Source: a virus. From it: a DNA stretch of 64,000 bases. The notes beneath the pieces are model-generated. The model searched no databases. It worked only from the letters and a program-made list of their open reading frames with translations, and had not been told where the DNA came from. The position numbers were made by a program, and so were the translations under genes. Location: positions 64,001-128,000 of IMG/VR virus record IMGVR_UViG_3300018080_000112, one strand, 5' to 3'. Shown here one piece after another: positions 1 through 64,000 of the stretch (position 1 is its first letter; every line of letters begins with the position of its first letter).

Positions 1-440
1 TAAGCTTTTCCGCAGTAGCTGAGATAGTGATCCTTGATGATCTCTTGAACTTCTTCGACCTTGTCCGCCGGGATCAAAAGCGCGGACTCTTTGATTGTTC
101 TTGTATCGACCTGGTAGCCGCTCTTGTGGAAGGTCAAACCGTTTTTGAAAATGTCCGGGTGACACACCGTGGTCTGTTTCGCGCCACTGCGACCGACCTT
201 CATCAAACCGTGGCAATACAAGAGAACATCGCCAGCCTTCAGCTTGCGCGTGATGTTGGTCGGACAACCGGCGTGCTTCCAAGAAAAGAACGTGGTGTCA
301 AAACGAAGAGGTTCGCTACCGTAGCGCGGCGACAATCGCGGGGTCACTCCGAGCTTGACGCATGCGGTGTCAAAGAGACGCTTGTGAGTGTATCGAGCGA
401 TCTCATAATCTTCGGTCGTTTCCAGCTTAGCTTTTTCCAT
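1..440 (-). CDS. hypothetical protein (~146 aa, MEKAKLETTEDYEIARY...; stop codon probably cut by the window edge)
   Basis: Translated by hand (not in the ORF track): ATG at 438-440 with upstream GGAGG, open to base 1, preceded by a GTCAGAAAAAAGTC element. Confidence 0.7.
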   Translation of the reverse strand, partial: MEKAKLETTEDYEIARYTHKRLFDTACVKLGVTPRLSPRYGSEPLRFDTTFFSWKHAGCPTNITRKLKAGDVLLYCHGLMKVGRSGAKQTTVCHPDIFKNGLTFHKSGYQVDTRTIKESALLIPADKVEEVQEIIKDHYLSYCGKA

Positions 441-493
441 CGATCCAATCCTCCATGAGGGAAAAGGGGTTGCACTTACATAAACAAGGTCAA

Positions 494-507
494 GACTTTT
501 TTCTGAC
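494..507 (-). promoter_or_regulatory. motif A, GTCAGAAAAAAGTC (exact copies at 494, 2203, 3598, 43220, 44652, 55397); putative early promoter/operator element
   Basis: Six exact 14-mers, all intergenic and 54-133 nt upstream of minus-strand starts, usually followed by TTGACC/TTGCCC. Confidence 0.75.
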
Positions 508-551
508 TCTGCGCCGGTCAGAAGATCAGCGGAAAAGGGACGGAGAAGAGA

Positions 552-577
552 GGGACGGGCTTTTTCTGACCCGTCCC
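552..577 (-). terminator. hairpin downstream of the helicase gene
   Basis: GGGACGGG-N10-CCCGTCCC inverted repeat 13 nt after the helicase stop. Confidence 0.4.
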
Positions 578-589
578 CCCCGCCGGTCT

Positions 590-2143
590 CTACCAGCCGT
601 TGCGAGCCTTGCGGACCACGATGGCGCTTTTGACGGCGCGAGTAAGAGCGGTGTAACTCCAGCGGTAAACTTGATCCGCTTCGTTCTCTGCGATGAAGTC
701 AACCATGTCCGCGACAACAATGATTTCAGCGTACTGAGAACCTTGCGCGGCGTGGCAAGTGATGGCGTAACCACTGTCAAGGCTTGCCAGGTAGTGTTTG
801 AGGTAAAGAGCGTGTGCGCCGTGTTTCCGTGCTTCCTGAGCGGTCCAGATAGCGACTAACCAGTTGGCGGCTTCTTCGTCCTTGCGAGCTTTCCAAGCGT
901 CCTGTTTCTCGGCGACCTTGGCATAAATCTTTTCGCCGTGCTTGGCGATATCTTCCGCGATGAACTCTTCCATGTTCTTCTGGATGGAGTAGGGAACCAG
1001 ACCGCGATGTTTGGGCTGACAGTTACCATCCCAAGTTGCGCGGAGAACTGCGACCTCTCGTTCACGACCGTTGGCGACTCTCAAGACCCATCCGTCACCG
1101 AAGTTGGGACCGAAGTCAGCATGCTCAACTGATTTGACAGTGACCACATCGGAGTTGTTGAGACCGCCACCCTTGGCGCGACAGATGAGGCGCTCGCCTA
1201 CTTGCGGACCTTCGTTGCGGCGTGGCATGCCGAGAAAGTAGCGAGTTGCGTCATTCAATTCGGTGCGGGTTGCGTGGGTGCCTACGATTGCAGCGGCGTC
1301 ACCGTTGTTGGCGCGGAACATGTTCGCCAGAGTCTCGCCAGCTTGTCCACTGTCCATCCAGGGGCTACGAACACCGGCGCGGTCCAGAATCGCTTGACCC
1401 GCTTTGAAATCGGCTACGCGGCTGTAGGTGAAGGGGACCTTGCGGTTGCGAATGTTGGTTGCAGCGTTCAGGACCGGGGAAGCTTCCGCTTGGCGGTAGA
1501 CCTTGGAGAGAGTCACGGTTGCTTCGTGCAAGGGGAATCCGGCTTCTTCTTTGACCGGCGGAAGTTGGTGGGGGTCGCCGACCGCGATGATTTTTGTGGT
1601 CTCGGGAAGAGCGTTCCAGATATCGGCGGCGAACTCTTTGCCGACCATTGAAGCTTCGTCAATCACCAGGATGTTGCCGACCTTGGCGGTTCCAGGCTCG
1701 CGGCGATTGAAAGCAAGCTCATCACCGAATTCGGCGACCTTGACGACCTCGTTACCATCTTCGTCAAGCTCAACCTCTTCTTCGCGAATCTCTTCAGCAC
1801 CGGCGTAAACGATGGAGTGGGCGGTGACCACTTTCTTGTCTGCGAAGTCAGCGCCAAGGGCTTCTTGAAAACGACCCGCCGCCTTGTGGGTCGGTGCGGC
1901 GTTGGTGACGGTGTTGCGACAGTCGGTGAGAACCTGAAGGAGAAGCTTGAGAGTGGTGGTTTTGCCAGTGCCTGCAGCGCCGGGGAAGAGACAGAGACGC
2001 TCGCCAGCGGCGATTTGGCGGAGAGTGTGGGCGATGAGGTCACGTTGCTCGCGACCCGGCTCAAAATCAAGATTGTAGATGGAACAAAGAAGAGTTGTAC
2101 TTTCGAAAAGGTCGATTGCGGTTTGAAGGTCGGTCGGTCTCAT
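590..2143 (-). CDS. SF1B Dda/RecD-like DNA helicase
   Basis: GAAGTGKT Walker A, VIDEASM, GDPHQLPPV, YRQ, YAITCHAAQGSQY, YTALTRA. Confidence 0.9.
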   Translation of the reverse strand: MRPTDLQTAIDLFESTTLLCSIYNLDFEPGREQRDLIAHTLRQIAAGERLCLFPGAAGTGKTTTLKLLLQVLTDCRNTVTNAAPTHKAAGRFQEALGADFADKKVVTAHSIVYAGAEEIREEEVELDEDGNEVVKVAEFGDELAFNRREPGTAKVGNILVIDEASMVGKEFAADIWNALPETTKIIAVGDPHQLPPVKEEAGFPLHEATVTLSKVYRQAEASPVLNAATNIRNRKVPFTYSRVADFKAGQAILDRAGVRSPWMDSGQAGETLANMFRANNGDAAAIVGTHATRTELNDATRYFLGMPRRNEGPQVGERLICRAKGGGLNNSDVVTVKSVEHADFGPNFGDGWVLRVANGREREVAVLRATWDGNCQPKHRGLVPYSIQKNMEEFIAEDIAKHGEKIYAKVAEKQDAWKARKDEEAANWLVAIWTAQEARKHGAHALYLKHYLASLDSGYAITCHAAQGSQYAEIIVVADMVDFIAENEADQVYRWSYTALTRAVKSAIVVRKARNGW

Positions 2144-2219
2144 TGTCTGGCTCCTTGTTGCCGTTTGAGAAAAAATCAGTGCGCTTACAAAAACAAGGGC
2201 AAGACTTTTTTCTGACTCT

Positions 2220-2300
2220 GATCTTTTTCAGGATCACCAAAGAGGATCACCATGAAATAGGATCACGATCTGGGATTGGAGATCACCAAGGGGGATCAAG
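2220..2300. repeat. cluster of 7 GATC sites (GGATCAC-like repeats)
   Basis: Counted directly in intergenic DNA. Confidence 0.6.
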
Positions 2301-2508
2301 AGCGCCCAAGGGGGTCGGTACAAGCGACACCCTTTCTCTGGGGGTCCTTTTGTTGACCTATAGGTCACAGACAACGAGAAGGGGTCTGGCGAGCCTTTTA
2401 AGGCGTTTTGTGGTTTGCGAGACTTCTGGTATTCATCCCGGTCTCTTTGTGCGTTGTAGGGGTGTTTCTGTGATCCACTTTTGGCGGGTTCCTGGCTCTG
2501 ATCAGAAG

Positions 2509-2523
2509 GGTTAGGTCCTAACC
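2509..2523. repeat. dispersed palindrome (G)GTTAGGWCCTAAC(C); cores at 2510, 4059, 5535, 7789, 11845, 19256, 24557, 32414, 36298, 45758, 51496, 55952, 59547
   Basis: 13 exact copies of the 13-bp core found by reading. Confidence 0.9.
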
Positions 2524-2529
2524 TTGTTG

Positions 2530-2615
2530 TGTGGGATTGGAGCGGATTGGAGCGGAGTAGATCGGGTTGTGTGGGATTGATTAGGATCTGTTGGGATTGG
2601 AGCGGAGTGAATCGG
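2530..2615. repeat. short degenerate tandem repeats (GGATTGGAGC-like)
   Basis: Several gggattggagcgga variants just downstream of ardA. Confidence 0.6.
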
Positions 2616-2617
2616 AA

Positions 2618-3166
2618 CTATTCGGCGCGGTGCAAAAAGACGTGGACCTCATTCCCATCTTCGACAAAATCAACATCCCCATTGGTCTCGCGGTCGTCTG
2701 CATACTCTTCATAATCGAAGTACAGAGCCAGCTTGCGTTGTGCCTCTTTTGGAAGGGTGCTGAACTCCATCTCAAGAACTTCTTCCGCCCAATGACGCTT
2801 GGAGGGGTAGGTTCCAGCGTAGCGGTCAAGGTATGCTTCCGCTTCATCCAGGTAGTACACACCGCCGCCGTAGTTCAGCGCCGCCGATACTTTTTCAAGA
2901 CCGTGCTCTTGAATCATCTCAGCAAGGCGAACGGCGGAATCAAGACCCGAGTACTCACCTAGCCAGCCGCCGAAACCTTCATGATCGTGAATCGCGATTT
3001 CTTCGGCGAACTCCACCGGCGATCTTGCGAGCAAACCAGCGACCGCCTCTTGTGCAGAGTCAAGGTCATGTTCCGAGAGATCCAGCCAGCAACCATTGTG
3101 ACGACCGGCATTGTAAGCGGCGAGATCAGCAACGTAGATTTTCGGGGTGTCGGTGTTCATGTTCAT
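2618..3166 (-). CDS. ardA: ArdA anti-restriction protein (DNA mimic, type I R-M inhibitor)
   Basis: KIYVADLAAYNAG..G.WLDL and EEIAIHDHEGF motifs, YFDYEEYA, strongly acidic 182 aa. Confidence 0.88.
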   Translation of the reverse strand: MNMNTDTPKIYVADLAAYNAGRHNGCWLDLSEHDLDSAQEAVAGLLARSPVEFAEEIAIHDHEGFGGWLGEYSGLDSAVRLAEMIQEHGLEKVSAALNYGGGVYYLDEAEAYLDRYAGTYPSKRHWAEEVLEMEFSTLPKEAQRKLALYFDYEEYADDRETNGDVDFVEDGNEVHVFLHRAE

Positions 3167-3191
3167 TGTTCGGCTCCTTCAAGCGTATTTG

Positions 3192-3518
3192 TTATCGGTT
3201 GTTGGCGGCGGAAGCAATCACGGCGGCGGCGAGTGCAAGGCGATGCTTGCAGAGAAATCCGTTCTTGCTATCGACACATTGACAGACACAAGAACCATCT
3301 TCGCGGAGAGTGGGGCTGTAGGTCTCACCACGCGAACCTTTGAGAGTGATCCAGGCGACCTCACCGAACGCGAACAAGCGGCGATTGTCCATCACCATTT
3401 TGAAGATATCTTTGGCGCGGCGAACGCGGCGACCGTTGGAAGGGTTATTGTCAGCGGCTTGACGCCCACGGTTGCGGATTGTGATGGCGGCTTGTTTAAG
3501 GTCGGTTGAGATGTTCAT
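3192..3518 (-). CDS. SWIM zinc-finger protein
   Basis: CxC-x9-CKH (CQC...LCKH); AGGAG RBS. Confidence 0.7.
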   Translation of the reverse strand: MNISTDLKQAAITIRNRGRQAADNNPSNGRRVRRAKDIFKMVMDNRRLFAFGEVAWITLKGSRGETYSPTLREDGSCVCQCVDSKNGFLCKHRLALAAAVIASAANNR

Positions 3519-3891
3519 GGTCTGGCTCCTGTTTCACGTTGCCGTGCGGCTCCTTGTGCCGGTTAAAAAAACAATTCCCTTGAAATAGTGAGGGCAAGAC
3601 TTTTTTCTGACTCTGATCAGATCACCCTTTTTCTGTGTGTTCAGTATAGGATTGGGGGATTGGCGGGTTCTGTCTTACAAAAACAGTGGGATCGCCCGTT
3701 CTAATAATTTCAGGTATTTGGATATCCAAAAGTGCGCCGGTCTCCCAAGGCGAAACACCAGCCGGGGGCTGTTCAGGTTCGTACAAGATTTGTAGGAGTG
3801 ACGGCTACAAGATTCGACCAAAAACCACTGAACAAAACCACGAAAATAGGTCTCTCCAGCGGGATCGGCGGAGAAGGGTAGTCAAAAACTG

Positions 3892-3919
3892 TTGACAGGG
3901 GTGCAGGATCTTATAATAT
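3892..3919 (+). promoter_or_regulatory. sigma70-like promoter TTGACA-N16-TAATAT
   Basis: Consensus -35 and near-consensus -10; no convincing ORF downstream. Confidence 0.5.
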
Positions 3920-3982
3920 ACGAAGTGTCATTGAACGTTTCTAGTTCGATCTGTCTGTATTCCCATGAAGCTTCGAAAAAGT

Positions 3983-4020
3983 CCTTGGCTGGTTGCTCCT
4001 CCCCTGGTGACCAGCCAAGG
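3983..4020. other. stable hairpin (possible small RNA or terminator)
   Basis: CCTTGGCTGGT ... ACCAGCCAAGG, 11-bp stem. Confidence 0.5.
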
Positions 4021-4095
4021 CACCCCTTTATCTAGCTGATATCATTAGATCCACACTGGTTAGGTCCTAACCTTTTGGGTACAGCGACAAAACGC

Positions 4096-4303
4096 CCGTA
4101 TTATAAAGGGCATATCATAACGACCTACCTGTAAAATCACCGTATTATATGAGCCGTATCATAATGACCGTATTGTTCGGCGGCGACTCTCATACAGCGC
4201 CGTATGATACGACTGTTTTATCAGGAACTCCTTTATGATATGACGCTTGTCATACAGGACGTTTTACCAGATAGGTCCGTATAATATGAGCTTTATAATA
4301 CGG
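4096..4303. repeat. array of CCGTATNATA-like boxes
   Basis: Copies near 4096, 4110, 4140, 4154, 4168, 4200, 4231, 4277, 4291, plus inverted copies; often 14-bp spacing. Confidence 0.65.
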
Positions 4304-4435
4304 TCACTTTGGCGGAACCACGGGCGCGGCGAACTACACTTGCAGAGTCGTCACTTCGGCGGCTAAGCGTGCGCGGCGAATAAAAAATACAGAGGTTGTG
4401 CGAGCGGGGGTGCCGGGGGTCTGGACGGGGGGCAC

Positions 4436-4560
4436 CGTCTTTTTTGTCGTTTAGTGGTCTTTTTGGGTTAGTTTTTGTCGTTTAGTGGTCGTTTAGTGGT
4501 CATTTAGGTTGGGTCATTTTTGGTTGGTTTTGGTTGTTTGTTGTGTATTGGGTTAGTCAT
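4436..4560. repeat. G/T-rich low-complexity repeats (TTTTTGTCGTTTAGTGGTC)
   Basis: Direct repeats visible in sequence. Confidence 0.65.
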
Positions 4561-4574
4561 TGTGTACGTATCTA

Positions 4575-5312
4575 TCAGTGTTTAAGGAGCACCTTTTCGA
4601 ATCGTGAGTGGTTAGAGTGTTGATAGAAGGCGAGAACTTGTTCCCATACGTTAGAGGCTGGTTGAAATTGATCCCATGGAATAGAGACGGTAGCGGAGAA
4701 AGCTGAGATAGCTTGGAGGAATTGTTGGTAAGCTCTTTCGAGAAGGTAGAGGTATTGGTTATTGGGTTCCAGTAGTTGTTGTTCGAAGGGTCTATTTCTT
4801 TGTTGAATCCTTTCTTTCAGAACGTGTACAGGAACATCTAAGTAGATAATGAGATCGGGGTATGGTCTGATAGATTTCATGATGTTAAAAGTGCGTAGGT
4901 AGAGTTGATAGAGAGTCTTTGACATGTTACCGATTTGGTAATTCAGGAAGGCAAAGACGGAGTCTCCATCGGTGGATCTGTCAGTGATAGCTCCTGGTAT
5001 TTCGTTAGTAGCGATTTGTGTGGTAGCGGATCTTTCGAGTTCGAGTCTGATGGTAAGCATTTGAATTTGCATTGGGAAGGAGAAGGCTTTTTGGTCTCTA
5101 TAGAAATCTTCGAGTAGAGGGTTTTTATGTTTGGAGGTAGGTTCTTCGAAGCATTTGTATTCGAGTAGAGAGGCGAGTTGATTGGCGAAGGTAGTTTTTC
5201 CTGCGCCGATAGGACCTTCAACGGCGATATATTTGGGGAAAGGTTTATTGGGTTCATCCATCCACGAGTGAGTTTGAAGGTCACTGAGGTTATGAAGTGG
5301 TTGTGTAGTCAT
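4575..5312 (-). CDS. deoxynucleoside kinase
   Basis: IAVEGPIGAGKTT P-loop, DRS motif, PDLIIYLD, RI..R.RPFE lid. Confidence 0.88.
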   Translation of the reverse strand: MTTQPLHNLSDLQTHSWMDEPNKPFPKYIAVEGPIGAGKTTFANQLASLLEYKCFEEPTSKHKNPLLEDFYRDQKAFSFPMQIQMLTIRLELERSATTQIATNEIPGAITDRSTDGDSVFAFLNYQIGNMSKTLYQLYLRTFNIMKSIRPYPDLIIYLDVPVHVLKERIQQRNRPFEQQLLEPNNQYLYLLERAYQQFLQAISAFSATVSIPWDQFQPASNVWEQVLAFYQHSNHSRFEKVLLKH

Positions 5313-5653
5313 TGAGTGAGTTTCCTTTGTGTGTGGTTGTGATTTTGGTGGTGTAATCCTTGTGTTTGGTGGTGTCTTAGATCATAGCTTGTTTTGTAGT
5401 TTGTGGGCAAGCGGATAAGTAATTTTGTGGTAATTTTGTGGTGGTTGGAGTCGTGGTGTTGAGTATGTTCGGAGCGGGGCGGCTATGGTTAGAGGCGGGA
5501 CGCTGATGGGGTTAGGAGGTGGAACACCGATAGGGTTAGGACCTAACAATTTGGTGTTTCCCATCTAATCTTTCGGTGTTCCACCTCTATGATTTTAGGT
5601 GTTTCAAATGTGTTTTGTGTTCATTTTATCGATTTAGTGGCGTGGTGCTGTAT

Positions 5654-6235
5654 TTACTGCGGGGGAGTTAGATCGTCTTGTGTAGGTGCGGTGGAGGTAT
5701 CTGGCGGTTCATCTGTTTCTGTTTGTTCGGTGGTTTGGTCTTTTGCATATAGGAGTCGATTTGGTGTAAGTAGATAGAGAGTCAATTTGGCGAGAGTTTC
5801 TGGGGTCATATGTGAAGCTGGTATGACGTTGGTTTTGGATTCAATCTGAGCTTTGGAGGGTATTAGCGATTCAGCGTGATCGGGTGTAAACCAGAGAATG
5901 ATGTTGGGTGATATTTGTGTAATTTTGGCGAAGAAGTCTTTGGTGTAATCATCGAGCGGGTGGTAATCTTGGCCGATCATAATGGTCAGATTCGCTTGTG
6001 ATGCGAGTTGAATTTGGTGATTGTAATGGAGGTGTCTGAGTCCATAGATTCGTATCAATTCAGTGGGGAAGAATTGGAGGTCAGAGGGTAGTGAGGAGCG
6101 TAGGAAAGAGAAGGTCAGATCGTGATCTGGCGCGAGTGTATTGTCGATAAATTGTTTAAGCTGGTAGCGAAGTTTTTCGAACCAGTGGTTTGTTTGCGCG
6201 TCACCGAGACACGCAATTTTGAGGGGTTGTTTCAT
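5654..6235 (-). CDS. hypothetical protein
   Basis: 193-aa ORF with GGAG RBS, in operon. Confidence 0.6.
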   Translation of the reverse strand: MKQPLKIACLGDAQTNHWFEKLRYQLKQFIDNTLAPDHDLTFSFLRSSLPSDLQFFPTELIRIYGLRHLHYNHQIQLASQANLTIMIGQDYHPLDDYTKDFFAKITQISPNIILWFTPDHAESLIPSKAQIESKTNVIPASHMTPETLAKLTLYLLTPNRLLYAKDQTTEQTETDEPPDTSTAPTQDDLTPPQ

Positions 6236-6271
6236 GGGGTTGATCTCCGGGTCATTGTGAAGGTTGTCTGT

Positions 6272-6664
6272 TTACTTTGTGGGTATTGTTTCTGTTGGGG
6301 GTGGTAGCGGGAACATTTCTTGTTGCGAGATAGCGGGTGCAGCTTGGATGTGATTCGGGGCTTGAGACGGGATGTTTGTGGGTATTTCAGGAAGGCTCAT
6401 TTTCTGTTCTTCGGGGTTCTTTGTGTAGTGATGTTTGAGTTCTTGTCTTCTCCAGGTCATCATTTGAGGGATCAGCATGATGGAGTGTTCGACCGCTTCG
6501 ATGGGTGCGTCAAGAGCGGACGCAATTTCATCTGGTGAGAATCCTCTTGTGATATAGGGTAGAAGTTGTTCGGGGTAGAGTTCTCTTTCGATGGGTTCTC
6601 CGTCGTGAGTGAATCCATCCCATACGGCGCAGAAGGGGCATTTCTTATCTACTAAAGGGGGCAT
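6272..6664 (-). CDS. hypothetical protein with CxxC and HTH-like segment (candidate regulator or small terminase)
   Basis: CPFC; RGFSPDEIASALDAPIEAVEHSI resembles an HTH; AGGAG RBS. Confidence 0.5.
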   Translation of the reverse strand: MPPLVDKKCPFCAVWDGFTHDGEPIERELYPEQLLPYITRGFSPDEIASALDAPIEAVEHSIMLIPQMMTWRRQELKHHYTKNPEEQKMSLPEIPTNIPSQAPNHIQAAPAISQQEMFPLPPPTETIPTK

Positions 6665-6723
6665 GTTGTTCGTGGCTCCTGTTCAATGTGTTCCATTCGT
6701 TGTTGGGGGTCCGCTGTTCCATT

Positions 6724-7327
6724 TCAAGGCTATTGATCTTGGTTGTAACATCCTGGTTCGAGGTTGTTGATCATTTACACTTCAAGCCGCAAGGTTGTTG
6801 ACTGAAAACGTTGATCTTCGTTCAAGGTTGTTGACTATATGTTATACCAAATCGCAAGGCTGTTTCCCCTATCTCGGGAGTAGTGCAAGGCTATTAATAG
6901 AGACACATGTTTTGTCAAAAGCGTACCGTTTTCGGGTACAAAAGTTTGCAAAGCTGTTGACCATGCGGAACTTCGCTGCAAGGCTGTTGATCGATGTTCC
7001 CGCCATAAACAAGGCTGTTTCCTTCTCGTAGCACCAAGCGAAGGCTGTTGACCGTTCGGAATGCTCTTCAAGGCTGTTGACCATTCGGAATGCTCTTCAA
7101 GGCTGTTGACCATGCGGAACTCCGCTTCAAGGCTGTTAATGATGCGGTTGTAGTTCAAGGCTACTGACTCCAATTGAGGAGCGGTTCAAGGCTTGTTGAC
7201 CGTAATCCTACCCGTGGTCAAGGCTGATGATGATGCTCTCACTTCTTTATCAAGGCTGTTTTCGTTACAGTTCCTTTCCGTCAAAGGCTGTTAACTCCGT
7301 TTGAGGGGCATTTGCAAGGCTATTGAC
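6724..7327. repeat. array of ~19 TCAAGGCTGTTGAC-like boxes at 28-34 bp period
   Basis: Boxes start at about 6724, 6758, 6789, 6822, 6854, 6885, 6948, 6978, 7009, 7039, 7068, 7097, 7127, 7155, 7186, 7218, 7250, 7282, 7314. Confidence 0.9.
6898..6927 (-). promoter_or_regulatory. motif B promoter-like element GGT-N20-GTCTCTA (also 16412, 19308, 25427, 32261, 35794, 44676, 49163, 55284 on minus; 19470 on plus)
   Basis: Ten intergenic copies with invariant 20-nt spacing, each oriented with the downstream gene; two have one mismatch in the GTCTCTA box. Confidence 0.8.
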
Positions 7328-7335
7328 GAAGGGTG

Positions 7336-7671
7336 CTAGGGGTCGTCTTCACATTCCACGCCATAATGTACATAAGGGAGAAGCGCGGCTCTTGTGAACT
7401 GGTCAGAGTTGACCAGATCAAGCTGTATCTGGTGTTTGCACCGGGGGCATTCAAGGATTACTTGACTCAAGGGAAAGGGTTGACCGTGTTGTTTCTGGAA
7501 CGCTTTCACGTAGATTTGTTGCATGAATGTTCCGCAACAAAGGACACGGAACAGGGTGCGATTGACCATCGCTTTGGCGGTGACCTTTGGGGGTGTAGCA
7601 AGGAGTTTACTACCGTGGCGCGGTGGTTTCAGAATGGTCTCTTTCATGATCTTACCTATGATTTCAGACAA
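7336..7671 (-). CDS. small zinc-ribbon protein
   Basis: CCG...CPRC motifs. Confidence 0.5.
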   Translation of the reverse strand: MSEIIGKIMKETILKPPRHGSKLLATPPKVTAKAMVNRTLFRVLCCGTFMQQIYVKAFQKQHGQPFPLSQVILECPRCKHQIQLDLVNSDQFTRAALLPYVHYGVECEDDP

Positions 7672-7850
7672 AACGTTTGGGGGCGTTTGTCAAACGGGTT
7701 GTTACTTAGGAGTAAGCTAAGTAAGCTAAACCGATTCTAATAAAATCGGCATGTTATTGGAAAAAACAAGCTAAAAAGTAAGCTAAAAGTTAGGACCTAA
7801 CCAATTTTAGTTTACTCTGTGAGCTTATCAGAATGAGCTTGCGAGTCTCC

Positions 7851-9602
7851 TTAGAACGAGAATGAGAAACCGCCGCCCTTTCTTTCAGATGCAAACACGG
7901 CGAAATTGAGCGCGTCAAGGCTGTGGGGGTCCATTCCGACCATGTTCCATCTCATTCTATAGCGCCCGGTCTCTTCTTCGACCTCGACCTTCTCACGAAC
8001 AGGACAAGCGAAGTGTGGATATGCGTGGGTTCGCATGATCGGATAGTTGTCTTTGCGACCGCCGCCGTAGGGGTGACACTCTTGTACTTGCTTGTCTGGA
8101 TCAGGCCAAACCATCTTCTTTTTGACAATCAGATTAATGGTGTAGCCAATGGATTTGTAGAGATCCAGGTACACTCGGCGTTTGGCGACTGTTTCCGGGC
8201 GAGCTTTCTTGTGCTTCTTTTTGGTCTTGCCTTCTTCCCACGAGACCATATCGTTGTATTCGTTTGAGTAGGCAAGGATCACCTTTCTGGGATAGTCGTT
8301 GGCGAAGTTCAGCGCGTCGTTACTGTGGGGCATAGCGTCCACCACACAGACCTCAACATCAAACTTTTCTAACAGTTCGCCAGTGCGTTTCCAGGGGTGA
8401 GAATCTTCGATGATCTCGAACCAAACGATCCGCCGCTTGTCGCCTTGTCTGTTTATGATAAACACGTAGTTCATGTTCATCATTTGGTCAACACCCATAT
8501 AGTTCACGCCGATATAATCGCCCCAAACAGCGAGAGGATCAACGTTGTTGTCAAGGTCTTCCTCTTCAATCGGCTTGTTTGTTTTGTCTACAAAGGGGAT
8601 GCCAAGCATATGGTTGTAGAACTCTTTCATGTCCGTGGTGTTCTCGTATTCGAACATGATTTCATCTGGCGTTGTCTTGCTACTGATCAGTTGGCTGATC
8701 TGGAATCCGGAGTTCGCATGTCCGGGGTTGTGTGCGATGTAGCGACCGCGTTGTGTGTTGACCAGTTCCGTTTTGCACTTCTTACACTGGATATAGTACT
8801 GACCTTTCTTCGGTCCCTTGGTGTGTCTCGCCATGCAATTCGGGAATTCCGTTGCCAGTATTTGTTCGCAATTGCAAGCGTGACAACGGGTGTAGAACCA
8901 CTTCTGATCCGTGTTTAGAAAGAGCTTATGAATATCGCCATTGGGATAACCAGCGGTAGAAACGTGATGTTTGTAGCGGTAGGGGACTGACGCAAGCACG
9001 CGAGCGTAGGCTTGAAAGATCTCGCTGATTTTGACAAGGCGGACCTCATCAAAGAAGAGCGCGTTCATGGGGACGGAGTCTTTGGTGGACTGACCACCCA
9101 TGTAGAGGAAATAGAGAGACGATTTCCCCACGGGGCGGAGATCTTGACGCTGTTCCTTGGAGTAGGGGCGTAGGTCGTTGCAAGATTTCATCAGGGGGAC
9201 CACGCGATCCTTGACCACGCGCCCGATACCTTTGGAGTCCGGGAAGTAGAAACCGATCTTGATCGGGTGGTCAAATCCCCACGAAGCGTGAAAGAGAGAC
9301 ATGTGGAAGGCTTTTAGCATCATGTAGATGGTTGCACCCATCTGCGCCGCCTTCATCAGCACAACGTACTCTGAGCGGTCAGAGAAGAGCGGGTACAAAT
9401 AAGCGTGACCGGCAAAAGAGAACGGGTTCTCATCGACCTCCACGCCGCTATGTTCCGCCCACAAGGGGAGTCGTCTCTTCATGTAGGCTTGCATCAGCTT
9501 TGGAGGGATCTGGCTTGCCGTCAAGACCTTCTGTGTCTGTTCTGTTGTTGGTTGTACCACCGGGCTTGCAACCGGTTGAATGAGGGGTGCAGAAGCGGAC
9601 AT
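7851..9602 (-). CDS. terL: terminase large subunit (lambda gpA-like)
   Basis: LMKAAQMGAT Walker A variant, FFDEV Walker B, VSTA, CxxC pairs, GFQISQL, C-terminal GVDQ / VVDA / DPHSLDA nuclease motifs. Confidence 0.88.
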   Translation of the reverse strand: MSASAPLIQPVASPVVQPTTEQTQKVLTASQIPPKLMQAYMKRRLPLWAEHSGVEVDENPFSFAGHAYLYPLFSDRSEYVVLMKAAQMGATIYMMLKAFHMSLFHASWGFDHPIKIGFYFPDSKGIGRVVKDRVVPLMKSCNDLRPYSKEQRQDLRPVGKSSLYFLYMGGQSTKDSVPMNALFFDEVRLVKISEIFQAYARVLASVPYRYKHHVSTAGYPNGDIHKLFLNTDQKWFYTRCHACNCEQILATEFPNCMARHTKGPKKGQYYIQCKKCKTELVNTQRGRYIAHNPGHANSGFQISQLISSKTTPDEIMFEYENTTDMKEFYNHMLGIPFVDKTNKPIEEEDLDNNVDPLAVWGDYIGVNYMGVDQMMNMNYVFIINRQGDKRRIVWFEIIEDSHPWKRTGELLEKFDVEVCVVDAMPHSNDALNFANDYPRKVILAYSNEYNDMVSWEEGKTKKKHKKARPETVAKRRVYLDLYKSIGYTINLIVKKKMVWPDPDKQVQECHPYGGGRKDNYPIMRTHAYPHFACPVREKVEVEEETGRYRMRWNMVGMDPHSLDALNFAVFASERKGGGFSFSF

Positions 9603-9634
9603 GAGGACCTTGCTCCATCAGCCGTTGGGGGCTG

Positions 9635-10192
9635 TCATTTAAGTAGCCAAGCGTCTTGTATGAGGACCTGATTGACCACGCCGGGTTCAAACAGACCTTC
9701 AAACGTGACAAGGGACATTTCCTTTTTCCAAACCGTTAGCTGTTCAATCAAGGGGGCGAGTCTTTTGTTTCCAGTGACCAGCATAATGTGATCAATGGTT
9801 GGCGCTATGTTTATGATGTGCATGGTGATGAACATGTCTTGTTTGCCATGTTCCACGACCTCCACTTCATAGCCAAAAGAGCGTAGCGCAGTAATCAGCG
9901 GACCATAGACCTTCTCGCTCCCTTGTTGAACAACAAAGGCTTTCTTTAAAGTATAATCGCCAGTAATGGAGCAATTTTCAAGGGCAAGAGAGGGAAGACG
10001 CAAGAAATCCAGGCGGGATTTTCTTCCGTAGAGTCGGCGTATGCCGTAGGAAAGTGATTGTGCGTCAATAAACAATCCGATTCGTTGTAATTCGCCGGGT
10101 CGTTGGGTCCTTTGTGGTTTTCCGGCTCTTACTTTTTCAGATTGTTGTGTTGACACTTGCACTGTGTCATTAGGTTTTTGCATGTTGGACAC
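9635..10192 (-). CDS. NYN/LabA-DUF88 (PIN-like) domain protein, degenerate active site
   Basis: IGLFIDAQSL, KQD, IMLVTGN in place of the usual SGD. Confidence 0.7.
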   Translation of the reverse strand: MSNMQKPNDTVQVSTQQSEKVRAGKPQRTQRPGELQRIGLFIDAQSLSYGIRRLYGRKSRLDFLRLPSLALENCSITGDYTLKKAFVVQQGSEKVYGPLITALRSFGYEVEVVEHGKQDMFITMHIINIAPTIDHIMLVTGNKRLAPLIEQLTVWKKEMSLVTFEGLFEPGVVNQVLIQDAWLLK

Positions 10193-10280
10193 GTTGGAAT
10201 AATTGGATCGTCCTTGTACATATCACCGCCGGGTTGAGTTGCCGGGGGTGCCGTTGTTTCTGGTTTCTGGTTGTCGTTGT

Positions 10281-10835
10281 TCATTCCTTTGTTTCTCCCA
10301 TCCCGAACTGACCAGCCAGTTCTGGGTTCTGGATAATCATATCCATTTTGAGCCAATTTTGTTCGAGTTCTTCACCCCACGCATCACACAGATATTCCGG
10401 CGGGGGTCCGGCGGGTCTCACATAGATACAGATCCGGGGGTAGCTTCCATGTTCTGCGATAAATTTGCGCGTGCGAACCGCCACAATTTGTTTGTCGTCT
10501 TCCCAGAGTGTGCCGTTTAAGCCGTCAAAGACCGCCTTCACAAGGTTGTCAATGTCTTCTCCGATACCGCGCCAGAGAATGTTCTTTCCGTGCTTTGCAG
10601 GGTGCTCTTCCATATCCTTCGGACGCTTGAAAACGAAGTCCAGATCAACCGCCAACGTTTCGCTCAAGATAAAAACGGGGTAATCTTCGCCATAGCCGAG
10701 AGTCCGCTCTATTTCCTTCTTGATCTCTTTCTCGAAGTTGTCCGTTCTTGCGGGTGTATAGGTCGTTCCTGTCTTGCGATTGAAGCGGGGTCGCCCTTTT
10801 GCAACCGGTGCGAGTCGTAGTTCAAATCGAAACAT
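10281..10835 (-). CDS. rusA: RusA-family Holliday junction resolvase
   Basis: KGRPRF, DIDNLVKAVFDGLNG..WEDDKQIV; true start MFRFEL at 10835. Confidence 0.88.
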   Translation of the reverse strand: MFRFELRLAPVAKGRPRFNRKTGTTYTPARTDNFEKEIKKEIERTLGYGEDYPVFILSETLAVDLDFVFKRPKDMEEHPAKHGKNILWRGIGEDIDNLVKAVFDGLNGTLWEDDKQIVAVRTRKFIAEHGSYPRICIYVRPAGPPPEYLCDAWGEELEQNWLKMDMIIQNPELAGQFGMGETKE

Positions 10836-10837
10836 GG

Positions 10838-11761
10838 TTATCCCCTCTTTCGACGCACTAGAGTCGGAAGAGAAGAGCGCCTTTGTTGCGTTTGTTGTTG
10901 TGGTTGTGGTGCCGGTTGATTGTCTTGCGGCTGATGGCTGATTCCCATGTTGGGATCTTGCGCTTGTTGTTGTGCCTGTTGTTGCTGAATAAGCGCCGGT
11001 GGTGTGTTGCCCCACGCATCTTGCAAGCGACCGTATTGATCGCGACCTTGCCAGCGGTCCTGATAATCTGAGCGCCGATATCCGCCGCGCTTTCCCTGTA
11101 CAGGTTGTCCGGTGTTCGGGTCTATTGTGATCTCTCCGGTAGGATCTCCAGGAGCACCGGCGTTGAGATCTTCCATCCAGTTTTGTTGTGTGATGTTCTG
11201 CGCCGCCACTTGTGGGTTCCACACTTGCACCGGTTGTGCTTGTTGTATCGGGGTTGTGATGCTCTTTGTCACTTGATCAAAAGGCATACCAGATTGCTGG
11301 TTCGCCATCATGTGCTGGTCAATAGGAGAGTTCTGAACAATCTGGTTATTTTGTCCGCTTCGTGGTCGTGGGTCGAAATTGGCAAAGTGCGGCTTTCCGC
11401 CCTCCTGTACTATCTTTTCTGAACCTCTTTCGAAGCGGTCACGGGGTCTCTCGTTGAGCTTGGCTTGCAGTTCTGGGGGAATAGGGGGACGCGCATGTTG
11501 TTCGCCGTAGGGGTCTTGATAGGCTCGCTGTTGGGTCTGTTGTTGCGATACCTGGTCACGTCTTGCACTACGAGAGAGCGCCCTTCCTTGAACAATCTTC
11601 ATCTTGACCTTGGTTTGTCCGCCGCCTTGCCCGAGTATTTTCTCGACAGCACCGACAGAACCGGGCGCAAAATGTGATTCAGGAAGGTTGAATTGTTCCC
11701 CGATAAACGTAACACCGGGAATTGGTATGATAACCCTTCCTTCTCGGATTATGATGCTCAT
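10838..11761 (-). CDS. Gln/Pro-rich, probably disordered hypothetical protein
   Basis: Long ORF; likely start MSIIIRE with GGAG RBS. Confidence 0.65.
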   Translation of the reverse strand: MSIIIREGRVIIPIPGVTFIGEQFNLPESHFAPGSVGAVEKILGQGGGQTKVKMKIVQGRALSRSARRDQVSQQQTQQRAYQDPYGEQHARPPIPPELQAKLNERPRDRFERGSEKIVQEGGKPHFANFDPRPRSGQNNQIVQNSPIDQHMMANQQSGMPFDQVTKSITTPIQQAQPVQVWNPQVAAQNITQQNWMEDLNAGAPGDPTGEITIDPNTGQPVQGKRGGYRRSDYQDRWQGRDQYGRLQDAWGNTPPALIQQQQAQQQAQDPNMGISHQPQDNQPAPQPQQQTQQRRSSLPTLVRRKRG

Positions 11762-11969
11762 AGCTCTTTCTCTCCTTCCGGAGATCGTAGCACATCTCTT
11801 TTGCGGGGTAACAATTTTTGTTGTTTTAGGGTCCAAACGTGATTGTTAGGACCTAACCTTTGGATGGCAATTGCGCCAAATAATCTTTGTCGCATGGAAA
11901 AAACCTCCATTTCTATCCCTTGGTGTGTAAAAGATTAGCGAAACAAAAGAAGTGATGGGAGTTTGTAAC

Positions 11970-13979
11970 CTACACACCAAAACAGCAAGATGATCCGTTC
12001 ACATCTCGTTCAACCACTATACCGTGATTAAATCGCTGATTCAACTGTTCATTGTGGGTGACTACAATTGTGGTGTTGATCCCTTTTCTCTTTGAGACAC
12101 AATGAAGCAACTCCATCATGTTCTCAACTCCCGCCTCATCGACGTTTTCGAACACTTCGTCCAGTAGACTCAAGCCGAGACCTTGACCACGCGCCAAGCT
12201 GAGATCTTGCAACGCCAGCGCAAGGGGAACATCCAGCCGCCGCTGTTCGCCACTACTACAGCTTTCATAACGCACGTTCTCACCGGTCTTTGTCTGCACT
12301 ATGATGCTGATCTTTTCCCGCTTCTCACCCTTGGCGGTCTCGCTCTGAATGGACAACTGCGCCACAAGCTCGCCGCTGGTCATAATGTCGGCATACTCGA
12401 ACAGTCTCTCGTTCACCTCTGGAAGTAGATTTTCCAGGAGAAAAGAGCGGATTCCTTTGGTCCCGAACACATTCACAAGCACGTTCAGCTTTTTGATCTC
12501 CTGGTCAACTGCGTCTCTCTCTTTGCGGGTCTCTTCTTCCTTCCGAACGTGCTGTTCAAGCTCTTTTCTCTCGCTCGCCAATAGCTCTTCAAAGGGGGAT
12601 ATTTCTTCTCGTGTTTGCTGTACACGCTCTTTCAGCGCATCAATTTCGTGTTGTTTATGCTCCTGTTTAAAAGCCCATTGGTCATAGTTGATCTTTCCCT
12701 TGTACAGGGTGTCATGTTGCTGATCCAGTTCCCAATAACGCTTGGAGAAGCGCTCTTTCTCCGCCTCTATTTCCCTCTCAATATTGCGCTTATTCACCGG
12801 GAGTGTTTGACAAACGGTGTACTGTTTGGATTGTTGGTCAACCAAAGAATCTATTTGTTCGTTTAGTTCCGTAGAACCGGGAAAAACAGCATCATCCACC
12901 GTTTGTCCACAAGTAGGACACGAACCGCTATCAATGAGCTTTGACCGGCGATTCACTTCCTTCTCTAGCCCACTTCGTTCCGCTGTTATTCGAGCGTACT
13001 CTTTATCAGCGTCGCGGATCTGTTTTTCCAACGGGGGGATCTTCTCTTGTAGCTCTTTGATTGTCTCCTGATGGTTATCATTCTCCGCCGCCAATTGTTT
13101 CTTCGCTGCATCGATTTGCTCTTGTGTCACACACGGCGGCTCCTTCTCCGTCGTTCTTTCCAGGTCTCGGATCTGGTTGCCAAGCGCTTCAAACTTGGCG
13201 CTTCTGTCACGGGTCCACTGGTCTTGTCGTTGTACCAGGTCAATCAACCGGCTCCTCTTTTGGTCGATAATCTCCAATTGTTGGATTCGCTTGTTTGCCA
13301 GTACCCTGAGTTCTTCCTTCTCCTCTTTGCGCCGATCCTTGGCGATCTTTTCCGCCTTCGTGTAGAGATGAATCTGCAAAATCTCTTCCAGTAGCTGTTT
13401 TTTTGCGGTGTCAGATAGCCCGGAAAAGCACGGCATTCCGCCTTTACCGAACAAGGTCACTTGACGGAACATGTCACGAGACAAGCCGATCAGCTTGATA
13501 ATCTTCCGCTGTGTTTCGTCCTTGTCTGCGCCGCGTAGATCTTGAGCCACTAGGGTGGGTTTATCCATCAGCGCAATCGGCTCCTCTGTGAGTTCTGGCG
13601 CGTCCGGGTCATTGTACAGCCACAAGAACAGTTCGTTCTTGAGCTTTGGATGGGAGTGGAAGCGTTCAACCTGGTAGATCTCTTTTGTCTGGGAGTTGAC
13701 AAAGGAGACAATCGAGAATGTCCCTTTTGTCTTCTCGCCAGCTTGCTCCAGGATTGACGCTCGTGTGGGTATTTCCTTCGAAAGGATGTTCCGAAGCATC
13801 TTTCCATAGAGCGCGAAATAAAGCGCCTCAAACAACGCGGATTTGCCAGCACCGTTATTGTTCTGACTGGTAGATCGGTGGTTGATACCGTACAAGCTTA
13901 TCAGCCCAAGATCTAACAGGTCCAATTGCATCTTTATGAAGCACAAGAAATTCTGTGCAAGGACACGAATAATGTACAT
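11970..13979 (-). CDS. sbcC: SbcC/Rad50 (T4 gp46-like) ATPase
   Basis: NGAGKS Walker A, coiled coils with CPTCG zinc hook, SSGE signature, LDE Walker B, VTH. Confidence 0.92.
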   Translation of the reverse strand: MYIIRVLAQNFLCFIKMQLDLLDLGLISLYGINHRSTSQNNNGAGKSALFEALYFALYGKMLRNILSKEIPTRASILEQAGEKTKGTFSIVSFVNSQTKEIYQVERFHSHPKLKNELFLWLYNDPDAPELTEEPIALMDKPTLVAQDLRGADKDETQRKIIKLIGLSRDMFRQVTLFGKGGMPCFSGLSDTAKKQLLEEILQIHLYTKAEKIAKDRRKEEKEELRVLANKRIQQLEIIDQKRSRLIDLVQRQDQWTRDRSAKFEALGNQIRDLERTTEKEPPCVTQEQIDAAKKQLAAENDNHQETIKELQEKIPPLEKQIRDADKEYARITAERSGLEKEVNRRSKLIDSGSCPTCGQTVDDAVFPGSTELNEQIDSLVDQQSKQYTVCQTLPVNKRNIEREIEAEKERFSKRYWELDQQHDTLYKGKINYDQWAFKQEHKQHEIDALKERVQQTREEISPFEELLASERKELEQHVRKEEETRKERDAVDQEIKKLNVLVNVFGTKGIRSFLLENLLPEVNERLFEYADIMTSGELVAQLSIQSETAKGEKREKISIIVQTKTGENVRYESCSSGEQRRLDVPLALALQDLSLARGQGLGLSLLDEVFENVDEAGVENMMELLHCVSKRKGINTTIVVTHNEQLNQRFNHGIVVERDVNGSSCCFGV

Positions 13980-14038
13980 GATTTGTTCTCCGAATTAGAT
14001 CAGGTGAGTGTGGTAGCAAGAAAGGATAGAGACCGTTG

Positions 14039-15769
14039 TTAGAGCGCTTCCGGCTCTTGATACAGGAACCAGTTAGCGGTGATACCACGCTCCTTTTGTT
14101 CCTTTGTTGGAGGGGGGCTTGTCAGTACATACCAGCCGGTCATGTTGCGACCTACGCCAGTTTTCCACGCCTTTGCTCTGTGGATTGCCTTGGCGATATC
14201 CTCTATATCACCGGTTGCTTTGTACCATTCATCTTGTTTCCGCAAGTTGTTGACCAACTCCGGGTCCGCTGGAAAGAGTTGCAGGGGGTAATCGATCCCT
14301 TTGACCTCCAGGAAGAGACCAAACTGAGAATCATCCCCAGAAGAGACCATGGACTTCTCTTTTTCATCGATCTGAGCGGGTTCTGTGGTGGAAGACAAGA
14401 GGATTGGCGAGAACTCCATCTCTTTGTTCGGGTCAATCTCTTCCTCCATCAGAAGCGTACAAGAGGGACACCTGATGTAGTTCGGATCGTCCTTGTCTTG
14501 TGCGCCGCCGATCTTTGCAGCGTTGAGACCCAACATTTGACACCGGGCGTTGAACTCAATACAGCACGGGGGACGTTGTTGTTCAATCCCGCTATAGACC
14601 GCTTGAAAGACCACATAACGCGGGTCAGATAAGACGCCAAGAACATCAATTTGCATCTCTTGAAGCTCTTCCATGGTCTTGTTTGCAAGTTCGTCAAGCA
14701 TCGCTTTCTTCTGTTCTTTGGTGAGAATCTTCGAGGTATCTGGAACCTCTTGTGCTTCCGCTTCTGCGGGGGGTGCAGGTTCTGGATCATCATCCCCTTC
14801 CGCCAGCTTTGCAATCTCGGGGCTGAAAATGGTGTTCCAAATCTTGTTGACTTCTTCGTTCTCACCGCCGACTTCGTCAATGAGGAAATCAGCCAGTTCT
14901 TGCAGCATAAGTTTCCCGGTTTCCGGTGCGGCGAAACTAACAGATTGCCAGATCTTGTTCAACTGTTTCGCTGCATCTTTCGGGACATGTTCAGATGCTT
15001 TCTCGCAAAACTCTGCAATCTTCTCCAGCAAGGTCGGCTTGTTCTCTGGTAGTTCGCCACGGGTCACCGTCATGCTCGACATCTTCGGGATCTCATCTTC
15101 CTCAAAAGACTCCTCCAGATATTCGATCTTCAATTCTTCACCAGGGTCTGAACCGACCTTATCCAGCGTAACGCCGTCCTCTCGTGCGTGACCTTCTGCA
15201 ACCAGCCGCTGGACCTCTTTCGCCTGTTTTGCAAGATCTTCGGGGGAGTCGCCCACAAAGAAATTGGCGGAGTCTTCATACTCTTGTTGTAACCGCGCTT
15301 CTGTTGCAGCGCTCTCCTTCTGTGCGTCCTTCACAACCTGGTTGTCTTTGGGGCGCAAAAAGATATCCGCCGGGATCTCCGTCTCTTGCTTCACCGGCTC
15401 TTCAGGCATAAAACCACCGCCGTACACTGGAACAGGCTTTTCTTTCTCTGGGGGCGGAACTTCATCACTTTTCAGTGCTGTTTTGAGCTTTTCATGTTCC
15501 GGGGTGGTCTCTTCTTTGGGCTTGATCTTCGATGGGATCTCAGACGGCGTCATGGTGTGGAATTGCGTATCGCTTGCGCCGCGTTCATCCACAATCCCGC
15601 CGTGATTGTTTAACCAGCGAATGAGGTCATTCATGTCCTTGTCAGAGGTAGAACCGAGCATAATCATCCACGGCTCGCTGGTTCCAATCCTGTTCATCCC
15701 CAACAAGGAAAGGGTGGATTTCCCTTGCTCCACAAACTTCAACTCTGGGGGTCCTTTTTTCTTCTTCAT
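14039..15769 (-). CDS. acidic hypothetical protein
   Basis: Long E/P-rich ORF; likely start MKKKKG. Confidence 0.7.
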   Translation of the reverse strand: MKKKKGPPELKFVEQGKSTLSLLGMNRIGTSEPWMIMLGSTSDKDMNDLIRWLNNHGGIVDERGASDTQFHTMTPSEIPSKIKPKEETTPEHEKLKTALKSDEVPPPEKEKPVPVYGGGFMPEEPVKQETEIPADIFLRPKDNQVVKDAQKESAATEARLQQEYEDSANFFVGDSPEDLAKQAKEVQRLVAEGHAREDGVTLDKVGSDPGEELKIEYLEESFEEDEIPKMSSMTVTRGELPENKPTLLEKIAEFCEKASEHVPKDAAKQLNKIWQSVSFAAPETGKLMLQELADFLIDEVGGENEEVNKIWNTIFSPEIAKLAEGDDDPEPAPPAEAEAQEVPDTSKILTKEQKKAMLDELANKTMEELQEMQIDVLGVLSDPRYVVFQAVYSGIEQQRPPCCIEFNARCQMLGLNAAKIGGAQDKDDPNYIRCPSCTLLMEEEIDPNKEMEFSPILLSSTTEPAQIDEKEKSMVSSGDDSQFGLFLEVKGIDYPLQLFPADPELVNNLRKQDEWYKATGDIEDIAKAIHRAKAWKTGVGRNMTGWYVLTSPPPTKEQKERGITANWFLYQEPEAL

Positions 15770-15812
15770 CTCTCTGTGTTCTCCTTCTGTGTTCGCCGTG
15801 TTATCGGCTCGC

Positions 15813-16352
15813 TTATTGATGCATCTTCGCAAGCTCTTCGTATGTTCTTTCGATCAGTTCCACGAGATAAGCCACCGCTTCCTTGAAGTAATCCTGTCCA
15901 AATATCATGGGGAGTTCTTGTGTGTCTGGTAACACATACCACGGGTGTACATGGAAACAGTAATCGGCGGGGGCTAATCGAGGGACATCAACTCTGTGCA
16001 GTCGCCGATCTGGTACAATCTCGACACTCCCGATTGGCAACATTCCGCCGTCTTCTTGCTTCGGATTTGTCCAGTACACAAGGAAAGAACTGGCGCAGTT
16101 CCCCATGTAGACTATGACTGCATTCAGTTCTTCTCCGAAGTATTGCCCCAATTTCAGTGACCCCTGGACCGCTTGTTGAAGGTAATGATCATCTGTGGAT
16201 TGACCAGCCATAGGCTCGATTTCAGGAGCCGTTGTTTCACCGTCCGCAACTACTTTGTTCCATTTTTCCTTGAACACATCTAGTTGTTCTGGTGTTAGGT
16301 CTCCTTTTACATTCAACATCCCCTTGACTGTCCCGTCCTCTTTCTTTTCCAT
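15813..16352 (-). CDS. hypothetical protein
   Basis: GAGG RBS, downstream of a motif B element. Confidence 0.65.
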   Translation of the reverse strand: MEKKEDGTVKGMLNVKGDLTPEQLDVFKEKWNKVVADGETTAPEIEPMAGQSTDDHYLQQAVQGSLKLGQYFGEELNAVIVYMGNCASSFLVYWTNPKQEDGGMLPIGSVEIVPDRRLHRVDVPRLAPADYCFHVHPWYVLPDTQELPMIFGQDYFKEAVAYLVELIERTYEELAKMHQ

Positions 16353-16461
16353 TCTATCCTCTCCATGTTCAAAGCTATCGAAAATTGTTCTTTACGCCAT
16401 AACCATGTTTATAGAGACACACCTTTTGTCAAAAGCGTACCGTTTCACAATAAAAAAGTTT

Positions 16462-16653
16462 TCAAGGTTGTTGACTAGGGGTGGTTCAAGACTGTTGACT
16501 AGTGTGACTTACAAGGTCAAGGCTATTGACCGAGTCAGAATCTAAGTTCAAGGCTGTTGATATCGGTCGGATACGGTTTCAAGGCTGTTGATATCGAGCC
16601 GCATACAGGTCAAGACTGTTAACAAAATGCGGATTGGGTTCGTAGCTGTTGAC
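16462..16653. repeat. second TCAAGGCTGTTGAC array (7 boxes, mostly 31-bp period); smaller clusters at 17166-17210, 19181-19227, 32315-32391
   Basis: Boxes at 16462, 16486, 16517, 16548, 16579, 16610, 16640. Confidence 0.85.
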
Positions 16654-16667
16654 CTTCTCGAAAAGAG

Positions 16668-17153
16668 TCACGGTTTCGCCATTATCTTTTTGATCTTACG
16701 CATAAGGACAGGTGTCTTCATGCGCATGGGGCGTCTCTTCCGGGCTGGTGGAAAAGGCATGTTTTTGACTACCTTGTTTGCGAATCGTTTATCCGGTAGA
16801 CCTGCGGCGGATTTGTTTGCTTCAGCAAAGAGGCGAAACAACCGCATTGTCTTCTCTTCAGAACTGACCTTGTGGTACTTTTCAATAAGAGATTTTATCT
16901 TGTCGTAGTTCTTTCCATAAACGCGCATCCCCAACAAATCAACCTTTTGGTCAATGGCAATCATCTGGTTCTGTTGTGACCGCAACAAACGGAATGCTGC
17001 AACTGACATTTTGTGTTGCTTCTTCATGTTGTCAGAGACTACTTTCACGTAATATCCGACCATTGTGACAACCAGGAAACCGATAATACTGAAAGCTGTT
17101 GTTGCCCAAAACTTCCAGGACGGACCTCGTTTTGTGGTCTCTTCATCGCTCAT
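16668..17153 (-). CDS. membrane protein with one N-terminal TM helix and a basic tail
   Basis: FWATTAFSIIGFLVVTMVGYY hydrophobic segment; AGGAG RBS. Confidence 0.65.
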   Translation of the reverse strand: MSDEETTKRGPSWKFWATTAFSIIGFLVVTMVGYYVKVVSDNMKKQHKMSVAAFRLLRSQQNQMIAIDQKVDLLGMRVYGKNYDKIKSLIEKYHKVSSEEKTMRLFRLFAEANKSAAGLPDKRFANKVVKNMPFPPARKRRPMRMKTPVLMRKIKKIMAKP

Positions 17154-17224
17154 CTTGTTCTCCTTTCAAGGCTATTAATATAATACGCATCACATTTCAA
17201 AACTGTTGACTGGATCGCCTAAAG

Positions 17225-18592
17225 TTACCCGATAAAGAACTTGATCAACGATTCTACATTGACGCCGAACTGATTGCCAAGGGACTGCGCCAGCCGGAAC
17301 ACGACACCCTTTCCGATTCCTTTGCCGACCGCCGCCGCCAACTTTATCGCGATCTGCATCTTGCTCATGCCATGCAGAACAGGCATCACTTCAGTTTGTT
17401 CCAGCGCCTCCATCTCTTCCATGACCTCTGGGGTCTGTTCCTTGTTCTCAAGCTCGTCAAGGCGCTTCAAGACCTGTTCAAAGCTCATGTTAAGCGTGGC
17501 GGTCTGTTGCGCGTTCTCGGCAAGCTCTTGTTGAAGCGCTTCGTTCTCCGCCTTCATGCGCCGAAGTTGTTCCTCTTGTTCCTCTCTCTCCTTCTCCTTC
17601 TTTGCCTGTTCTTGCTCCTCCTGGTAGTTTTGCAGAACATGAAGATACTCTGATAACGGTATCCGCGACAACTTACGATAGTCGATTTCTTCCAGCGGAT
17701 AATTTAAGTTGTCTGGACTCACTTCATCCACAAGGTCAACCGAAGGGGGAATATCAGCGCAAACCTTCCAGTCTACACGAACAATGACCGCACCCGGCTC
17801 CTGGTCTTGTAAGACAACGCCGTACCAGTCCGGGAAATGAAGCGGCGAATAAACGGGATCTCCAACCTTGAAATCCTCATTTTTCACCTTGTTGTGTTCT
17901 TCTAAGAGAGACAAATACTCTGTTAAGGGGACACGTTCAAGCTGGTTCGAATCAATGTATATAAGCGGATATGCTGCAGACTCGATAATTTTCCAATCCA
18001 CGTTCACAAAGGTGTCATATTCGGCTTGATCGTCCTGTATAACGCCGTAACTTCCGGGATAGTAGTTGGGAGAACAAACAGGATCTCCCTTTTTGTAGGG
18101 GGTATTCTCTGGCGTGCCGTTCTTCTGCATCGCGATAACAAATTCGTGAAGCGGCGCTCTTTCCAGGTTATAAGTTTGTTCGCAATCCGAAGGGTAATAA
18201 AGAGGATCTTTTGCACACCAGTCAATGGTCACATTAAACTGGTCTTGCATCATCGTGACCACACCCATGCTGGTTCCGTAGGATGTGAACTTATGGCGGA
18301 CCACGTCACCGACAGAGAGGTTTTGACCTTCTGTCTTTTCATACCTCTCTTGTTCCTTTTGCTGTTCTAGTCGCTCTTGTTGCTGTTCCAGGTCTCGGAT
18401 CTTCAAGAGCACTTCATCAGAGACCACATCTTTCAGCGCGTTTAGTTGCGCCACGACTTCCGCCGTTTTGTCTACTGATCCGGTCACCTCGTGTTTTTGG
18501 CTATCAGAAGCAACCAAGTCTACGTATTCTTGTCCTGTTAGGTGTCCATCTTTGTCATATGTGTATGCTTTTGTTGTTGCCATGTTCTTCAT
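17225..18592 (-). CDS. hypothetical protein with three internal SH3-like (xVGDxV...DW...RxPLxE[FY]) repeats and coiled coils
   Basis: Three alignable repeats in the translation. Confidence 0.7.
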   Translation of the reverse strand: MKNMATTKAYTYDKDGHLTGQEYVDLVASDSQKHEVTGSVDKTAEVVAQLNALKDVVSDEVLLKIRDLEQQQERLEQQKEQERYEKTEGQNLSVGDVVRHKFTSYGTSMGVVTMMQDQFNVTIDWCAKDPLYYPSDCEQTYNLERAPLHEFVIAMQKNGTPENTPYKKGDPVCSPNYYPGSYGVIQDDQAEYDTFVNVDWKIIESAAYPLIYIDSNQLERVPLTEYLSLLEEHNKVKNEDFKVGDPVYSPLHFPDWYGVVLQDQEPGAVIVRVDWKVCADIPPSVDLVDEVSPDNLNYPLEEIDYRKLSRIPLSEYLHVLQNYQEEQEQAKKEKEREEQEEQLRRMKAENEALQQELAENAQQTATLNMSFEQVLKRLDELENKEQTPEVMEEMEALEQTEVMPVLHGMSKMQIAIKLAAAVGKGIGKGVVFRLAQSLGNQFGVNVESLIKFFIG

Positions 18593-18652
18593 CTCCCCTG
18601 ATGAATAAAACCGGTCAATATTGTAACGGCGCTCCTCTTGTGCGCCTTTTAA

Positions 18653-18928
18653 TCAGTCAACACCATCTCTGACCTTGTTCGCCTCAAGGAACGCCTTCAC
18701 GTCTTCCGGATTGGCTCTGGCGCGGTCTCGCATGGTCTCGAACTCATGATCTGTCATAAGCAACACTTCTTCTTCCCCGGTGCTGGTGTCTTTGATCGCC
18801 TTTCCATCATGTTCTACTTGCACCACGAGATAGTTCTGATCGGACCCAAAACGGCGCTCTTTGTTATCGATACGCATCACACGACCCAAAAGACCCAACG
18901 ACTGACCCATAAAATTCCAAAAACCCAT
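18653..18928 (-). CDS. hypothetical protein
   Basis: 91-aa ORF with AAGGA RBS. Confidence 0.6.
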   Translation of the reverse strand: MGFWNFMGQSLGLLGRVMRIDNKERRFGSDQNYLVVQVEHDGKAIKDTSTGEEEVLLMTDHEFETMRDRARANPEDVKAFLEANKVRDGVD

Positions 18929-18954
18929 TGTCTTGATCCTTTCGGCTGTTCAGG

Positions 18955-19161
18955 TTATTTTTGTTCCTTTTCCATGGTGATTCTTGCAGATCGTTTGTTC
19001 TCTCCAGGAACAACTTCGCGAATTGTGCGCTCCACTTCCTTCTCCTGGATGTAATTCAAGCCACACCCAAGCTCGATACCGACCACACTGAAAAAATCCT
19101 TCAGGTCTTCACGAGAAGAACCGTCCGGAACATCGATCTCACCGTATATTCTGACCTTCAT
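18955..19161 (-). CDS. hypothetical protein
   Basis: 68-aa ORF with AGGAG RBS. Confidence 0.6.
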   Translation of the reverse strand: MKVRIYGEIDVPDGSSREDLKDFFSVVGIELGCGLNYIQEKEVERTIREVVPGENKRSARITMEKEQK

Positions 19162-19647
19162 AACAACTCCTTTTGTTGTTTCAAGACTGTTAACTGATGC
19201 TCGTTTCTGGGGTGCAAGGCTGTTGAAGATTGTTGTCTCCTGACACCCGGAAAAGGTTAGGACCTAACTATCAGCACGCGAGCATGAAAACAAACAGCGT
19301 TACCTATTAGAGACACATTTTTATCCGAAAACGAACCGTTTTCCAGTGAAATAAAACCACCTTTTGACAACTACGACCTGAAACCCCAACAAAATCAAGG
19401 AAAAAGGTCCGCTCACAAAAGAGTAACCAGAAGCACCCCATAAAAAGCACCAAGAAATCAAACACAAATGGTTGCATTTCTACATTTTTCTTGTCTCTAT
19501 TAAAGAAAGCATCTAAAATGTAAGACCACCTCGCACAGTGGGCGGTAGCGTCTACCGAACAGACGACAGACCGAATACAGACCGATGATAGGGGATACAA
19601 GATAGGACAGTTTTTTTCGCCTCAAAACCATAGGAGAAGAACGTTCA

Positions 19648-21528
19648 ATGACAACACACACCAACCTTTCAACCCAAACCATGGCGCGGCTCATCCATCA
19701 CATGAAGTACGCCAAATACCTACCAGACCAGCAAAGAAGGGAAGAGTACAAAGAAACCGTTAGCCGGAACTTGATGATGCATGTCAAGAAATTTCCCCGG
19801 CTCGCACAAGAGATCTCAGAGGCTTACAAGTACGTTTTTGACCGAAAAGTACTCCCCGCGATGCGATCAATGCAGTTTGCAGGGGAAGCAATCGAGCGCA
19901 ACAACTGCAGGCTGTACAACTGTTCTTTTACCCACATCGACCATCCAGACGTGTTTCAAGAGATTATGTTCCTCTTGTTGTCTGGTTGCGGCGTTGGGTA
20001 CAGCGTGCAACAACAACACGTGGCGAAGCTTCCAAAGATACAAAAGCCAGACGAACCCTTCACGTACAAAGTACCTGATTCAATCGAGGGATGGTCCCTT
20101 GCTGTGGGGAAGTTGATCGATGCTTTTTTGCGGGGTAAGCGCTTTCCAATCTTCGATTTTAGCGGAGTCAGACCAGCCGGATCACCAATCGTTACCAGCG
20201 GGGGGATCGCGCCTGGTCCTGGTCCTTTAAGCACTGCGCTTGTTGAGATACAGAACATACTGGTGAACAAGGCTCCTGGTTCGAAATTATCAACACTGGA
20301 GTGTCACGACATTCTTTGTCACCTTGCGCACGCCGTTCTCTCTGGCGGTGTCCGTCGTTCCTCTTATATCGCCCTTTTCAGCATTGACGACAAAGAGATG
20401 TTGGAGTGTAAGAGCGGCGAATGGTGGAAAGACAACCTCCAGCGCTCGCTTGCAAACAACTCCGCCGTGGTCTTGCGCAGTGAACTCCACGACCGAAGAG
20501 ATCAAGTCAATGCAATCTGGGATCTCTTGGAAAACTCCCTAAGCGGCGAACCGAACATTTTCTTGACGAATGATCTTGATTGGGGTTGCAACCCTTGTGG
20601 TGAAATTGGCGGACCTAGCAACTTCTTTTGCAACCTGGATGAGATCAACGCGAGCAACGTCAAGAACCAGACAGACCTCGACCAGCGAGCGCTGATTGCT
20701 TCAAGGCTGGCGACCATTCAAGGCACATACACAGACTTCCCCTTCCTTCGCCCCATCTGGAAAGAAAGAGCCGAGCAAGCGGGTCTTATTGGCGTGGGAA
20801 TGACCGGTATTTCTCGCGGGAACATTTTGGGTCTCAACCTCAAACGCGCCGCAAAAATTGTGCTGGCTGAAAATAAGCGTCTGGCGAAGCTTCTCGGCAT
20901 TACAAAAGCGGAACGGTCCACAACCATTAAGCCATCTGGAACGTCCTCTCTTGCCCTCTCAAATGGTCTTGTCGTGTCTTCTGGCATCCACCCCTACCAC
21001 AGTCCCTTCTGGAAACGACGGATCACCGTCACACACACCGAACCAGTCTACCAATATTTGATGAATGAACACCCCTGGCTTGTTGAGCCGTCCGCGTATC
21101 GACCAGAGAGGGAATCTGTGATTACTCTCCCGCAAGCCGCGCCAGATGGTGCAATCATGCGTGATGAGGGAGCCATGGCTCTTTTAGAGCGCGTCAAGTA
21201 CTTCTATGACAACTGGATCTCCCCCGGTCACGTCACCGGAAAGAACACAAACAACATAAGCTGTACCGTATCTGTCAAAAAACATGAATGGCAAATGGTT
21301 CGGGATTGGTGGTGGAACAACACAGACTCTTTTGTGTCTCTCACCTTCATGAACTATGACGGCGGTGTCTACAAGCAAATGCCAATGGAAGAATGCAGCG
21401 AGAAAGAGTACAAGCGACTCGTCAAACAACTCCGACCCATGGATTTAAGAAGTGTGGTAGAGGAAAAGGATACAACGACAAGATCTCAAACTGTGGCTTG
21501 TGCTGGCGGTGCTTGCGAGCTAGTCTAA
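19648..21528 (+). CDS. nrdJ: class II (adenosylcobalamin-dependent) ribonucleotide reductase
   Basis: YNCSF, GCGVG, GGVRRS, NPCGEI, CNL, TTIKPSGT, C-terminal ACAGGACEL; no small-subunit gene in the window. Confidence 0.9.
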   Translation: MTTHTNLSTQTMARLIHHMKYAKYLPDQQRREEYKETVSRNLMMHVKKFPRLAQEISEAYKYVFDRKVLPAMRSMQFAGEAIERNNCRLYNCSFTHIDHPDVFQEIMFLLLSGCGVGYSVQQQHVAKLPKIQKPDEPFTYKVPDSIEGWSLAVGKLIDAFLRGKRFPIFDFSGVRPAGSPIVTSGGIAPGPGPLSTALVEIQNILVNKAPGSKLSTLECHDILCHLAHAVLSGGVRRSSYIALFSIDDKEMLECKSGEWWKDNLQRSLANNSAVVLRSELHDRRDQVNAIWDLLENSLSGEPNIFLTNDLDWGCNPCGEIGGPSNFFCNLDEINASNVKNQTDLDQRALIASRLATIQGTYTDFPFLRPIWKERAEQAGLIGVGMTGISRGNILGLNLKRAAKIVLAENKRLAKLLGITKAERSTTIKPSGTSSLALSNGLVVSSGIHPYHSPFWKRRITVTHTEPVYQYLMNEHPWLVEPSAYRPERESVITLPQAAPDGAIMRDEGAMALLERVKYFYDNWISPGHVTGKNTNNISCTVSVKKHEWQMVRDWWWNNTDSFVSLTFMNYDGGVYKQMPMEECSEKEYKRLVKQLRPMDLRSVVEEKDTTTRSQTVACAGGACELV

Positions 21529-24500
21529 CCCTTCTTACTTCCGAATCTCCCCTTCATATACTCTTCATACGGAACAGAACCAACTTGCTCTTCTATCTCT
21601 TGTCTCTTTGCTGATTCTATCGCCGCCTTGTGGGATGCCTTTGACCGCTCCACCGGACTCATAGACTCTTCCGCCGCAATCTGTTCTCTCCTCTTTGCCT
21701 GATACTCTTCGACCTCTTTTTGTGTAATATCAGAGAGACTCTTCAACGTGATACCAGTCGATACACTAGCGGGAATCCCAATACCTGTTCCGCTCAAAAT
21801 AGCGCTCAAACCTGATAGGAATCCCTCTATATCACCTGTCCACGTCGTTTTCCCCCGCAGTGGTGAGAGAATACCATCCAGGAAAACACGCAAACGAGAG
21901 GTTGGCTCAAGATCCGCACTCGGTAGCCGTTCCCTCACTTTCGTCATGATCTGTTCGTAAATGTCTGGCTCTTCCTCTGGCTCTTCCCGTTCAGAGAAAC
22001 CTTCTCCCTTCGTTGTCTCTGTCGGTGGTGGAAACGTACCTTCTGAGACAAACGCGCCACCCGCTGCGCTGAGTTCTTGACTGGCTGTAGAAAACGGCAC
22101 TTCTTCTTTCACCATGCTTGTGCTCGTTCGCTCTACTTGTATCCGACAATCAATCCCAAATTCACTCATAAACATTCGAGGTAGCTCACCAGACACCACA
22201 AAGTGACTCACAATCTTAAAGGACCGCCTTGAATAGGTGTTCGCACAAGTAAACCCAAGGCGAAGTTTCTGGGGTGCTACTTCCTCAACAATAGCGTATG
22301 TAAGAGCGTTCCCAAGCTGTTCATTTCTGATCTGAACACGAGAAACAATGTTGCTCCAGTCATAACCCCACATCGTTGCTGTTTGACTCTCCAGATGAAC
22401 CCACGTCGGCGGTACTTGCAGCGTTGTAGGGTCCGGCTCCTCGATTGTCTCCGCCGGTACTACAACAACGGGAACAGGCTCCTTTGTACCCGTCTTTTTG
22501 ATCACAGACTCCCGCAACAAAAACGCATTAGTTGAACACGCCTCCAACCGTGGTGAGTTTTCCAGTTCAGGACACGCCTGAACATCCTTGATGATATCGT
22601 CACAGATCTCCACCGTTCGCTCTTGACTCACCGCCTGGATGCACTGCGCCGCATTTAAGAGACACTCTTGCTGTTGGATGATGGTATCGTTGAGACGGTG
22701 CATTCGAGCCGCTTCAATGTAACAAGCATACGCCATCACCTGGTTACACTCGTCACGGTACTTCTTACCAAAATTCGACAGATGGATTCCCATCATAAAC
22801 GGGTCAAGCTGAGCGCGTAACTGGTCTGTAATCACTTTCGCCTTTAGGTCAGACACAAGACCGGAAACGGATTGCTCTTCTCGGATATATGGTTTCTTGA
22901 GACCCCAAAGGTCATTCTCCAGCGTCTTGAGAACATCTTGAACCACAAACGACTCCGTCTCTTGTCGTTCTCGCAACTTCTTTGTCCAGTCCTCCAGCGG
23001 TTCACTCCAGGCTTGTTCTTCCTGGTCTTGTTCAAGCTGAATGATCCAATCCCGCAACCGCACCCGTTCCTGCAATAGGTCACGAAAACACTGCGAAACG
23101 CCCGTAAAAGCTTGCCCTATGAACACCCGCTGAAGAGAGATGATACCAGCCCCTACAAGCTTCACCTCCATCGAATGTTCTGCACCCGATGATTTCACCG
23201 TCACAGACTGCGCCGTTACTTGTTCCAGTCCCGAGAGGATCTTTGCTGTTCTCGCTTCTGTCTTTGATAGTTTCTTTGTGTCCAGCGGCACAGCTTTCTC
23301 AGACCAGATCGGCGGGACCTCTTTCGGGATCTCTTTCGGCTCTTCTTTCTTTAGTGGTTCCTTAGCTAACTCCGCTCTGTTTCGGTCCCTTATCAGCCGC
23401 TTGAACGCCTCCAATGTTTTCGCATCTTTGGGAACATTAGAGAACAACACCCGAAAAATCTCGGTTTCATCTGGCGTCATTTCAACGTAGCCGTCTTCTG
23501 TTGGGAAAGAGACCGAGAAAGGTTTTGGCTCCTCCACTACAGGACTCGCTTCGAAGGGGATCTTCCCCACTCCGCCGCATGTCTTACATTGTTCCTCGCC
23601 AAACAAAGAATAACCTCTCCCTTGACAGTCGTGACAAGGAACCAGCGGCTCTTCTTTGACTGGTTCTCTTTCCTTCCAGCCCTCGCCATCACAAGAGTTA
23701 CAATCGATCCCCATATCATCTGTACCGACTCCGTCACACCAGGAACAAAGCACGACGTTTGGTTTTGTAGGTATGACACCATAGCCGCGACACCGCGAAC
23801 ATGTGATGTGTACGCCTACTTCGGTTGTTTCCCCGTTACCCGCGCAAATAGGACACTCTTTGGTCAACCCTTCTTCTGGTTCTTCTTCCACGTAATGCCA
23901 GCCCATTCCGTCACAATCTGGGCACTTATAAGGACTCCCCGCATAACTTGTTTCACCCGTCCCCTTGCACCGAACACACCACTCTGTTTCTCTTTTTGTT
24001 ATCTCTGGCTCTTCTTTTGCTGCAAAAGGAGAGAAGACAGTTCCTTCTCCCTGGCAAGAAGGACAAACACCAGTAACAGCGCCGCGCTTCTCCACGACTC
24101 TACCAAACCCTTGGCAGTACTCGCACTCTTCCACATACCACCACCCCAAACCGCCACATGTTGAACACTCTTCTGTGTATGTTTTTGCGCTCTGTACGTG
24201 ACCAATCCCATCACAATCAGGACACTCTTTCTTCCGCTTTCCGTACTTCTCTGCATCCACAGAGCCAGTTCCCAAGCAACCATTACAATCAATCTCGTGA
24301 CCAGAGACGGACAAAACACCCGTACCACCACAATCTGGACAATCCTTCTGTGCTTTCTTCTCTGGTTCTCTCGCCTTTACCTTTTTGGGGTACTTCACTT
24401 CCTTGGTGCGCGTCCCTTTCCCCAAACACGGGACACAAAAGAGCGAACTATCATGCGCCGCTCTTCCAGTCCCTTTACAAGCGGAACACTCCACGGATTC

Positions 24501-24542
24501 AAAAACAGGCTGTTTTCTCTTTTCTATTCCTTTCCACGCCAT
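21525..24542 (-). CDS. 1005-aa protein with 16 DnaJ-type CxxCxGxG zinc-finger repeats
   Basis: 16 CxxCxGxG motifs counted in the first ~330 aa. Confidence 0.8.
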   Translation of the reverse strand: MAWKGIEKRKQPVFESVECSACKGTGRAAHDSSLFCVPCLGKGTRTKEVKYPKKVKAREPEKKAQKDCPDCGGTGVLSVSGHEIDCNGCLGTGSVDAEKYGKRKKECPDCDGIGHVQSAKTYTEECSTCGGLGWWYVEECEYCQGFGRVVEKRGAVTGVCPSCQGEGTVFSPFAAKEEPEITKRETEWCVRCKGTGETSYAGSPYKCPDCDGMGWHYVEEEPEEGLTKECPICAGNGETTEVGVHITCSRCRGYGVIPTKPNVVLCSWCDGVGTDDMGIDCNSCDGEGWKEREPVKEEPLVPCHDCQGRGYSLFGEEQCKTCGGVGKIPFEASPVVEEPKPFSVSFPTEDGYVEMTPDETEIFRVLFSNVPKDAKTLEAFKRLIRDRNRAELAKEPLKKEEPKEIPKEVPPIWSEKAVPLDTKKLSKTEARTAKILSGLEQVTAQSVTVKSSGAEHSMEVKLVGAGIISLQRVFIGQAFTGVSQCFRDLLQERVRLRDWIIQLEQDQEEQAWSEPLEDWTKKLRERQETESFVVQDVLKTLENDLWGLKKPYIREEQSVSGLVSDLKAKVITDQLRAQLDPFMMGIHLSNFGKKYRDECNQVMAYACYIEAARMHRLNDTIIQQQECLLNAAQCIQAVSQERTVEICDDIIKDVQACPELENSPRLEACSTNAFLLRESVIKKTGTKEPVPVVVVPAETIEEPDPTTLQVPPTWVHLESQTATMWGYDWSNIVSRVQIRNEQLGNALTYAIVEEVAPQKLRLGFTCANTYSRRSFKIVSHFVVSGELPRMFMSEFGIDCRIQVERTSTSMVKEEVPFSTASQELSAAGGAFVSEGTFPPPTETTKGEGFSEREEPEEEPDIYEQIMTKVRERLPSADLEPTSRLRVFLDGILSPLRGKTTWTGDIEGFLSGLSAILSGTGIGIPASVSTGITLKSLSDITQKEVEEYQAKRREQIAAEESMSPVERSKASHKAAIESAKRQEIEEQVGSVPYEEYMKGRFGSKKG

Positions 24543-24564
24543 CTTGTTCCCCTAATGTTAGGAC

Positions 24565-25383
24565 CTAACCTTGATCAAAGGCTGTCAATTTCTCTACAAA
24601 TGAGTGACCTGGTTTCTCGTCATTCAGTTCGATTTCCACTTCTTTTAGCGGCTTACCTATCAGCGGTGTCAGCTTTGTAGGGTCCGGCGGTCTCACCGGT
24701 GCCTTTTGGCGCTTCCTTCGCGGCTTACCGTTCTGTTTCGCTGCAATCATTGGCGGAGTTGGGGCTTGCCGTGGTCTTGAAGCGGTCACATCTTCTTCTT
24801 TCAGTGGTTCATTCTGGTAGCGCTTTCCAGTGGGGTCCTTTTGTTGCGCCTTGATCTCTTCGGTCAAGACCTCCAGATAATGATCCGCCGTCTCTTTTGA
24901 TACCCCTAACTGTTCCGCAGACACTTCCGCCTTGAACTCTTGTGGGGGTCGTGGCTTGCCTTGTGGCTTGCCAACCGTCACTGGCACACTTTCCTCTTGC
25001 GCCGGTTGTGGTTTGCCTACAGGAGCGCTCTCGGGTGCCTTCTCGGGTGCCTCTTGTGGTTTTGTTGTGTCGTGTGGCTCAACATCTGGTTCACCTGGAT
25101 TCCGCCGGTATCGACCAGAACAGTACGCCGCAAAATGCATAATCGTGAACTGATCTGATTTGTGCAACTGGTTGAGATGGTGTTTCACATCTTCGTCTTG
25201 GCGTTCTGGATATCGGTAAAAATAGCACGCACCGAGAACACCCAACATCCGGAACGTGAGAATTTTCTGGTCATACGCTTTGAACAGGTCACACATGGAG
25301 TATTTGATCTCCACTGTCCCTTCGTAATCTTCGCCGTCCATTGTCTTGAAGGCAATAGCGATCTCATCTTTGTTCGGTTTCAT
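24565..25383 (-). CDS. hypothetical protein; N-domain similar to 27246-27695, Pro-rich GKP tail
   Basis: GAGGAG RBS; motif B element upstream. Confidence 0.65.
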   Translation of the reverse strand: MKPNKDEIAIAFKTMDGEDYEGTVEIKYSMCDLFKAYDQKILTFRMLGVLGACYFYRYPERQDEDVKHHLNQLHKSDQFTIMHFAAYCSGRYRRNPGEPDVEPHDTTKPQEAPEKAPESAPVGKPQPAQEESVPVTVGKPQGKPRPPQEFKAEVSAEQLGVSKETADHYLEVLTEEIKAQQKDPTGKRYQNEPLKEEDVTASRPRQAPTPPMIAAKQNGKPRRKRQKAPVRPPDPTKLTPLIGKPLKEVEIELNDEKPGHSFVEKLTAFDQG

Positions 25384-25471
25384 CCGCCGCACTCCTCTTT
25401 TGTGTCATTGTGAAACGGTCTACTAATAGAGTCACACTTTGAAGGGAAACGTAACCGGTAGAAGGAAGAAA

Positions 25472-26326
25472 TCAGGAAGGAGAAGACTCAGTTTGTTGTT
25501 TCTCTTGCGCATCTTCAGCGGCGATATAAAGCTGAACAAACTTCTTCAAAGCAAAGTACTGGTGAAGAAGTTGAGAGTTCCAATCCGAACAATCGATCCC
25601 TTCTGTGTCCTTGTACACATCGAAATATGCCTCATACCAGGCTTGTTCCGCCGGACAATAGCCGCCGCATAACCGACTCTCGTACTCATCCCACAACTCT
25701 CGCCAGCGGGTCCGCAGTCCCTTGATCTTCTCCAGTGCTGCAAGCGCTTCTTCCGCCTGCAGATCGATATCTTCTTCCTCCAGAAGCAACTCAAAGTTCT
25801 TGTCCTTGAGTTCTGCAATCTGGTTGTCAAGCTCAATTACGTCCGGTGATTCGTCCGTCTCGCCTTGCTTGAAAAGAACATCGATCCCGCACGAAAGGTC
25901 ATGCATTTTCTCCTGCACTTCCTGGATCGCTTTTTGGGTCTCCATCACCACTTCGTGATCTTCTCGCAAGTGTTCGAGATGCAACTCCGCCTCTTTGATC
26001 AAAAACGTCTTCTGTCTGTGAACCGGCGTCACCTTCTCCATGAAATAATCAAGGTGATCGTGCTTGCTGTTCAGCGTGCTCAGGAGCCACGAGAGCGCAT
26101 CCGGACCACTCGGGACAACGCAGAGGTCTTGCAGATCTCCATGGAAGAGTATCGTGTTCGCAGACACTACCACGCGAAAGCTGTACATGCTGGTTCCTGG
26201 TTTCTGACAATACCAGCGTCCTTCCCCCTCTTTGATCAGAATATGATCCTTGAGAGAGGGATCTGAGAGCGCCTTCATATGCGCTCGCCACTCTTTCGAG
26301 TTATATTTTTCCTCATACTGTGACAT
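25472..26326 (-). CDS. hypothetical protein with central coiled coil
   Basis: 284-aa ORF in a tightly packed operon. Confidence 0.65.
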   Translation of the reverse strand: MSQYEEKYNSKEWRAHMKALSDPSLKDHILIKEGEGRWYCQKPGTSMYSFRVVVSANTILFHGDLQDLCVVPSGPDALSWLLSTLNSKHDHLDYFMEKVTPVHRQKTFLIKEAELHLEHLREDHEVVMETQKAIQEVQEKMHDLSCGIDVLFKQGETDESPDVIELDNQIAELKDKNFELLLEEEDIDLQAEEALAALEKIKGLRTRWRELWDEYESRLCGGYCPAEQAWYEAYFDVYKDTEGIDCSDWNSQLLHQYFALKKFVQLYIAAEDAQEKQQTESSPS

Positions 26327-26822
26327 GCAATTCTTCCCCTGTCTTTTGTTCGATGGTTGTCAACATCTTCCGCGCCGCATCTGTAAGACGCCACTTCTTT
26401 TGTCCTGAACAGTCGCCGCACACCTCGATCAGTCCCTTTGTGACCAATGAGGGAAGAGAACCCGCCCCTCTCTTTTGGGATACCGTTGCAGGTTCCTCCT
26501 TGCACTTCAGGAAAATGAGCGCCTTTTGTTCTCCCATTGTCAAATCAATCCAGCGGTATCGCTTCGTGACCTTCGCCTTCTTTGTTCCCTTCTCGATACA
26601 AGAGGGACACAACGCCTTTGGAAAGGGTGTGAGACCTTTACAGCCCGGACACTTCATTGGAGTAACGGAAGGACCATTCAACGACCAGCCAGAGCCAGCC
26701 GGATAATGACGCGCCCAACCAGCCGCGCCGCAAAGCTCACATACATAATAGCCGTTAGAAGGGTCTTGTTTCCATTTGTGATCTTTTCGGTCCTTGCAAG
26801 GATTCCAATCCGCCACGTTCAT
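26313..26822 (-). CDS. Cys-rich hypothetical protein with possible C-terminal winged helix
   Basis: Several CxxC; LPSLVTKGLIEV...WRLT. Confidence 0.6.
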   Translation of the reverse strand: MNVADWNPCKDRKDHKWKQDPSNGYYVCELCGAAGWARHYPAGSGWSLNGPSVTPMKCPGCKGLTPFPKALCPSCIEKGTKKAKVTKRYRWIDLTMGEQKALIFLKCKEEPATVSQKRGAGSLPSLVTKGLIEVCGDCSGQKKWRLTDAARKMLTTIEQKTGEELHVTV

Positions 26823-27211
26823 CGTGCTTGCTCCACTTGTTGTTCCTGACTTCGCTTCTGGTGCTCTTCAATCTCCGCCATGTTCAGATGGATCTTTTTG
26901 GCGTGGTCTTGTGTCACATAACCCGGTGTTGCATCTTCCCCATAAGACTCACACCAGCGACAAGACGCCTCTTTGCTTCCTGTCTGTGCGTCTTCAGAGA
27001 CTCCGGTCCCTTTGCAGATCGGACAAGGAACCCGCATCATATCTCCGCCCACAACCGCCATTTTGACCGTCTTTGCGATCAAAAATAGGTCCTTGGGGAC
27101 ACGCGGACCCGCCTTCTTCAAACAAGCAAACAATGCATTCGCATGCTTTGCAGCTTGCACCAATTCCATCGCTTCATTCGTCACCTTTTCAGTCTGTTCT
27201 GTCTGTTCCAT
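26819..27211 (-). CDS. hypothetical zinc-finger protein
   Basis: CPICKGTG...CRWC; AGGAG RBS. Confidence 0.6.
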   Translation of the reverse strand: MEQTEQTEKVTNEAMELVQAAKHANALFACLKKAGPRVPKDLFLIAKTVKMAVVGGDMMRVPCPICKGTGVSEDAQTGSKEASCRWCESYGEDATPGYVTQDHAKKIHLNMAEIEEHQKRSQEQQVEQAR

Positions 27212-27245
27212 CTGTCTTCTCCTTTGTCCCGTTATTACGGTGTGT

Positions 27246-27695
27246 TTACAACTCCATAACCTCTAAATGTGCCTCACATAAACCATACTCGACACAGTCC
27301 GGATTGGCGGTCTCCACAAGCGCATGACACTCATGACAACGCAACCCATCATCCAACTGACGGTGAAACCGGTCCAAACAATACTGACCAAACTCCCCAA
27401 TGGTCAGATCTTCGACCTGGCTTGTATCCACCTCCATACCGCCGACCTCGACAGACTCACCCGCCGCCTTGCACAACTTACCAAAAAGCTCTTCATCCGC
27501 CTCGTGAAGGTTCTCAAGGTAGTACATGACACAGAGCGCCCCGAAAGCAGTCAACGGGTCAGTCTTTTCTTCTGAATCGTCCGCACTTGGCGCAAAATAC
27601 CCATCATCGAACAAGGAAACCAGGTTCTGAAAATCAACCATTTCGTAATCAATGGTGACCTGTTTTCCGTTATCACCTTCCATGTCCATCTTCAT
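27246..27695 (-). CDS. acidic hypothetical protein
   Basis: GGAG RBS; C-terminal Cys cluster. Confidence 0.6.
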   Translation of the reverse strand: MKMDMEGDNGKQVTIDYEMVDFQNLVSLFDDGYFAPSADDSEEKTDPLTAFGALCVMYYLENLHEADEELFGKLCKAAGESVEVGGMEVDTSQVEDLTIGEFGQYCLDRFHRQLDDGLRCHECHALVETANPDCVEYGLCEAHLEVMEL

Positions 27696-27714
27696 CGTAT
27701 GCTCTCCCTTATAT

Positions 27715-28623
27715 TTACCACTCTGTTTTCTCTTCTCTCCGTCGCATGGACTCTTTCAACTTGCGTCGCTTCTCTTCCCGCTCTTGTTCTTCCTCTGACA
27801 ACGTCATACCGTCCACAGCTAACGGACCATCATGGAAACCTGGAATCCCGCCGGAAACTAGGGAAGCACTGTCAAACTCCGCATCATCGATCCTTGTGAA
27901 ATCTTCCAGCACGGACGTGAATTCAGGATTGATCTCATGAGAATCATCCCTTGGACAGTGTTGCGGGGGTCCATCCGCTGTTTCCCCGATAACCTCGAAG
28001 AATCGCTGTTCCGTAACACAGAAGACCTCATATTTGGTCATTTCTGTGCTTTTCTTGATCCTGCCAGACATGCCGACCCCAACACCCGGCGACCCCAGAG
28101 AAAAATCGGGTGGTCTGGATGGGTCAGATGTACCTGATTTTATCGTTACAGCGCCTGTTGTACCGCCTCCGAAGTGACCACCACGACCCGCACTGGCTCG
28201 CAGTGCGCTACTTGTTTCAAAGTTAGGAAGAGACGTTTTTGGTGCTGGTATGTGCGATTCCTCCAGCCCCTGTTCTCCCACTTTAGTCCACTTGCCTTTG
28301 GCGAAAATATACAAGAGACCCGCACTTGTATCCATGCACAAAGACCCTTCTTCGGCATCATCAGGGAACTCTCCTGTACCTTTTGCAATCTCCACAGACA
28401 CACGGCGTGTTCCTAGTGGTGCAAATGGTCTCGCTTCCGGGTCAAAAAGCGCGTCCTCATCTTCCTCTTCATCAAAAGGAAATCCGCGCTCTTCATCCAC
28501 CATAACGACCTGGATGGCTCTTCTCTCCTCTTTCGCCCTTTTCTCTCGTTCTTTTCGTCTCTTCATGATTCTCTCAATTGTAGCTTGCGCAAACGGATTT
28601 GGTTTCTTTCCTGTGCTCACCAC
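27715..28623 (-). CDS. hypothetical protein with shared C-terminal REExxW tag
   Basis: Ends KRRKLKESMRRREEKTEW. Confidence 0.7.
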   Translation of the reverse strand: MVSTGKKPNPFAQATIERIMKRRKEREKRAKEERRAIQVVMVDEERGFPFDEEEDEDALFDPEARPFAPLGTRRVSVEIAKGTGEFPDDAEEGSLCMDTSAGLLYIFAKGKWTKVGEQGLEESHIPAPKTSLPNFETSSALRASAGRGGHFGGGTTGAVTIKSGTSDPSRPPDFSLGSPGVGVGMSGRIKKSTEMTKYEVFCVTEQRFFEVIGETADGPPQHCPRDDSHEINPEFTSVLEDFTRIDDAEFDSASLVSGGIPGFHDGPLAVDGMTLSEEEQEREEKRRKLKESMRRREEKTEW

Positions 28624-30449
28624 TCTGAATCTTCTTCGCGTCGCTTAATTGACGCCTTCAACAAGCGCTTCTTCTTTTGTTCCTCTGTCTCTTGTGTAGA
28701 CCAGTCAACACCGACGTGAGCTTGACTCCCGTCTATCATACGAACAAGGTCCGTCATATCAGCAAGCGGAACATCAAAGGAGTTGTTTTTGATCGGCGGT
28801 AACCCTTCCGCTTCCCGAATCTCGTTGATCGTTCGAACATCTTGACCATATCTGTCCATGTATTGCCCCCACAGAACTTCGTCTTGTTGTGTTGGAGCGG
28901 GAACTGTAACAAATGCTTCGCCATACCTCTCCTGTTGTTTCTCGTGCTTCTCCAGTATTTTCATCTGTTCAGGAGTAAAAAACGACGCTGGTACAATAGG
29001 TTTTTTCTCTTCTTCCTTGCGCAAACCAGAGGTCTCTTTCGCCTGTTCTGGAGTAAAAAAGGATTCCGAGCCACTGTGTAAAATATCTCCCCACACATCT
29101 ACAATAGGCTTTTCACTACTTGGTGTCAGTCCCCCCACAACGGGGTCAAGGCGCACAAAATCACGAACAACTTGATTCAACCGGTCTAATTCTTGCGCCG
29201 ACAAATCACCAGAGAACACAACTTCCATCCTTCCGGTGGTCTCATATACACGAATCAAAACAGGCTTAGGAACACCAGCCTCCACAATCTTTTTTCGCAA
29301 AAGCGCTTGATCAATGATTGTGCTTCGAGGAACCTTATAGTCATAAGAGCGCCTTCTCACCGGGCTTTCTTCCTTGAAAGCATCAAGAAATTTTTCCGCT
29401 TCCGGCGTCTCAAAGAAATCACGTGCTTCTTCTATTGTCTTGAAGACACGAACCTCACCCGGCTTGCCAAGCTGCACTGCGCTTCCTGCAGCAACTGGAA
29501 CTCTGGTTCCATCCTCTTGCTCAATGGTCATCGTTACCGGGTCAAACGAACCCGGTATCACCTCAGAACTCATCACGGACTCACCGGGATTCAAGGACTC
29601 AGAAACCCGTATAGGTCCCGTGGGATGTGTCGGAGAATGTCGCCAAGGATCGTCTGGTCCCACTGTACTATCCTCCTGGTTTGGGTCTCCCGCGTTGGTT
29701 CGATCATCATCCTCAAAGAAAACAGGACGACCTTGAACCTCTGACTGGAACTCTGGTTCGGAAGAATGCGCACGTTTCCGCATGCCGGTCACCATTTCCG
29801 CGTGTCTCTCATTCGGTGACTCTGTCTTGATCATACTGGACTGGATTGCAAAAGCTTGCGCCATAGCCGCGTGGTCAATCTCCATGTGATCGATGTTCAA
29901 TTGACCCTTGTAACCGGGCGGAACAAACTCAAGAGCCTCTGCACGTGGAAAAGAAATCGGGTGTATGAACTCTTTTTGTGTTCCGAGAAATTTGACCGTT
30001 TGGGTGGTCTTCTCTTTTCTCCGCTCCATTCGTGACTTTACTGCGTTCTTTACAGCGGGAACAGCGTGCTTCATATCCACCCACCCAAAGACAGCGTCCT
30101 TCGTCCACATCGTTTCTGTGTTCTCATCGAAGTACTGTGTGCCTTGCGGAGCATCTGACGGCACTTGCTCCCGTCCCTCGAACCCTCGACCTATGTAGAA
30201 CGGACTCTCGTCTTTTGTGCCACTTATCAGCGCTCCTGGAAGAGCTTTTGTCTCCGTCATTTCCTTGATCAAATTGTCCACCTTGGAAACATCCTCTGAC
30301 GAATCTGTGGGCGCAACCCCCACGCCACGAGACTCAAAGTGTTTACTCGTGGGGATCTCCGGGCTGTCTTGTTTTCTCCTCTTCTTCATGGGAAGCAACT
30401 CCTTTGCCTTCGCCAGTAACATCCGCAGTGCGACACTTACATCAGCCAT
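28617..30449 (-). CDS. mosaic hypothetical protein with shared C-terminal tag
   Basis: Ends KKRLLKASIKRREEDSEW; contains TINEIREAEGLPPI. Confidence 0.7.
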   Translation of the reverse strand: MADVSVALRMLLAKAKELLPMKKRRKQDSPEIPTSKHFESRGVGVAPTDSSEDVSKVDNLIKEMTETKALPGALISGTKDESPFYIGRGFEGREQVPSDAPQGTQYFDENTETMWTKDAVFGWVDMKHAVPAVKNAVKSRMERRKEKTTQTVKFLGTQKEFIHPISFPRAEALEFVPPGYKGQLNIDHMEIDHAAMAQAFAIQSSMIKTESPNERHAEMVTGMRKRAHSSEPEFQSEVQGRPVFFEDDDRTNAGDPNQEDSTVGPDDPWRHSPTHPTGPIRVSESLNPGESVMSSEVIPGSFDPVTMTIEQEDGTRVPVAAGSAVQLGKPGEVRVFKTIEEARDFFETPEAEKFLDAFKEESPVRRRSYDYKVPRSTIIDQALLRKKIVEAGVPKPVLIRVYETTGRMEVVFSGDLSAQELDRLNQVVRDFVRLDPVVGGLTPSSEKPIVDVWGDILHSGSESFFTPEQAKETSGLRKEEEKKPIVPASFFTPEQMKILEKHEKQQERYGEAFVTVPAPTQQDEVLWGQYMDRYGQDVRTINEIREAEGLPPIKNNSFDVPLADMTDLVRMIDGSQAHVGVDWSTQETEEQKKKRLLKASIKRREEDSEW

Positions 30450-31710
30450 CTTTGATCCCGGATTGTTGTGCTTCCACTAGAATCTCTTTTCCTAGCGGAA
30501 CAAGGTCTTTCGGCTCGAACCCATCTAAGGAAACAAAACCCGAACACAAAACAGAATCCAGTATCTCTTCAGGAGATTGCTCGGAAGATAGTTGTACCCG
30601 AACAGGAGTAGACGAAAAGCGATCTGTATCCTTATCAGGCGATAGTAGCTCAACATATACGGCTCCTTTCTGGTAGAAGGCATCCATGGCTCTGTTTATA
30701 GCCGACCGGAGCACCTTCACAGAGTCTGGTTGCACCAGCACAATATTACCTGATGCACGAGCCGCCATTGATTCAATTGTTGGATCTTGTATGCTGTCAA
30801 CGTATCTCAGATTCCCATCGATACCGATCCGATACTTCACAAAAACGGGCGATGTTGGTAAGTAGTAGAACTCCAGGTCAACCGCTTTTTTCGTCTCTGT
30901 ACTTGCTGCAGATTTGCTTGTTGGCGCTGTCTTAATCGACACCGTCCAGACACCGCGTTGTTGTTTGATCTCGTGGGGGTGTTGTTGCCACGGTTGTCCC
31001 GGTATCAAGACCTTTGTTCCAGATACATAGGTGATTTGTGGCATGTGTATGTGACCGGAGATCACCAGGTCAAAACCACGGACCCACTTCTTTGAGATAA
31101 TCGAGCTTTCTCGAATCACGATCCCCTCGTGATCTACAAGCTCATCCTTGGCGAGACTATCCACCGGAACATTGTGCTCATTGAGAACAGAGCCAGACAC
31201 CATTCCATGCGTCACACAGATGGTTGGTTGACCTTCTGTAAGCGCATAAGGCTTGAACCATTCTTTCTTGAACTGGTCTCGATAGGGAACGGCACACACC
31301 GAAATCTTTTGACCATCCGCCAGCCGCCAATCAATCACTTCCGGTTCATGGGCAACCTGGAAACCAGGAAGGTCTGCAAAAATCTGAAGCGCATGCTGTT
31401 CGCCAGAGCGGACCACAAAATCGTGGTTACCCGGTACGAGTAACACATTCAAGCCAGCATCTGACCACTTCCGAAACTCTGCATAAACCGCATTGAACAC
31501 ATTGATTGTCACCTTGCTCTTTGCATCAAATACGTCACCCGAGATCACTACATTCTTGATCCTGAGTTGTTCAGAGAGTTGGAGGACCCCGTCAAGGCTA
31601 TCAAGAGCCGTTTTAAGGCGCGAATTAATTCCGTTGATAAGACGACCATACCGCTTATGGTTGTGTGCGTGTATATCGCTGATAACGATAAATTCAACCG
31701 ATGTTGTCAT
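30442..31710 (-). CDS. sbcD: SbcD/Mre11 (T4 gp47-like) nuclease
   Basis: Metallophosphoesterase motifs SDIH, GDVFD, PGNHD, THG, GHIH. Confidence 0.9.
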   Translation of the reverse strand: MTTSVEFIVISDIHAHNHKRYGRLINGINSRLKTALDSLDGVLQLSEQLRIKNVVISGDVFDAKSKVTINVFNAVYAEFRKWSDAGLNVLLVPGNHDFVVRSGEQHALQIFADLPGFQVAHEPEVIDWRLADGQKISVCAVPYRDQFKKEWFKPYALTEGQPTICVTHGMVSGSVLNEHNVPVDSLAKDELVDHEGIVIRESSIISKKWVRGFDLVISGHIHMPQITYVSGTKVLIPGQPWQQHPHEIKQQRGVWTVSIKTAPTSKSAASTETKKAVDLEFYYLPTSPVFVKYRIGIDGNLRYVDSIQDPTIESMAARASGNIVLVQPDSVKVLRSAINRAMDAFYQKGAVYVELLSPDKDTDRFSSTPVRVQLSSEQSPEEILDSVLCSGFVSLDGFEPKDLVPLGKEILVEAQQSGIKDG

Positions 31711-32227
31711 GTTCGTCTCCCAGATATTTCAAGGATTCTTCTGTTACCAGATAATTCCAGCGCTTTGATGGGATCTGTTGAGAGGGGTCGTCAAGAACAA
31801 GGACCTCCGCCGGATAACCAGCATACCGACACTTCCAGTCAAGTAACTCCTTCAAAAAGAATTCAACAATCGAACCCTTGTTATAAGCGACCACTATCTT
31901 ATCCAGAGTAACCAGCGGATCATTCTTGAGAAAGAGACCCACACCGATCTGACAAATGGATTGTTTTGGGAAAGCAAGCCCGGATCGAATCAACCGAAAC
32001 AGATACACAGCGGCTCTCTCAATATCCGTACTCGGTTCATTCTCTTGTAGCTCTCGCCAGCCGTGCGAGATATCCGATTTCCGCTTTGCAAGATCTTCCG
32101 CATCTCGACCAATTTCATACCGAGACGTTCCTTTTGGATAAACCTTGACCTGTTCAACATAGGTTCTGTGCCCCACGTCAACCCCCGTTGTGCTCCTGTT
32201 CCAGCTTGCATATAATAGAACTCTCAT
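31694..32227 (-). CDS. hypothetical protein
   Basis: AGGAG RBS before MRVLL; motif B element upstream. Confidence 0.6.
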   Translation of the reverse strand: MRVLLYASWNRSTTGVDVGHRTYVEQVKVYPKGTSRYEIGRDAEDLAKRKSDISHGWRELQENEPSTDIERAAVYLFRLIRSGLAFPKQSICQIGVGLFLKNDPLVTLDKIVVAYNKGSIVEFFLKELLDWKCRYAGYPAEVLVLDDPSQQIPSKRWNYLVTEESLKYLGDEHDNIG

Positions 32228-32421
32228 TCGTTTCTCCTTTTGCCTCTTACCACTCCCTACTAGAGACACACTTTTTGTCAAAAGCGTACCACTAGAGAAA
32301 AGAAAAGTATCAAATCAAGACTGTTGACTCTTTCCGATCACTTCTTTTTCAAGGCTGTTGACTTAGAGATGGTTTGAGAGGGGCTGTTGACTGGAATGAT
32401 AATCAGGTCAAGTGTTAGGTC

Positions 32422-33564
32422 CTAACCTTTCTTTTTCTTCTTTCCCGTCTCTTTCGGGTCTGGTGCTTGCGGGATCTTGTCACTTCCAGGAAGTTCCGGC
32501 ATCGTGGGTTTGGGCTTGCCTGCAGGGATCACTTGTGTCGCCCGTTGTTCCTCCATCTTTCGCAGAACGTCCGCCTTCAACGCCTCGAATCGTTCCTCAT
32601 TCTCTCGAAGTTCAATGACAACATTATCTTTGCCTTGACCCAATGCTTTCGCGCCATACTGATACCAGGACCCTTTCTTTTCGATGATACCGAAATCCAC
32701 GGCACAATCCATGATTTCGCGGTAAGGGTCAAAACCACGACCAAAAATCAAGTCAATCTCCGCTTGCGCAAAGGGCGGAGCGAGCTTGTTCTTGACTACC
32801 TTCACCCGTACCGTGTTCCCAAGAACATCTTCGCCTTTCTTGAGTGTGGCGATACGCCGGATATCCAGCCGTACAGATGCATAAAACTTCAAAGCATTTC
32901 CGCCGGTAGTGGTCTCTGGATTTCCGAACATGACACCAATCTTCTGGCGAAGTTGGTTGATAAAGATCACCGTTGTCTTTGTCTTGCCTATGATGCTTGT
33001 CAGCTTCCGCAAAGCTTGACTCATCAGGCGAGCTTGTAGCCCCATGTGACTGTCGCCCATATCACCTTCGATCTCGGCTCGCGGAACGAGCGCCGCCACA
33101 GAATCAACCACAGCAAGATCAAATCCGCCGCTACTCACCACGATATCCAGGATCTCCAGCGCTTGTTCTCCATGGTCTGGTTGAGCCAGATACAAGGCAT
33201 CTGTGTCAACGCCAAGGTTCTGAGCATACGCCAGATCAAGCGCATGTTCCGCATCGATAAAAGCGCACGCGCCGCCACGTTTCTGAATCTCTGCGATTGC
33301 ATGCAGTGTCATTGTGGTCTTGCCACCGGACTCAGGTCCGTATATCTCGATTACCCGTCCCCTTGGATAACCACCGACACCCAACGCGATATCGAGCTTC
33401 ATGCTTCCCGTGGGGAATGTATCAACGACCTGAACGGGCGCATCACCCAATTGTTGAATCGCACCCTTTCCGTACTGTTTCTCGATTAGATTCACCGCCG
33501 CCTGACGAGCTTTTTCTCTCGGATCTTTTGGTTCCTCTTTCGGGTCTTTCGTCTCTTTTCCCAT
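32422..33564 (-). CDS. recA: RecA recombinase (bacterial type)
   Basis: [50 protein letters not shown]. Confidence 0.97.
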
Positions 33565-33699
33565 GGATCATGTTCTCCTAAAAAAAACCGATGCTCTCCC
33601 CTTCCTCCAATGACACACTACACAAGTCGATATGGTAAAGGAGAAAGAGAAAGGGGAGAGAACCGGCGGGATTATGGTAGGTGGAAACTGGTGTGATTG

Positions 33700-34926
33700 T
33701 TAACCCTGTTCGGCTTGCTTCTCCAGGTATGCCTCGACATCATCGACACTTTTGGGTTTCTCTTCTGCAGGAGCCTCCGAAGCGGGTGCCGCTTGTGGTG
33801 CGGGTGTCGGCGCAGGTTTGCCGGGTGCAGGCTTACCAGGGGCTGGCTTACCGGGTGTAGGCGCGGTCTCCGCCTCCATAGCCGGACCCTTGAACCACTT
33901 GAGACCAGTCACGGCGCGGAACGTGGCCGCACAGTGCGGAACAAGCGCACAATCGAAACAGAATTGCTCTTTGGGATCTGGTTCCTGGCTGTAACACCAT
34001 GGAACATCATCCTCTTTGGTGAAACCAGCCACACCATTCTGAACAAGCTGTTCCTTGCTCATCACCGCGCCGCCAGTGATCAACTGTTCGAACGCCTCCG
34101 GGTTGAGTCCAGGGGCGGGAGGAGGCGCGGAGTGTTCCGGCAACGCACCAGCCGAAGGAGCCGAACCAGGAAGGCTATTCTGGGAGTTGGTGTCTTCGCC
34201 GTAGTAGAGCGCCCGTGTCTCATCATAGGTGTTGCTCTTCCACATGCGATGCTCATCCAGGTTCCCCTCACCACCCATGTACTTTTCCAGGGTCTCCATC
34301 TCGCTCTTCTCGGGAAAGACGGGACACTTTTCCGGGATAGGGAGGAAGCTGTACGTGGTGTTGAGACCTTCGCCGGTACGAGACATCTCCAGGTCATAAC
34401 CTTCGAAGGGGTCCGTCACATCACCCCAATGAGCGCTTGCGAACAGGTCCAGCATCTTCTCATGAGCCATCCAGCCGATAGACAAGAACTTGATCTTCGC
34501 TTCGCCGATCAACTCTTGCTTCTCCTGAACCTCTTTGTCAGTCGCCTTGAAGACAGGGTCATCACGGTCGATCACCTGGTACACAAAACGGCGGTTGGGT
34601 TTGAGCTTCTTCGAACGAGACGCATCATCAGGGTGACCCGTTTCAGCAAGCTGTTCGCGCTGTTCGCAGACAAAGCACTTGTCTTCTCGCAACTGCGCTG
34701 GACAGTTCGCCCGTTTGCCGCCGGTGAGGTCCCAATGCTGATACACCTTCTTATAAGGCAACTCCGCGTTTGGACCTTCAGCGGTCCAGGGGGGGAGAAT
34801 CCGGATACGGTAGGTGATACCGTTCTTGGGGGTCAAAAAGACCGCCGGAGTTCGCGACCCTTTGATAGGGGCGTCTGTGGTTTTCTGTTCTTTCGTCTTC
34901 TCTGTGTTTACTTTCACAAATCCCAT
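33700..34926 (-). CDS. single-stranded DNA-binding protein (T4 gp32-like)
   Basis: IRILPP, CP..CFVCE, FVYQVIDRDD, DVTDP.EGYD, acidic tail; adjacent to recA. Confidence 0.75.
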   Translation of the reverse strand: MGFVKVNTEKTKEQKTTDAPIKGSRTPAVFLTPKNGITYRIRILPPWTAEGPNAELPYKKVYQHWDLTGGKRANCPAQLREDKCFVCEQREQLAETGHPDDASRSKKLKPNRRFVYQVIDRDDPVFKATDKEVQEKQELIGEAKIKFLSIGWMAHEKMLDLFASAHWGDVTDPFEGYDLEMSRTGEGLNTTYSFLPIPEKCPVFPEKSEMETLEKYMGGEGNLDEHRMWKSNTYDETRALYYGEDTNSQNSLPGSAPSAGALPEHSAPPPAPGLNPEAFEQLITGGAVMSKEQLVQNGVAGFTKEDDVPWCYSQEPDPKEQFCFDCALVPHCAATFRAVTGLKWFKGPAMEAETAPTPGKPAPGKPAPGKPAPTPAPQAAPASEAPAEEKPKSVDDVEAYLEKQAEQG

Positions 34927-35053
34927 CGGTTTGTTTTCCTTTTGTTTCCCTAAAGGCAACGCCTTTTCGGTTCCTTTTGAGTTCCTTTTTACTTCCCGCG
35001 ATCAAAGTTGTTCTTGACCTATCATAGTTGTGGGGAACACGACTTTCCCACGA

Positions 35054-35695
35054 CTATCGCCGTGGTTTTCCTAATGGCAACGATCTTGTTTGGTGGTAGT
35101 CTGTCTCTTCCTGTGGGGTTTCACCTCCTTTTTGACTCTCTTTCCGCAATCTCAGCTTCTCGTTGTGAATATCCGAAAGTTTTCGAGACTGCGACGTTAG
35201 CTCTCTCAACTTTTGCTCTGACCTCTCTTCCATCTGGCGGATCATGGGATTCAAGTTACCGATCTCCGACCGCTCCTGAGCGCCGACCGAGATCAACATC
35301 TTAGATCGTTCGGAAAAGGATTCTGCTGCAACCCGACAAAGGTCCGCTTCCAGCTTAATGTCAAGAACAGCATCCCGCATCCCTTGAACACGGTCGTCCT
35401 CATCCACTTCCATCTCGATAACCTTCATCGCAACTTTGTCGCCCTGTTTCTTGTAACGGTTCTGGATCTCTCTGAAAATCTCCGCCTCCAGCTTTTTGAG
35501 TTCCATCTTCGCCTTCGCCAGCTTCTTCTTTGAGTAAGCTGAAATCGCGCCATAGTACGCGAACATTCCGGGCTGTTCACACATCTGGTGTGTGAGATTC
35601 TCAGAGTCAATCCCGCAAGCTTCGATCCACTCGTTTGCTTGTTGCACAAACGCCGTGAGATCCATTTCCATTTCGCCAGTGAGTTTGAGTTTCAT
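35054..35695 (-). CDS. UvsY-like recombination mediator
   Basis: Helical/coiled-coil protein next to ssb and recA; inferred from pattern and synteny. Confidence 0.55.
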   Translation of the reverse strand: MKLKLTGEMEMDLTAFVQQANEWIEACGIDSENLTHQMCEQPGMFAYYGAISAYSKKKLAKAKMELKKLEAEIFREIQNRYKKQGDKVAMKVIEMEVDEDDRVQGMRDAVLDIKLEADLCRVAAESFSERSKMLISVGAQERSEIGNLNPMIRQMEERSEQKLRELTSQSRKLSDIHNEKLRLRKESQKGGETPQEETDYHQTRSLPLGKPRR

Positions 35696-35850
35696 TTGAG
35701 ATAACCTCCTTTGGATTGGTCTTGTTAGACCGTCTACCAAACATTCCGGTTTTGGTGTGGCGCAACTTTTGTTTGTTGCGTTTGTTATGTATATAGAGAC
35801 ACATCTTTTGGCGAAACCCTACCACTTTTTTTTCGCCAAAGTGAAAAAAG

Positions 35851-36273
35851 TTATTTCCCCTTTTCAGACGGGAGACTAGGTCGCCCCATGACGGTCGGAG
35901 TACCACTGTCGTCAAGACCTAGCTTCTCATTGTCCGCCTTCCACTTCTTCCAATCGTTTTTGTGCTCCTCTACCATCCCCTTCTTTGTCACCTTTGTTCT
36001 GGTCTTGTTATGCCACTCTTGGTTCGTATTCCGGAAGGTTTCATTCTCGCGGGGGTCCTGTCTGGACTCCATCATCTTTCTAGTGTGATTCATCGAACGC
36101 CGCTTCAACTGCATATCAGTCCGCTCTTTACTCTTGACCCATCCCTTGACCGCTGAGATGCACCGGCGTAACGGCTCACCACAACCACAAACCTGATTGT
36201 CTCGTGTGTCATTGTTCACAAGGCGATCTTCTTTCTTCCCGCAAGCATCGCACTCATATTCGAAAAGTTTCAT
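35851..36273 (-). CDS. FmdB-like zinc-ribbon protein
   Basis: MKLFEYECDACG...CGCG...RRCIS. Confidence 0.7.
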   Translation of the reverse strand: MKLFEYECDACGKKEDRLVNNDTRDNQVCGCGEPLRRCISAVKGWVKSKERTDMQLKRRSMNHTRKMMESRQDPRENETFRNTNQEWHNKTRTKVTKKGMVEEHKNDWKKWKADNEKLGLDDSGTPTVMGRPSLPSEKGK

Positions 36274-36311
36274 GATTGATCTCCATATTGTTGAAAAGTT
36301 AGGTCCTAACC

Positions 36312-39300
36312 TTATGCAGCTTTCGCCAACGTCTCTATGATCTCCGGTGTCAAATCCTTCTTGTCAGACCATGCCATATCTCCGCCAGCCACATACTCAA
36401 AATCCATCACAATGGGTGTTGAGCACCATGGTGCGGCGTCTTCCTCAAAAGCGACCTTAACGATCTGAGCCGACCTCTCCAGGTCCTCTTTGTGTACCAG
36501 GTATTGAATCTCGTCATGGATCGTGTTGATGCATTTAATTCGCAGACCTTCTCGCTTGAATCGTGCATAAGAAAGAGCCAGCCCTTTCTTGTACATATCC
36601 GCCGCCGATCCTTGAATCACGAAATTGGTCAGTTCTCGCTCTATTCCTTTGATGACCTTCATAGGGGTGTCTCGGTCCAGAAGTTCGTAGAACTCTCGTC
36701 TCCGTCCTTGTGCGTTAAGAATAACGCCGGTTCTTCTCGCGTCACGTCTGGTCTTTTCAATCCAGGAGATAACCATGGGTCGCGCCGTCATATATCGCTC
36801 AATGAAATCCTTGCATTCATCTTCTGAAGCATCGATCCCCGGCTCGAAACCGTCACCTTTGAACAGAATATCACTCAGCCCCTTTGGACCGACACCGTAC
36901 ACAATTGAGAAGTTCAACTGTTTTCCGATAGAACGGAGTGTTTTCCGCTCCTTTGCGTCCGCCCGATCCCATCTGTCCCCAAACATCGCCTCCGCAGTTG
37001 CTGCATGAATATCCAGCCCGTGTGCATACCCTTCAACAAGCGATGGCTCCTGACAGTAGTGGGTCAAGATGCGCACTTCGATCTGACTCAAATCAGCAAA
37101 TACCCACACCCAATCCTTTTGTAGTTCCGGCGGGATAATAAAGATACCCTTTACAAGATGCGCCAAACGACCGCGAGAGGGGAAATTCTGCATGTTGGGT
37201 CCGCCACTTGAATTGTGGTTGATAAAACCATGCGCTATGTAACTATGGTCTTCCTCAACCGCAATATCCCAAACATCCTCTATTCCGATTGACTCAATTC
37301 TTTGGATATAATGACCTCTATCTGGTCTAAAACATCCCCCAATGAGGTCAGAACTTCTTTGTCGGTCACACGCAAAAGAAGAAACCCCTTCTCCTGTATA
37401 ATCTTTTCTTTCTTTGCGTCTCGTTCCTTTGTTTTCTTGTCTTTGCGATGGTAATCGCCATCGACTTCCACAAGCAAATTTGCAGACGGAAGAAAGAAAT
37501 CGACCATGTAATTTCGATACAAAATAAACTGACGTTCGTGTGCTATGTTTCTCTCCAAAAGACCGAGTGAAAGAAACAATTCTCCTCGATTTGTTGACCA
37601 ACAAATATGGTCTCGTGGAACCTCGTTCTGTTCTCTTCGATAACGGTGACCATTTGCCAACTCTTTGATGAACCAAAGCTGTTCGTTTACCTTGATAAAT
37701 GCCAGATACAACAACTTGAAAAACTCGTGAGGTTTGTCGTAGTAATTTTTTGTTGCTTCCAGCAACCCTGGTGTCAAAACTTCCAGGCGTTCCAAGTAAA
37801 CCAGATCCGTATCCTGCAACTTGTAAGGGAGCACTCCCGTAGGTTTCTTCAACTCGTGAAATTGTATGTTCTGGCGAACAAACCACTCTGTTGTATCGAA
37901 CTTTCGCGCCAATTCCGAAAGAGACCAGCCATCTCTTAGAGATTTTTCTAACTCCTCCTTTGGAATTACTACCGCTGGTTGTTCCTTTTTTCCGCGCTGA
38001 TTTCCCATCATCGAACGGCGATAATTTAGCCGCTTTGATGACTTGATCAAATCGCCGTACTTTTCTTTGTAGTACTTCTTTGAAGTGTTGATGACGTGAC
38101 GGCTTACGCCGTATCGCCGAACCACTTCGGCATCTGTAATTCCTTCGTTCATTATCAGAACAAAGCTTTCTTCGTCGAATACCTTTCGGCGACCCCTTTC
38201 CACGGAATGTTCCAGAGTAATTACTCGGGGTACAAACTTCTCGTCCTTCTGCGAGTTCATCTAAACGCCTCCATCCCTTTGGCGTCAAAAAGCGATGCCC
38301 CGCTGTACACTTGATAAAAGAACCATTATCAAGTACAACCTTATACATCTCCTCCTGACCCTTATAATATTTATTCACGATTGGTCGATACCGACCTTTG
38401 TGGGTCAGGATAGATACATTCTGATTCTTTGTCAAATCAAGATCTGATATTCTAAATTTTCCCATATTTGTCTCAAGCACCGTGTCCCCCGCAACACACA
38501 GCCGACCGGACTCTGTTCCTACTTGCCGAAAAGAGGCATGAATACAATCGTCCTTCTCCGCTATTCGAGGCAACACGTTCAAGTATTTTGACTTCAGATC
38601 ACGAGCCTTTCGCCACTTGTGGATATGTCCCGCGATCTCGTAGCCTTTCTTGTTCAACCGCATCAGCGAATCACCATCCAGAGAAGGAATCTGTTGGCTA
38701 GGTGGTAACTTCTTTGTTGCTTCTGTCGCCTTGATAATCGGGATCTTCATCTCTTTAAAGAGCGCCGCAACCTGGTCACCACTCCCCAGATTAATATCCC
38801 GCTGGATCATTTCGAAGATCTTCTCTTCCATCTCCTTCATGAGACCGTCAAGCTCAAGGCTGTTCGCGTCAACGCGCTCCCGGCTCACATACAGCCCTTC
38901 TCGCTCCATTTCATACAAGGGGTCAAGCAAGATGTGCTCTGTGATTGCCAGGTCTAACAAAGCTGGTACAGCCGCCACACGAGCCAAATAGTGCGCGGTA
39001 GCAATCCAGGTGAAGAACGTATCTCGTGCAGCATACGCCGCCATAATACTTGTCGTGATGTATTCGTAGTAAGCACGCCCAACCGGGTCTCGATCAGATG
39101 GCTTCTTCCACCGGTTCATGCGACACAACACGGTCACATAGATCTCAAGCAACTTTTCAGCGGTAGCCGCTTCTGGATCTATATCTTCCGCTGCAACAAT
39201 CTTCAAACCAGCCAGCTTGTCCGCGTAGATCAATCGCCGGAGAATCATCCCGTCAAGTGTCGGGTGCGGAGCAATCAGACCGTCATTTGCTCCCATGTGC

Positions 39301-39782
39301 CAATCGTATTTAGGGTTCCAGAACGCCCACAGACAGTCTGTTCGTTCATAGATGGGTGCCAGAGCCTCCGAGACCTTTTGCGGGTCAAGACAGGACTCCC
39401 CCGTTCGATGTCGAACAGGAATATACACATTCCGCAACTGGTCATGCGCCACATTCGCCAGCGGACCCAAATCCTTCCGGTAAGAGAACGAATAGCCAAT
39501 GATGCGATGTCTCAGTTTGCCAAGACCTTCTGTTTCTGTATCAGCCGAGATTGCTTTCGCGACTCGCAGATCTTCACAAACTTGGAGAAAAGCATCCCAT
39601 GTGTTGATCAACTCGAACTGTTCATCCGCCTCCAATATACCAGGAAATTCTTTCTCCTTTTGTAGGTCCACCTCAGAGGGGAGAACAACATCATCATCAT
39701 CATAAACGCGGATGTTCTCGCCATTCAGGTCCCTCACAAACGTCTGTTGTTTAGAGAACAAACCTAGCTGTTGTTTCGCCAT
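36312..39782 (-). CDS. polA: family A DNA polymerase precursor containing an intein
   Basis: Exo DTETEG; motif A DLSQIEVR, motif B R...KQLNFSIVYG, motif C IHDE; GRL|SS site split by an intein. Confidence 0.93.
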   Translation of the reverse strand: MAKQQLGLFSKQQTFVRDLNGENIRVYDDDDVVLPSEVDLQKEKEFPGILEADEQFELINTWDAFLQVCEDLRVAKAISADTETEGLGKLRHRIIGYSFSYRKDLGPLANVAHDQLRNVYIPVRHRTGESCLDPQKVSEALAPIYERTDCLWAFWNPKYDWHMGANDGLIAPHPTLDGMILRRLIYADKLAGLKIVAAEDIDPEAATAEKLLEIYVTVLCRMNRWKKPSDRDPVGRAYYEYITTSIMAAYAARDTFFTWIATAHYLARVAAVPALLDLAITEHILLDPLYEMEREGLYVSRERVDANSLELDGLMKEMEEKIFEMIQRDINLGSGDQVAALFKEMKIPIIKATEATKKLPPSQQIPSLDGDSLMRLNKKGYEIAGHIHKWRKARDLKSKYLNVLPRIAEKDDCIHASFRQVGTESGRLCVAGDTVLETNMGKFRISDLDLTKNQNVSILTHKGRYRPIVNKYYKGQEEMYKVVLDNGSFIKCTAGHRFLTPKGWRRLDELAEGREVCTPSNYSGTFRGKGSPKGIRRRKLCSDNERRNYRCRSGSAIRRKPSRHQHFKEVLQRKVRRFDQVIKAAKLSPFDDGKSARKKGTTSGSNSKGGVRKISKRWLVSFGIGAKVRYNRVVCSPEHTISRVEETYGSAPLQVAGYGSGLLGTPGSFDTRVAGSNKKLLRQTSRVFQVVVSGIYQGKRTALVHQRVGKWSPLSKRTERGSTRPYLLVNKSRRIVSFTRSFGEKHSTRTSVYFVSKLHGRFLSSVCKFACGSRWRLPSQRQENKGTRRKERKDYTGEGVSSFACDRQRSSDLIGGCFRPDRGHYIQRIESIGIEDVWDIAVEEDHSYIAHGFINHNSSGGPNMQNFPSRGRLAHLVKGIFIIPPELQKDWVWVFADLSQIEVRILTHYCQEPSLVEGYAHGLDIHAATAEAMFGDRWDRADAKERKTLRSIGKQLNFSIVYGVGPKGLSDILFKGDGFEPGIDASEDECKDFIERYMTARPMVISWIEKTRRDARRTGVILNAQGRRREFYELLDRDTPMKVIKGIERELTNFVIQGSAADMYKKGLALSYARFKREGLRIKCINTIHDEIQYLVHKEDLERSAQIVKVAFEEDAAPWCSTPIVMDFEYVAGGDMAWSDKKDLTPEIIETLAKAA
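37212..38498 (-). mobile_element. intein (429 aa) in polA
   Basis: Starts CVAGDT, block B CTAGHRF, block F VWDIAV, ends HN followed by Ser; removal restores TESGRL-SSGGPNMQN. Confidence 0.92.
37280..38260 (-). CDS. DUF559/Vsr-like endonuclease with HTH segments, overprinted in the +1 frame inside the intein
   Basis: ERQF...VDFF....LLVEVDGDYH...RD..KE....GF..LR; HTH-like GITDAEVVRRYGVS and GWSLSELARKFDT; GGAGG 7 nt before ATG. Confidence 0.85.
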   Translation of the reverse strand: MNSQKDEKFVPRVITLEHSVERGRRKVFDEESFVLIMNEGITDAEVVRRYGVSRHVINTSKKYYKEKYGDLIKSSKRLNYRRSMMGNQRGKKEQPAVVIPKEELEKSLRDGWSLSELARKFDTTEWFVRQNIQFHELKKPTGVLPYKLQDTDLVYLERLEVLTPGLLEATKNYYDKPHEFFKLLYLAFIKVNEQLWFIKELANGHRYRREQNEVPRDHICWSTNRGELFLSLGLLERNIAHERQFILYRNYMVDFFLPSANLLVEVDGDYHRKDKKTKERDAKKEKIIQEKGFLLLRVTDKEVLTSLGDVLDQIEVIISKELSQSE

Positions 39783-39783
39783 C

Positions 39784-40341
39784 TCACTCCCCTTCACTAT
39801 CTGTTTTCAAGTAGCCAAACCACACATAAAATCCGTCACCCAAGTACTCAATATCCTCTCTCTTTCGCATCTTCCGCTTCAGTAGTATATACTCAGGATC
39901 TTTGTTCACAGTGTAATTACCACCCGTCATACACTCCAAGATCGGACCTAGATCATACACATGCATGATTCGACCAGCAAGGCGCAAGATCCTACTGCAA
40001 ATGTACATATAATCATTGGGTCTCGTCGGACCACGAGAAGACTCTTCCCATGCCCACCGGATCATTTTCGCATCTGTGAATTGAAGGAGACAGGCTTGAT
40101 TCAGATTACAGCGGTCGGTACAAAGAAAGTTACCAGCATCATACGAGTTACCAAAGCAACTTGGTGGATCAATCTCTCCTTTGTCTTGTAGTTCATGGAC
40201 AACACAACGAGCGCACAACATCTTCTGGAGACTAAAACGACCAATGTGCGCCTCTTCCTCCAACACAACAAGACCACACTCTTGACAAACAAGCTGACTA
40301 GGTTGCTTGTCCTTTTTCTTTCGTGTTCTCTTCGCACTCAT
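39784..40341 (-). CDS. Cys-rich hypothetical protein
   Basis: CxxC pairs and a C-X11-C-X3-C-X5-C cluster. Confidence 0.65.
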   Translation of the reverse strand: MSAKRTRKKKDKQPSQLVCQECGLVVLEEEAHIGRFSLQKMLCARCVVHELQDKGEIDPPSCFGNSYDAGNFLCTDRCNLNQACLLQFTDAKMIRWAWEESSRGPTRPNDYMYICSRILRLAGRIMHVYDLGPILECMTGGNYTVNKDPEYILLKRKMRKREDIEYLGDGFYVWFGYLKTDSEGE

Positions 40342-41051
40342 TCATCATCATCATCCAACTCTAGGCGTGTCGCAATTTTTGCGATTGCTGTTCGAACAGA
40401 GCGCCATCCACAACCCACATACTCTTGGATGGTATCACGACCGCACACCTCGAAACCGACAGCACCGGCATTGATTGTCTTGCTTCGCCGGTTCTTGATA
40501 TCTGTTTGTGCTTCCCGCTCATTGGCGAAATTAAGAAGAGCTTGTGGAGGACGAACCAGCGACCGAATCACCCATTTGTAAATCTTACCCTTCTGGGTAT
40601 TGGGGAACTTGTCAGCTTCATCATACGCCTTCTGTAAGAGGTCCCGCGCTACAAGCCGTTCTTCCTCCGATTGTGGGTTCATTTGGAGAGGCAACCCGTT
40701 TCTCTTGCACGAGAAATTCCGCAAGTGCATCACTTCATGTAACGTTTTGGTGTCCTCTTTCTCGCTGTGTATGCCGCGATCAAGCGAAACATGAACGTAT
40801 GAGTTATCGCCACGAATCAGATTCAAAGAGCGCCGCCGCAGTGACGCCAGCATATACTTCTCTGGATTGTCTGCGCTCTCATATCCATCCGACCTTGCGA
40901 CCTCCCAAGCGATAATCAGCAACTCCTGATAAAGGTCTTCTTGGTCGTGGTCCCGGCAAGAACAGGACAAACCATAAGCTAACTTTTTCAAGAATGGTTG
41001 GTATTTGGTAGTGAATGCATGGAATGATTGTTCGCCCTTATTGCGGGTCAT
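40338..41051 (-). CDS. RNA polymerase sigma70-family (ECF-like) factor
   Basis: Region-2-like KYQPFLKKLAY...DQEDLYQELLIIAWE...YMLASLRRRSLNLIR; divergent HTH-like C-terminus. Confidence 0.65.
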   Translation of the reverse strand: MTRNKGEQSFHAFTTKYQPFLKKLAYGLSCSCRDHDQEDLYQELLIIAWEVARSDGYESADNPEKYMLASLRRRSLNLIRGDNSYVHVSLDRGIHSEKEDTKTLHEVMHLRNFSCKRNGLPLQMNPQSEEERLVARDLLQKAYDEADKFPNTQKGKIYKWVIRSLVRPPQALLNFANEREAQTDIKNRRSKTINAGAVGFEVCGRDTIQEYVGCGWRSVRTAIAKIATRLELDDDDE

Positions 41052-41091
41052 CTCTTCTTCCTCCAGCACCAGTATTCCTGGTGCAAAACAA

Positions 41092-41145
41092 GTTCCTTTT
41101 GGGTTCCTTTGTGCTTCCTTTTGGGTTCCTTTGTGCTTCCTTTTT
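41092..41145. repeat. tandem duplication of TTCCTTTTGGGTTCCTTTGTGC
   Basis: Two adjacent copies upstream of the sigma gene. Confidence 0.7.
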
Positions 41146-41221
41146 TCAAGGCGTCTAACCTTGAGCGTCCTATTATAGATCGACCTCCTTTAAACAGCAA
41201 GCGCTAAAATACAAAGTAAGC

Positions 41222-41247
41222 TGTACCCGGACCTTTAACCGGGTACA
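41222..41247 (-). terminator. hairpin after the cobT-like gene
   Basis: TGTACCCGG-N8-CCGGGTACA, followed by a T-rich run on the minus strand. Confidence 0.6.
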
Positions 41248-41258
41248 AGCCCACTTTC

Positions 41259-43148
41259 CTACGCGGTGACCTCTTTCCGTTTCCGTGTTTGCCGTCGTTG
41301 TTGAACCAGGTACTCTTTGAGCTTTTGCAACTCCGTCCGGCTCAGATCCGCCGCATTTCTCAAGACCACGTGATCCGGGTAGTAATGAGAGACCGCATCT
41401 GAACAGATCCCGATCCCGATCAACTCGATTCCCGCATCCATTGATTGAGTGACCACCCGGCGAAGGTACTCTTGACCGTTCACCTGGAACTCGCCAAATT
41501 CTTGCTCTGGGTAGCCATCAGAGAACACAAACAGGATGCGCCGCTCTCCGGGCTTAGAAGAAAGCTGAAGGCGTCTCACGGCAACGGCAACCGCTTCTCC
41601 GTCATAGTTGTGACACTGCGCTTTCATGGTCATGATACGAGGAGCAACCCGCTTCCACTGTTCGTGAAATTCCTTGTAGATTTCGATCTTCAACTCACCC
41701 CATCGTGTAAAGGTATCATGGGCTGGTGTGCCTCTTGTTTTCGCCCTGTTCTCTCGCTCTGTGTGGAATGCGACAGAGGTAAACCCCAGAATCTCAAACG
41801 GCACTCGAATCGAATGACAGAACTCACCAAACGCAATAACGGCTTTCCGGGCTTCTTGAACCTTCCGTCCCCCCATGCTACCAGAGAGGTCAACTAGCAA
41901 CGAAACACGAGCGGACGTAGTCTCTGCATAGGTCTTGCGACGGAACACACGGGGGTCACCAGTCAGCAAGAACCGAGGAATATCTACAGGACTCAACTCA
42001 CCCCACAGCTTTCCTCTGGAGATCTCACAGCGCTTGACGCTTGCCATCGCCATCCGGAGTTGACGAATCATCACACCTACGCTCTTTCGTACTTCCGCCA
42101 GAGCCTTTTGATACTCCGCCTTGTGCTTGGCGTTTGCCTTCATCACCTTGACCACATCATCCTTTGTGGTATAGGGAGCATAGAAGGACTTTCCTTTTGC
42201 CTTGTAGTGCTTGTACAAGCCAGCCGCTTCGTGTTCGATGGTCTCCGATTTCTCCAGAGCCTTCAAGACCTCTTCCGCCTTTTCCTTGGCGACTTCCGGG
42301 TCAATCTCGTGCTCCTTCATCACCCCTTCCATTTCTTCCTTCAATGCTTCGGTGATTGCTTCCGTCACCTCTTTTATAGAAGGTTCACCCTTTCCGCTTC
42401 CCGGCATAGGCATTCCAGCACGACCCGCCGCGCCAGCCGACATCATCGTTTCCATGATCTCTTCCAGCATCTCTTCCATCGCCGCCATAGACGTACCAGA
42501 AGGAGGTACAAAATCGAGACCGAACGCTTCCATCAGATACTTCGCCAGTGCAAGGCTATGGTCGCTTGTGGGGAGATCTTTGATCACATCCAGAACCGGT
42601 TGGAGTGGTTCGAGATCTTCGAGAAGAGACGGTTTTGGGAACTCATCAATCATCTCTTCGTCACCAGACGCCATCACCAGGATTCCTTCTGCAAGCTGGT
42701 GAATCGCCTCAAGCTCATCAAAACGAGGATAGATCTTGTCTCGGCTGATAATTCGGGCGCTGTCATCCATATTGCGCTTTGAGCCTCGCCACATCTGAAC
42801 CATCTTTGACTCTGATCGAATATCTTCAGTGACCCCAAGGAAAAGCTTTGTCAAAGGGTCCTTGACCTTTCGGAGCGTCGTGAAATCACTGAATAAGAGA
42901 TGAGACACTTCGTGGTCAACGTGCCCCTCCATCAGTGTAATCACCTTGTCAAGCTTCTCCTCGAACGCCGTCAGCTTGGCGGGATCTTCTTCGATGTCTG
43001 GGAAATCTGGGAGGGATGGGAGATAGATTGTCTTGCCGTCTGTCTTGCACTCGCCACCTTCAAAGACAACATCAATAAAGTAGCGATCCGAAAGAATACG
43101 CGCCAAGCGCTGTATCTTTCCTTCTAATAGTTCCTTGGTCGTTCTCAT
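41259..43148 (-). CDS. CobT-like VWA-domain protein with N-terminal HExxH
   Basis: TDGKTIYLP, HEVSH, ED.R; MIDAS DLSGSM, FEILGF, N.DGEA, SDG.P. Confidence 0.8.
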   Translation of the reverse strand: MRTTKELLEGKIQRLARILSDRYFIDVVFEGGECKTDGKTIYLPSLPDFPDIEEDPAKLTAFEEKLDKVITLMEGHVDHEVSHLLFSDFTTLRKVKDPLTKLFLGVTEDIRSESKMVQMWRGSKRNMDDSARIISRDKIYPRFDELEAIHQLAEGILVMASGDEEMIDEFPKPSLLEDLEPLQPVLDVIKDLPTSDHSLALAKYLMEAFGLDFVPPSGTSMAAMEEMLEEIMETMMSAGAAGRAGMPMPGSGKGEPSIKEVTEAITEALKEEMEGVMKEHEIDPEVAKEKAEEVLKALEKSETIEHEAAGLYKHYKAKGKSFYAPYTTKDDVVKVMKANAKHKAEYQKALAEVRKSVGVMIRQLRMAMASVKRCEISRGKLWGELSPVDIPRFLLTGDPRVFRRKTYAETTSARVSLLVDLSGSMGGRKVQEARKAVIAFGEFCHSIRVPFEILGFTSVAFHTERENRAKTRGTPAHDTFTRWGELKIEIYKEFHEQWKRVAPRIMTMKAQCHNYDGEAVAVAVRRLQLSSKPGERRILFVFSDGYPEQEFGEFQVNGQEYLRRVVTQSMDAGIELIGIGICSDAVSHYYPDHVVLRNAADLSRTELQKLKEYLVQQRRQTRKRKEVTA

Positions 43149-43303
43149 TGTTCTGTTCCCCTGTCTATATCAGTTTATGTTCGTTGTCTGTCACATCGTG
43201 ACACAAAAGGTAAGGGAGTGACTTTTTTCTGACTGCGCCAGAAAAAGGCAACTTGGAGCGGCTGAAGAGTTCAAGGAACCGCCCCAAGTTACCGGCGCGA
43301 CAA

Positions 43304-44566
43304 TCAATCAAAAGCGCGTTGAACCAATCCTTCCAGCGTCCCCCGCTCCTCTTGTGGAGAGCGATTGATAAAACAGAACTTGGCGGACTTCTGAGGGTTA
43401 CCCCAGATACAGAACTTTTCCGCCCAATTGATCGCATCCCGTGTTGAGAGAGGAGCGGACAACTGACCGTTGACAAACGCTTCACGAACCGCATTGATCG
43501 CCTTGATGATTGCTTCCGCTTCCCATTCTTCAATGTCGCCACCGAAACGGTTCATCAGGATCTTTTGCTCTTGTTTTGCATCCAGGTAATCGAGAATGAC
43601 GGTCATAGCGAACCGGTTGATCTGTGCGTAGTTTTGGATACGAGTCCCTTGCGAGTAGAGACCCGTATCGTCCCCCATTCCGGCGGTGTTCGCCGTAGCG
43701 ATGATGGTGTTCTCAGGATGTAAAGAGATCAGCTTTTCGCCTTCTTCCATGATAAGGAGTTGGCTGTTCTTCTCCAGCGGTCGCTGTAGAACAAAGCTCA
43801 CCTCTTCGCCAATCGTGTCCCACTCATCCAGGAGAACCACCGTGCCAGGGAGAGCCATCGCTCTCGGCAAGATACCATAACAGAACTCCATTTCACGCTT
43901 CTCGCCTTCACCCTTGACCACATAGTGACCGATCAAATCAGCCCGTGTGATAGCTGAATCGAAGTTGATACGGACAAAGTTAAGGTTGAGACGAGCACAG
44001 ATTTGTTCGATGATGCTGGTCTTTCCGCTCCCTGTTGGACCGTAGACCAAGACCTTGTCCTTCAGATGCAGACCGAGAAGCACGACCTGTGTCGCTTCCG
44101 GGTCGAACACGTAATCAGGATCAATGGGAGGAGTCAGAGGACCCGGTGTCTTGTAGCCGGTGACCATCTTGTCTCGCTTCTCCGCCTTTTTCGCCTTGGG
44201 GTTCCACAAGAAATCGAAGGTTTTCTTGACGGAGAACAGCTTTTTCTCGCGCTCCTCATAGACAAGAGAGCCGACCGAACCAGAGTTGACACCCTTGACC
44301 GGGAAACCGGGAAAACGGGTCTCGTAATCCTCCGCAGTGGTCTTGTGCTCCTTCTTTAGATGATCTGTGAGATCACGAAAAGCTTGACCACAGAGCCGAC
44401 AGATGGCTTGACCCGCGCTGTTATACTTTGCTTCCAGCCCGGAGATTTTGAGACCCTTGATCTGTAGTTCGTCAACGCTGCCTGTTGGTTCGGTTGATTC
44501 TTCCGCCGTCAACTCCAGAACAGGTTCGGTGGTGGTTTCGGTGGTAGGTTCTTCTTTTGTGGACAT
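43304..44566 (-). CDS. CobS/MoxR-like AAA+ ATPase with N-terminal C2H2-like finger
   Basis: GPTGSGKT, DLIG, LLDEWD, ATANT.G.GD..G.Y..T, NRF, STR; CRLC...HLKKEH. Confidence 0.85.
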   Translation of the reverse strand: MSTKEEPTTETTTEPVLELTAEESTEPTGSVDELQIKGLKISGLEAKYNSAGQAICRLCGQAFRDLTDHLKKEHKTTAEDYETRFPGFPVKGVNSGSVGSLVYEEREKKLFSVKKTFDFLWNPKAKKAEKRDKMVTGYKTPGPLTPPIDPDYVFDPEATQVVLLGLHLKDKVLVYGPTGSGKTSIIEQICARLNLNFVRINFDSAITRADLIGHYVVKGEGEKREMEFCYGILPRAMALPGTVVLLDEWDTIGEEVSFVLQRPLEKNSQLLIMEEGEKLISLHPENTIIATANTAGMGDDTGLYSQGTRIQNYAQINRFAMTVILDYLDAKQEQKILMNRFGGDIEEWEAEAIIKAINAVREAFVNGQLSAPLSTRDAINWAEKFCIWGNPQKSAKFCFINRSPQEERGTLEGLVQRAFD

Positions 44567-44739
44567 GGCAAAAACTCCTTGCTTTCGTTTAACATGCAAC
44601 CGAGAACTCTCTCAGCGCACAAATAAAATCTCTCGAAAAAAGTGAGGGCTAGACTTTTTTCTGACTCACTTCTTTTAGGGACACACATTAGACCAAAGTG
44701 ACACCATTTTTTCTTTCGCTTGTTGAAAAAAAGAACACA

Positions 44740-45177
44740 TTACTTGCGCCCACTGCGAGAAAACAAGCCAAGAACATCACTGAATCCTATCGTGTCTGAC
44801 TCCGCCGCTTCTTTCTCTTTCTGTTCCTGATACTCTTCCATAGCCTCTTGCATCTTCTGTATATCCTGCAAGCGCTTTTTGAGCCGGTCCAGATAATCCA
44901 TGCGATGAATCAACTCCACACGGAGCGGGTCGCCCTTTCTCATCTCCCGGATGTTCTGTCGTAGCTCATCCATGGTAATTCCGCTCCAGTGATCATCAAT
45001 CAACTGGTGCAACTTTTCATCCATTCGAATCGCAAGCGTCTCCAGATCCGCCTTGCTCATACCACAGAAACACCGATTAATCTGGTCAGAATGCAGATTG
45101 CACATATCCACAGAACGCAAACGAAACGCCGCTTGTTGCATGTAAGCCGCACCGCATATCGGACATATTGTAACCAT
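44740..45177 (-). CDS. hypothetical protein
   Basis: CPICG N-terminus, coiled coil. Confidence 0.55.
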   Translation of the reverse strand: MVTICPICGAAYMQQAAFRLRSVDMCNLHSDQINRCFCGMSKADLETLAIRMDEKLHQLIDDHWSGITMDELRQNIREMRKGDPLRVELIHRMDYLDRLKKRLQDIQKMQEAMEEYQEQKEKEAAESDTIGFSDVLGLFSRSGRK

Positions 45178-45178
45178 C

Positions 45179-45496
45179 TTACTTCTCCGTTCCCCTGAAC
45201 TTTTCCGCCTCCTGTGGTGTCTTAGGAAACCCCAACAAAAGAAGGTTCACTTCCTCCTTTGTCTCGATTGTCAACAAGTGGTCCCTTATCCGCTGCAGCA
45301 AATCAAACCAGGAAGGAAGGTCGAGCGAAGCTGTTACTGTAATGGTCAAAAGAAGGATGTTCATCACCGTGGGGTGGTCTTCTGGTTTGTGGCTCTTCAA
45401 GATATCATCCACCACAGAGAAGGAGCCAGCCAAGAGTAGCTCATCTACGGCGTCAAACACTTCGTCAATTTCGTCATCTGTGACGGTCATACTCAT
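45179..45496 (-). CDS. hypothetical protein
   Basis: GGAG RBS, operon position. Confidence 0.55.
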   Translation of the reverse strand: MSMTVTDDEIDEVFDAVDELLLAGSFSVVDDILKSHKPEDHPTVMNILLLTITVTASLDLPSWFDLLQRIRDHLLTIETKEEVNLLLLGFPKTPQEAEKFRGTEK

Positions 45497-45741
45497 GGTG
45501 TTGACTCCACCGCATCTTTTTTCTTGTTGTGTTTCTCTCGAAGCTTTGCAGTGTGCTCGCGGTTTCTTTGTGCTACCGCTTCACTAAGCTCGAAACTGAT
45601 TGACCGAATCTCTTCCCAGAGCGCCGTATCATCCAGAATTTCCTTCCTATCCATCCCCTTGTAACCAGGGGAAGCGGAACAATAACCGGCATGCAAAAAC
45701 GACGATAGATCCCCATGTGCGGCGGCGCTAATAATTCTCAT
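45493..45741 (-). CDS. hypothetical protein
   Basis: GGAG RBS, ATGA overlap with next gene. Confidence 0.5.
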   Translation of the reverse strand: MRIISAAAHGDLSSFLHAGYCSASPGYKGMDRKEILDDTALWEEIRSISFELSEAVAQRNREHTAKLREKHNKKKDAVESTP

Positions 45742-45758
45742 TGAACTTCTCCAAAAGG

Positions 45759-46844
45759 TTAGGTCCTAACCGTACTGTATCCCGAAATCCGAACGTTGAT
45801 CAAGAGAGCAACTTCCTCTTTACTCTCTACATACACCGATTCATCGATGTAGTTACGAGTCTTCTCTGTTCCAATCTCATCCGGGTCTCCACCAGAGAGA
45901 CAAGCAATCTTCACAGAGTCGAAACGTCCTAGCAAATAACTTGCGGCGGTCAAAAGGGGAGGTCTCCCATAACCACCCGTCTTCTTGCCCCCGAACCGAC
46001 CTTTCGCCTCCAACCGCTTCTTTACAGGGTTGGGGACCTTCCAGCTATCCGGGTCATAACACAAGACCACCTTGCGAACACCGTACTCTTTCAACAAATT
46101 AATCTGAGCTTGGCTGATCTTGTTTCCGAATGTAGCCACGGCATCTTCACCCGTTTTCAGCGCAGAAAAGACACCTTCGCAGATGATAACCTCATCGAAA
46201 GAAGACGCCTTGTCAATGTTGAACAAACAATTGGCTCCTGAATAGCCAGCCGGGGTCAAGTAGCGGAGTTGGTGTGTTCCACTTGTGTCTCTTGCTTGCC
46301 AGAATACCAGCTTGTTACGTTGCCAAACAGGGAGAATAAGGCGACCGGAGTACTTTCCGAATACACAACCACCAAATTTCATCTCCAGCATGGTATTCCA
46401 GTTTATACCGCGATTAAGAGCATATCGGTTCACCGTGGGTATCCGGGGGTCTCCTAGTGGGATGAAGTTTTCTGGTAATTCCAACGCTTTCTTGCTCACC
46501 TGAATTCGACCGTGACTCGTGCGTACAAAGGTTTGAGTACCGTCCATCAGCGCAAGCTGTTTCTTAACGTAATCCTCAAAGGAATCATCCCCTGGTATCG
46601 CGTTGTATTCCCCCATCACCTTGAACAACTTCATTCCCCGAACACCCGTCAGATATTGCAACAACTCCTCTCTGTCGGGTGACCACTGACAACGATGACA
46701 GTAGTACAGATCGTCCGTTACGGTAATCCACAACTTTTCATATCCGCCACAGTACGGACAATCAATCTTGATTTGCTTATCATCGACCGTAACCGCCTTG
46801 TAACCGATCTTTCTTTCATGGAGGAACCGCAACATGTCAAACAT
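45759..46844 (-). CDS. DNA primase (zinc finger plus TOPRIM)
   Basis: CPYC...CHRC, GRLILP, ICEGVFSA, YDPD. Confidence 0.88.
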   Translation of the reverse strand: MFDMLRFLHERKIGYKAVTVDDKQIKIDCPYCGGYEKLWITVTDDLYYCHRCQWSPDREELLQYLTGVRGMKLFKVMGEYNAIPGDDSFEDYVKKQLALMDGTQTFVRTSHGRIQVSKKALELPENFIPLGDPRIPTVNRYALNRGINWNTMLEMKFGGCVFGKYSGRLILPVWQRNKLVFWQARDTSGTHQLRYLTPAGYSGANCLFNIDKASSFDEVIICEGVFSALKTGEDAVATFGNKISQAQINLLKEYGVRKVVLCYDPDSWKVPNPVKKRLEAKGRFGGKKTGGYGRPPLLTAASYLLGRFDSVKIACLSGGDPDEIGTEKTRNYIDESVYVESKEEVALLINVRISGYSTVRT

Positions 46845-46853
46845 AGGTCCCCC

Positions 46854-47324
46854 TCACCAGCTATCCGCTGTTCGTTCCAAACCGACCTTGTTCAAATCTT
46901 CCTCCGAAAAAGCTCGAAGCGGCGTGCGCCCTGAAATAACCAGAATCCCCACATCCATCTTGTGGCGGTCACAAACCGCTTTGATGAAATCTCGAAACCC
47001 TTCCCGTTCTACAGGGTCCATATTCGTGTCCAGAACATTAATCGCGATCACTTTTGTACCTTCCGGAACAGTTGTCACTTCATGTTCCAGGTCCCGAACC
47101 TTCTCCGCCAGCTTGGGATCAATAATCTCCCCCTTGAAAGACAACTGCGCTGACTTTCTCTCCTTCAACAACTTGATCTCCAACTGAAGAGCCGCCAATT
47201 CAGATGCTGCGTTACGAACCAGCGTTCGCCAACTCTTGCGCACCGGTTCTGTGGAGACCTCCTCAAAGCGCTTGTCTGACAACATACGCTCACAAGCTCG
47301 AATCAATCCTTTTATTCCCATCAT
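46854..47324 (-). CDS. hypothetical protein
   Basis: ORF between helicase and primase. Confidence 0.6.
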   Translation of the reverse strand: MMGIKGLIRACERMLSDKRFEEVSTEPVRKSWRTLVRNAASELAALQLEIKLLKERKSAQLSFKGEIIDPKLAEKVRDLEHEVTTVPEGTKVIAINVLDTNMDPVEREGFRDFIKAVCDRHKMDVGILVISGRTPLRAFSEEDLNKVGLERTADSW

Positions 47325-47333
47325 GCTGATCCC

Positions 47334-48659
47334 CTATCCCGCGAGCGGATGGCGAACAAGACACATCTTCGCCATGTCCGTCTTCAACGGTCCAATCGTC
47401 ACCTTCGCAATACCATCCCTGTTCTTGTCCACCCGCAAAATGACCTCGTGCTTCTCTCGTAACTCATCATTCATCGTAATCGTGATGATGTAGTCACAAA
47501 TCCCCAGAGAATCCCAAGAACCCGCTACATGGGTTCCAGTCACCACCTTTGCAGTCGCGCCCTTCTTATTCGTCTGTGACGCCGTCCATCCAACTGCGTT
47601 CTTGTCCACACACAACCCACGAAACTCTTCCAGGATCTCTTGAAGTTCAATGTGTCGTTGTTCTCGTGGTGTGGTCGGTTTAACAATCGCCGCATAGTCC
47701 AGGACAATCAGGTTCGGTCGCCAGCGCTCCTTTCGCTCTAACAGGTCAAGAGACGCTCGCATATCATCAATTGTGGCTCCTTTTGTTGGATAGCGCTTGA
47801 TCCATAACCGGCGACCAAATCGCCGCGCCATCTTCTGCATCTCACCCAAAACAAGATCTGTTTTCGGTCTCAGATGGCTCATATCAGTTCCAGTGAAACC
47901 AGCATCCATCCGATCCGCATTCTTCTCCGCACTCATCTCAAACGAAAAAAGGGCTGTGTTTGCACCAGACCAGATCCCGCGCCTTGCAATCTGACCTAGC
48001 GCCACAGATTTCCCGCCGTTTGTCGGAGCGATGAACAGACCAATCTCACCCGGACACACACCGCCGTATCGTAAGAGCCGATCAAGCTCAGGAATGCCAG
48101 TAGGGAGAACACCCGTCAAATCATCATCATCATCCGCTCTACGGCGTATCCTCTCGTCAACCGTCTCAAAGTACCAAAGACCACCCGCTTCTGTCGTGGT
48201 GATGACAGAATCCGCCTTCTTGACGATCTTTGAGATCTCCAGAAACTTCCCTTGTTGAATCCGGGGAAGGATCTCTGTGACCGCCTCGCGCCACCCTTGA
48301 GCTTGCGCGAAACCAGCCACCACATCGGTTGTGTATTCTTTGCTGTATGGAATCTCATCGAAAGAGCTATTTACAAGCTCAGCCAGCGAGGTTTCGATAC
48401 CGCTTCCACTCCACACCTTCTCTACTTCGTTAAGTACTTGTGCTTTGCGTGGTAGAAGCTTGTAGGTCGAAAAAAAGCGGAGGACGATACTGGAAAGCGC
48501 TCGTTTCTCTGGGGTCGCAAAATACCCCGGCTTGACCCAACGAACAGCCGCATCTGCAAAATCATGATCTTGCACCATCAGGCGCAAAATATCCTCTTGC
48601 GTCTCATTATCAAATGTGTACTTAGGTTCTGGTTTCTCTTCCTTCGGTTTGCCCGTCAT
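47334..48659 (-). CDS. dnaB: DnaB-like replicative helicase
   Basis: PTGIPELD, APTNGGKS, FSFEM, VLDY, ASQ, KNRDG. Confidence 0.88.
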   Translation of the reverse strand: MTGKPKEEKPEPKYTFDNETQEDILRLMVQDHDFADAAVRWVKPGYFATPEKRALSSIVLRFFSTYKLLPRKAQVLNEVEKVWSGSGIETSLAELVNSSFDEIPYSKEYTTDVVAGFAQAQGWREAVTEILPRIQQGKFLEISKIVKKADSVITTTEAGGLWYFETVDERIRRRADDDDDLTGVLPTGIPELDRLLRYGGVCPGEIGLFIAPTNGGKSVALGQIARRGIWSGANTALFSFEMSAEKNADRMDAGFTGTDMSHLRPKTDLVLGEMQKMARRFGRRLWIKRYPTKGATIDDMRASLDLLERKERWRPNLIVLDYAAIVKPTTPREQRHIELQEILEEFRGLCVDKNAVGWTASQTNKKGATAKVVTGTHVAGSWDSLGICDYIITITMNDELREKHEVILRVDKNRDGIAKVTIGPLKTDMAKMCLVRHPLAG

Positions 48660-48914
48660 CTTTGTTCTCCCCTGAACAAGTTGAAAGTTTGTCTGATTGT
48701 CTCTTGTTGTACCAGCACACAAAAAACCACCAAACAGGAAAGGTCAACACGCCGATAGAAAACAAGCTCATCGCCGCTGTTTTCTTTGTCATATCAAAAA
48801 GGGTTGACCAAAATAGTTTTCCGCACCGAACAACTTGCCGCGACAGCGGTCGTTCCTTGGCGGTGTTTCTCTGCGAATAAAAAGAGTACATTCGTCACTC
48901 CCCTGACCTGTACT

Positions 48915-49124
48915 TCACCAGTCGGAATTCTCTTCTCGCTTCTTGATCGAAGAATGCAAGCGCTTCCGTTTGCTGTTTCCTCGAATCTGATTCGGTGGAA
49001 TTCCCAAAAGCTGACACGCGGTGTCTCTATCCAACACACCCAAACGCTTCAACTCCAGAATCTTGTCTTCATCGAACTCAAGATCATTCGCGAACCGTTT
49101 TGTTTGCAACTCATAAAAAACCAT
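48915..49124 (-). CDS. 69-aa protein with shared C-terminal tag
   Basis: Ends KRKRLHSSIKKREENSDW; AAGGA RBS and motif B element at 49163. Confidence 0.7.
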   Translation of the reverse strand: MVFYELQTKRFANDLEFDEDKILELKRLGVLDRDTACQLLGIPPNQIRGNSKRKRLHSSIKKREENSDW

Positions 49125-49246
49125 TTGTTTACTGTCCTTCTATTACTCAAAACTACTATCTATAGAGACACACATTTCTCCAAAAATACACCAGTAGAAG
49201 ATAAACAATCAAACAATTAAAAGAAATGAGTAAGGAAAAGGAGGGA

Positions 49247-49582
49247 TTATCGACCGGCGCAGATACGGTAAGAAGTGCCCAGAATCATCTCCATATCACA
49301 ACGGTCACAACCATGCGACCGTACCGTATTTCCAGGATAATGAAGCGCGTCATGAGACCACCCTTGGAGTGTCGCCAACCTCTTTGCGGAACTCGTAGAC
49401 GAAAGAGATACAATATCCGGCTCAACCACTGCGATGTGTTTATATCCGACCATGCTCCGATACAACAACTCTATCGTAATTCTCTCGTGCTTTGTAAGAT
49501 CATCCACTTCGTACTTCTCTCCCTCTGTAAAGACAAAGAGAGTTTGACGCATAAGCTCTCGGGTCCACTTTGGAGGAGACAT
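49247..49582 (-). CDS. hypothetical protein
   Basis: AGGAG RBS before MSPPKW. Confidence 0.5.
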   Translation of the reverse strand: MSPPKWTRELMRQTLFVFTEGEKYEVDDLTKHERITIELLYRSMVGYKHIAVVEPDIVSLSSTSSAKRLATLQGWSHDALHYPGNTVRSHGCDRCDMEMILGTSYRICAGR

Positions 49583-49590
49583 TTCGGCTC

Positions 49591-50352
49591 CTATAAGCTT
49601 CGAAGATCCGCTTTGATCGCCATGTTGCCAGGTTGTTGCTCTCCGATCACCTTCACTGTGAGTTCGTAGCCCCACCAACGCACGGTCCCGTGGGGAAACA
49701 TTGTACGACGCATCTCCGCCGCTGCCTTGTCATCCTGAACATACACGTACAGCGCACCCGGTTCATTGGGCTTGTCCGCAACACCGACCGTGAAAGAACC
49801 AGGGGACCATCCCTTTTCTGTTTCGATGTACTGATGAAGGTCCACACACGCATCTGATAACCCCGTGTTTTCCACAGGTTGTGATACAGGAGCGGACTTC
49901 ACTTGAAGCATGAGATCACCGAACATATCAACGGCTTGACCCAAAACATCCGCGACCTCTTCCTGTTCCGCCCCCTCCCGGACCATCTTCAAGGCTTGTT
50001 GCAGTGTGTAATCCACGTCCGCCTCGTTAGGAGCCGCAAAGGAGAGAAATTCATGAATCCAGTACTCCGCAGACTCGTGGTCCGCTGCAACCTCAGAAGC
50101 AAAGTTGACCAACGCCCACTTGAGTGTCTTCATCCACCGCACAGCGGTCTTGATAAACTCCGCCGCTGCAGGGGAGTTCGAACACGTGGTTGGTAGCTTC
50201 GAGACAATATCTTGCGCTTCGTACTCACAAGCCTTCAAAAAAGCGACAGCACTATCCGGGCTGAGCAATTCATTGGACAGATCTCCAGCTTGTGTTTGAG
50301 GCTCATCCTGTGATTCCATTTCTCTTTTCGCGTCCGTTGCCATATCTGACAT
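49591..50352 (-). CDS. hypothetical protein
   Basis: AGGAG RBS before MSDMA. Confidence 0.6.
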   Translation of the reverse strand: MSDMATDAKREMESQDEPQTQAGDLSNELLSPDSAVAFLKACEYEAQDIVSKLPTTCSNSPAAAEFIKTAVRWMKTLKWALVNFASEVAADHESAEYWIHEFLSFAAPNEADVDYTLQQALKMVREGAEQEEVADVLGQAVDMFGDLMLQVKSAPVSQPVENTGLSDACVDLHQYIETEKGWSPGSFTVGVADKPNEPGALYVYVQDDKAAAEMRRTMFPHGTVRWWGYELTVKVIGEQQPGNMAIKADLRSL

Positions 50353-50408
50353 TTTTGTGTCTCCTTCTTTCAGTGGCACAGTGCGCCACAAACGAATGTG
50401 AAAGTGTT

Positions 50409-51125
50409 TCATGTCTGGTACATATTGCGCCAGACTTCCCTTGTTTTCTTGAACTCCAATGAGAACGCTTCACTATCATCCGGGTCACCACAAAGAGACC
50501 ACACCTCTTCTTCGCTTCCCAGATTCTTAATCATTTGCTTGAGTAGCTTCCCGTCATACTCCAGCAAAAACTCTCGGTCACTCTCCGTGGGATCGATGCG
50601 CTTGTCACAAGCACCAGGATGAACAGAAAACGCAGGTTCATCCCCTTCCTCCTTCATCTTCTTCCACCACGTATAACGACGCACCGCCCACATGCTTGCA
50701 AGCTGGCTGAAGGTAGGAGCCTCTTGTTTATGGTCATTGATCCAGTAGAACTGTGCCTCCAGATAGTCTTGAAAGGTCGCGTCAACCATCTCAGCTTGCG
50801 CCACAGCACGACAAAGACAACCCATGATCGATTTGTTTGTTTCCATCTTTCGGCGCATATTCATCTCGTAGGGTCTGCGATAATAGCGAGCGTACAACTT
50901 CGCATAAATCGAACCCATCTGATCAGCCTTCTGGTACTTCACCCGGCTGGCATCATCAAGGGGCAAAAGACGCTTGCCACAGACCTGGCGAACCATTTCC
51001 TCTCTGTCCTGAGAACGACCGCGCCGCGCCTTCTTACTGCGCCGATAATGCTTCTCCTGGTCTCGCTTGACAACCACCATTGGTTCAGGAGCCTGTCGCG
51101 GTGGTTTGCCGACATTACTCATCAT
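50409..51125 (-). CDS. hypothetical protein (basic N-terminus)
   Basis: Start MMSNVGKP overlaps the upstream stop. Confidence 0.6.
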   Translation of the reverse strand: MMSNVGKPPRQAPEPMVVVKRDQEKHYRRSKKARRGRSQDREEMVRQVCGKRLLPLDDASRVKYQKADQMGSIYAKLYARYYRRPYEMNMRRKMETNKSIMGCLCRAVAQAEMVDATFQDYLEAQFYWINDHKQEAPTFSQLASMWAVRRYTWWKKMKEEGDEPAFSVHPGACDKRIDPTESDREFLLEYDGKLLKQMIKNLGSEEEVWSLCGDPDDSEAFSLEFKKTREVWRNMYQT

Positions 51126-51531
51126 TCGCCGCCGCCTCTTTCTCTTTGTCAGTAGACAGCGCCTCTCGGTCATACAGTTCCTCTTGTAGCGGAACCATAA
51201 AGTGAGGCATCGCCAGCAAAAAGAACTCCACATCATCAATCTGGATAAAGAACCCGTACATGGAACAACGAAACTGTTCGACACCGGCGGTCTCATACCA
51301 GTACGGGTCCTCTTTCAAGCGCTTCATACCGCGAAGAAGACCAGACTGCGAGACCATCATCTTCGCCACAAACGCCGCCATTCCGAACTCCCCAAGAGCG
51401 TCTGCGCCGGACCTCATAATCTCTTTGACGCCTTCTTCTGTCTCCAGCTTCCGTTTTAGCTCTTCCTCTGTCATGGTCGAATCCTTCAACTCGATGTTAG
51501 GACCTAACCCTTCTTTTTCAGCCATCACCAT
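51115..51531 (-). CDS. hypothetical protein
   Basis: Operon position; contains a palindrome copy encoding LGPN. Confidence 0.6.
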   Translation of the reverse strand: MVMAEKEGLGPNIELKDSTMTEEELKRKLETEEGVKEIMRSGADALGEFGMAAFVAKMMVSQSGLLRGMKRLKEDPYWYETAGVEQFRCSMYGFFIQIDDVEFFLLAMPHFMVPLQEELYDREALSTDKEKEAAANDE

Positions 51532-52001
51532 CCCCTTTCCTGAAATATTGCATCCCTTGCTTCTGTCAGCTTTTTCGCCGTTTCTTCATCACCACCGTGG
51601 TCCGGGTGATGTTTGCGCATCAGCGCGGTGTACGCCGCCTTAATCACCTCTTTTGGCGCGTCCTGGTTCACATACAAAACAGAATAAAAGTCATCAGAGA
51701 CAGATGGAATTGACACACCGGGAGAACGAAAACTCGGGTCTTGCTGGTGTGGTTTCCCTTGCGCACGGTCAAAAGGAGACTCATATCGAACAGCCCACGA
51801 AGCATAAATGAATCGAGACTCAATTTCCCTTTTCAACGACCGGTGAAAATACCACAGCTTCAACTCCGAGTCATACCGTCTCTTTTTCGGTTCTTGTCGG
51901 AGCGCCCACGAGGACCAAATCGGTGCGCCTGGTATCGGGACTGACACAGCCAACCACCCCGCTTTACCAGGAGCATCCCAGATGTAACCGATCAAGCTCA
52001 C
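51525..52001 (-). CDS. J-domain co-chaperone
   Basis: FYSVL...IKAAY..L.RKHHPDHGGD...LTEA. Confidence 0.85.
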   Translation of the reverse strand: MSLIGYIWDAPGKAGWLAVSVPIPGAPIWSSWALRQEPKKRRYDSELKLWYFHRSLKREIESRFIYASWAVRYESPFDRAQGKPHQQDPSFRSPGVSIPSVSDDFYSVLYVNQDAPKEVIKAAYTALMRKHHPDHGGDEETAKKLTEARDAIFQERGW

Positions 52002-52004
52002 CGC

Positions 52005-52712
52005 TTACTCTCCTTCTTTGTCATGCACCTGAATTGTACCGCCGTGACCAACCGTCAGAGTCCGGCGAACACCAGCGTCTGCGTTCTGTTGTGGTGGTCC
52101 CTCTTGTGGGGGTGCCCCTTGCGGCGATTCGATCAAGGACATCTGATTCTCCGGAGTTTGACTCTCTTGTTCTGTGGTCGCCACGGGCGCTCTTGCTGGT
52201 GTGCGGTCTGCAATCTTCGGTGTAGCCGCCTTCTTCGTGGACTTCTTTGGAGACTTTCGTTTCTTTGCGGGTGCCTTCACTGGTTCCGGTGGTGGTTCTT
52301 GACGCAACACCACACCCGCCGGAAGATTAATCCGCTTCAAGAACAAGCTTCCATCCTCCAGCATGCGACAAATGAAGGTCTCAGGTACTTCAAAAGAGAT
52401 ATCACCGGTCTCTTTCAGAAAGTGTAACGTGTCAACCCATCCATCAACCATCCGTTGTGCTTCGGCTTGTGGGATCTCGATCAAACCACCAAATCCGGGG
52501 TTCAACACAGCGCGATCAACAGCCGCAAACAAGTTGGTCAACTCGTTGCCTATGCCTGTCCTGACTTGGTCGTCTATCGCCTCCGTGGACGCTCTGAGCA
52601 TAGAAGAAAGATCCGCTGAGACCTCTTCCAAAGCTTCCGCATTTTCCTCATCAAACATTTGGGTCTGTTTTTCGTTCGCCGTTCTATGATTGTTGTCACT
52701 ACCCTTGGTCAT
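52005..52712 (-). CDS. hypothetical protein
   Basis: 235-aa ORF, GAGG RBS. Confidence 0.6.
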   Translation of the reverse strand: MTKGSDNNHRTANEKQTQMFDEENAEALEEVSADLSSMLRASTEAIDDQVRTGIGNELTNLFAAVDRAVLNPGFGGLIEIPQAEAQRMVDGWVDTLHFLKETGDISFEVPETFICRMLEDGSLFLKRINLPAGVVLRQEPPPEPVKAPAKKRKSPKKSTKKAATPKIADRTPARAPVATTEQESQTPENQMSLIESPQGAPPQEGPPQQNADAGVRRTLTVGHGGTIQVHDKEGE

Positions 52713-52724
52713 CCTCTGAACTCC

Positions 52725-54290
52725 CTATCCTGGAATGATGTTAAAACAGTTCTGTTCCTTATAGATCTTCAACCGAATCAAGGAATGTTTCGCCAGCGTT
52801 CTGTGTTGACCATCTGCAAAATCCACAAGGACAAGGTCATCACCACGGAGACCACGCCCAAACCGCTGCAAGACTCCGATCACGGATTTACCAGCCGCTG
52901 CATTGATCACCACGTCAATATCCGGCAAATCAACACCTTGCTGGAAGATATCACTTGCCAACAAAACACGCAACTTTCCTTCTCTAAAAGAAGATAACGC
53001 TTCCTCTCGTTCCTCCAAGCTCGACTCACCATCCAACTTTGTATGAGCTATGAAGGTCTCTTCTTCATCCTTGTCTTTCTCGGTCCACAACATAGTGGAG
53101 AGACGATCCCCGTGGGGAATACTCTTAAACAACACAAGGATCTTTTTCCCTTGCTCATAATAGTCCTGAACAAGGCGAGTAATACGGCGGTTTCGTGGCT
53201 CATACCAAACAATCCCGCGATCATACACATCATTCCAATTGCGGGGGTCACCGCCAGATGATCCGCCGATTTGAATGAGCATGATAGTTGCTTCTGGAAT
53301 AACACCCGCCTCCACCATCTCTTTGTTTGTAGACCGGTGAACAATGTCACCGAATCCAGCTATAACCTTGAGATTAGAAGCGTCCGGTCGGTCCAAGGGT
53401 GTACCACTCATACAGACCCGATAATACGACGGACAAGACATGATGAGATTGTACGCTCCTTTTGCGGCGGACCCGTGACCTTCATCGAAAATGAACAGTT
53501 CAACCTTGTCCAGAAAAGCGAGCAAATCTTTGTGGTTCTGGTGAGCTTTTTTCTTGAGAATATTGGTCATTGTGGTAAGACCAGCCACCGTGATGAAACC
53601 CGTCCGGAAATCCCCCTCAACGCAATCTTGAACTGTCAATGAGTGCTCGTCTAGCCAAGGACCCAAACGGGTCTCAAAACGCTTCTTTGTCTGTTTAACG
53701 AGCGAATTTCCGTACACCACAAAGAGAGTCCGCATCCCCATCCGACCAATCAGACCAGCCGCCGCCTCTGTCTTACCGCTTCCTGTCGCCGCCCACCAAA
53801 TACCTGTACCAGGAACACGATAGGAGGAAACACGACCAACACGCGCCGTTAGATGCTCCCGGTCTTCCTCAGAAAGAGTCAGCAAAGGGAAATCAACCGT
53901 ATCCTCTACAGATCGCCGAATGGAAGCAACCATGTCCTCCTGATAATCACGCAACGCTTCAATACCTGAAAGAGTCTCTGTGGGGGGATATCGTGACTCT
54001 GGCTTGTCCCGGAGATCAATCACCACATACAGCGCCTTGATCACATTCAGCGTTGACACAACATGGGGAACCAGACCCGTGGGGAAGATGAACTCTTTGT
54101 TGTAATCTTGACTCTGACCCAACCGCTCGTAACCATCCCATTTTCCTCTGATATAGGCGTCTGTAAAAGCATAACCATCCTTACGGAAAGAGGTCGCCAT
54201 CTTCAGCGCTTCATAAACGTGTGGTGGGAATTGTTGGCGAGGGGAGTGATAGATTCGACTATAGTGATTCAAGATGTCTATAATAAACAT
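52725..54290 (-). CDS. SF2 helicase, UvsW-like
   Basis: LRDYQ, ATGSGKT, FDEGH, SGTP, QGVDLP, QRFGRGLR. Confidence 0.88.
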   Translation of the reverse strand: MFIIDILNHYSRIYHSPRQQFPPHVYEALKMATSFRKDGYAFTDAYIRGKWDGYERLGQSQDYNKEFIFPTGLVPHVVSTLNVIKALYVVIDLRDKPESRYPPTETLSGIEALRDYQEDMVASIRRSVEDTVDFPLLTLSEEDREHLTARVGRVSSYRVPGTGIWWAATGSGKTEAAAGLIGRMGMRTLFVVYGNSLVKQTKKRFETRLGPWLDEHSLTVQDCVEGDFRTGFITVAGLTTMTNILKKKAHQNHKDLLAFLDKVELFIFDEGHGSAAKGAYNLIMSCPSYYRVCMSGTPLDRPDASNLKVIAGFGDIVHRSTNKEMVEAGVIPEATIMLIQIGGSSGGDPRNWNDVYDRGIVWYEPRNRRITRLVQDYYEQGKKILVLFKSIPHGDRLSTMLWTEKDKDEEETFIAHTKLDGESSLEEREEALSSFREGKLRVLLASDIFQQGVDLPDIDVVINAAAGKSVIGVLQRFGRGLRGDDLVLVDFADGQHRTLAKHSLIRLKIYKEQNCFNIIPG

Positions 54291-54310
54291 GTATCTCCTC
54301 GAATAAAGGA

Positions 54311-54374
54311 AAATTCAAGAGCCGGTGCGAAGATAACTTATTAGTGGGGAGCAGCGCACCGACTCCTGAATTTT
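54311..54374 (-). other. 20-bp intergenic RNA stem-loop
   Basis: AAAATTCAGGAGTCGGTGCG / CGCACCGGCTCTTGAATTTT; both mismatches are G-U pairs on the minus strand. Confidence 0.65.
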
Positions 54375-54382
54375 CGTGAACA

Positions 54383-55264
54383 TTACCAGTCAGATTCCTC
54401 TTCTCGCCGCCGCATGGACTCCTTCAACTTTTGCTTCTTTTCCTCTTTCGTCAAGCGACCTTTACGCGCCTTTTTCATTGAAGCTTTCGACTTCGCCTTG
54501 ACCTCTTCCTGTGCTGGTGTGAGTTCCGGTTTGGGCTGAGCCGCCGGTTTCGGTGTAGGCTCTGGTGTCGGTTCTGGTTCTGGCTCTGACGCCAGACTGG
54601 TTGTGTGCTTCCTTGGCTTACCCACGGTCTTTGGTTTCGGCTTACCCGCCTTTGGTGCAGACGGCGGTGACACGGTGTGTCCCAATCCCGTCAAGATCTC
54701 TTCAAGACCCGCCACACTACTGATCTTCGGCATGTGAAGATCTTCCGGCAACGGAAGCGAACCAGGTAACTCCGGAAGCGTCTCCGCCACATCTAACATC
54801 ACATTGGCAAGAACACACTCTTCTGTGTACTTCTGGCGCACCTTGCTCTGCGTCCGCAAGTCAAAAATCTCTGTGATATCTTCCTCTTTATCCGAATAGG
54901 AAGACACAATCGCAGATGTACCGTGAACGTTAGTCCAACCAGTCAGCAACGCAAACAGGTCTTTCTTGATATGTGACGCCAGCTTTACAACGGCAACCCA
55001 CCACTCTGCAGACCACTTTTTCATCCCCTTGAAAGCAACTATCTCCACCGGCTTGTGTGTCTTTAGTGCTTCTATTACCATTCGAGCTTGTTCGCTTCGT
55101 TCGTGCCCCTTAATAGAATTGATAGTGAACGCCAGATCCATCTCCGGCAATTCATTCTCAACGCAAGCCTCCAAAATAAAGTGAGCTTGCGACATTAGGT
55201 TCTTGATTGCTTCTTCCTCATATTTTAACTGTGTCCTGATCATTCCGTTTTCTCCTGCTCCCAT
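54383..55264 (-). CDS. hypothetical protein with Pro-rich linker and shared C-terminal tag
   Basis: Ends KKQKLKESMRRREEESDW; both motif A and motif B upstream. Confidence 0.7.
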   Translation of the reverse strand: MGAGENGMIRTQLKYEEEAIKNLMSQAHFILEACVENELPEMDLAFTINSIKGHERSEQARMVIEALKTHKPVEIVAFKGMKKWSAEWWVAVVKLASHIKKDLFALLTGWTNVHGTSAIVSSYSDKEEDITEIFDLRTQSKVRQKYTEECVLANVMLDVAETLPELPGSLPLPEDLHMPKISSVAGLEEILTGLGHTVSPPSAPKAGKPKPKTVGKPRKHTTSLASEPEPEPTPEPTPKPAAQPKPELTPAQEEVKAKSKASMKKARKGRLTKEEKKQKLKESMRRREEESDW

Positions 55265-55447
55265 GATTCTTACCTCACAGTGTTAGAGACACACTTTTTT
55301 CCAAAAACACACCACTAAACAACAAAAAAGTTTTAATGTCGTTGCCCCGTGGGTGATTCCAGACATTACGAAGGAACCACAAAAAAATGAGGGCAAGACT
55401 TTTTTCTGACTGTTGCGTTTTCAGAAATGAGGAAAATCAAACATGAA

Positions 55448-55918
55448 TCAGAGGATAGACGAAAGGTCACACCGGATCGGTTCTGCGCCTTGCATCACCA
55501 AATTCAGACCATCATAATTGACCCGCAAAAGTCGCAACCGATAATCATCCGGAACATGAATCGCCATAATTCGAGGGACGGTAGTCTTCACCTCTTTCAC
55601 ACCGGCGCTCTGAAGGATCTCTTTCTTCGGCATACGCCGAACAAGGTCCTTCTCTTCCCGCCGAAACAGGATAAATATCTGCGTCAGCTTTCGTTGCGAA
55701 AAGAGTGCATGACACCGCTGAGCCAGCTTAATCATACAACCATAGTTGCATGTACAAGTTCGCTCTTCCTCCAAACAAATCATCGCGGGAGTCTGGGGGT
55801 GGTCTTTTCGCCAGAGGAGATCTTCTGGCAAAATATCTTTGAGACCCACAAGTAACGTATGATTCTTTATGATGTGACAGGGGATTTGACCCAATTGGGC
55901 GACCTCAATTCGAGGCAT
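55448..55918 (-). CDS. hypothetical protein
   Basis: AGGAGG RBS. Confidence 0.6.
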   Translation of the reverse strand: MPRIEVAQLGQIPCHIIKNHTLLVGLKDILPEDLLWRKDHPQTPAMICLEEERTCTCNYGCMIKLAQRCHALFSQRKLTQIFILFRREEKDLVRRMPKKEILQSAGVKEVKTTVPRIMAIHVPDDYRLRLLRVNYDGLNLVMQGAEPIRCDLSSIL

Positions 55919-55979
55919 GATTTCCTCCTTGCAGACCTACCAAAAAGAAAGGTTAGGTCCTAACAATCAACCGAAAAGA

Positions 55980-58817
55980 TTACCGGTTGTAGAGATACAC
56001 GTCATTGTCACTCAGACCATCATTCAAGTACAAACCGCCGACAGAGCCAGACGGCGCGGGTAACGTAACCGCCGGAGTCGCGCCAGCTAACATCTCTCGC
56101 ATACGTCCACCAGCGTTCCAGGAGCCGCCAGTGAGGTCGAAGATCGCAATTGACGGGAATCCTATCGGTGAAGTTGGACTGAACTTGTTCCCTGATACCA
56201 TGTTCTCTGTTGCGTTTCTCATATCATAGTGGCGCTCTTCCGATGCTGAAGACCGATTTCCGAGAAGCGAACTCCCCGTCATGCTCTGGAGGTCATAGCC
56301 CGTCTTGTTGTTGCGACAGATGTTATTGACAATCGTCGCATCCTCGCCATTGACCAATTGAAGACCGGTCTCTGTGTTTGTAGTGTAGTTCCCGCTGACC
56401 TTTGTTCCCCACGCACCCCGGATACTCATCCCGAATGACGTTGCAATTGAAGAAGAGACCCCTATCGCTTTATTGTTCTCAATTACCCCAGAACGACAAT
56501 AACCACCTCCCGCAAGCGACCCCAAAAGATAGGACTGGATCACATCTTCAACATAATTTCCAACGATGTTACAAGCCGCAAGGTCACGGAACCGGACCCC
56601 AATAGACTGATCAGAAGAAGGAACACCAGCGCTGTTGTTTTTCAGAAAACGATTATAAAGGAAGTTGAGTTGTGTCGCCGAACCTGGAACCCACATGCGA
56701 GCTTCCGCCGTGATCCCGATGCTGATCTCGTGTCGATTCGCAAAGTAAGCCCCCACAAAGGGATTATTGATCTTGACGCCGTATTCAGATGCAACCCCCA
56801 CAATCCGATTATCCACGATAAAGGAATTGTTTAAGGACTCGAACGCAAGTATGCGCTCGTGATGTGACATCGTGTCATCAATACAATTGATTCGAGACGA
56901 CTGAAAAACAGAGTTCTCAAAAGAATCAAAAGAGAGACCACGACCGGCTGTGATGAACTGACAATTTTCAATTGTCCAGCCCACTGCGGACCCGAAATTT
57001 GCAGTCAGAATATCAGAAGCAACGTAACGACCGTCCACTTTGCAGTTGATGAATTGCACCGTGGTACAACTGGAAAAGTTCAACAACTTACCAACACCAC
57101 GAATCGTCATATCACGGAAAGTGATGCTCGAACAACTAGACAAGCTGAAGATCTTGTGCTCATCAATTGTAGTATCTGACAAGCCGTAATCAAGGATCGT
57201 ATTGTCCAGACCTTCGCCCTGGAAAGTGAGACCATTCGCGCCAGAGATGGAGAACAACGTCAGAAGCGGAAGCATCGCATCAAAGGAATGCACACCTGTA
57301 CGGAACAGAATGATGCCACCACCCCGCACAGAAACAACACGCTGGATCGCCGTGCTGATCTCTCCGAATTGCGTTGTATATGTTGTGGGTCCGTCACTCT
57401 GTGGAACATCTGCGCTGACAGCGTGTGACGCCGCAATCGGTCGCACCGTCAGAGCCGGTCCTTTCCCGCCAGAAATTCGATTGGTGATGTTTGTGAAAGT
57501 CACGCCGCTGTGAACATCAATACGACCCGCCAACACCTCATCATCCAGAGCGTTCAACCCACGATAATCAGAGTTCGGTGTCGGTTTTCCTACCCAATTC
57601 GCTTGTCTGTGCTGGACAACACGACCTTGAGTGTTCGGCGCAAGACCTTCCTTCCACTCCGGATAATTGGACTGTTTGTTGAGATACAGCCGCGTGACGC
57701 CAGAAACATCTTCGGCGTCATTCCCCTTCACCTGTGCATAGAACCCACGCCAATTGTTGTTGTACACCTGGAAAGTAGTGTTGATAAGCTGGTCCGCTTC
57801 TGTGTTGAGATAAGCACCCGTCCAAGGCCAAGCGAGCAACTTGATATCCACCCATCGCCAGTCAGGATCAACCGCTGTAATCTCCCCAAAATGCCACTGA
57901 CCAAAATCACCATCGCCGGTTGTATTGTTTTCGTTTGCGCCGTGTTTAATCTGACCAATGGCATGCGCCAAATGGTCATACGCTGACTTCCAGTCACGAA
58001 CCCACAGGTCTGAAGAGGCGTCTCCCAGGACCTCATTGGTCGCGCCATACTCAAACAAGGGCAAGAGAGGTTCAAACATACGAGGTCGCTGGTCTGTGGT
58101 CTTACGACCAATCACCTTGACGTTTCCACTGTCATAGTGACGAGCCTCGCCATAACCGACCTTGTTCACATACTGTTCTGTTCCCGCCGCCGTCACAACA
58201 GACACCAGGTCATTTCCATAGAGATCCACATCAGGATTTCCAGAAACAATCTGACCAGATGTGTTCGTTCGGATGCAGTGCAAGGGAAGGATGTATGTGT
58301 CGTTGTCACTGAAACGAGCGGGGGCATACCCAGAACTGGACCGGAGTCCTACCGGATTGCTCCGCATAGGTTGCACAATTCTCCAGTACACTGTCTGGCG
58401 CGTGTAAACTTGCGGAATAGGAATCTCTTGTCCATCCGGCAACGGGTCTGGATTGTCAACAGTTGAGTCCCAAAAAGCACGCTGGTCCGCATCACTGTTC
58501 AATGCATAGAATTCAACCTCAAGCCAGTACTCTGTTTGATTGGCTCCTAGCTTGACCCGCTGAGCGCTTGTTCCAGTTTGACCATTGATGAATTGACCAT
58601 TCCAGTCATAACCGCGACCATTGAAGATATCGATCTGACCGACCTGAGATCCCACTTGCGGCAAAATGCGCACGTCGAACCCGTCCAGCACACCGACACC
58701 TGTCACCAAACGAGCGAGATCCTTTTGGAGATTCGATGGATACTCACGAGTTGCATAATCAACATCCGGCTTATCCATGCGTTCGGCATTATGCCAAACT
58801 GGTCTTTTTGCTGTCAT
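55980..58817 (-). CDS. tail fibre/tailspike with right-handed parallel beta-helix
   Basis: AIQ....GGGIILF..G, LTFQGEG, repeated I.GN / I.NN beta-helix rungs. Confidence 0.75.
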   Translation of the reverse strand: MTAKRPVWHNAERMDKPDVDYATREYPSNLQKDLARLVTGVGVLDGFDVRILPQVGSQVGQIDIFNGRGYDWNGQFINGQTGTSAQRVKLGANQTEYWLEVEFYALNSDADQRAFWDSTVDNPDPLPDGQEIPIPQVYTRQTVYWRIVQPMRSNPVGLRSSSGYAPARFSDNDTYILPLHCIRTNTSGQIVSGNPDVDLYGNDLVSVVTAAGTEQYVNKVGYGEARHYDSGNVKVIGRKTTDQRPRMFEPLLPLFEYGATNEVLGDASSDLWVRDWKSAYDHLAHAIGQIKHGANENNTTGDGDFGQWHFGEITAVDPDWRWVDIKLLAWPWTGAYLNTEADQLINTTFQVYNNNWRGFYAQVKGNDAEDVSGVTRLYLNKQSNYPEWKEGLAPNTQGRVVQHRQANWVGKPTPNSDYRGLNALDDEVLAGRIDVHSGVTFTNITNRISGGKGPALTVRPIAASHAVSADVPQSDGPTTYTTQFGEISTAIQRVVSVRGGGIILFRTGVHSFDAMLPLLTLFSISGANGLTFQGEGLDNTILDYGLSDTTIDEHKIFSLSSCSSITFRDMTIRGVGKLLNFSSCTTVQFINCKVDGRYVASDILTANFGSAVGWTIENCQFITAGRGLSFDSFENSVFQSSRINCIDDTMSHHERILAFESLNNSFIVDNRIVGVASEYGVKINNPFVGAYFANRHEISIGITAEARMWVPGSATQLNFLYNRFLKNNSAGVPSSDQSIGVRFRDLAACNIVGNYVEDVIQSYLLGSLAGGGYCRSGVIENNKAIGVSSSIATSFGMSIRGAWGTKVSGNYTTNTETGLQLVNGEDATIVNNICRNNKTGYDLQSMTGSSLLGNRSSASEERHYDMRNATENMVSGNKFSPTSPIGFPSIAIFDLTGGSWNAGGRMREMLAGATPAVTLPAPSGSVGGLYLNDGLSDNDVYLYNR

Positions 58818-58854
58818 AACTGATTCTCCAACCGTCAAAAATATTTAAAAGATC

Positions 58855-59532
58855 TCACTGATCTTTCGAGTTCGTTACCATTCGATGAAGGTCTTCAACA
58901 AAGGGCAAGTGATTCTCCAATGTACCACCTTCTATCTGGTCGATCCACCACTGGAGTTCTTTTTCCACAACATCCTTGAAAGGGAACATCCAATAATACC
59001 AGCGACCCACAAATTGCTTTGTGATCCACACTGGCGGTTTCATCTTCTTTTCTGTTCCTTCGTTGTAGCGCCAATGGCTGATCGCCATTGTCATCCCGAA
59101 AGCTCGCATCTCGTACTTCTTTCGCCAGTACGCCGGGAGAGGCAACGCACACAACAAAAACAGAAGGGAGAACAACCAGCCTGCACTTCCCCAGATGGCT
59201 CCTAGCGCCAACAGACTCAACACAGCAAGGATCTGTGGAAAGAGATACAGAATTGCAAAGAGAGGACCCAACCGGCGCGAATCGTCCGCATGAATCATCT
59301 CATGGGGTAACACCTCCACAACCGTGTCATCTTCTTCGATCATCGACTTCGGAAAATAGACGGTGGACCCGATTGTTGTGATGTATCCGGTCATGAACTC
59401 CGGGTTGAAAAAGAGAATCTTGTTGATGATTTTCATCAAAAGAGACTCTTCCTTCACCTTGACGTGAACCCCACGAAAACTCGCGTACTCCTCTATCTTC
59501 TCTCGCAACTCTGATATATTGCTCATCTTCAT
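58855..59532 (-). CDS. membrane-anchored zincin-like metallopeptidase
   Basis: TTIGSTVY, HEMIH, TM hairpin, EMRA. Confidence 0.65.
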   Translation of the reverse strand: MKMSNISELREKIEEYASFRGVHVKVKEESLLMKIINKILFFNPEFMTGYITTIGSTVYFPKSMIEEDDTVVEVLPHEMIHADDSRRLGPLFAILYLFPQILAVLSLLALGAIWGSAGWLFSLLFLLCALPLPAYWRKKYEMRAFGMTMAISHWRYNEGTEKKMKPPVWITKQFVGRWYYWMFPFKDVVEKELQWWIDQIEGGTLENHLPFVEDLHRMVTNSKDQ

Positions 59533-59554
59533 TCCTTTTGTTGTCGGTTAGGAC

Positions 59555-61399
59555 CTAACCTTTCTCGCCATCGCTGTTCATGAAATCGAAAATAGAGGTT
59601 TGACCCTTTCCCTCTTTCTTGATCTTAGTCTCGATCATTTTTCGAGCTTTATCCAGCGATCCAAGCTGATCAAACTCAATTTGTTGTTTCGCCGCCTCGA
59701 CTCGCTCTGTCGCAATCTCAATATAATCAGCGTTACACTCCACACCGAGGAATCTGAATCCTTCCATCAACGCAGCAACACCTGTGGTTCCACTTCCTGT
59801 AAATGGGTCTAATACAACCCCCTCCGGCGGCGTCACCAAACGAACCAGATAGCGCATAAGCTTGATCGGTTTGACTGTGGGGTGGATATTGGTTCTCTTT
59901 GTCTCTCCGCGTTGATACGGGGTGTCTATCGGTGTGCTTCGACCATTGGTGACCTTTTTGCCATTTCGTTCCTCTAGCCCCTCCTCTTTCTCAGATCGGG
60001 ACGCTTTCGGAATGTAGATGAACGGAGGAGCCGCTTCCAGGTTTAGAAAAAACCGCGCCGCTGTCCCCTCATCCTCATAACCTGTTCTCTCCACTGGTTT
60101 TGTGACCTTGCCACCCACATAACCATCGCTTTGCCAGCCAGCTTGACCGCCTTCGTGTCCTTTACTACTCCCGCTTTGTTCCCCGAGAAGACGAACAGGA
60201 CACTGTGGAACACACACATAGTCCTTCACTTCCTCTTTGCCGTCGTTGCTTACTTGACCATCCGTGTACTGAACAGAGCCAATCCCGAACATAGAGGCGT
60301 CACCGTCTCCCTTTGACGCCTTACCACTCCCGTTTGAAGGCTTGACTCTCTTTGTTCCTTTGCAGATGCAGTCCGGGTGATGCGTCAGCAACAAGTGACT
60401 AGGCCAGCGACCCTTCAATTCTCCCTCTGTAGTCTGTCTATATGTTTCCTCAGAGGTTCTAACTTGCCAGCTTCCTTCGTCCTCGTACTTGATCACCGTC
60501 TTTGATTTGCGCCGCGCCGCCGCTGTGGATTGTTCTCCCTGAAAAGAGATCCGACAAGCGTCAATATTCACCGCGCCTGTTCCGAACTGGAGAACAGTTT
60601 CAGCAACCGACCCGATCAACGGTTTGCGAGCCAACCACCAATCTTCTACTGATGGCTTGAGCGCGAGACCATATCCTTCATACGCTTGTGCTTCTGGTGT
60701 CGCCGGTCTCGTTATAAACGCTTCCACTTCATCTTCTTGTGGTTCTGCACGTCCGTAGTTGTCGCCCTTCATATCAAAGTGACGCCCGTCAAGATTCGGA
60801 TTTGAGCCTACCACTTCTCGAAATGTTCCCGCTTCGCGTTCCAGGCGTTCACGAAGCTCATCATGGACCGAAAGAAGTTTCTTGACCGCTTCTTTGTCTC
60901 CTTCTTTCTTTGCGTCTTGCACGGCTCGCTTGGCGTCATAAAGAGCCTGTTTCTCTTCCCCGTGTTCCTTGAGCCACAGATGGAACATGTGTTTGTCTAT
61001 CGCCTTCGACACATCCATGTTTTTCGGGAATCCTGAACCCACGACGTGCGCAATTCGGTCCCTGATCTCAAAACCAGCAGACTCGATAGCCCACGCAGTC
61101 CAATGGCTTGTTCGCGGAATAGCCCAACACAACATGTGTCCACCGGGCTTGAGAACACGCAAGCAAGCGGTCATCACGTCCGTCATCCACGAGACCCACG
61201 CATCCCGACCACCCTTGTCCGTATCCCAATCTTTGTTCATGAATGCGATACCAGACGGCTACGGAGGGTCAGTCACGATTGCATCGCATGTGTTGTCCGG
61301 CAATTCCCGCAACACATCCAGGCAATCTCCCAGACGAAGCTGATATGACTCTTCGCCTAGAATTGACTGACCCAATTCTCCTTTTATTTGTTTACCCAC
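59555..61399 (-). pseudogene. beta-class N6A/N4C DNA methyltransferase with an in-frame TAG (61259-61261) in the DPP motif
   Basis: GTG start with GGGGAG RBS; GDCL...DAIVTDPP*PSGIAFMNKDWD...GSGFPK...HPTVKP...VLDPFTGSGTTG. Confidence 0.75.
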
Positions 61400-62333
61400 G
61401 GATTACTCCCCTTGACACTCCTCGTCCCATCTCATATTCATAAAACATAAGAAACCATTTTCGCAACACAAAGGAAAAAAAATGGGAAAGAAAATAGAAC
61501 GGACCTGTCCTATTTGTAAAAAAACATACACAGCCGACGAGACACGCCTCAAACACGGAAGAAATATAACATGCAGTTACTCTTGCGGAAGAAAACAAAC
61601 ACAGCAAAAAACAACCAAAAAAGTAAAACTTACGTGCCCTGTTTGCAATTCCACTTTTGAAAGGTCTCCCGGACATATCAAGAAAAACAAACATTCGTTC
61701 TGTTCCAGGGACTGTCAATACAAAGCAAGAACGATGGGAATATCCAAAAGAACCATAACCAAACCGTACACGTACACCCCCGAAAGCAAACAAGCTATGT
61801 TGGAAGCGTCCAGAAAACCAAAGGGGAAAAGAAAACACCACTGGATGATTTGCACAAACTGCGGCAAACGATTCGATGACCCCTCTTACGGAAGAAAACG
61901 AAAAAGCGGACAGACGTTCTGTTCTTTGGATTGTTGTAATGAGTTCAGAACAGGAGAAAACAACCCCGCATGGCGCGGCGGTCACCCCGCTTATTATGGA
62001 AAAAAGTGGAAACGCTTGCGAAGAGAAACAAGGAAGCGAGATCAAAACACATGCAGACGTTGTGGTATTCTTAGTAAATCCAGAAACCACGACGTGCATC
62101 ACATTAAGCCCGTATCTTCCTTCGAGGACCCAGATGACGCAAATTACTTGGACAACCTGATTACTCTTTGTCATCCTTGTCATCAGCTTGTGGAATGGAA
62201 AGGATTGGACTTCGACATTTGAACAAATGGAGTCCACAGAATTTTCTGGAAGTTCTTTCAGAGCGGTCAAACAATCGTCACAGACCAGCTTATATGATTT
62301 GTTCTCTAACAGAGAACCTGTCGCTTCCTTCAC
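61392..62333 (-). pseudogene. truncated second methylase N-terminus reading through the antisense of the HNH gene
   Basis: DDCLTALKELPENSVDSIC, then non-protein-like F/C/S-rich sequence; GGAGG RBS. Confidence 0.6.
61482..62222 (+). CDS. HNH homing endonuclease with N-terminal zinc-finger repeats
   Basis: CxxC...CS..C repeats, GENNPAWRGG, RD..CRRCG, VHHI...NLITLC..CH; A-rich composition. Confidence 0.9.
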   Translation: MGKKIERTCPICKKTYTADETRLKHGRNITCSYSCGRKQTQQKTTKKVKLTCPVCNSTFERSPGHIKKNKHSFCSRDCQYKARTMGISKRTITKPYTYTPESKQAMLEASRKPKGKRKHHWMICTNCGKRFDDPSYGRKRKSGQTFCSLDCCNEFRTGENNPAWRGGHPAYYGKKWKRLRRETRKRDQNTCRRCGILSKSRNHDVHHIKPVSSFEDPDDANYLDNLITLCHPCHQLVEWKGLDFDI

Positions 62334-62402
62334 AATCTCAACCTCCCAAAATCAAATCAGCCCCCTCTTTTCGGGAGTTGATAGCGAGATGTGAGACAAA
62401 CT

Positions 62403-64000
62403 TCACTTAAAAAGTACCGGGATCTCGATAACACGGTCCTTTTCATCGTAGAACGTAACATGTACACCAGCGGCGCGAACCTGTTCAATCAGCCACGCGA
62501 GCCGCATTAACAAAGCATTTCCGTCCAGCAACGCGGAGAAGGAAAAACCATCACGACGCGGCTGAGAATCTGTCAATGTTGAAGTCTTTACAATAGAAAC
62601 ACCGAGAACCACGGAAGGATCGATGTTACTGACTTTGAAAGCATCGTGGCTAAAATCGGGAATGAACCCGCGCTCAAACTCGAAATAACCGCTGGTTGGA
62701 GTTGTAAGTTTTACACCGTCATAATCAATCGTTTCTTGCGTACCATACGAGAAATCAAGCAACGCCTTCCCAGATTCATCAGGGAAACCGAGAGGTGTGG
62801 CAAGCACACCTGCCAGCGCTGTAAGGGGCAACTCTTCGTGATACGACGCAACTCGCGACCCGGCAAGATGTGACCGGACAAGACCAGACACATAAATTAC
62901 GTTGCTGTCTCCTCCTGTTCCCTTTCCCCAATAGTAAAGCTCAGGTCTCCCAAAAGTACCTTCAGAGGAAACCACAACACGAGATGGATAGCCCGGATGT
63001 GGATTGTCCGGATGCGTCCGCCAAGCGTTCACTTGTGCTGTTGTTGGGAGATAAGAAGCATCATCCACAACAAGATCAAAAGGCTGATAATACAACGTCA
63101 CCGGACCTGGCAACGTCACCGTCTGCAACCCCAGAGTCTTTGGAGATGTTGCGGGATCAAAAGATTCTACAAGAAGCTGATTCGCCATATAAATACGCGC
63201 ATCATTTGGGTCTGTTCTGTTGACAGACGCCAGCGCATAAATAGAAGACACGCTGTCTTTTCGAACCGTCGTGGGTCCACGAGAAGATGTGTCATACAAG
63301 TAGGGTCCAGGAAACTTACCCTCTGGCGTGGCTGGCGGAGGATAACCCGCTTCTGGAAGATGATCACTGTAGGTAGGAACAACAGGATCTGTACCATAAA
63401 TACGGCGCAGTGTTGTTCCTGCGCCGTGCGTGTTCGCTAGTGGTCTCGCCAAAGGCAAGCGCACCATTCCATTGGGGTCATCAACAAGCTCAACCCACGT
63501 CAAATTGTTCGCTATATCCGTGGAAAACGTAGGAGCCACGGCAAGCCCCAACTGAGGAACAAAGTACTCTGTGTTCCCCGTAGGAACCCACCACGTAACA
63601 CTTGAGACCTCAATTCGACCGAGATAACCCGTTGTGTCATACACACGGAAGTGCAAATTCGGCGACTGTGTTCCTTCCGCGATGCCATTCAAAGGAGCAT
63701 CAATAGAGAACAAAAAAGTGGACGCTGTGATCTCCGAAGTTAAGCGCCGTCTTTGCCAGGGAGTTCCTGTAACAAACACCAACTCTTCGCTTCCACCACC
63801 TTCGTCTAAAATCCAGGTGCCATACACATCTTCCAGCCGACAAGGACAATCAAGCCATGTGTTGTTGACAATCGAGGCATATCCGAGACCGCCGGGAACC
63901 TCATCTCGCTGAATCCAGCGGATCGTGACTCCTTTTTTCAGTCTCTTCGTAGCTGGCAACGGAGAACCCAGAGTAAACGTCAATGTGTTCGGATTGTAAC
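62403..64000 (-). CDS. virion structural protein, baseplate-like (5' end outside the window)
   Basis: T/P/G-rich beta-type composition; C-terminal LIEQVRAAGVHV resembles baseplate wedge termini; upstream of the tailspike. Confidence 0.5.
   Translation of the reverse strand, partial: YNPNTLTFTLGSPLPATKRLKKGVTIRWIQRDEVPGGLGYASIVNNTWLDCPCRLEDVYGTWILDEGGGSEELVFVTGTPWQRRRLTSEITASTFLFSIDAPLNGIAEGTQSPNLHFRVYDTTGYLGRIEVSSVTWWVPTGNTEYFVPQLGLAVAPTFSTDIANNLTWVELVDDPNGMVRLPLARPLANTHGAGTTLRRIYGTDPVVPTYSDHLPEAGYPPPATPEGKFPGPYLYDTSSRGPTTVRKDSVSSIYALASVNRTDPNDARIYMANQLLVESFDPATSPKTLGLQTVTLPGPVTLYYQPFDLVVDDASYLPTTAQVNAWRTHPDNPHPGYPSRVVVSSEGTFGRPELYYWGKGTGGDSNVIYVSGLVRSHLAGSRVASYHEELPLTALAGVLATPLGFPDESGKALLDFSYGTQETIDYDGVKLTTPTSGYFEFERGFIPDFSHDAFKVSNIDPSVVLGVSIVKTSTLTDSQPRRDGFSFSALLDGNALLMRLAWLIEQVRAAGVHVTFYDEKDRVIEIPVLFK

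Follow-up and report, generated by a model that had tools for sequence, protein, structure and literature searches.

Evenly spaced 13-bp palindromes in a large uncultured phage and its relatives as putative docking sites for a dimeric DNA-binding protein

The window analysed here is a 64,000-nt stretch of DNA covering positions 64001-128000 of a 143,941-bp viral record (IMGVR_UViG_3300018080_000112, hereafter G000). An earlier note on this DNA, made from the sequence alone, had listed 13 exact copies of a palindrome. Recounting gave the same 13 copies of GTTAGGWCCTAAC, against 0 in 100 dinucleotide shuffles, and no further copies were recovered when the window was searched with two mismatches allowed. 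The whole record contains 28 exact copies, about one per 5 kb, together with one copy carrying one mismatch and one carrying two. Within the window the spacing was tightest at 2.5-7.8 kb, as the note had stated, with gaps of 1549, 1476, and 2254 bp. The 13 copies and two genes located next to the terminase gene are as follows.

2510-2522, no strand: palindrome copy GTTAGGTCCTAAC, within a long gene-poor stretch
4059-4071, no strand: palindrome copy, within a non-coding stretch of ~1 kb
5535-5547, no strand: palindrome copy, overlapped solely by a weak 60-aa ORF call
6272-6664, minus strand: protein B, 130 aa, with a weak sigma-region-4/LuxR-like helix-turn-helix (HTH); kept in every lineage of the clade
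7336-7671, minus strand: protein A, 111 aa, with a CC...CxxC zinc-ribbon motif; kept in every lineage
7789-7801, no strand: palindrome copy, 49 nt past the large terminase stop
11845-11857, no strand: palindrome copy, after an SbcC-like gene (11970-13979, minus strand)
19256-19268, no strand: palindrome copy, with the promoter-like motif RTGTGTCTCT 51 nt away
24557-24569, no strand: palindrome copy, giving the TAG stop of ORF 24565-25392 (minus strand); the next gene starts 14 nt on
32414-32426, no strand: palindrome copy, giving the stop of recA (32422-33564, minus strand)
36298-36310, no strand: palindrome copy, 1 nt past the stop of polA (36312-39797)
45758-45770, no strand: palindrome copy, giving the TAA stop of a Toprim primase gene (45759-46844, minus strand)
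51496-51508, no strand: palindrome copy, in frame in ORF 51115-51531 or intergenic, depending on the start codon
55952-55964, no strand: palindrome copy, 15 nt past the stop of a gene for a 945-aa protein and 33 nt ahead of the next start
59547-59559, no strand: palindrome copy, giving the stop of an N6/N4 DNA methylase gene (59555-61240, minus strand)

The four genes previously described as taking their stop codons from a palindrome (24565, recA, primase, and methylase) were all minus-strand ORFs ending inside a site, and the copy reported beside the polA stop was also found there. The copy at 51496 had been placed inside a coding sequence. It does lie in frame, encoding LGPN, in the ORF as called, but becomes intergenic if the gene starts at an ATG 21 nt past the site, which is accompanied by a GAAGGA ribosome-binding site. 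Across G000, where 184 of 196 genes are on the minus strand, 26-28 of the 28 sites were at gene junctions despite a coding density of 0.89 (own ORF calls), and 16 had an upstream stop codon within 21 nt. On either strand, the palindrome word holds stop codons in two of the three frames, and the junction placement may be mainly a consequence of these stops in a fixed word. In the related genome G013, some sites occur inside its 3-6 kb genes. In another relative, G012, sites were present at 35 of 131 tandem, 3 of 19 convergent, and 6 of 18 divergent junctions, and these counts revealed no preference for convergent or divergent junctions. A link to the promoter-like motif was likewise rejected, as 7 of the 28 G000 sites had one nearby compared to about 6 expected at random junctions. 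Sigma-70 promoters and simple terminators occurred at shuffle level in scans, and a PHROGs search named none of the large G000 proteins.

Counting of the motif across the genome and its relatives, as the note had suggested, revealed that four related lineages, with large terminases 49-58% identical to that of G000, each carry their own dispersed palindromes. The core TTAG-N3-CTAA is common to all versions, which are listed below.

G000/G001: GTTAGGWCCTAAC
G012: CTTTAGA(S>W)TCTAAAG, 52 copies
G011: TTTAGASTCTAAA
G013: GTT(C/T)AGTSACT(G/A)AAC, 28 copies
L226: TATTAG-NTT-CTAATA, 4 copies in 15 kb

The closest terminase relatives were 82-95% identical, and terminase relatives at ≤39% identity had no such palindromes. 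A terminase search of viral contigs with a single protein was unproductive, as was a search for near-identical phage DNA. Proteins A and B could not be used as markers of the palindrome arrangement, since contig L230 encodes both and has no site in the 8.4 kb examined.

Positional conservation among relatives was confined to two places. The junction after the terminase gene carries the lineage's own palindrome in G012, G013, and G011 too, and G012 likewise has a site where polA meets the gene that follows; these two junctions alone had a site in more than one lineage, while the other positions turn over. As the positions mostly differ between lineages, it seems to be density, rather than position, that is under selection. 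The coefficient of variation (CV) of the spacing was 0.46 in G000, 0.53 in G012, and 0.48 in G013, compared to 0.94-0.98 for random positions or junctions. The observed CV was lower than that of every one of 5000 simulations per genome, and the largest gap was equalled in ≤0.4% of simulations in these three genomes. The even spacing in three lineages, taken together with the turnover of positions between lineages, suggests that the whole chromosome is marked, and conserved density and evenness would indicate a chromosome-wide function instead of gene-by-gene regulation. The earlier proposal of a dimeric protein marking the whole chromosome was partly supported, by indirect tests (symmetry, even spacing, and position turnover); a ParB-family reader was not found in G000.

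Conservation drops off abruptly beyond the 13 bp of the palindrome, leaving a weak bias at ±7 to ±9, an A-rich 5' flank, and a T-rich 3' flank. On one strand, the centre base is A in 16 of the G000 copies and T in 12, although the genome is transcribed one way. Pairing at flank positions ±7 and ±8 was not above chance. Covariation or hairpin extension in the flanks was absent from G000 and G013 and marginal in G012, and there was no strand bias between G-T and A-C pairs. The half-sites of G013 comprised 14 CC, 9 mixed, and 2 TT pairs, where independence predicts 13.7, 9.6, and 1.7. The unoriented centre, the non-covarying flanks, and the independent half-sites point to the reading of double-stranded DNA by a protein with two-fold symmetry rather than to an RNA hairpin or terminator, and from the sequence evidence the palindrome is probably a protein docking site on duplex DNA.

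A short RNA hairpin at gene 3' ends, with a stem of 5-7 bp and a 3-nt loop, acting as a terminator, an mRNA stabiliser, or a processing mark, would agree with the location at gene ends, the many stop-codon overlaps, and the A-rich and T-rich flanks, and many G012 copies extend into hairpins of 9-15 bp with -8 to -24 kcal/mol. However, for 11 of the 28 G000 copies the folding energy on either strand is no stronger than -4 kcal/mol, and a simple terminator scan flagged two window copies alone, at 4059 (plus, the non-coding strand) and 32414 (minus, as part of a larger fold). Five G013 sites would carry a mid-stem C-A mismatch, and divergent junctions have sites as well. In all but one of the five lineages (L226, with its NTT spacer), the palindrome continues unbroken across what would be the loop, which selection on RNA does not require. 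With weak stems, no covariation, and an unoriented centre, the sites lack the features of intrinsic (Rho-independent) terminators; the argument already made against a terminator therefore holds, and an RNA-level element of any kind appears quite improbable. Classical operators could instead be considered, at which a small regulator switches transcription units or blocks elongating RNA polymerase at gene ends, in the manner of stoperators or of MrpR-SPBRE in SPbeta but with symmetric sites. G000 encodes two candidates for such a regulator. One is an XRE/Cro-type HTH protein of 70 aa (genome positions 24039-24251, minus strand), whose gene start is separated from an upstream site by 119 nt containing a promoter-like motif; the other is 393 aa long and contains three HTH domains. 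Six long intergenic regions of G000 show the order stop, palindrome, promoter-like motif, and ribosome-binding site, the proximity of 16 sites to an upstream stop suits this reading, and genome-wide repressor sites are known in phages, both as SPBRE/MrpR (PMC10516654) and as stoperators (PMC9283540). Yet 21 of the 28 sites have no promoter-like motif nearby, positions turn over between lineages while density is kept, and even spacing would be unexpected, the computed CV of L5 stoperators being 0.82-0.85. Moreover, searches of G012 and G013 yielded no orthologs of the two HTH proteins, even though these lineages retain the core of the site, and operators of this kind are considered unlikely.

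If the sites were read by a protein of the host (a nucleoid protein or global regulator, for instance), with each phage lineage matching its own host's version, the lack of an identified reader gene in G000 would be accounted for, and phages do carry host regulator sites, CtrA boxes being one example (PMC9437464). Against this, one 14-mer form of the site gave only single scattered matches in species genomes of unrelated taxa, among the matches listed, which also speaks against the generic host repeat that the note had named as a refuting result. The arms and centre vary between close lineages while the TTAG core stays, which is better explained by a co-evolving phage protein, and regulon sites are seldom evenly spaced or intolerant of any mismatch; the host reading is accordingly given a little less credence than the hairpin. 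The palindromes are also intergenic and multi-copy, and the G000 genome has IS605-type TnpB and IscB genes, so a selfish or mutational mini-palindrome (REP- or MITE-like) spreading in intergenic DNA with no phage function was weighed as well. Such mobile palindromes have a longer unit, decayed copies, and insertion signatures, whereas here only 13 bp with sharp edges are conserved and near-variants number 2 against 28 exact copies. Even spacing in three lineages and retention of the core across lineages with terminases 49-58% identical to that of G000 also oppose this origin, which is the most remote of those considered. The recombination or processing site raised in the note received no support.

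The explanation preferred here is that the 13-bp palindromes would be docking sites on double-stranded DNA for a dimeric, lineage-specific DNA-binding protein. With the sites kept at a fairly uniform density, one per 3-5 kb, this protein could gain access to the entire phage chromosome instead of acting at particular promoters. As reader, a ParB/KorB-type protein lacking a partner would be likeliest; it would load at the individual sites and then slide or spread along adjacent DNA, with transcription silencing or insulation, or genome compaction or shielding, as possible purposes. We infer protein binding at the sites, a ParB-type reader in G000, and an effect of the binding with differing confidence. 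A ParB-type reader is plausible but falls somewhat short of an even chance, and the statement as a whole, joining docking sites, even chromosome-wide coverage, and a ParB/KorB-type reader, is evenly balanced between acceptance and doubt.

Candidate readers could be identified in the sister lineages. G012 and G013 have a common divergent gene pair, one gene for an HTH protein and one for a protein with ParB_N and HTH_ParB domains; the site between the two lies 212 nt (G012) or 98 nt (G013) upstream of the ParB-type gene. A 4-gene module is common to these two genomes. Two motifs, GFRR..A and ENxQR, are retained in relatives of this ParB-type protein. By its position, the neighbouring HTH protein is an equally placed candidate reader in these lineages. 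No ParA partner was detected with PF13614 in G000, G001, G012, or G013, while 14 of 14 control genomes matched. In G000 and G001, a ParB-type protein was not found with the Pfam ParB_N and KorB models, with a 2-sequence ParB profile on six-frame ORFs, with profiles of 20, 60, and 150 sequences, or with hhalign against every protein (best probability 2.5%). The major head protein of G012 and G013 is also absent from G000, which indicates that the record is a fragment; the absence of ParB is weakened accordingly, as part of the genome is missing. A search for ParB-relative loci in viral contigs returned G013 and one weak match lacking the palindrome lattice, and nothing else. The gene of protein A is the first gene past the terminase-proximal site, and protein A may be regarded as a weak candidate reader. 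Protein B is also a weak candidate, owing to its acidic putative recognition helix.

Dispersed invariant dyad repeats are known from a few cultured phages, and only some have been explained. The analogy to parS and Noc sites drawn in the note, here widened to KorB, is the best functional lead. G000 yielded neither a ParB nor a KorB domain, although two sister lineages have a ParB-type protein. The OB operators of KorB occur near promoters and also far from them, at about one copy per 5 kb. KorB is a ParB-family CTP-dependent clamp with 12 OB operators on the IncP-1 plasmid RK2 (PMC13768133, PMC11790492), and OB, TTTAGC(G/C)GCTAAA, is an odd-length palindrome of 13 bp centred on S (PMC13768133). 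The TTAG-N3-CTAA core is common to OB and the phage sites, the G012 site matches OB at 11 of 13 positions, and the ParB-type genes of G012 and G013 have a site in their own leaders. The resemblance could be a coincidence. The phage case differs in having no detected ParA/IncC-type partner, in belonging to a large, lytic-looking phage instead of a plasmid, and in its 28-52 sites, for which alone evenness was computed. The orphan ParB-type protein of the sister lineages, with a site resembling the KorB operator, would nevertheless be a concrete candidate reader.

The Cluster O mycobacteriophage Corndog has more than 30 copies per genome of a 17-bp dyad repeat, TGTTCGGNNNCCGAACA, with invariant arms round a 3-bp spacer and no orientation to transcription; most are away from promoters, and a dimeric binding protein was suggested by the authors (PMC4351075). 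G000 sites show the same combination of tens of copies, invariant inverted arms, a short spacer, and lack of orientation, and Corndog also encodes a ParB-like protein, gp90. However, its repeats are unevenly spaced (computed CV 1.07) and crowded at one end, one third of them are inside genes, and their sequence, host, and phage lineage are unrelated to those of G000. The comparison with stoperators made in the note fails on their defining features. In work on L5, stoperators are reportedly oriented with transcription. Like the G000 sites, those read by L5 gp71 are 13 bp long and occur in dozens of copies genome-wide in short intergenic spaces, where a single phage protein acts away from promoters (PMC9283540, PMC6550527). 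They are, however, asymmetric and read by a monomer (PMC9283540), and they belong to temperate phages and are unevenly spaced, whereas G000 sites are symmetric and unoriented. SPBRE is a conserved repeat in intergenic regions of the ~134 kb Bacillus prophage SPbeta, bound by MrpR in ChAP-seq, and thus resembles the present case as a repeated intergenic element of a large phage with one phage protein as reader; it differs in having about 10 copies, all in promoter regions, and a reader with a tyrosine-recombinase-like fold that maintains lysogeny (PMC10516654).

We tentatively suggest that chromosomes in this clade of large uncultured phages are tiled with loading sites, at even intervals, for a ParB/KorB-type clamp without a partner, so that one viral protein could coat, silence, compact, or shield the genome during infection, with the arms co-evolving with the reader. 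If true, the ParB-CTPase switch would be put to use across a whole viral genome, which the searchable literature does not describe; nor was a published account of such a palindrome lattice found there. Confirmation would mean that viruses address the whole of their DNA at once by means of ParB-type clamps or of an analogous dimeric protein, and would provide orthogonal pairs of a protein and a 13-15-bp site. Lineage-specific arms on the shared core would form a natural specificity series for finding and testing the reader.

Other sequence features were compared with the sites. A link to AvaII-type restriction or methylation through the central GGWCC was rejected, as this word is not depleted (141 observed, 126 expected). 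Half-sites outside the palindromes were not significantly depleted either (18, compared to 21 under a maximal-order Markov expectation). Arrays of TCAAGGCTGTTGA boxes adjoin just 4 of the 28 sites, and a link to them was discarded. Repeats of YGTATCATAA are present 40-180 nt away from the site at 4059.

The palindrome GTTAGGWCCTAAC occurred in 13 exact copies in the window, as the earlier note had counted, against none in 100 dinucleotide-preserving shuffles; no further window copies could be found at up to two mismatches. The window spans positions 64001–128000 of the IMG/VR record of the phage under study, G000 (143,941 bp, CheckV completeness 89%, without end repeats). Across this entire record there were 28 exact copies and two imperfect ones, differing at one and at two positions, respectively. 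Based on ORF calls (196 genes, 184 on the minus strand; coding density 0.89), every copy was located at a gene junction or its edge. The copy at 51496, previously described as inside a CDS, does lie in the ORF as called, and may be intergenic if the next ATG is the start codon. For sixteen of the 28 copies, the stop codon upstream lay no more than 21 nt away, and at least five of these copies provided it themselves; the next start codon followed 6–41 nt beyond 13–15 copies. The gene calls agreed with the site-borne stops proposed for ORF 24565, recA, the primase gene and the methylase gene, and with the palindrome nearly touching the polA stop. Since GTTAGGWCCTAAC reads as a stop codon (TAG or TAA) in two frames out of three on either strand, such stops and the intergenic placement are largely explained by the word itself. 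The palindrome lattice is real and strongly non-random, and its spacing is unusual and reproducible.

Intersite intervals were far more regular than chance in G000 and in the related lineages G012 and G013.

Spacing of palindromes
G000: spacing CV 0.46, mean interval 4.8 kb, range 1.5–9.5 kb
G012: spacing CV 0.53, mean interval 3.0 kb, range 57 bp–7.3 kb
G013: spacing CV 0.48, mean interval 3.6 kb, range 1.5–7.7 kb

Null placements gave a CV of 0.94–0.98, both for random positions and for gene junctions drawn at random; none of the 5000 simulations per genome reached a CV as low as observed, and the largest gap was matched in at most 0.4%. In the replication and terminase modules, which are syntenic, lineages had a site in common at just two junctions, namely the post-terminase junction (all lineages) and the post-polA junction (G000 and G012). 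The remaining syntenic junctions with sites differed between lineages while the spacing was maintained, and sites in G013 also fell within its 3–6 kb genes. All junction types were used alike in G012 (tandem 35/131, convergent 3/19, divergent 6/18). Sites in G000 were not enriched near two promoter-like motif classes (7/28 within 250 nt, about 6 expected), and where both co-occurred the palindrome came first, adjoining the upstream stop. Taken together, the even spacing, the shifting positions and the lack of promoter enrichment point to selection on chromosome coverage rather than on control of particular genes.

The earlier note had proposed counting the motif in relatives. These were located by scanning viral and metagenome contigs with a terminase alignment, and their palindromes were identified by de novo count. 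Every lineage with terminase identity of at least 49% carried its own dispersed version.

Palindromes by lineage (record length, terminase identity, motif, copies)
G000 / G001: 144 kb / 17.4 kb, reference terminase (this phage), GTTAGGWCCTAAC, 28 / 4 copies
G012: 161 kb, 58%, CTTTAGA-N-TCTAAAG, 52 copies
G011: 23 kb, 58%, TTTAGASTCTAAA, 7 copies
G013: 105 kb, 51%, GTT(C/T)AGT-N-ACT(G/A)AAC, 28 copies; RTTYAGYNRCTRAAY belongs to this family
L226: 15 kb, 49%, TATTAG-NTT-CTAATA, 4 copies

The core TTAG-N3-CTAA was common to all versions, and the centre base was G 25, C 22, A 3 and T 2 in G012 and S 25, W 3 in G013. Nothing comparable was found up to 10 kb from the terminase gene in relatives with terminase identity of 39% or lower. 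Two strains of the G012 lineage, L223 and L224, differed in the centre base of an orthologous site (near 21340 / 21321), one having G and the other C, with identical arms.

The results of four tests fit a site on double-stranded DNA, with a putative two-fold symmetric protein as its reader, better than RNA hairpins, which are unlikely. The centre base on the plus strand of G000 was A in 16 copies and T in 12, with transcription almost entirely one way; A and T centres are one site on duplex DNA and would be two different loops on RNA. Conservation ended sharply, positions ±7 and ±8 being complementary in 6/28 and 7/28 G000 sites, below shuffle expectation, and G-T pairs did not outnumber A-C pairs on either strand. 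The G013 half-sites TTCAGT and TTTAGT combined independently (CC 14, mixed 9, TT 2, against 13.7, 9.6 and 1.7 predicted); in five G013 sites a C-A mismatch would occur mid-stem. Folding was also weak, with 11 of 28 G000 hairpins no more stable than −4 kcal/mol on either strand. A simple terminator scan flagged only two window copies, 4059 (on the non-coding strand) and 32414 (minus strand, only as part of a larger fold), and terminator-like and sigma-70-like sites overall were at shuffle level. Copies in G012 were often extended to longer AT-rich palindromes, with marginal covariation (P 0.02–0.05 at single positions). The palindrome is thus predicted, with good confidence, to be a protein site on duplex DNA. 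A fixed core with lineage-specific arms, changed in concert in all copies of a genome, is characteristic of a trans-acting reader that co-evolves with its sites; sites of a host factor and selfish palindromes are both unlikely explanations. The palindromes most probably serve as docking sites of a putative dimeric phage protein obliged to reach all viral DNA.

Candidate readers were sought in G000 and its relatives. A four-gene module common to G012 and G013 and absent from G000 included a divergent gene pair with a palindrome in the intergenic region between them.

Candidate readers
G012/G013, divergent pair: 226–236-aa protein with N-terminal HTH
G012/G013, divergent pair: 360–450-aa protein with ParB_N and HTH_ParB, named 'ParB-like partition protein' in PHROGs
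G000, genome 24039–24251, minus strand: XRE/Cro-type protein, 70 aa, palindrome 119 nt upstream of the gene
G000, genome 55389–56570, minus strand: protein with three HTH domains, 393 aa
G000: sigma-like protein, with the two preceding proteins a recognisable sequence-specific binder

The ParB-type protein fell in the large ParB family (13,593 matches at E ≤0.001 in a whole-library profile search), and its closer relatives kept GFRR..A and ENxQR, which we take to be the CTP-binding boxes of ParB. It is partner-less, because no ParA-type ATPase was found in G000, G001, G012 or G013. The G012 protein (92532–93884; contig L102:1153–2505, plus strand) had a lysine/alanine-rich, histone-H1-like N-terminal tail of about 110 aa and an acidic C-terminal tail; the G013 ortholog had neither. 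No ParB-family reader was detected on the incomplete G000 record by Pfam ParB_N or KorB models, by a two-sequence profile on all six-frame ORFs, by hhalign comparison with all called proteins (highest probability 2.5%), or by profiles of 20, 60 and 150 relatives.

The putative reader may be a ParB/KorB-type clamp, a tentative identification to which we give somewhat less than an even chance; such a clamp would load at the palindromes and spread from them. This would account for the even spacing, the promoter-distant sites and the exactness of the copies, as well as for the resemblance to OB and the gene in the sister lineages. The operator (OB) of KorB, the ParB-family protein of plasmid RK2, is TTTAGC(G/C)GCTAAA (PMC13768133); it equals the G012 site in length and centre, shares the TTAG-N3-CTAA core and matches at 11/13 positions. 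KorB-OB is the closest published parallel in proposed mechanism (PMC13768133, PMC11790492), and the 17-bp dyad repeat of Cluster O mycobacteriophages the closest in form; the authors who described it likewise proposed a dimeric protein and considered a role in transcription doubtful (PMC4351075). However, neither the 34 dyad repeats of Corndog (spacing CV 1.07) nor the L5 stoperators (0.82–0.85) show the even spacing of G000, G012 and G013. Orphan ParB-fold proteins proved to be widespread among phages in a 2025 survey, which nowhere mentions palindromes (PMC12704722). Second to the clamp ranks a reading of the sites as operators of the classical kind, or as roadblocks, used by a small HTH regulator such as the XRE/Cro-type or the triple-HTH protein of G000; the even spacing and the shifting positions stand against it. 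Proteins A (7336..7671, minus strand, 111 aa; zinc ribbon) and B (6272..6664, minus strand, 130 aa; weak sigma-r4/LuxR-like HTH), encoded directly after the terminase-proximal site and conserved in all lineages, are weak candidates.

Functional annotation of the window revealed the following proteins.

GpA-type large terminase
SbcC/SbcD-like proteins, RecA, gp32-like protein and UvsY-like protein
Family A DNA polymerase with intein
Toprim primase, DnaB-like helicase, CobT-like and AAA proteins
Class II ribonucleotide reductase
N6/N4 methylase and sigma-70 region-2 protein

The best terminase identity to cultured phages was about 29%, and the proteins scanned gave no match to an RNA polymerase. 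The major head protein phrog_752 was encoded in G012 and G013 and absent from G000 and G001. At least the head module is therefore missing from G000, so the absence of ParB there is not decisive, and the 89% estimate probably overstates the share of the genome present. G001 had the palindrome word and a promoter-like 23-mer in common with G000 and no protein in common; on these grounds, it may belong to the portion of a G000-like phage genome that the record lacks. In a 1005-aa protein (21525–24542, minus strand), the DnaJ-type zinc-finger repeat CXXCXGXG recurred five times; the protein also gave an Anti-TRAP-like match and, weakly, matched Q-like antiterminators in PHROGs.

The 23-mer AGTCAGAAAAAAGTCTTGCCCTC was present in 14 copies (genome 1043–119411, minus strand; window copies near 497, 2206, 3601, 43223, 44655 and 55400), always on the transcribed strand and mostly 38–51 nt upstream of a start codon, with one copy in contig G001, which otherwise looks unrelated; the 23-mer resembles a promoter class specific to the phage. 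RTGTGTCTCT(A) occurred in 19 G000 copies, all on the minus strand and often with TTGACA 4 nt upstream (window copies near 6903, 16417, 19313, 32266, 35799, 49168 and 55289), and forms a second promoter-like class, perhaps read by the phage sigma-like protein (window 40338–41069). YGTATCATAA formed clusters of eight copies at genome 60732–60912, just left of the window, and three at window 4112–4241; the clusters resemble iterons and could mark a replication origin, and both directly adjoin palindrome copies in gene-poor DNA.
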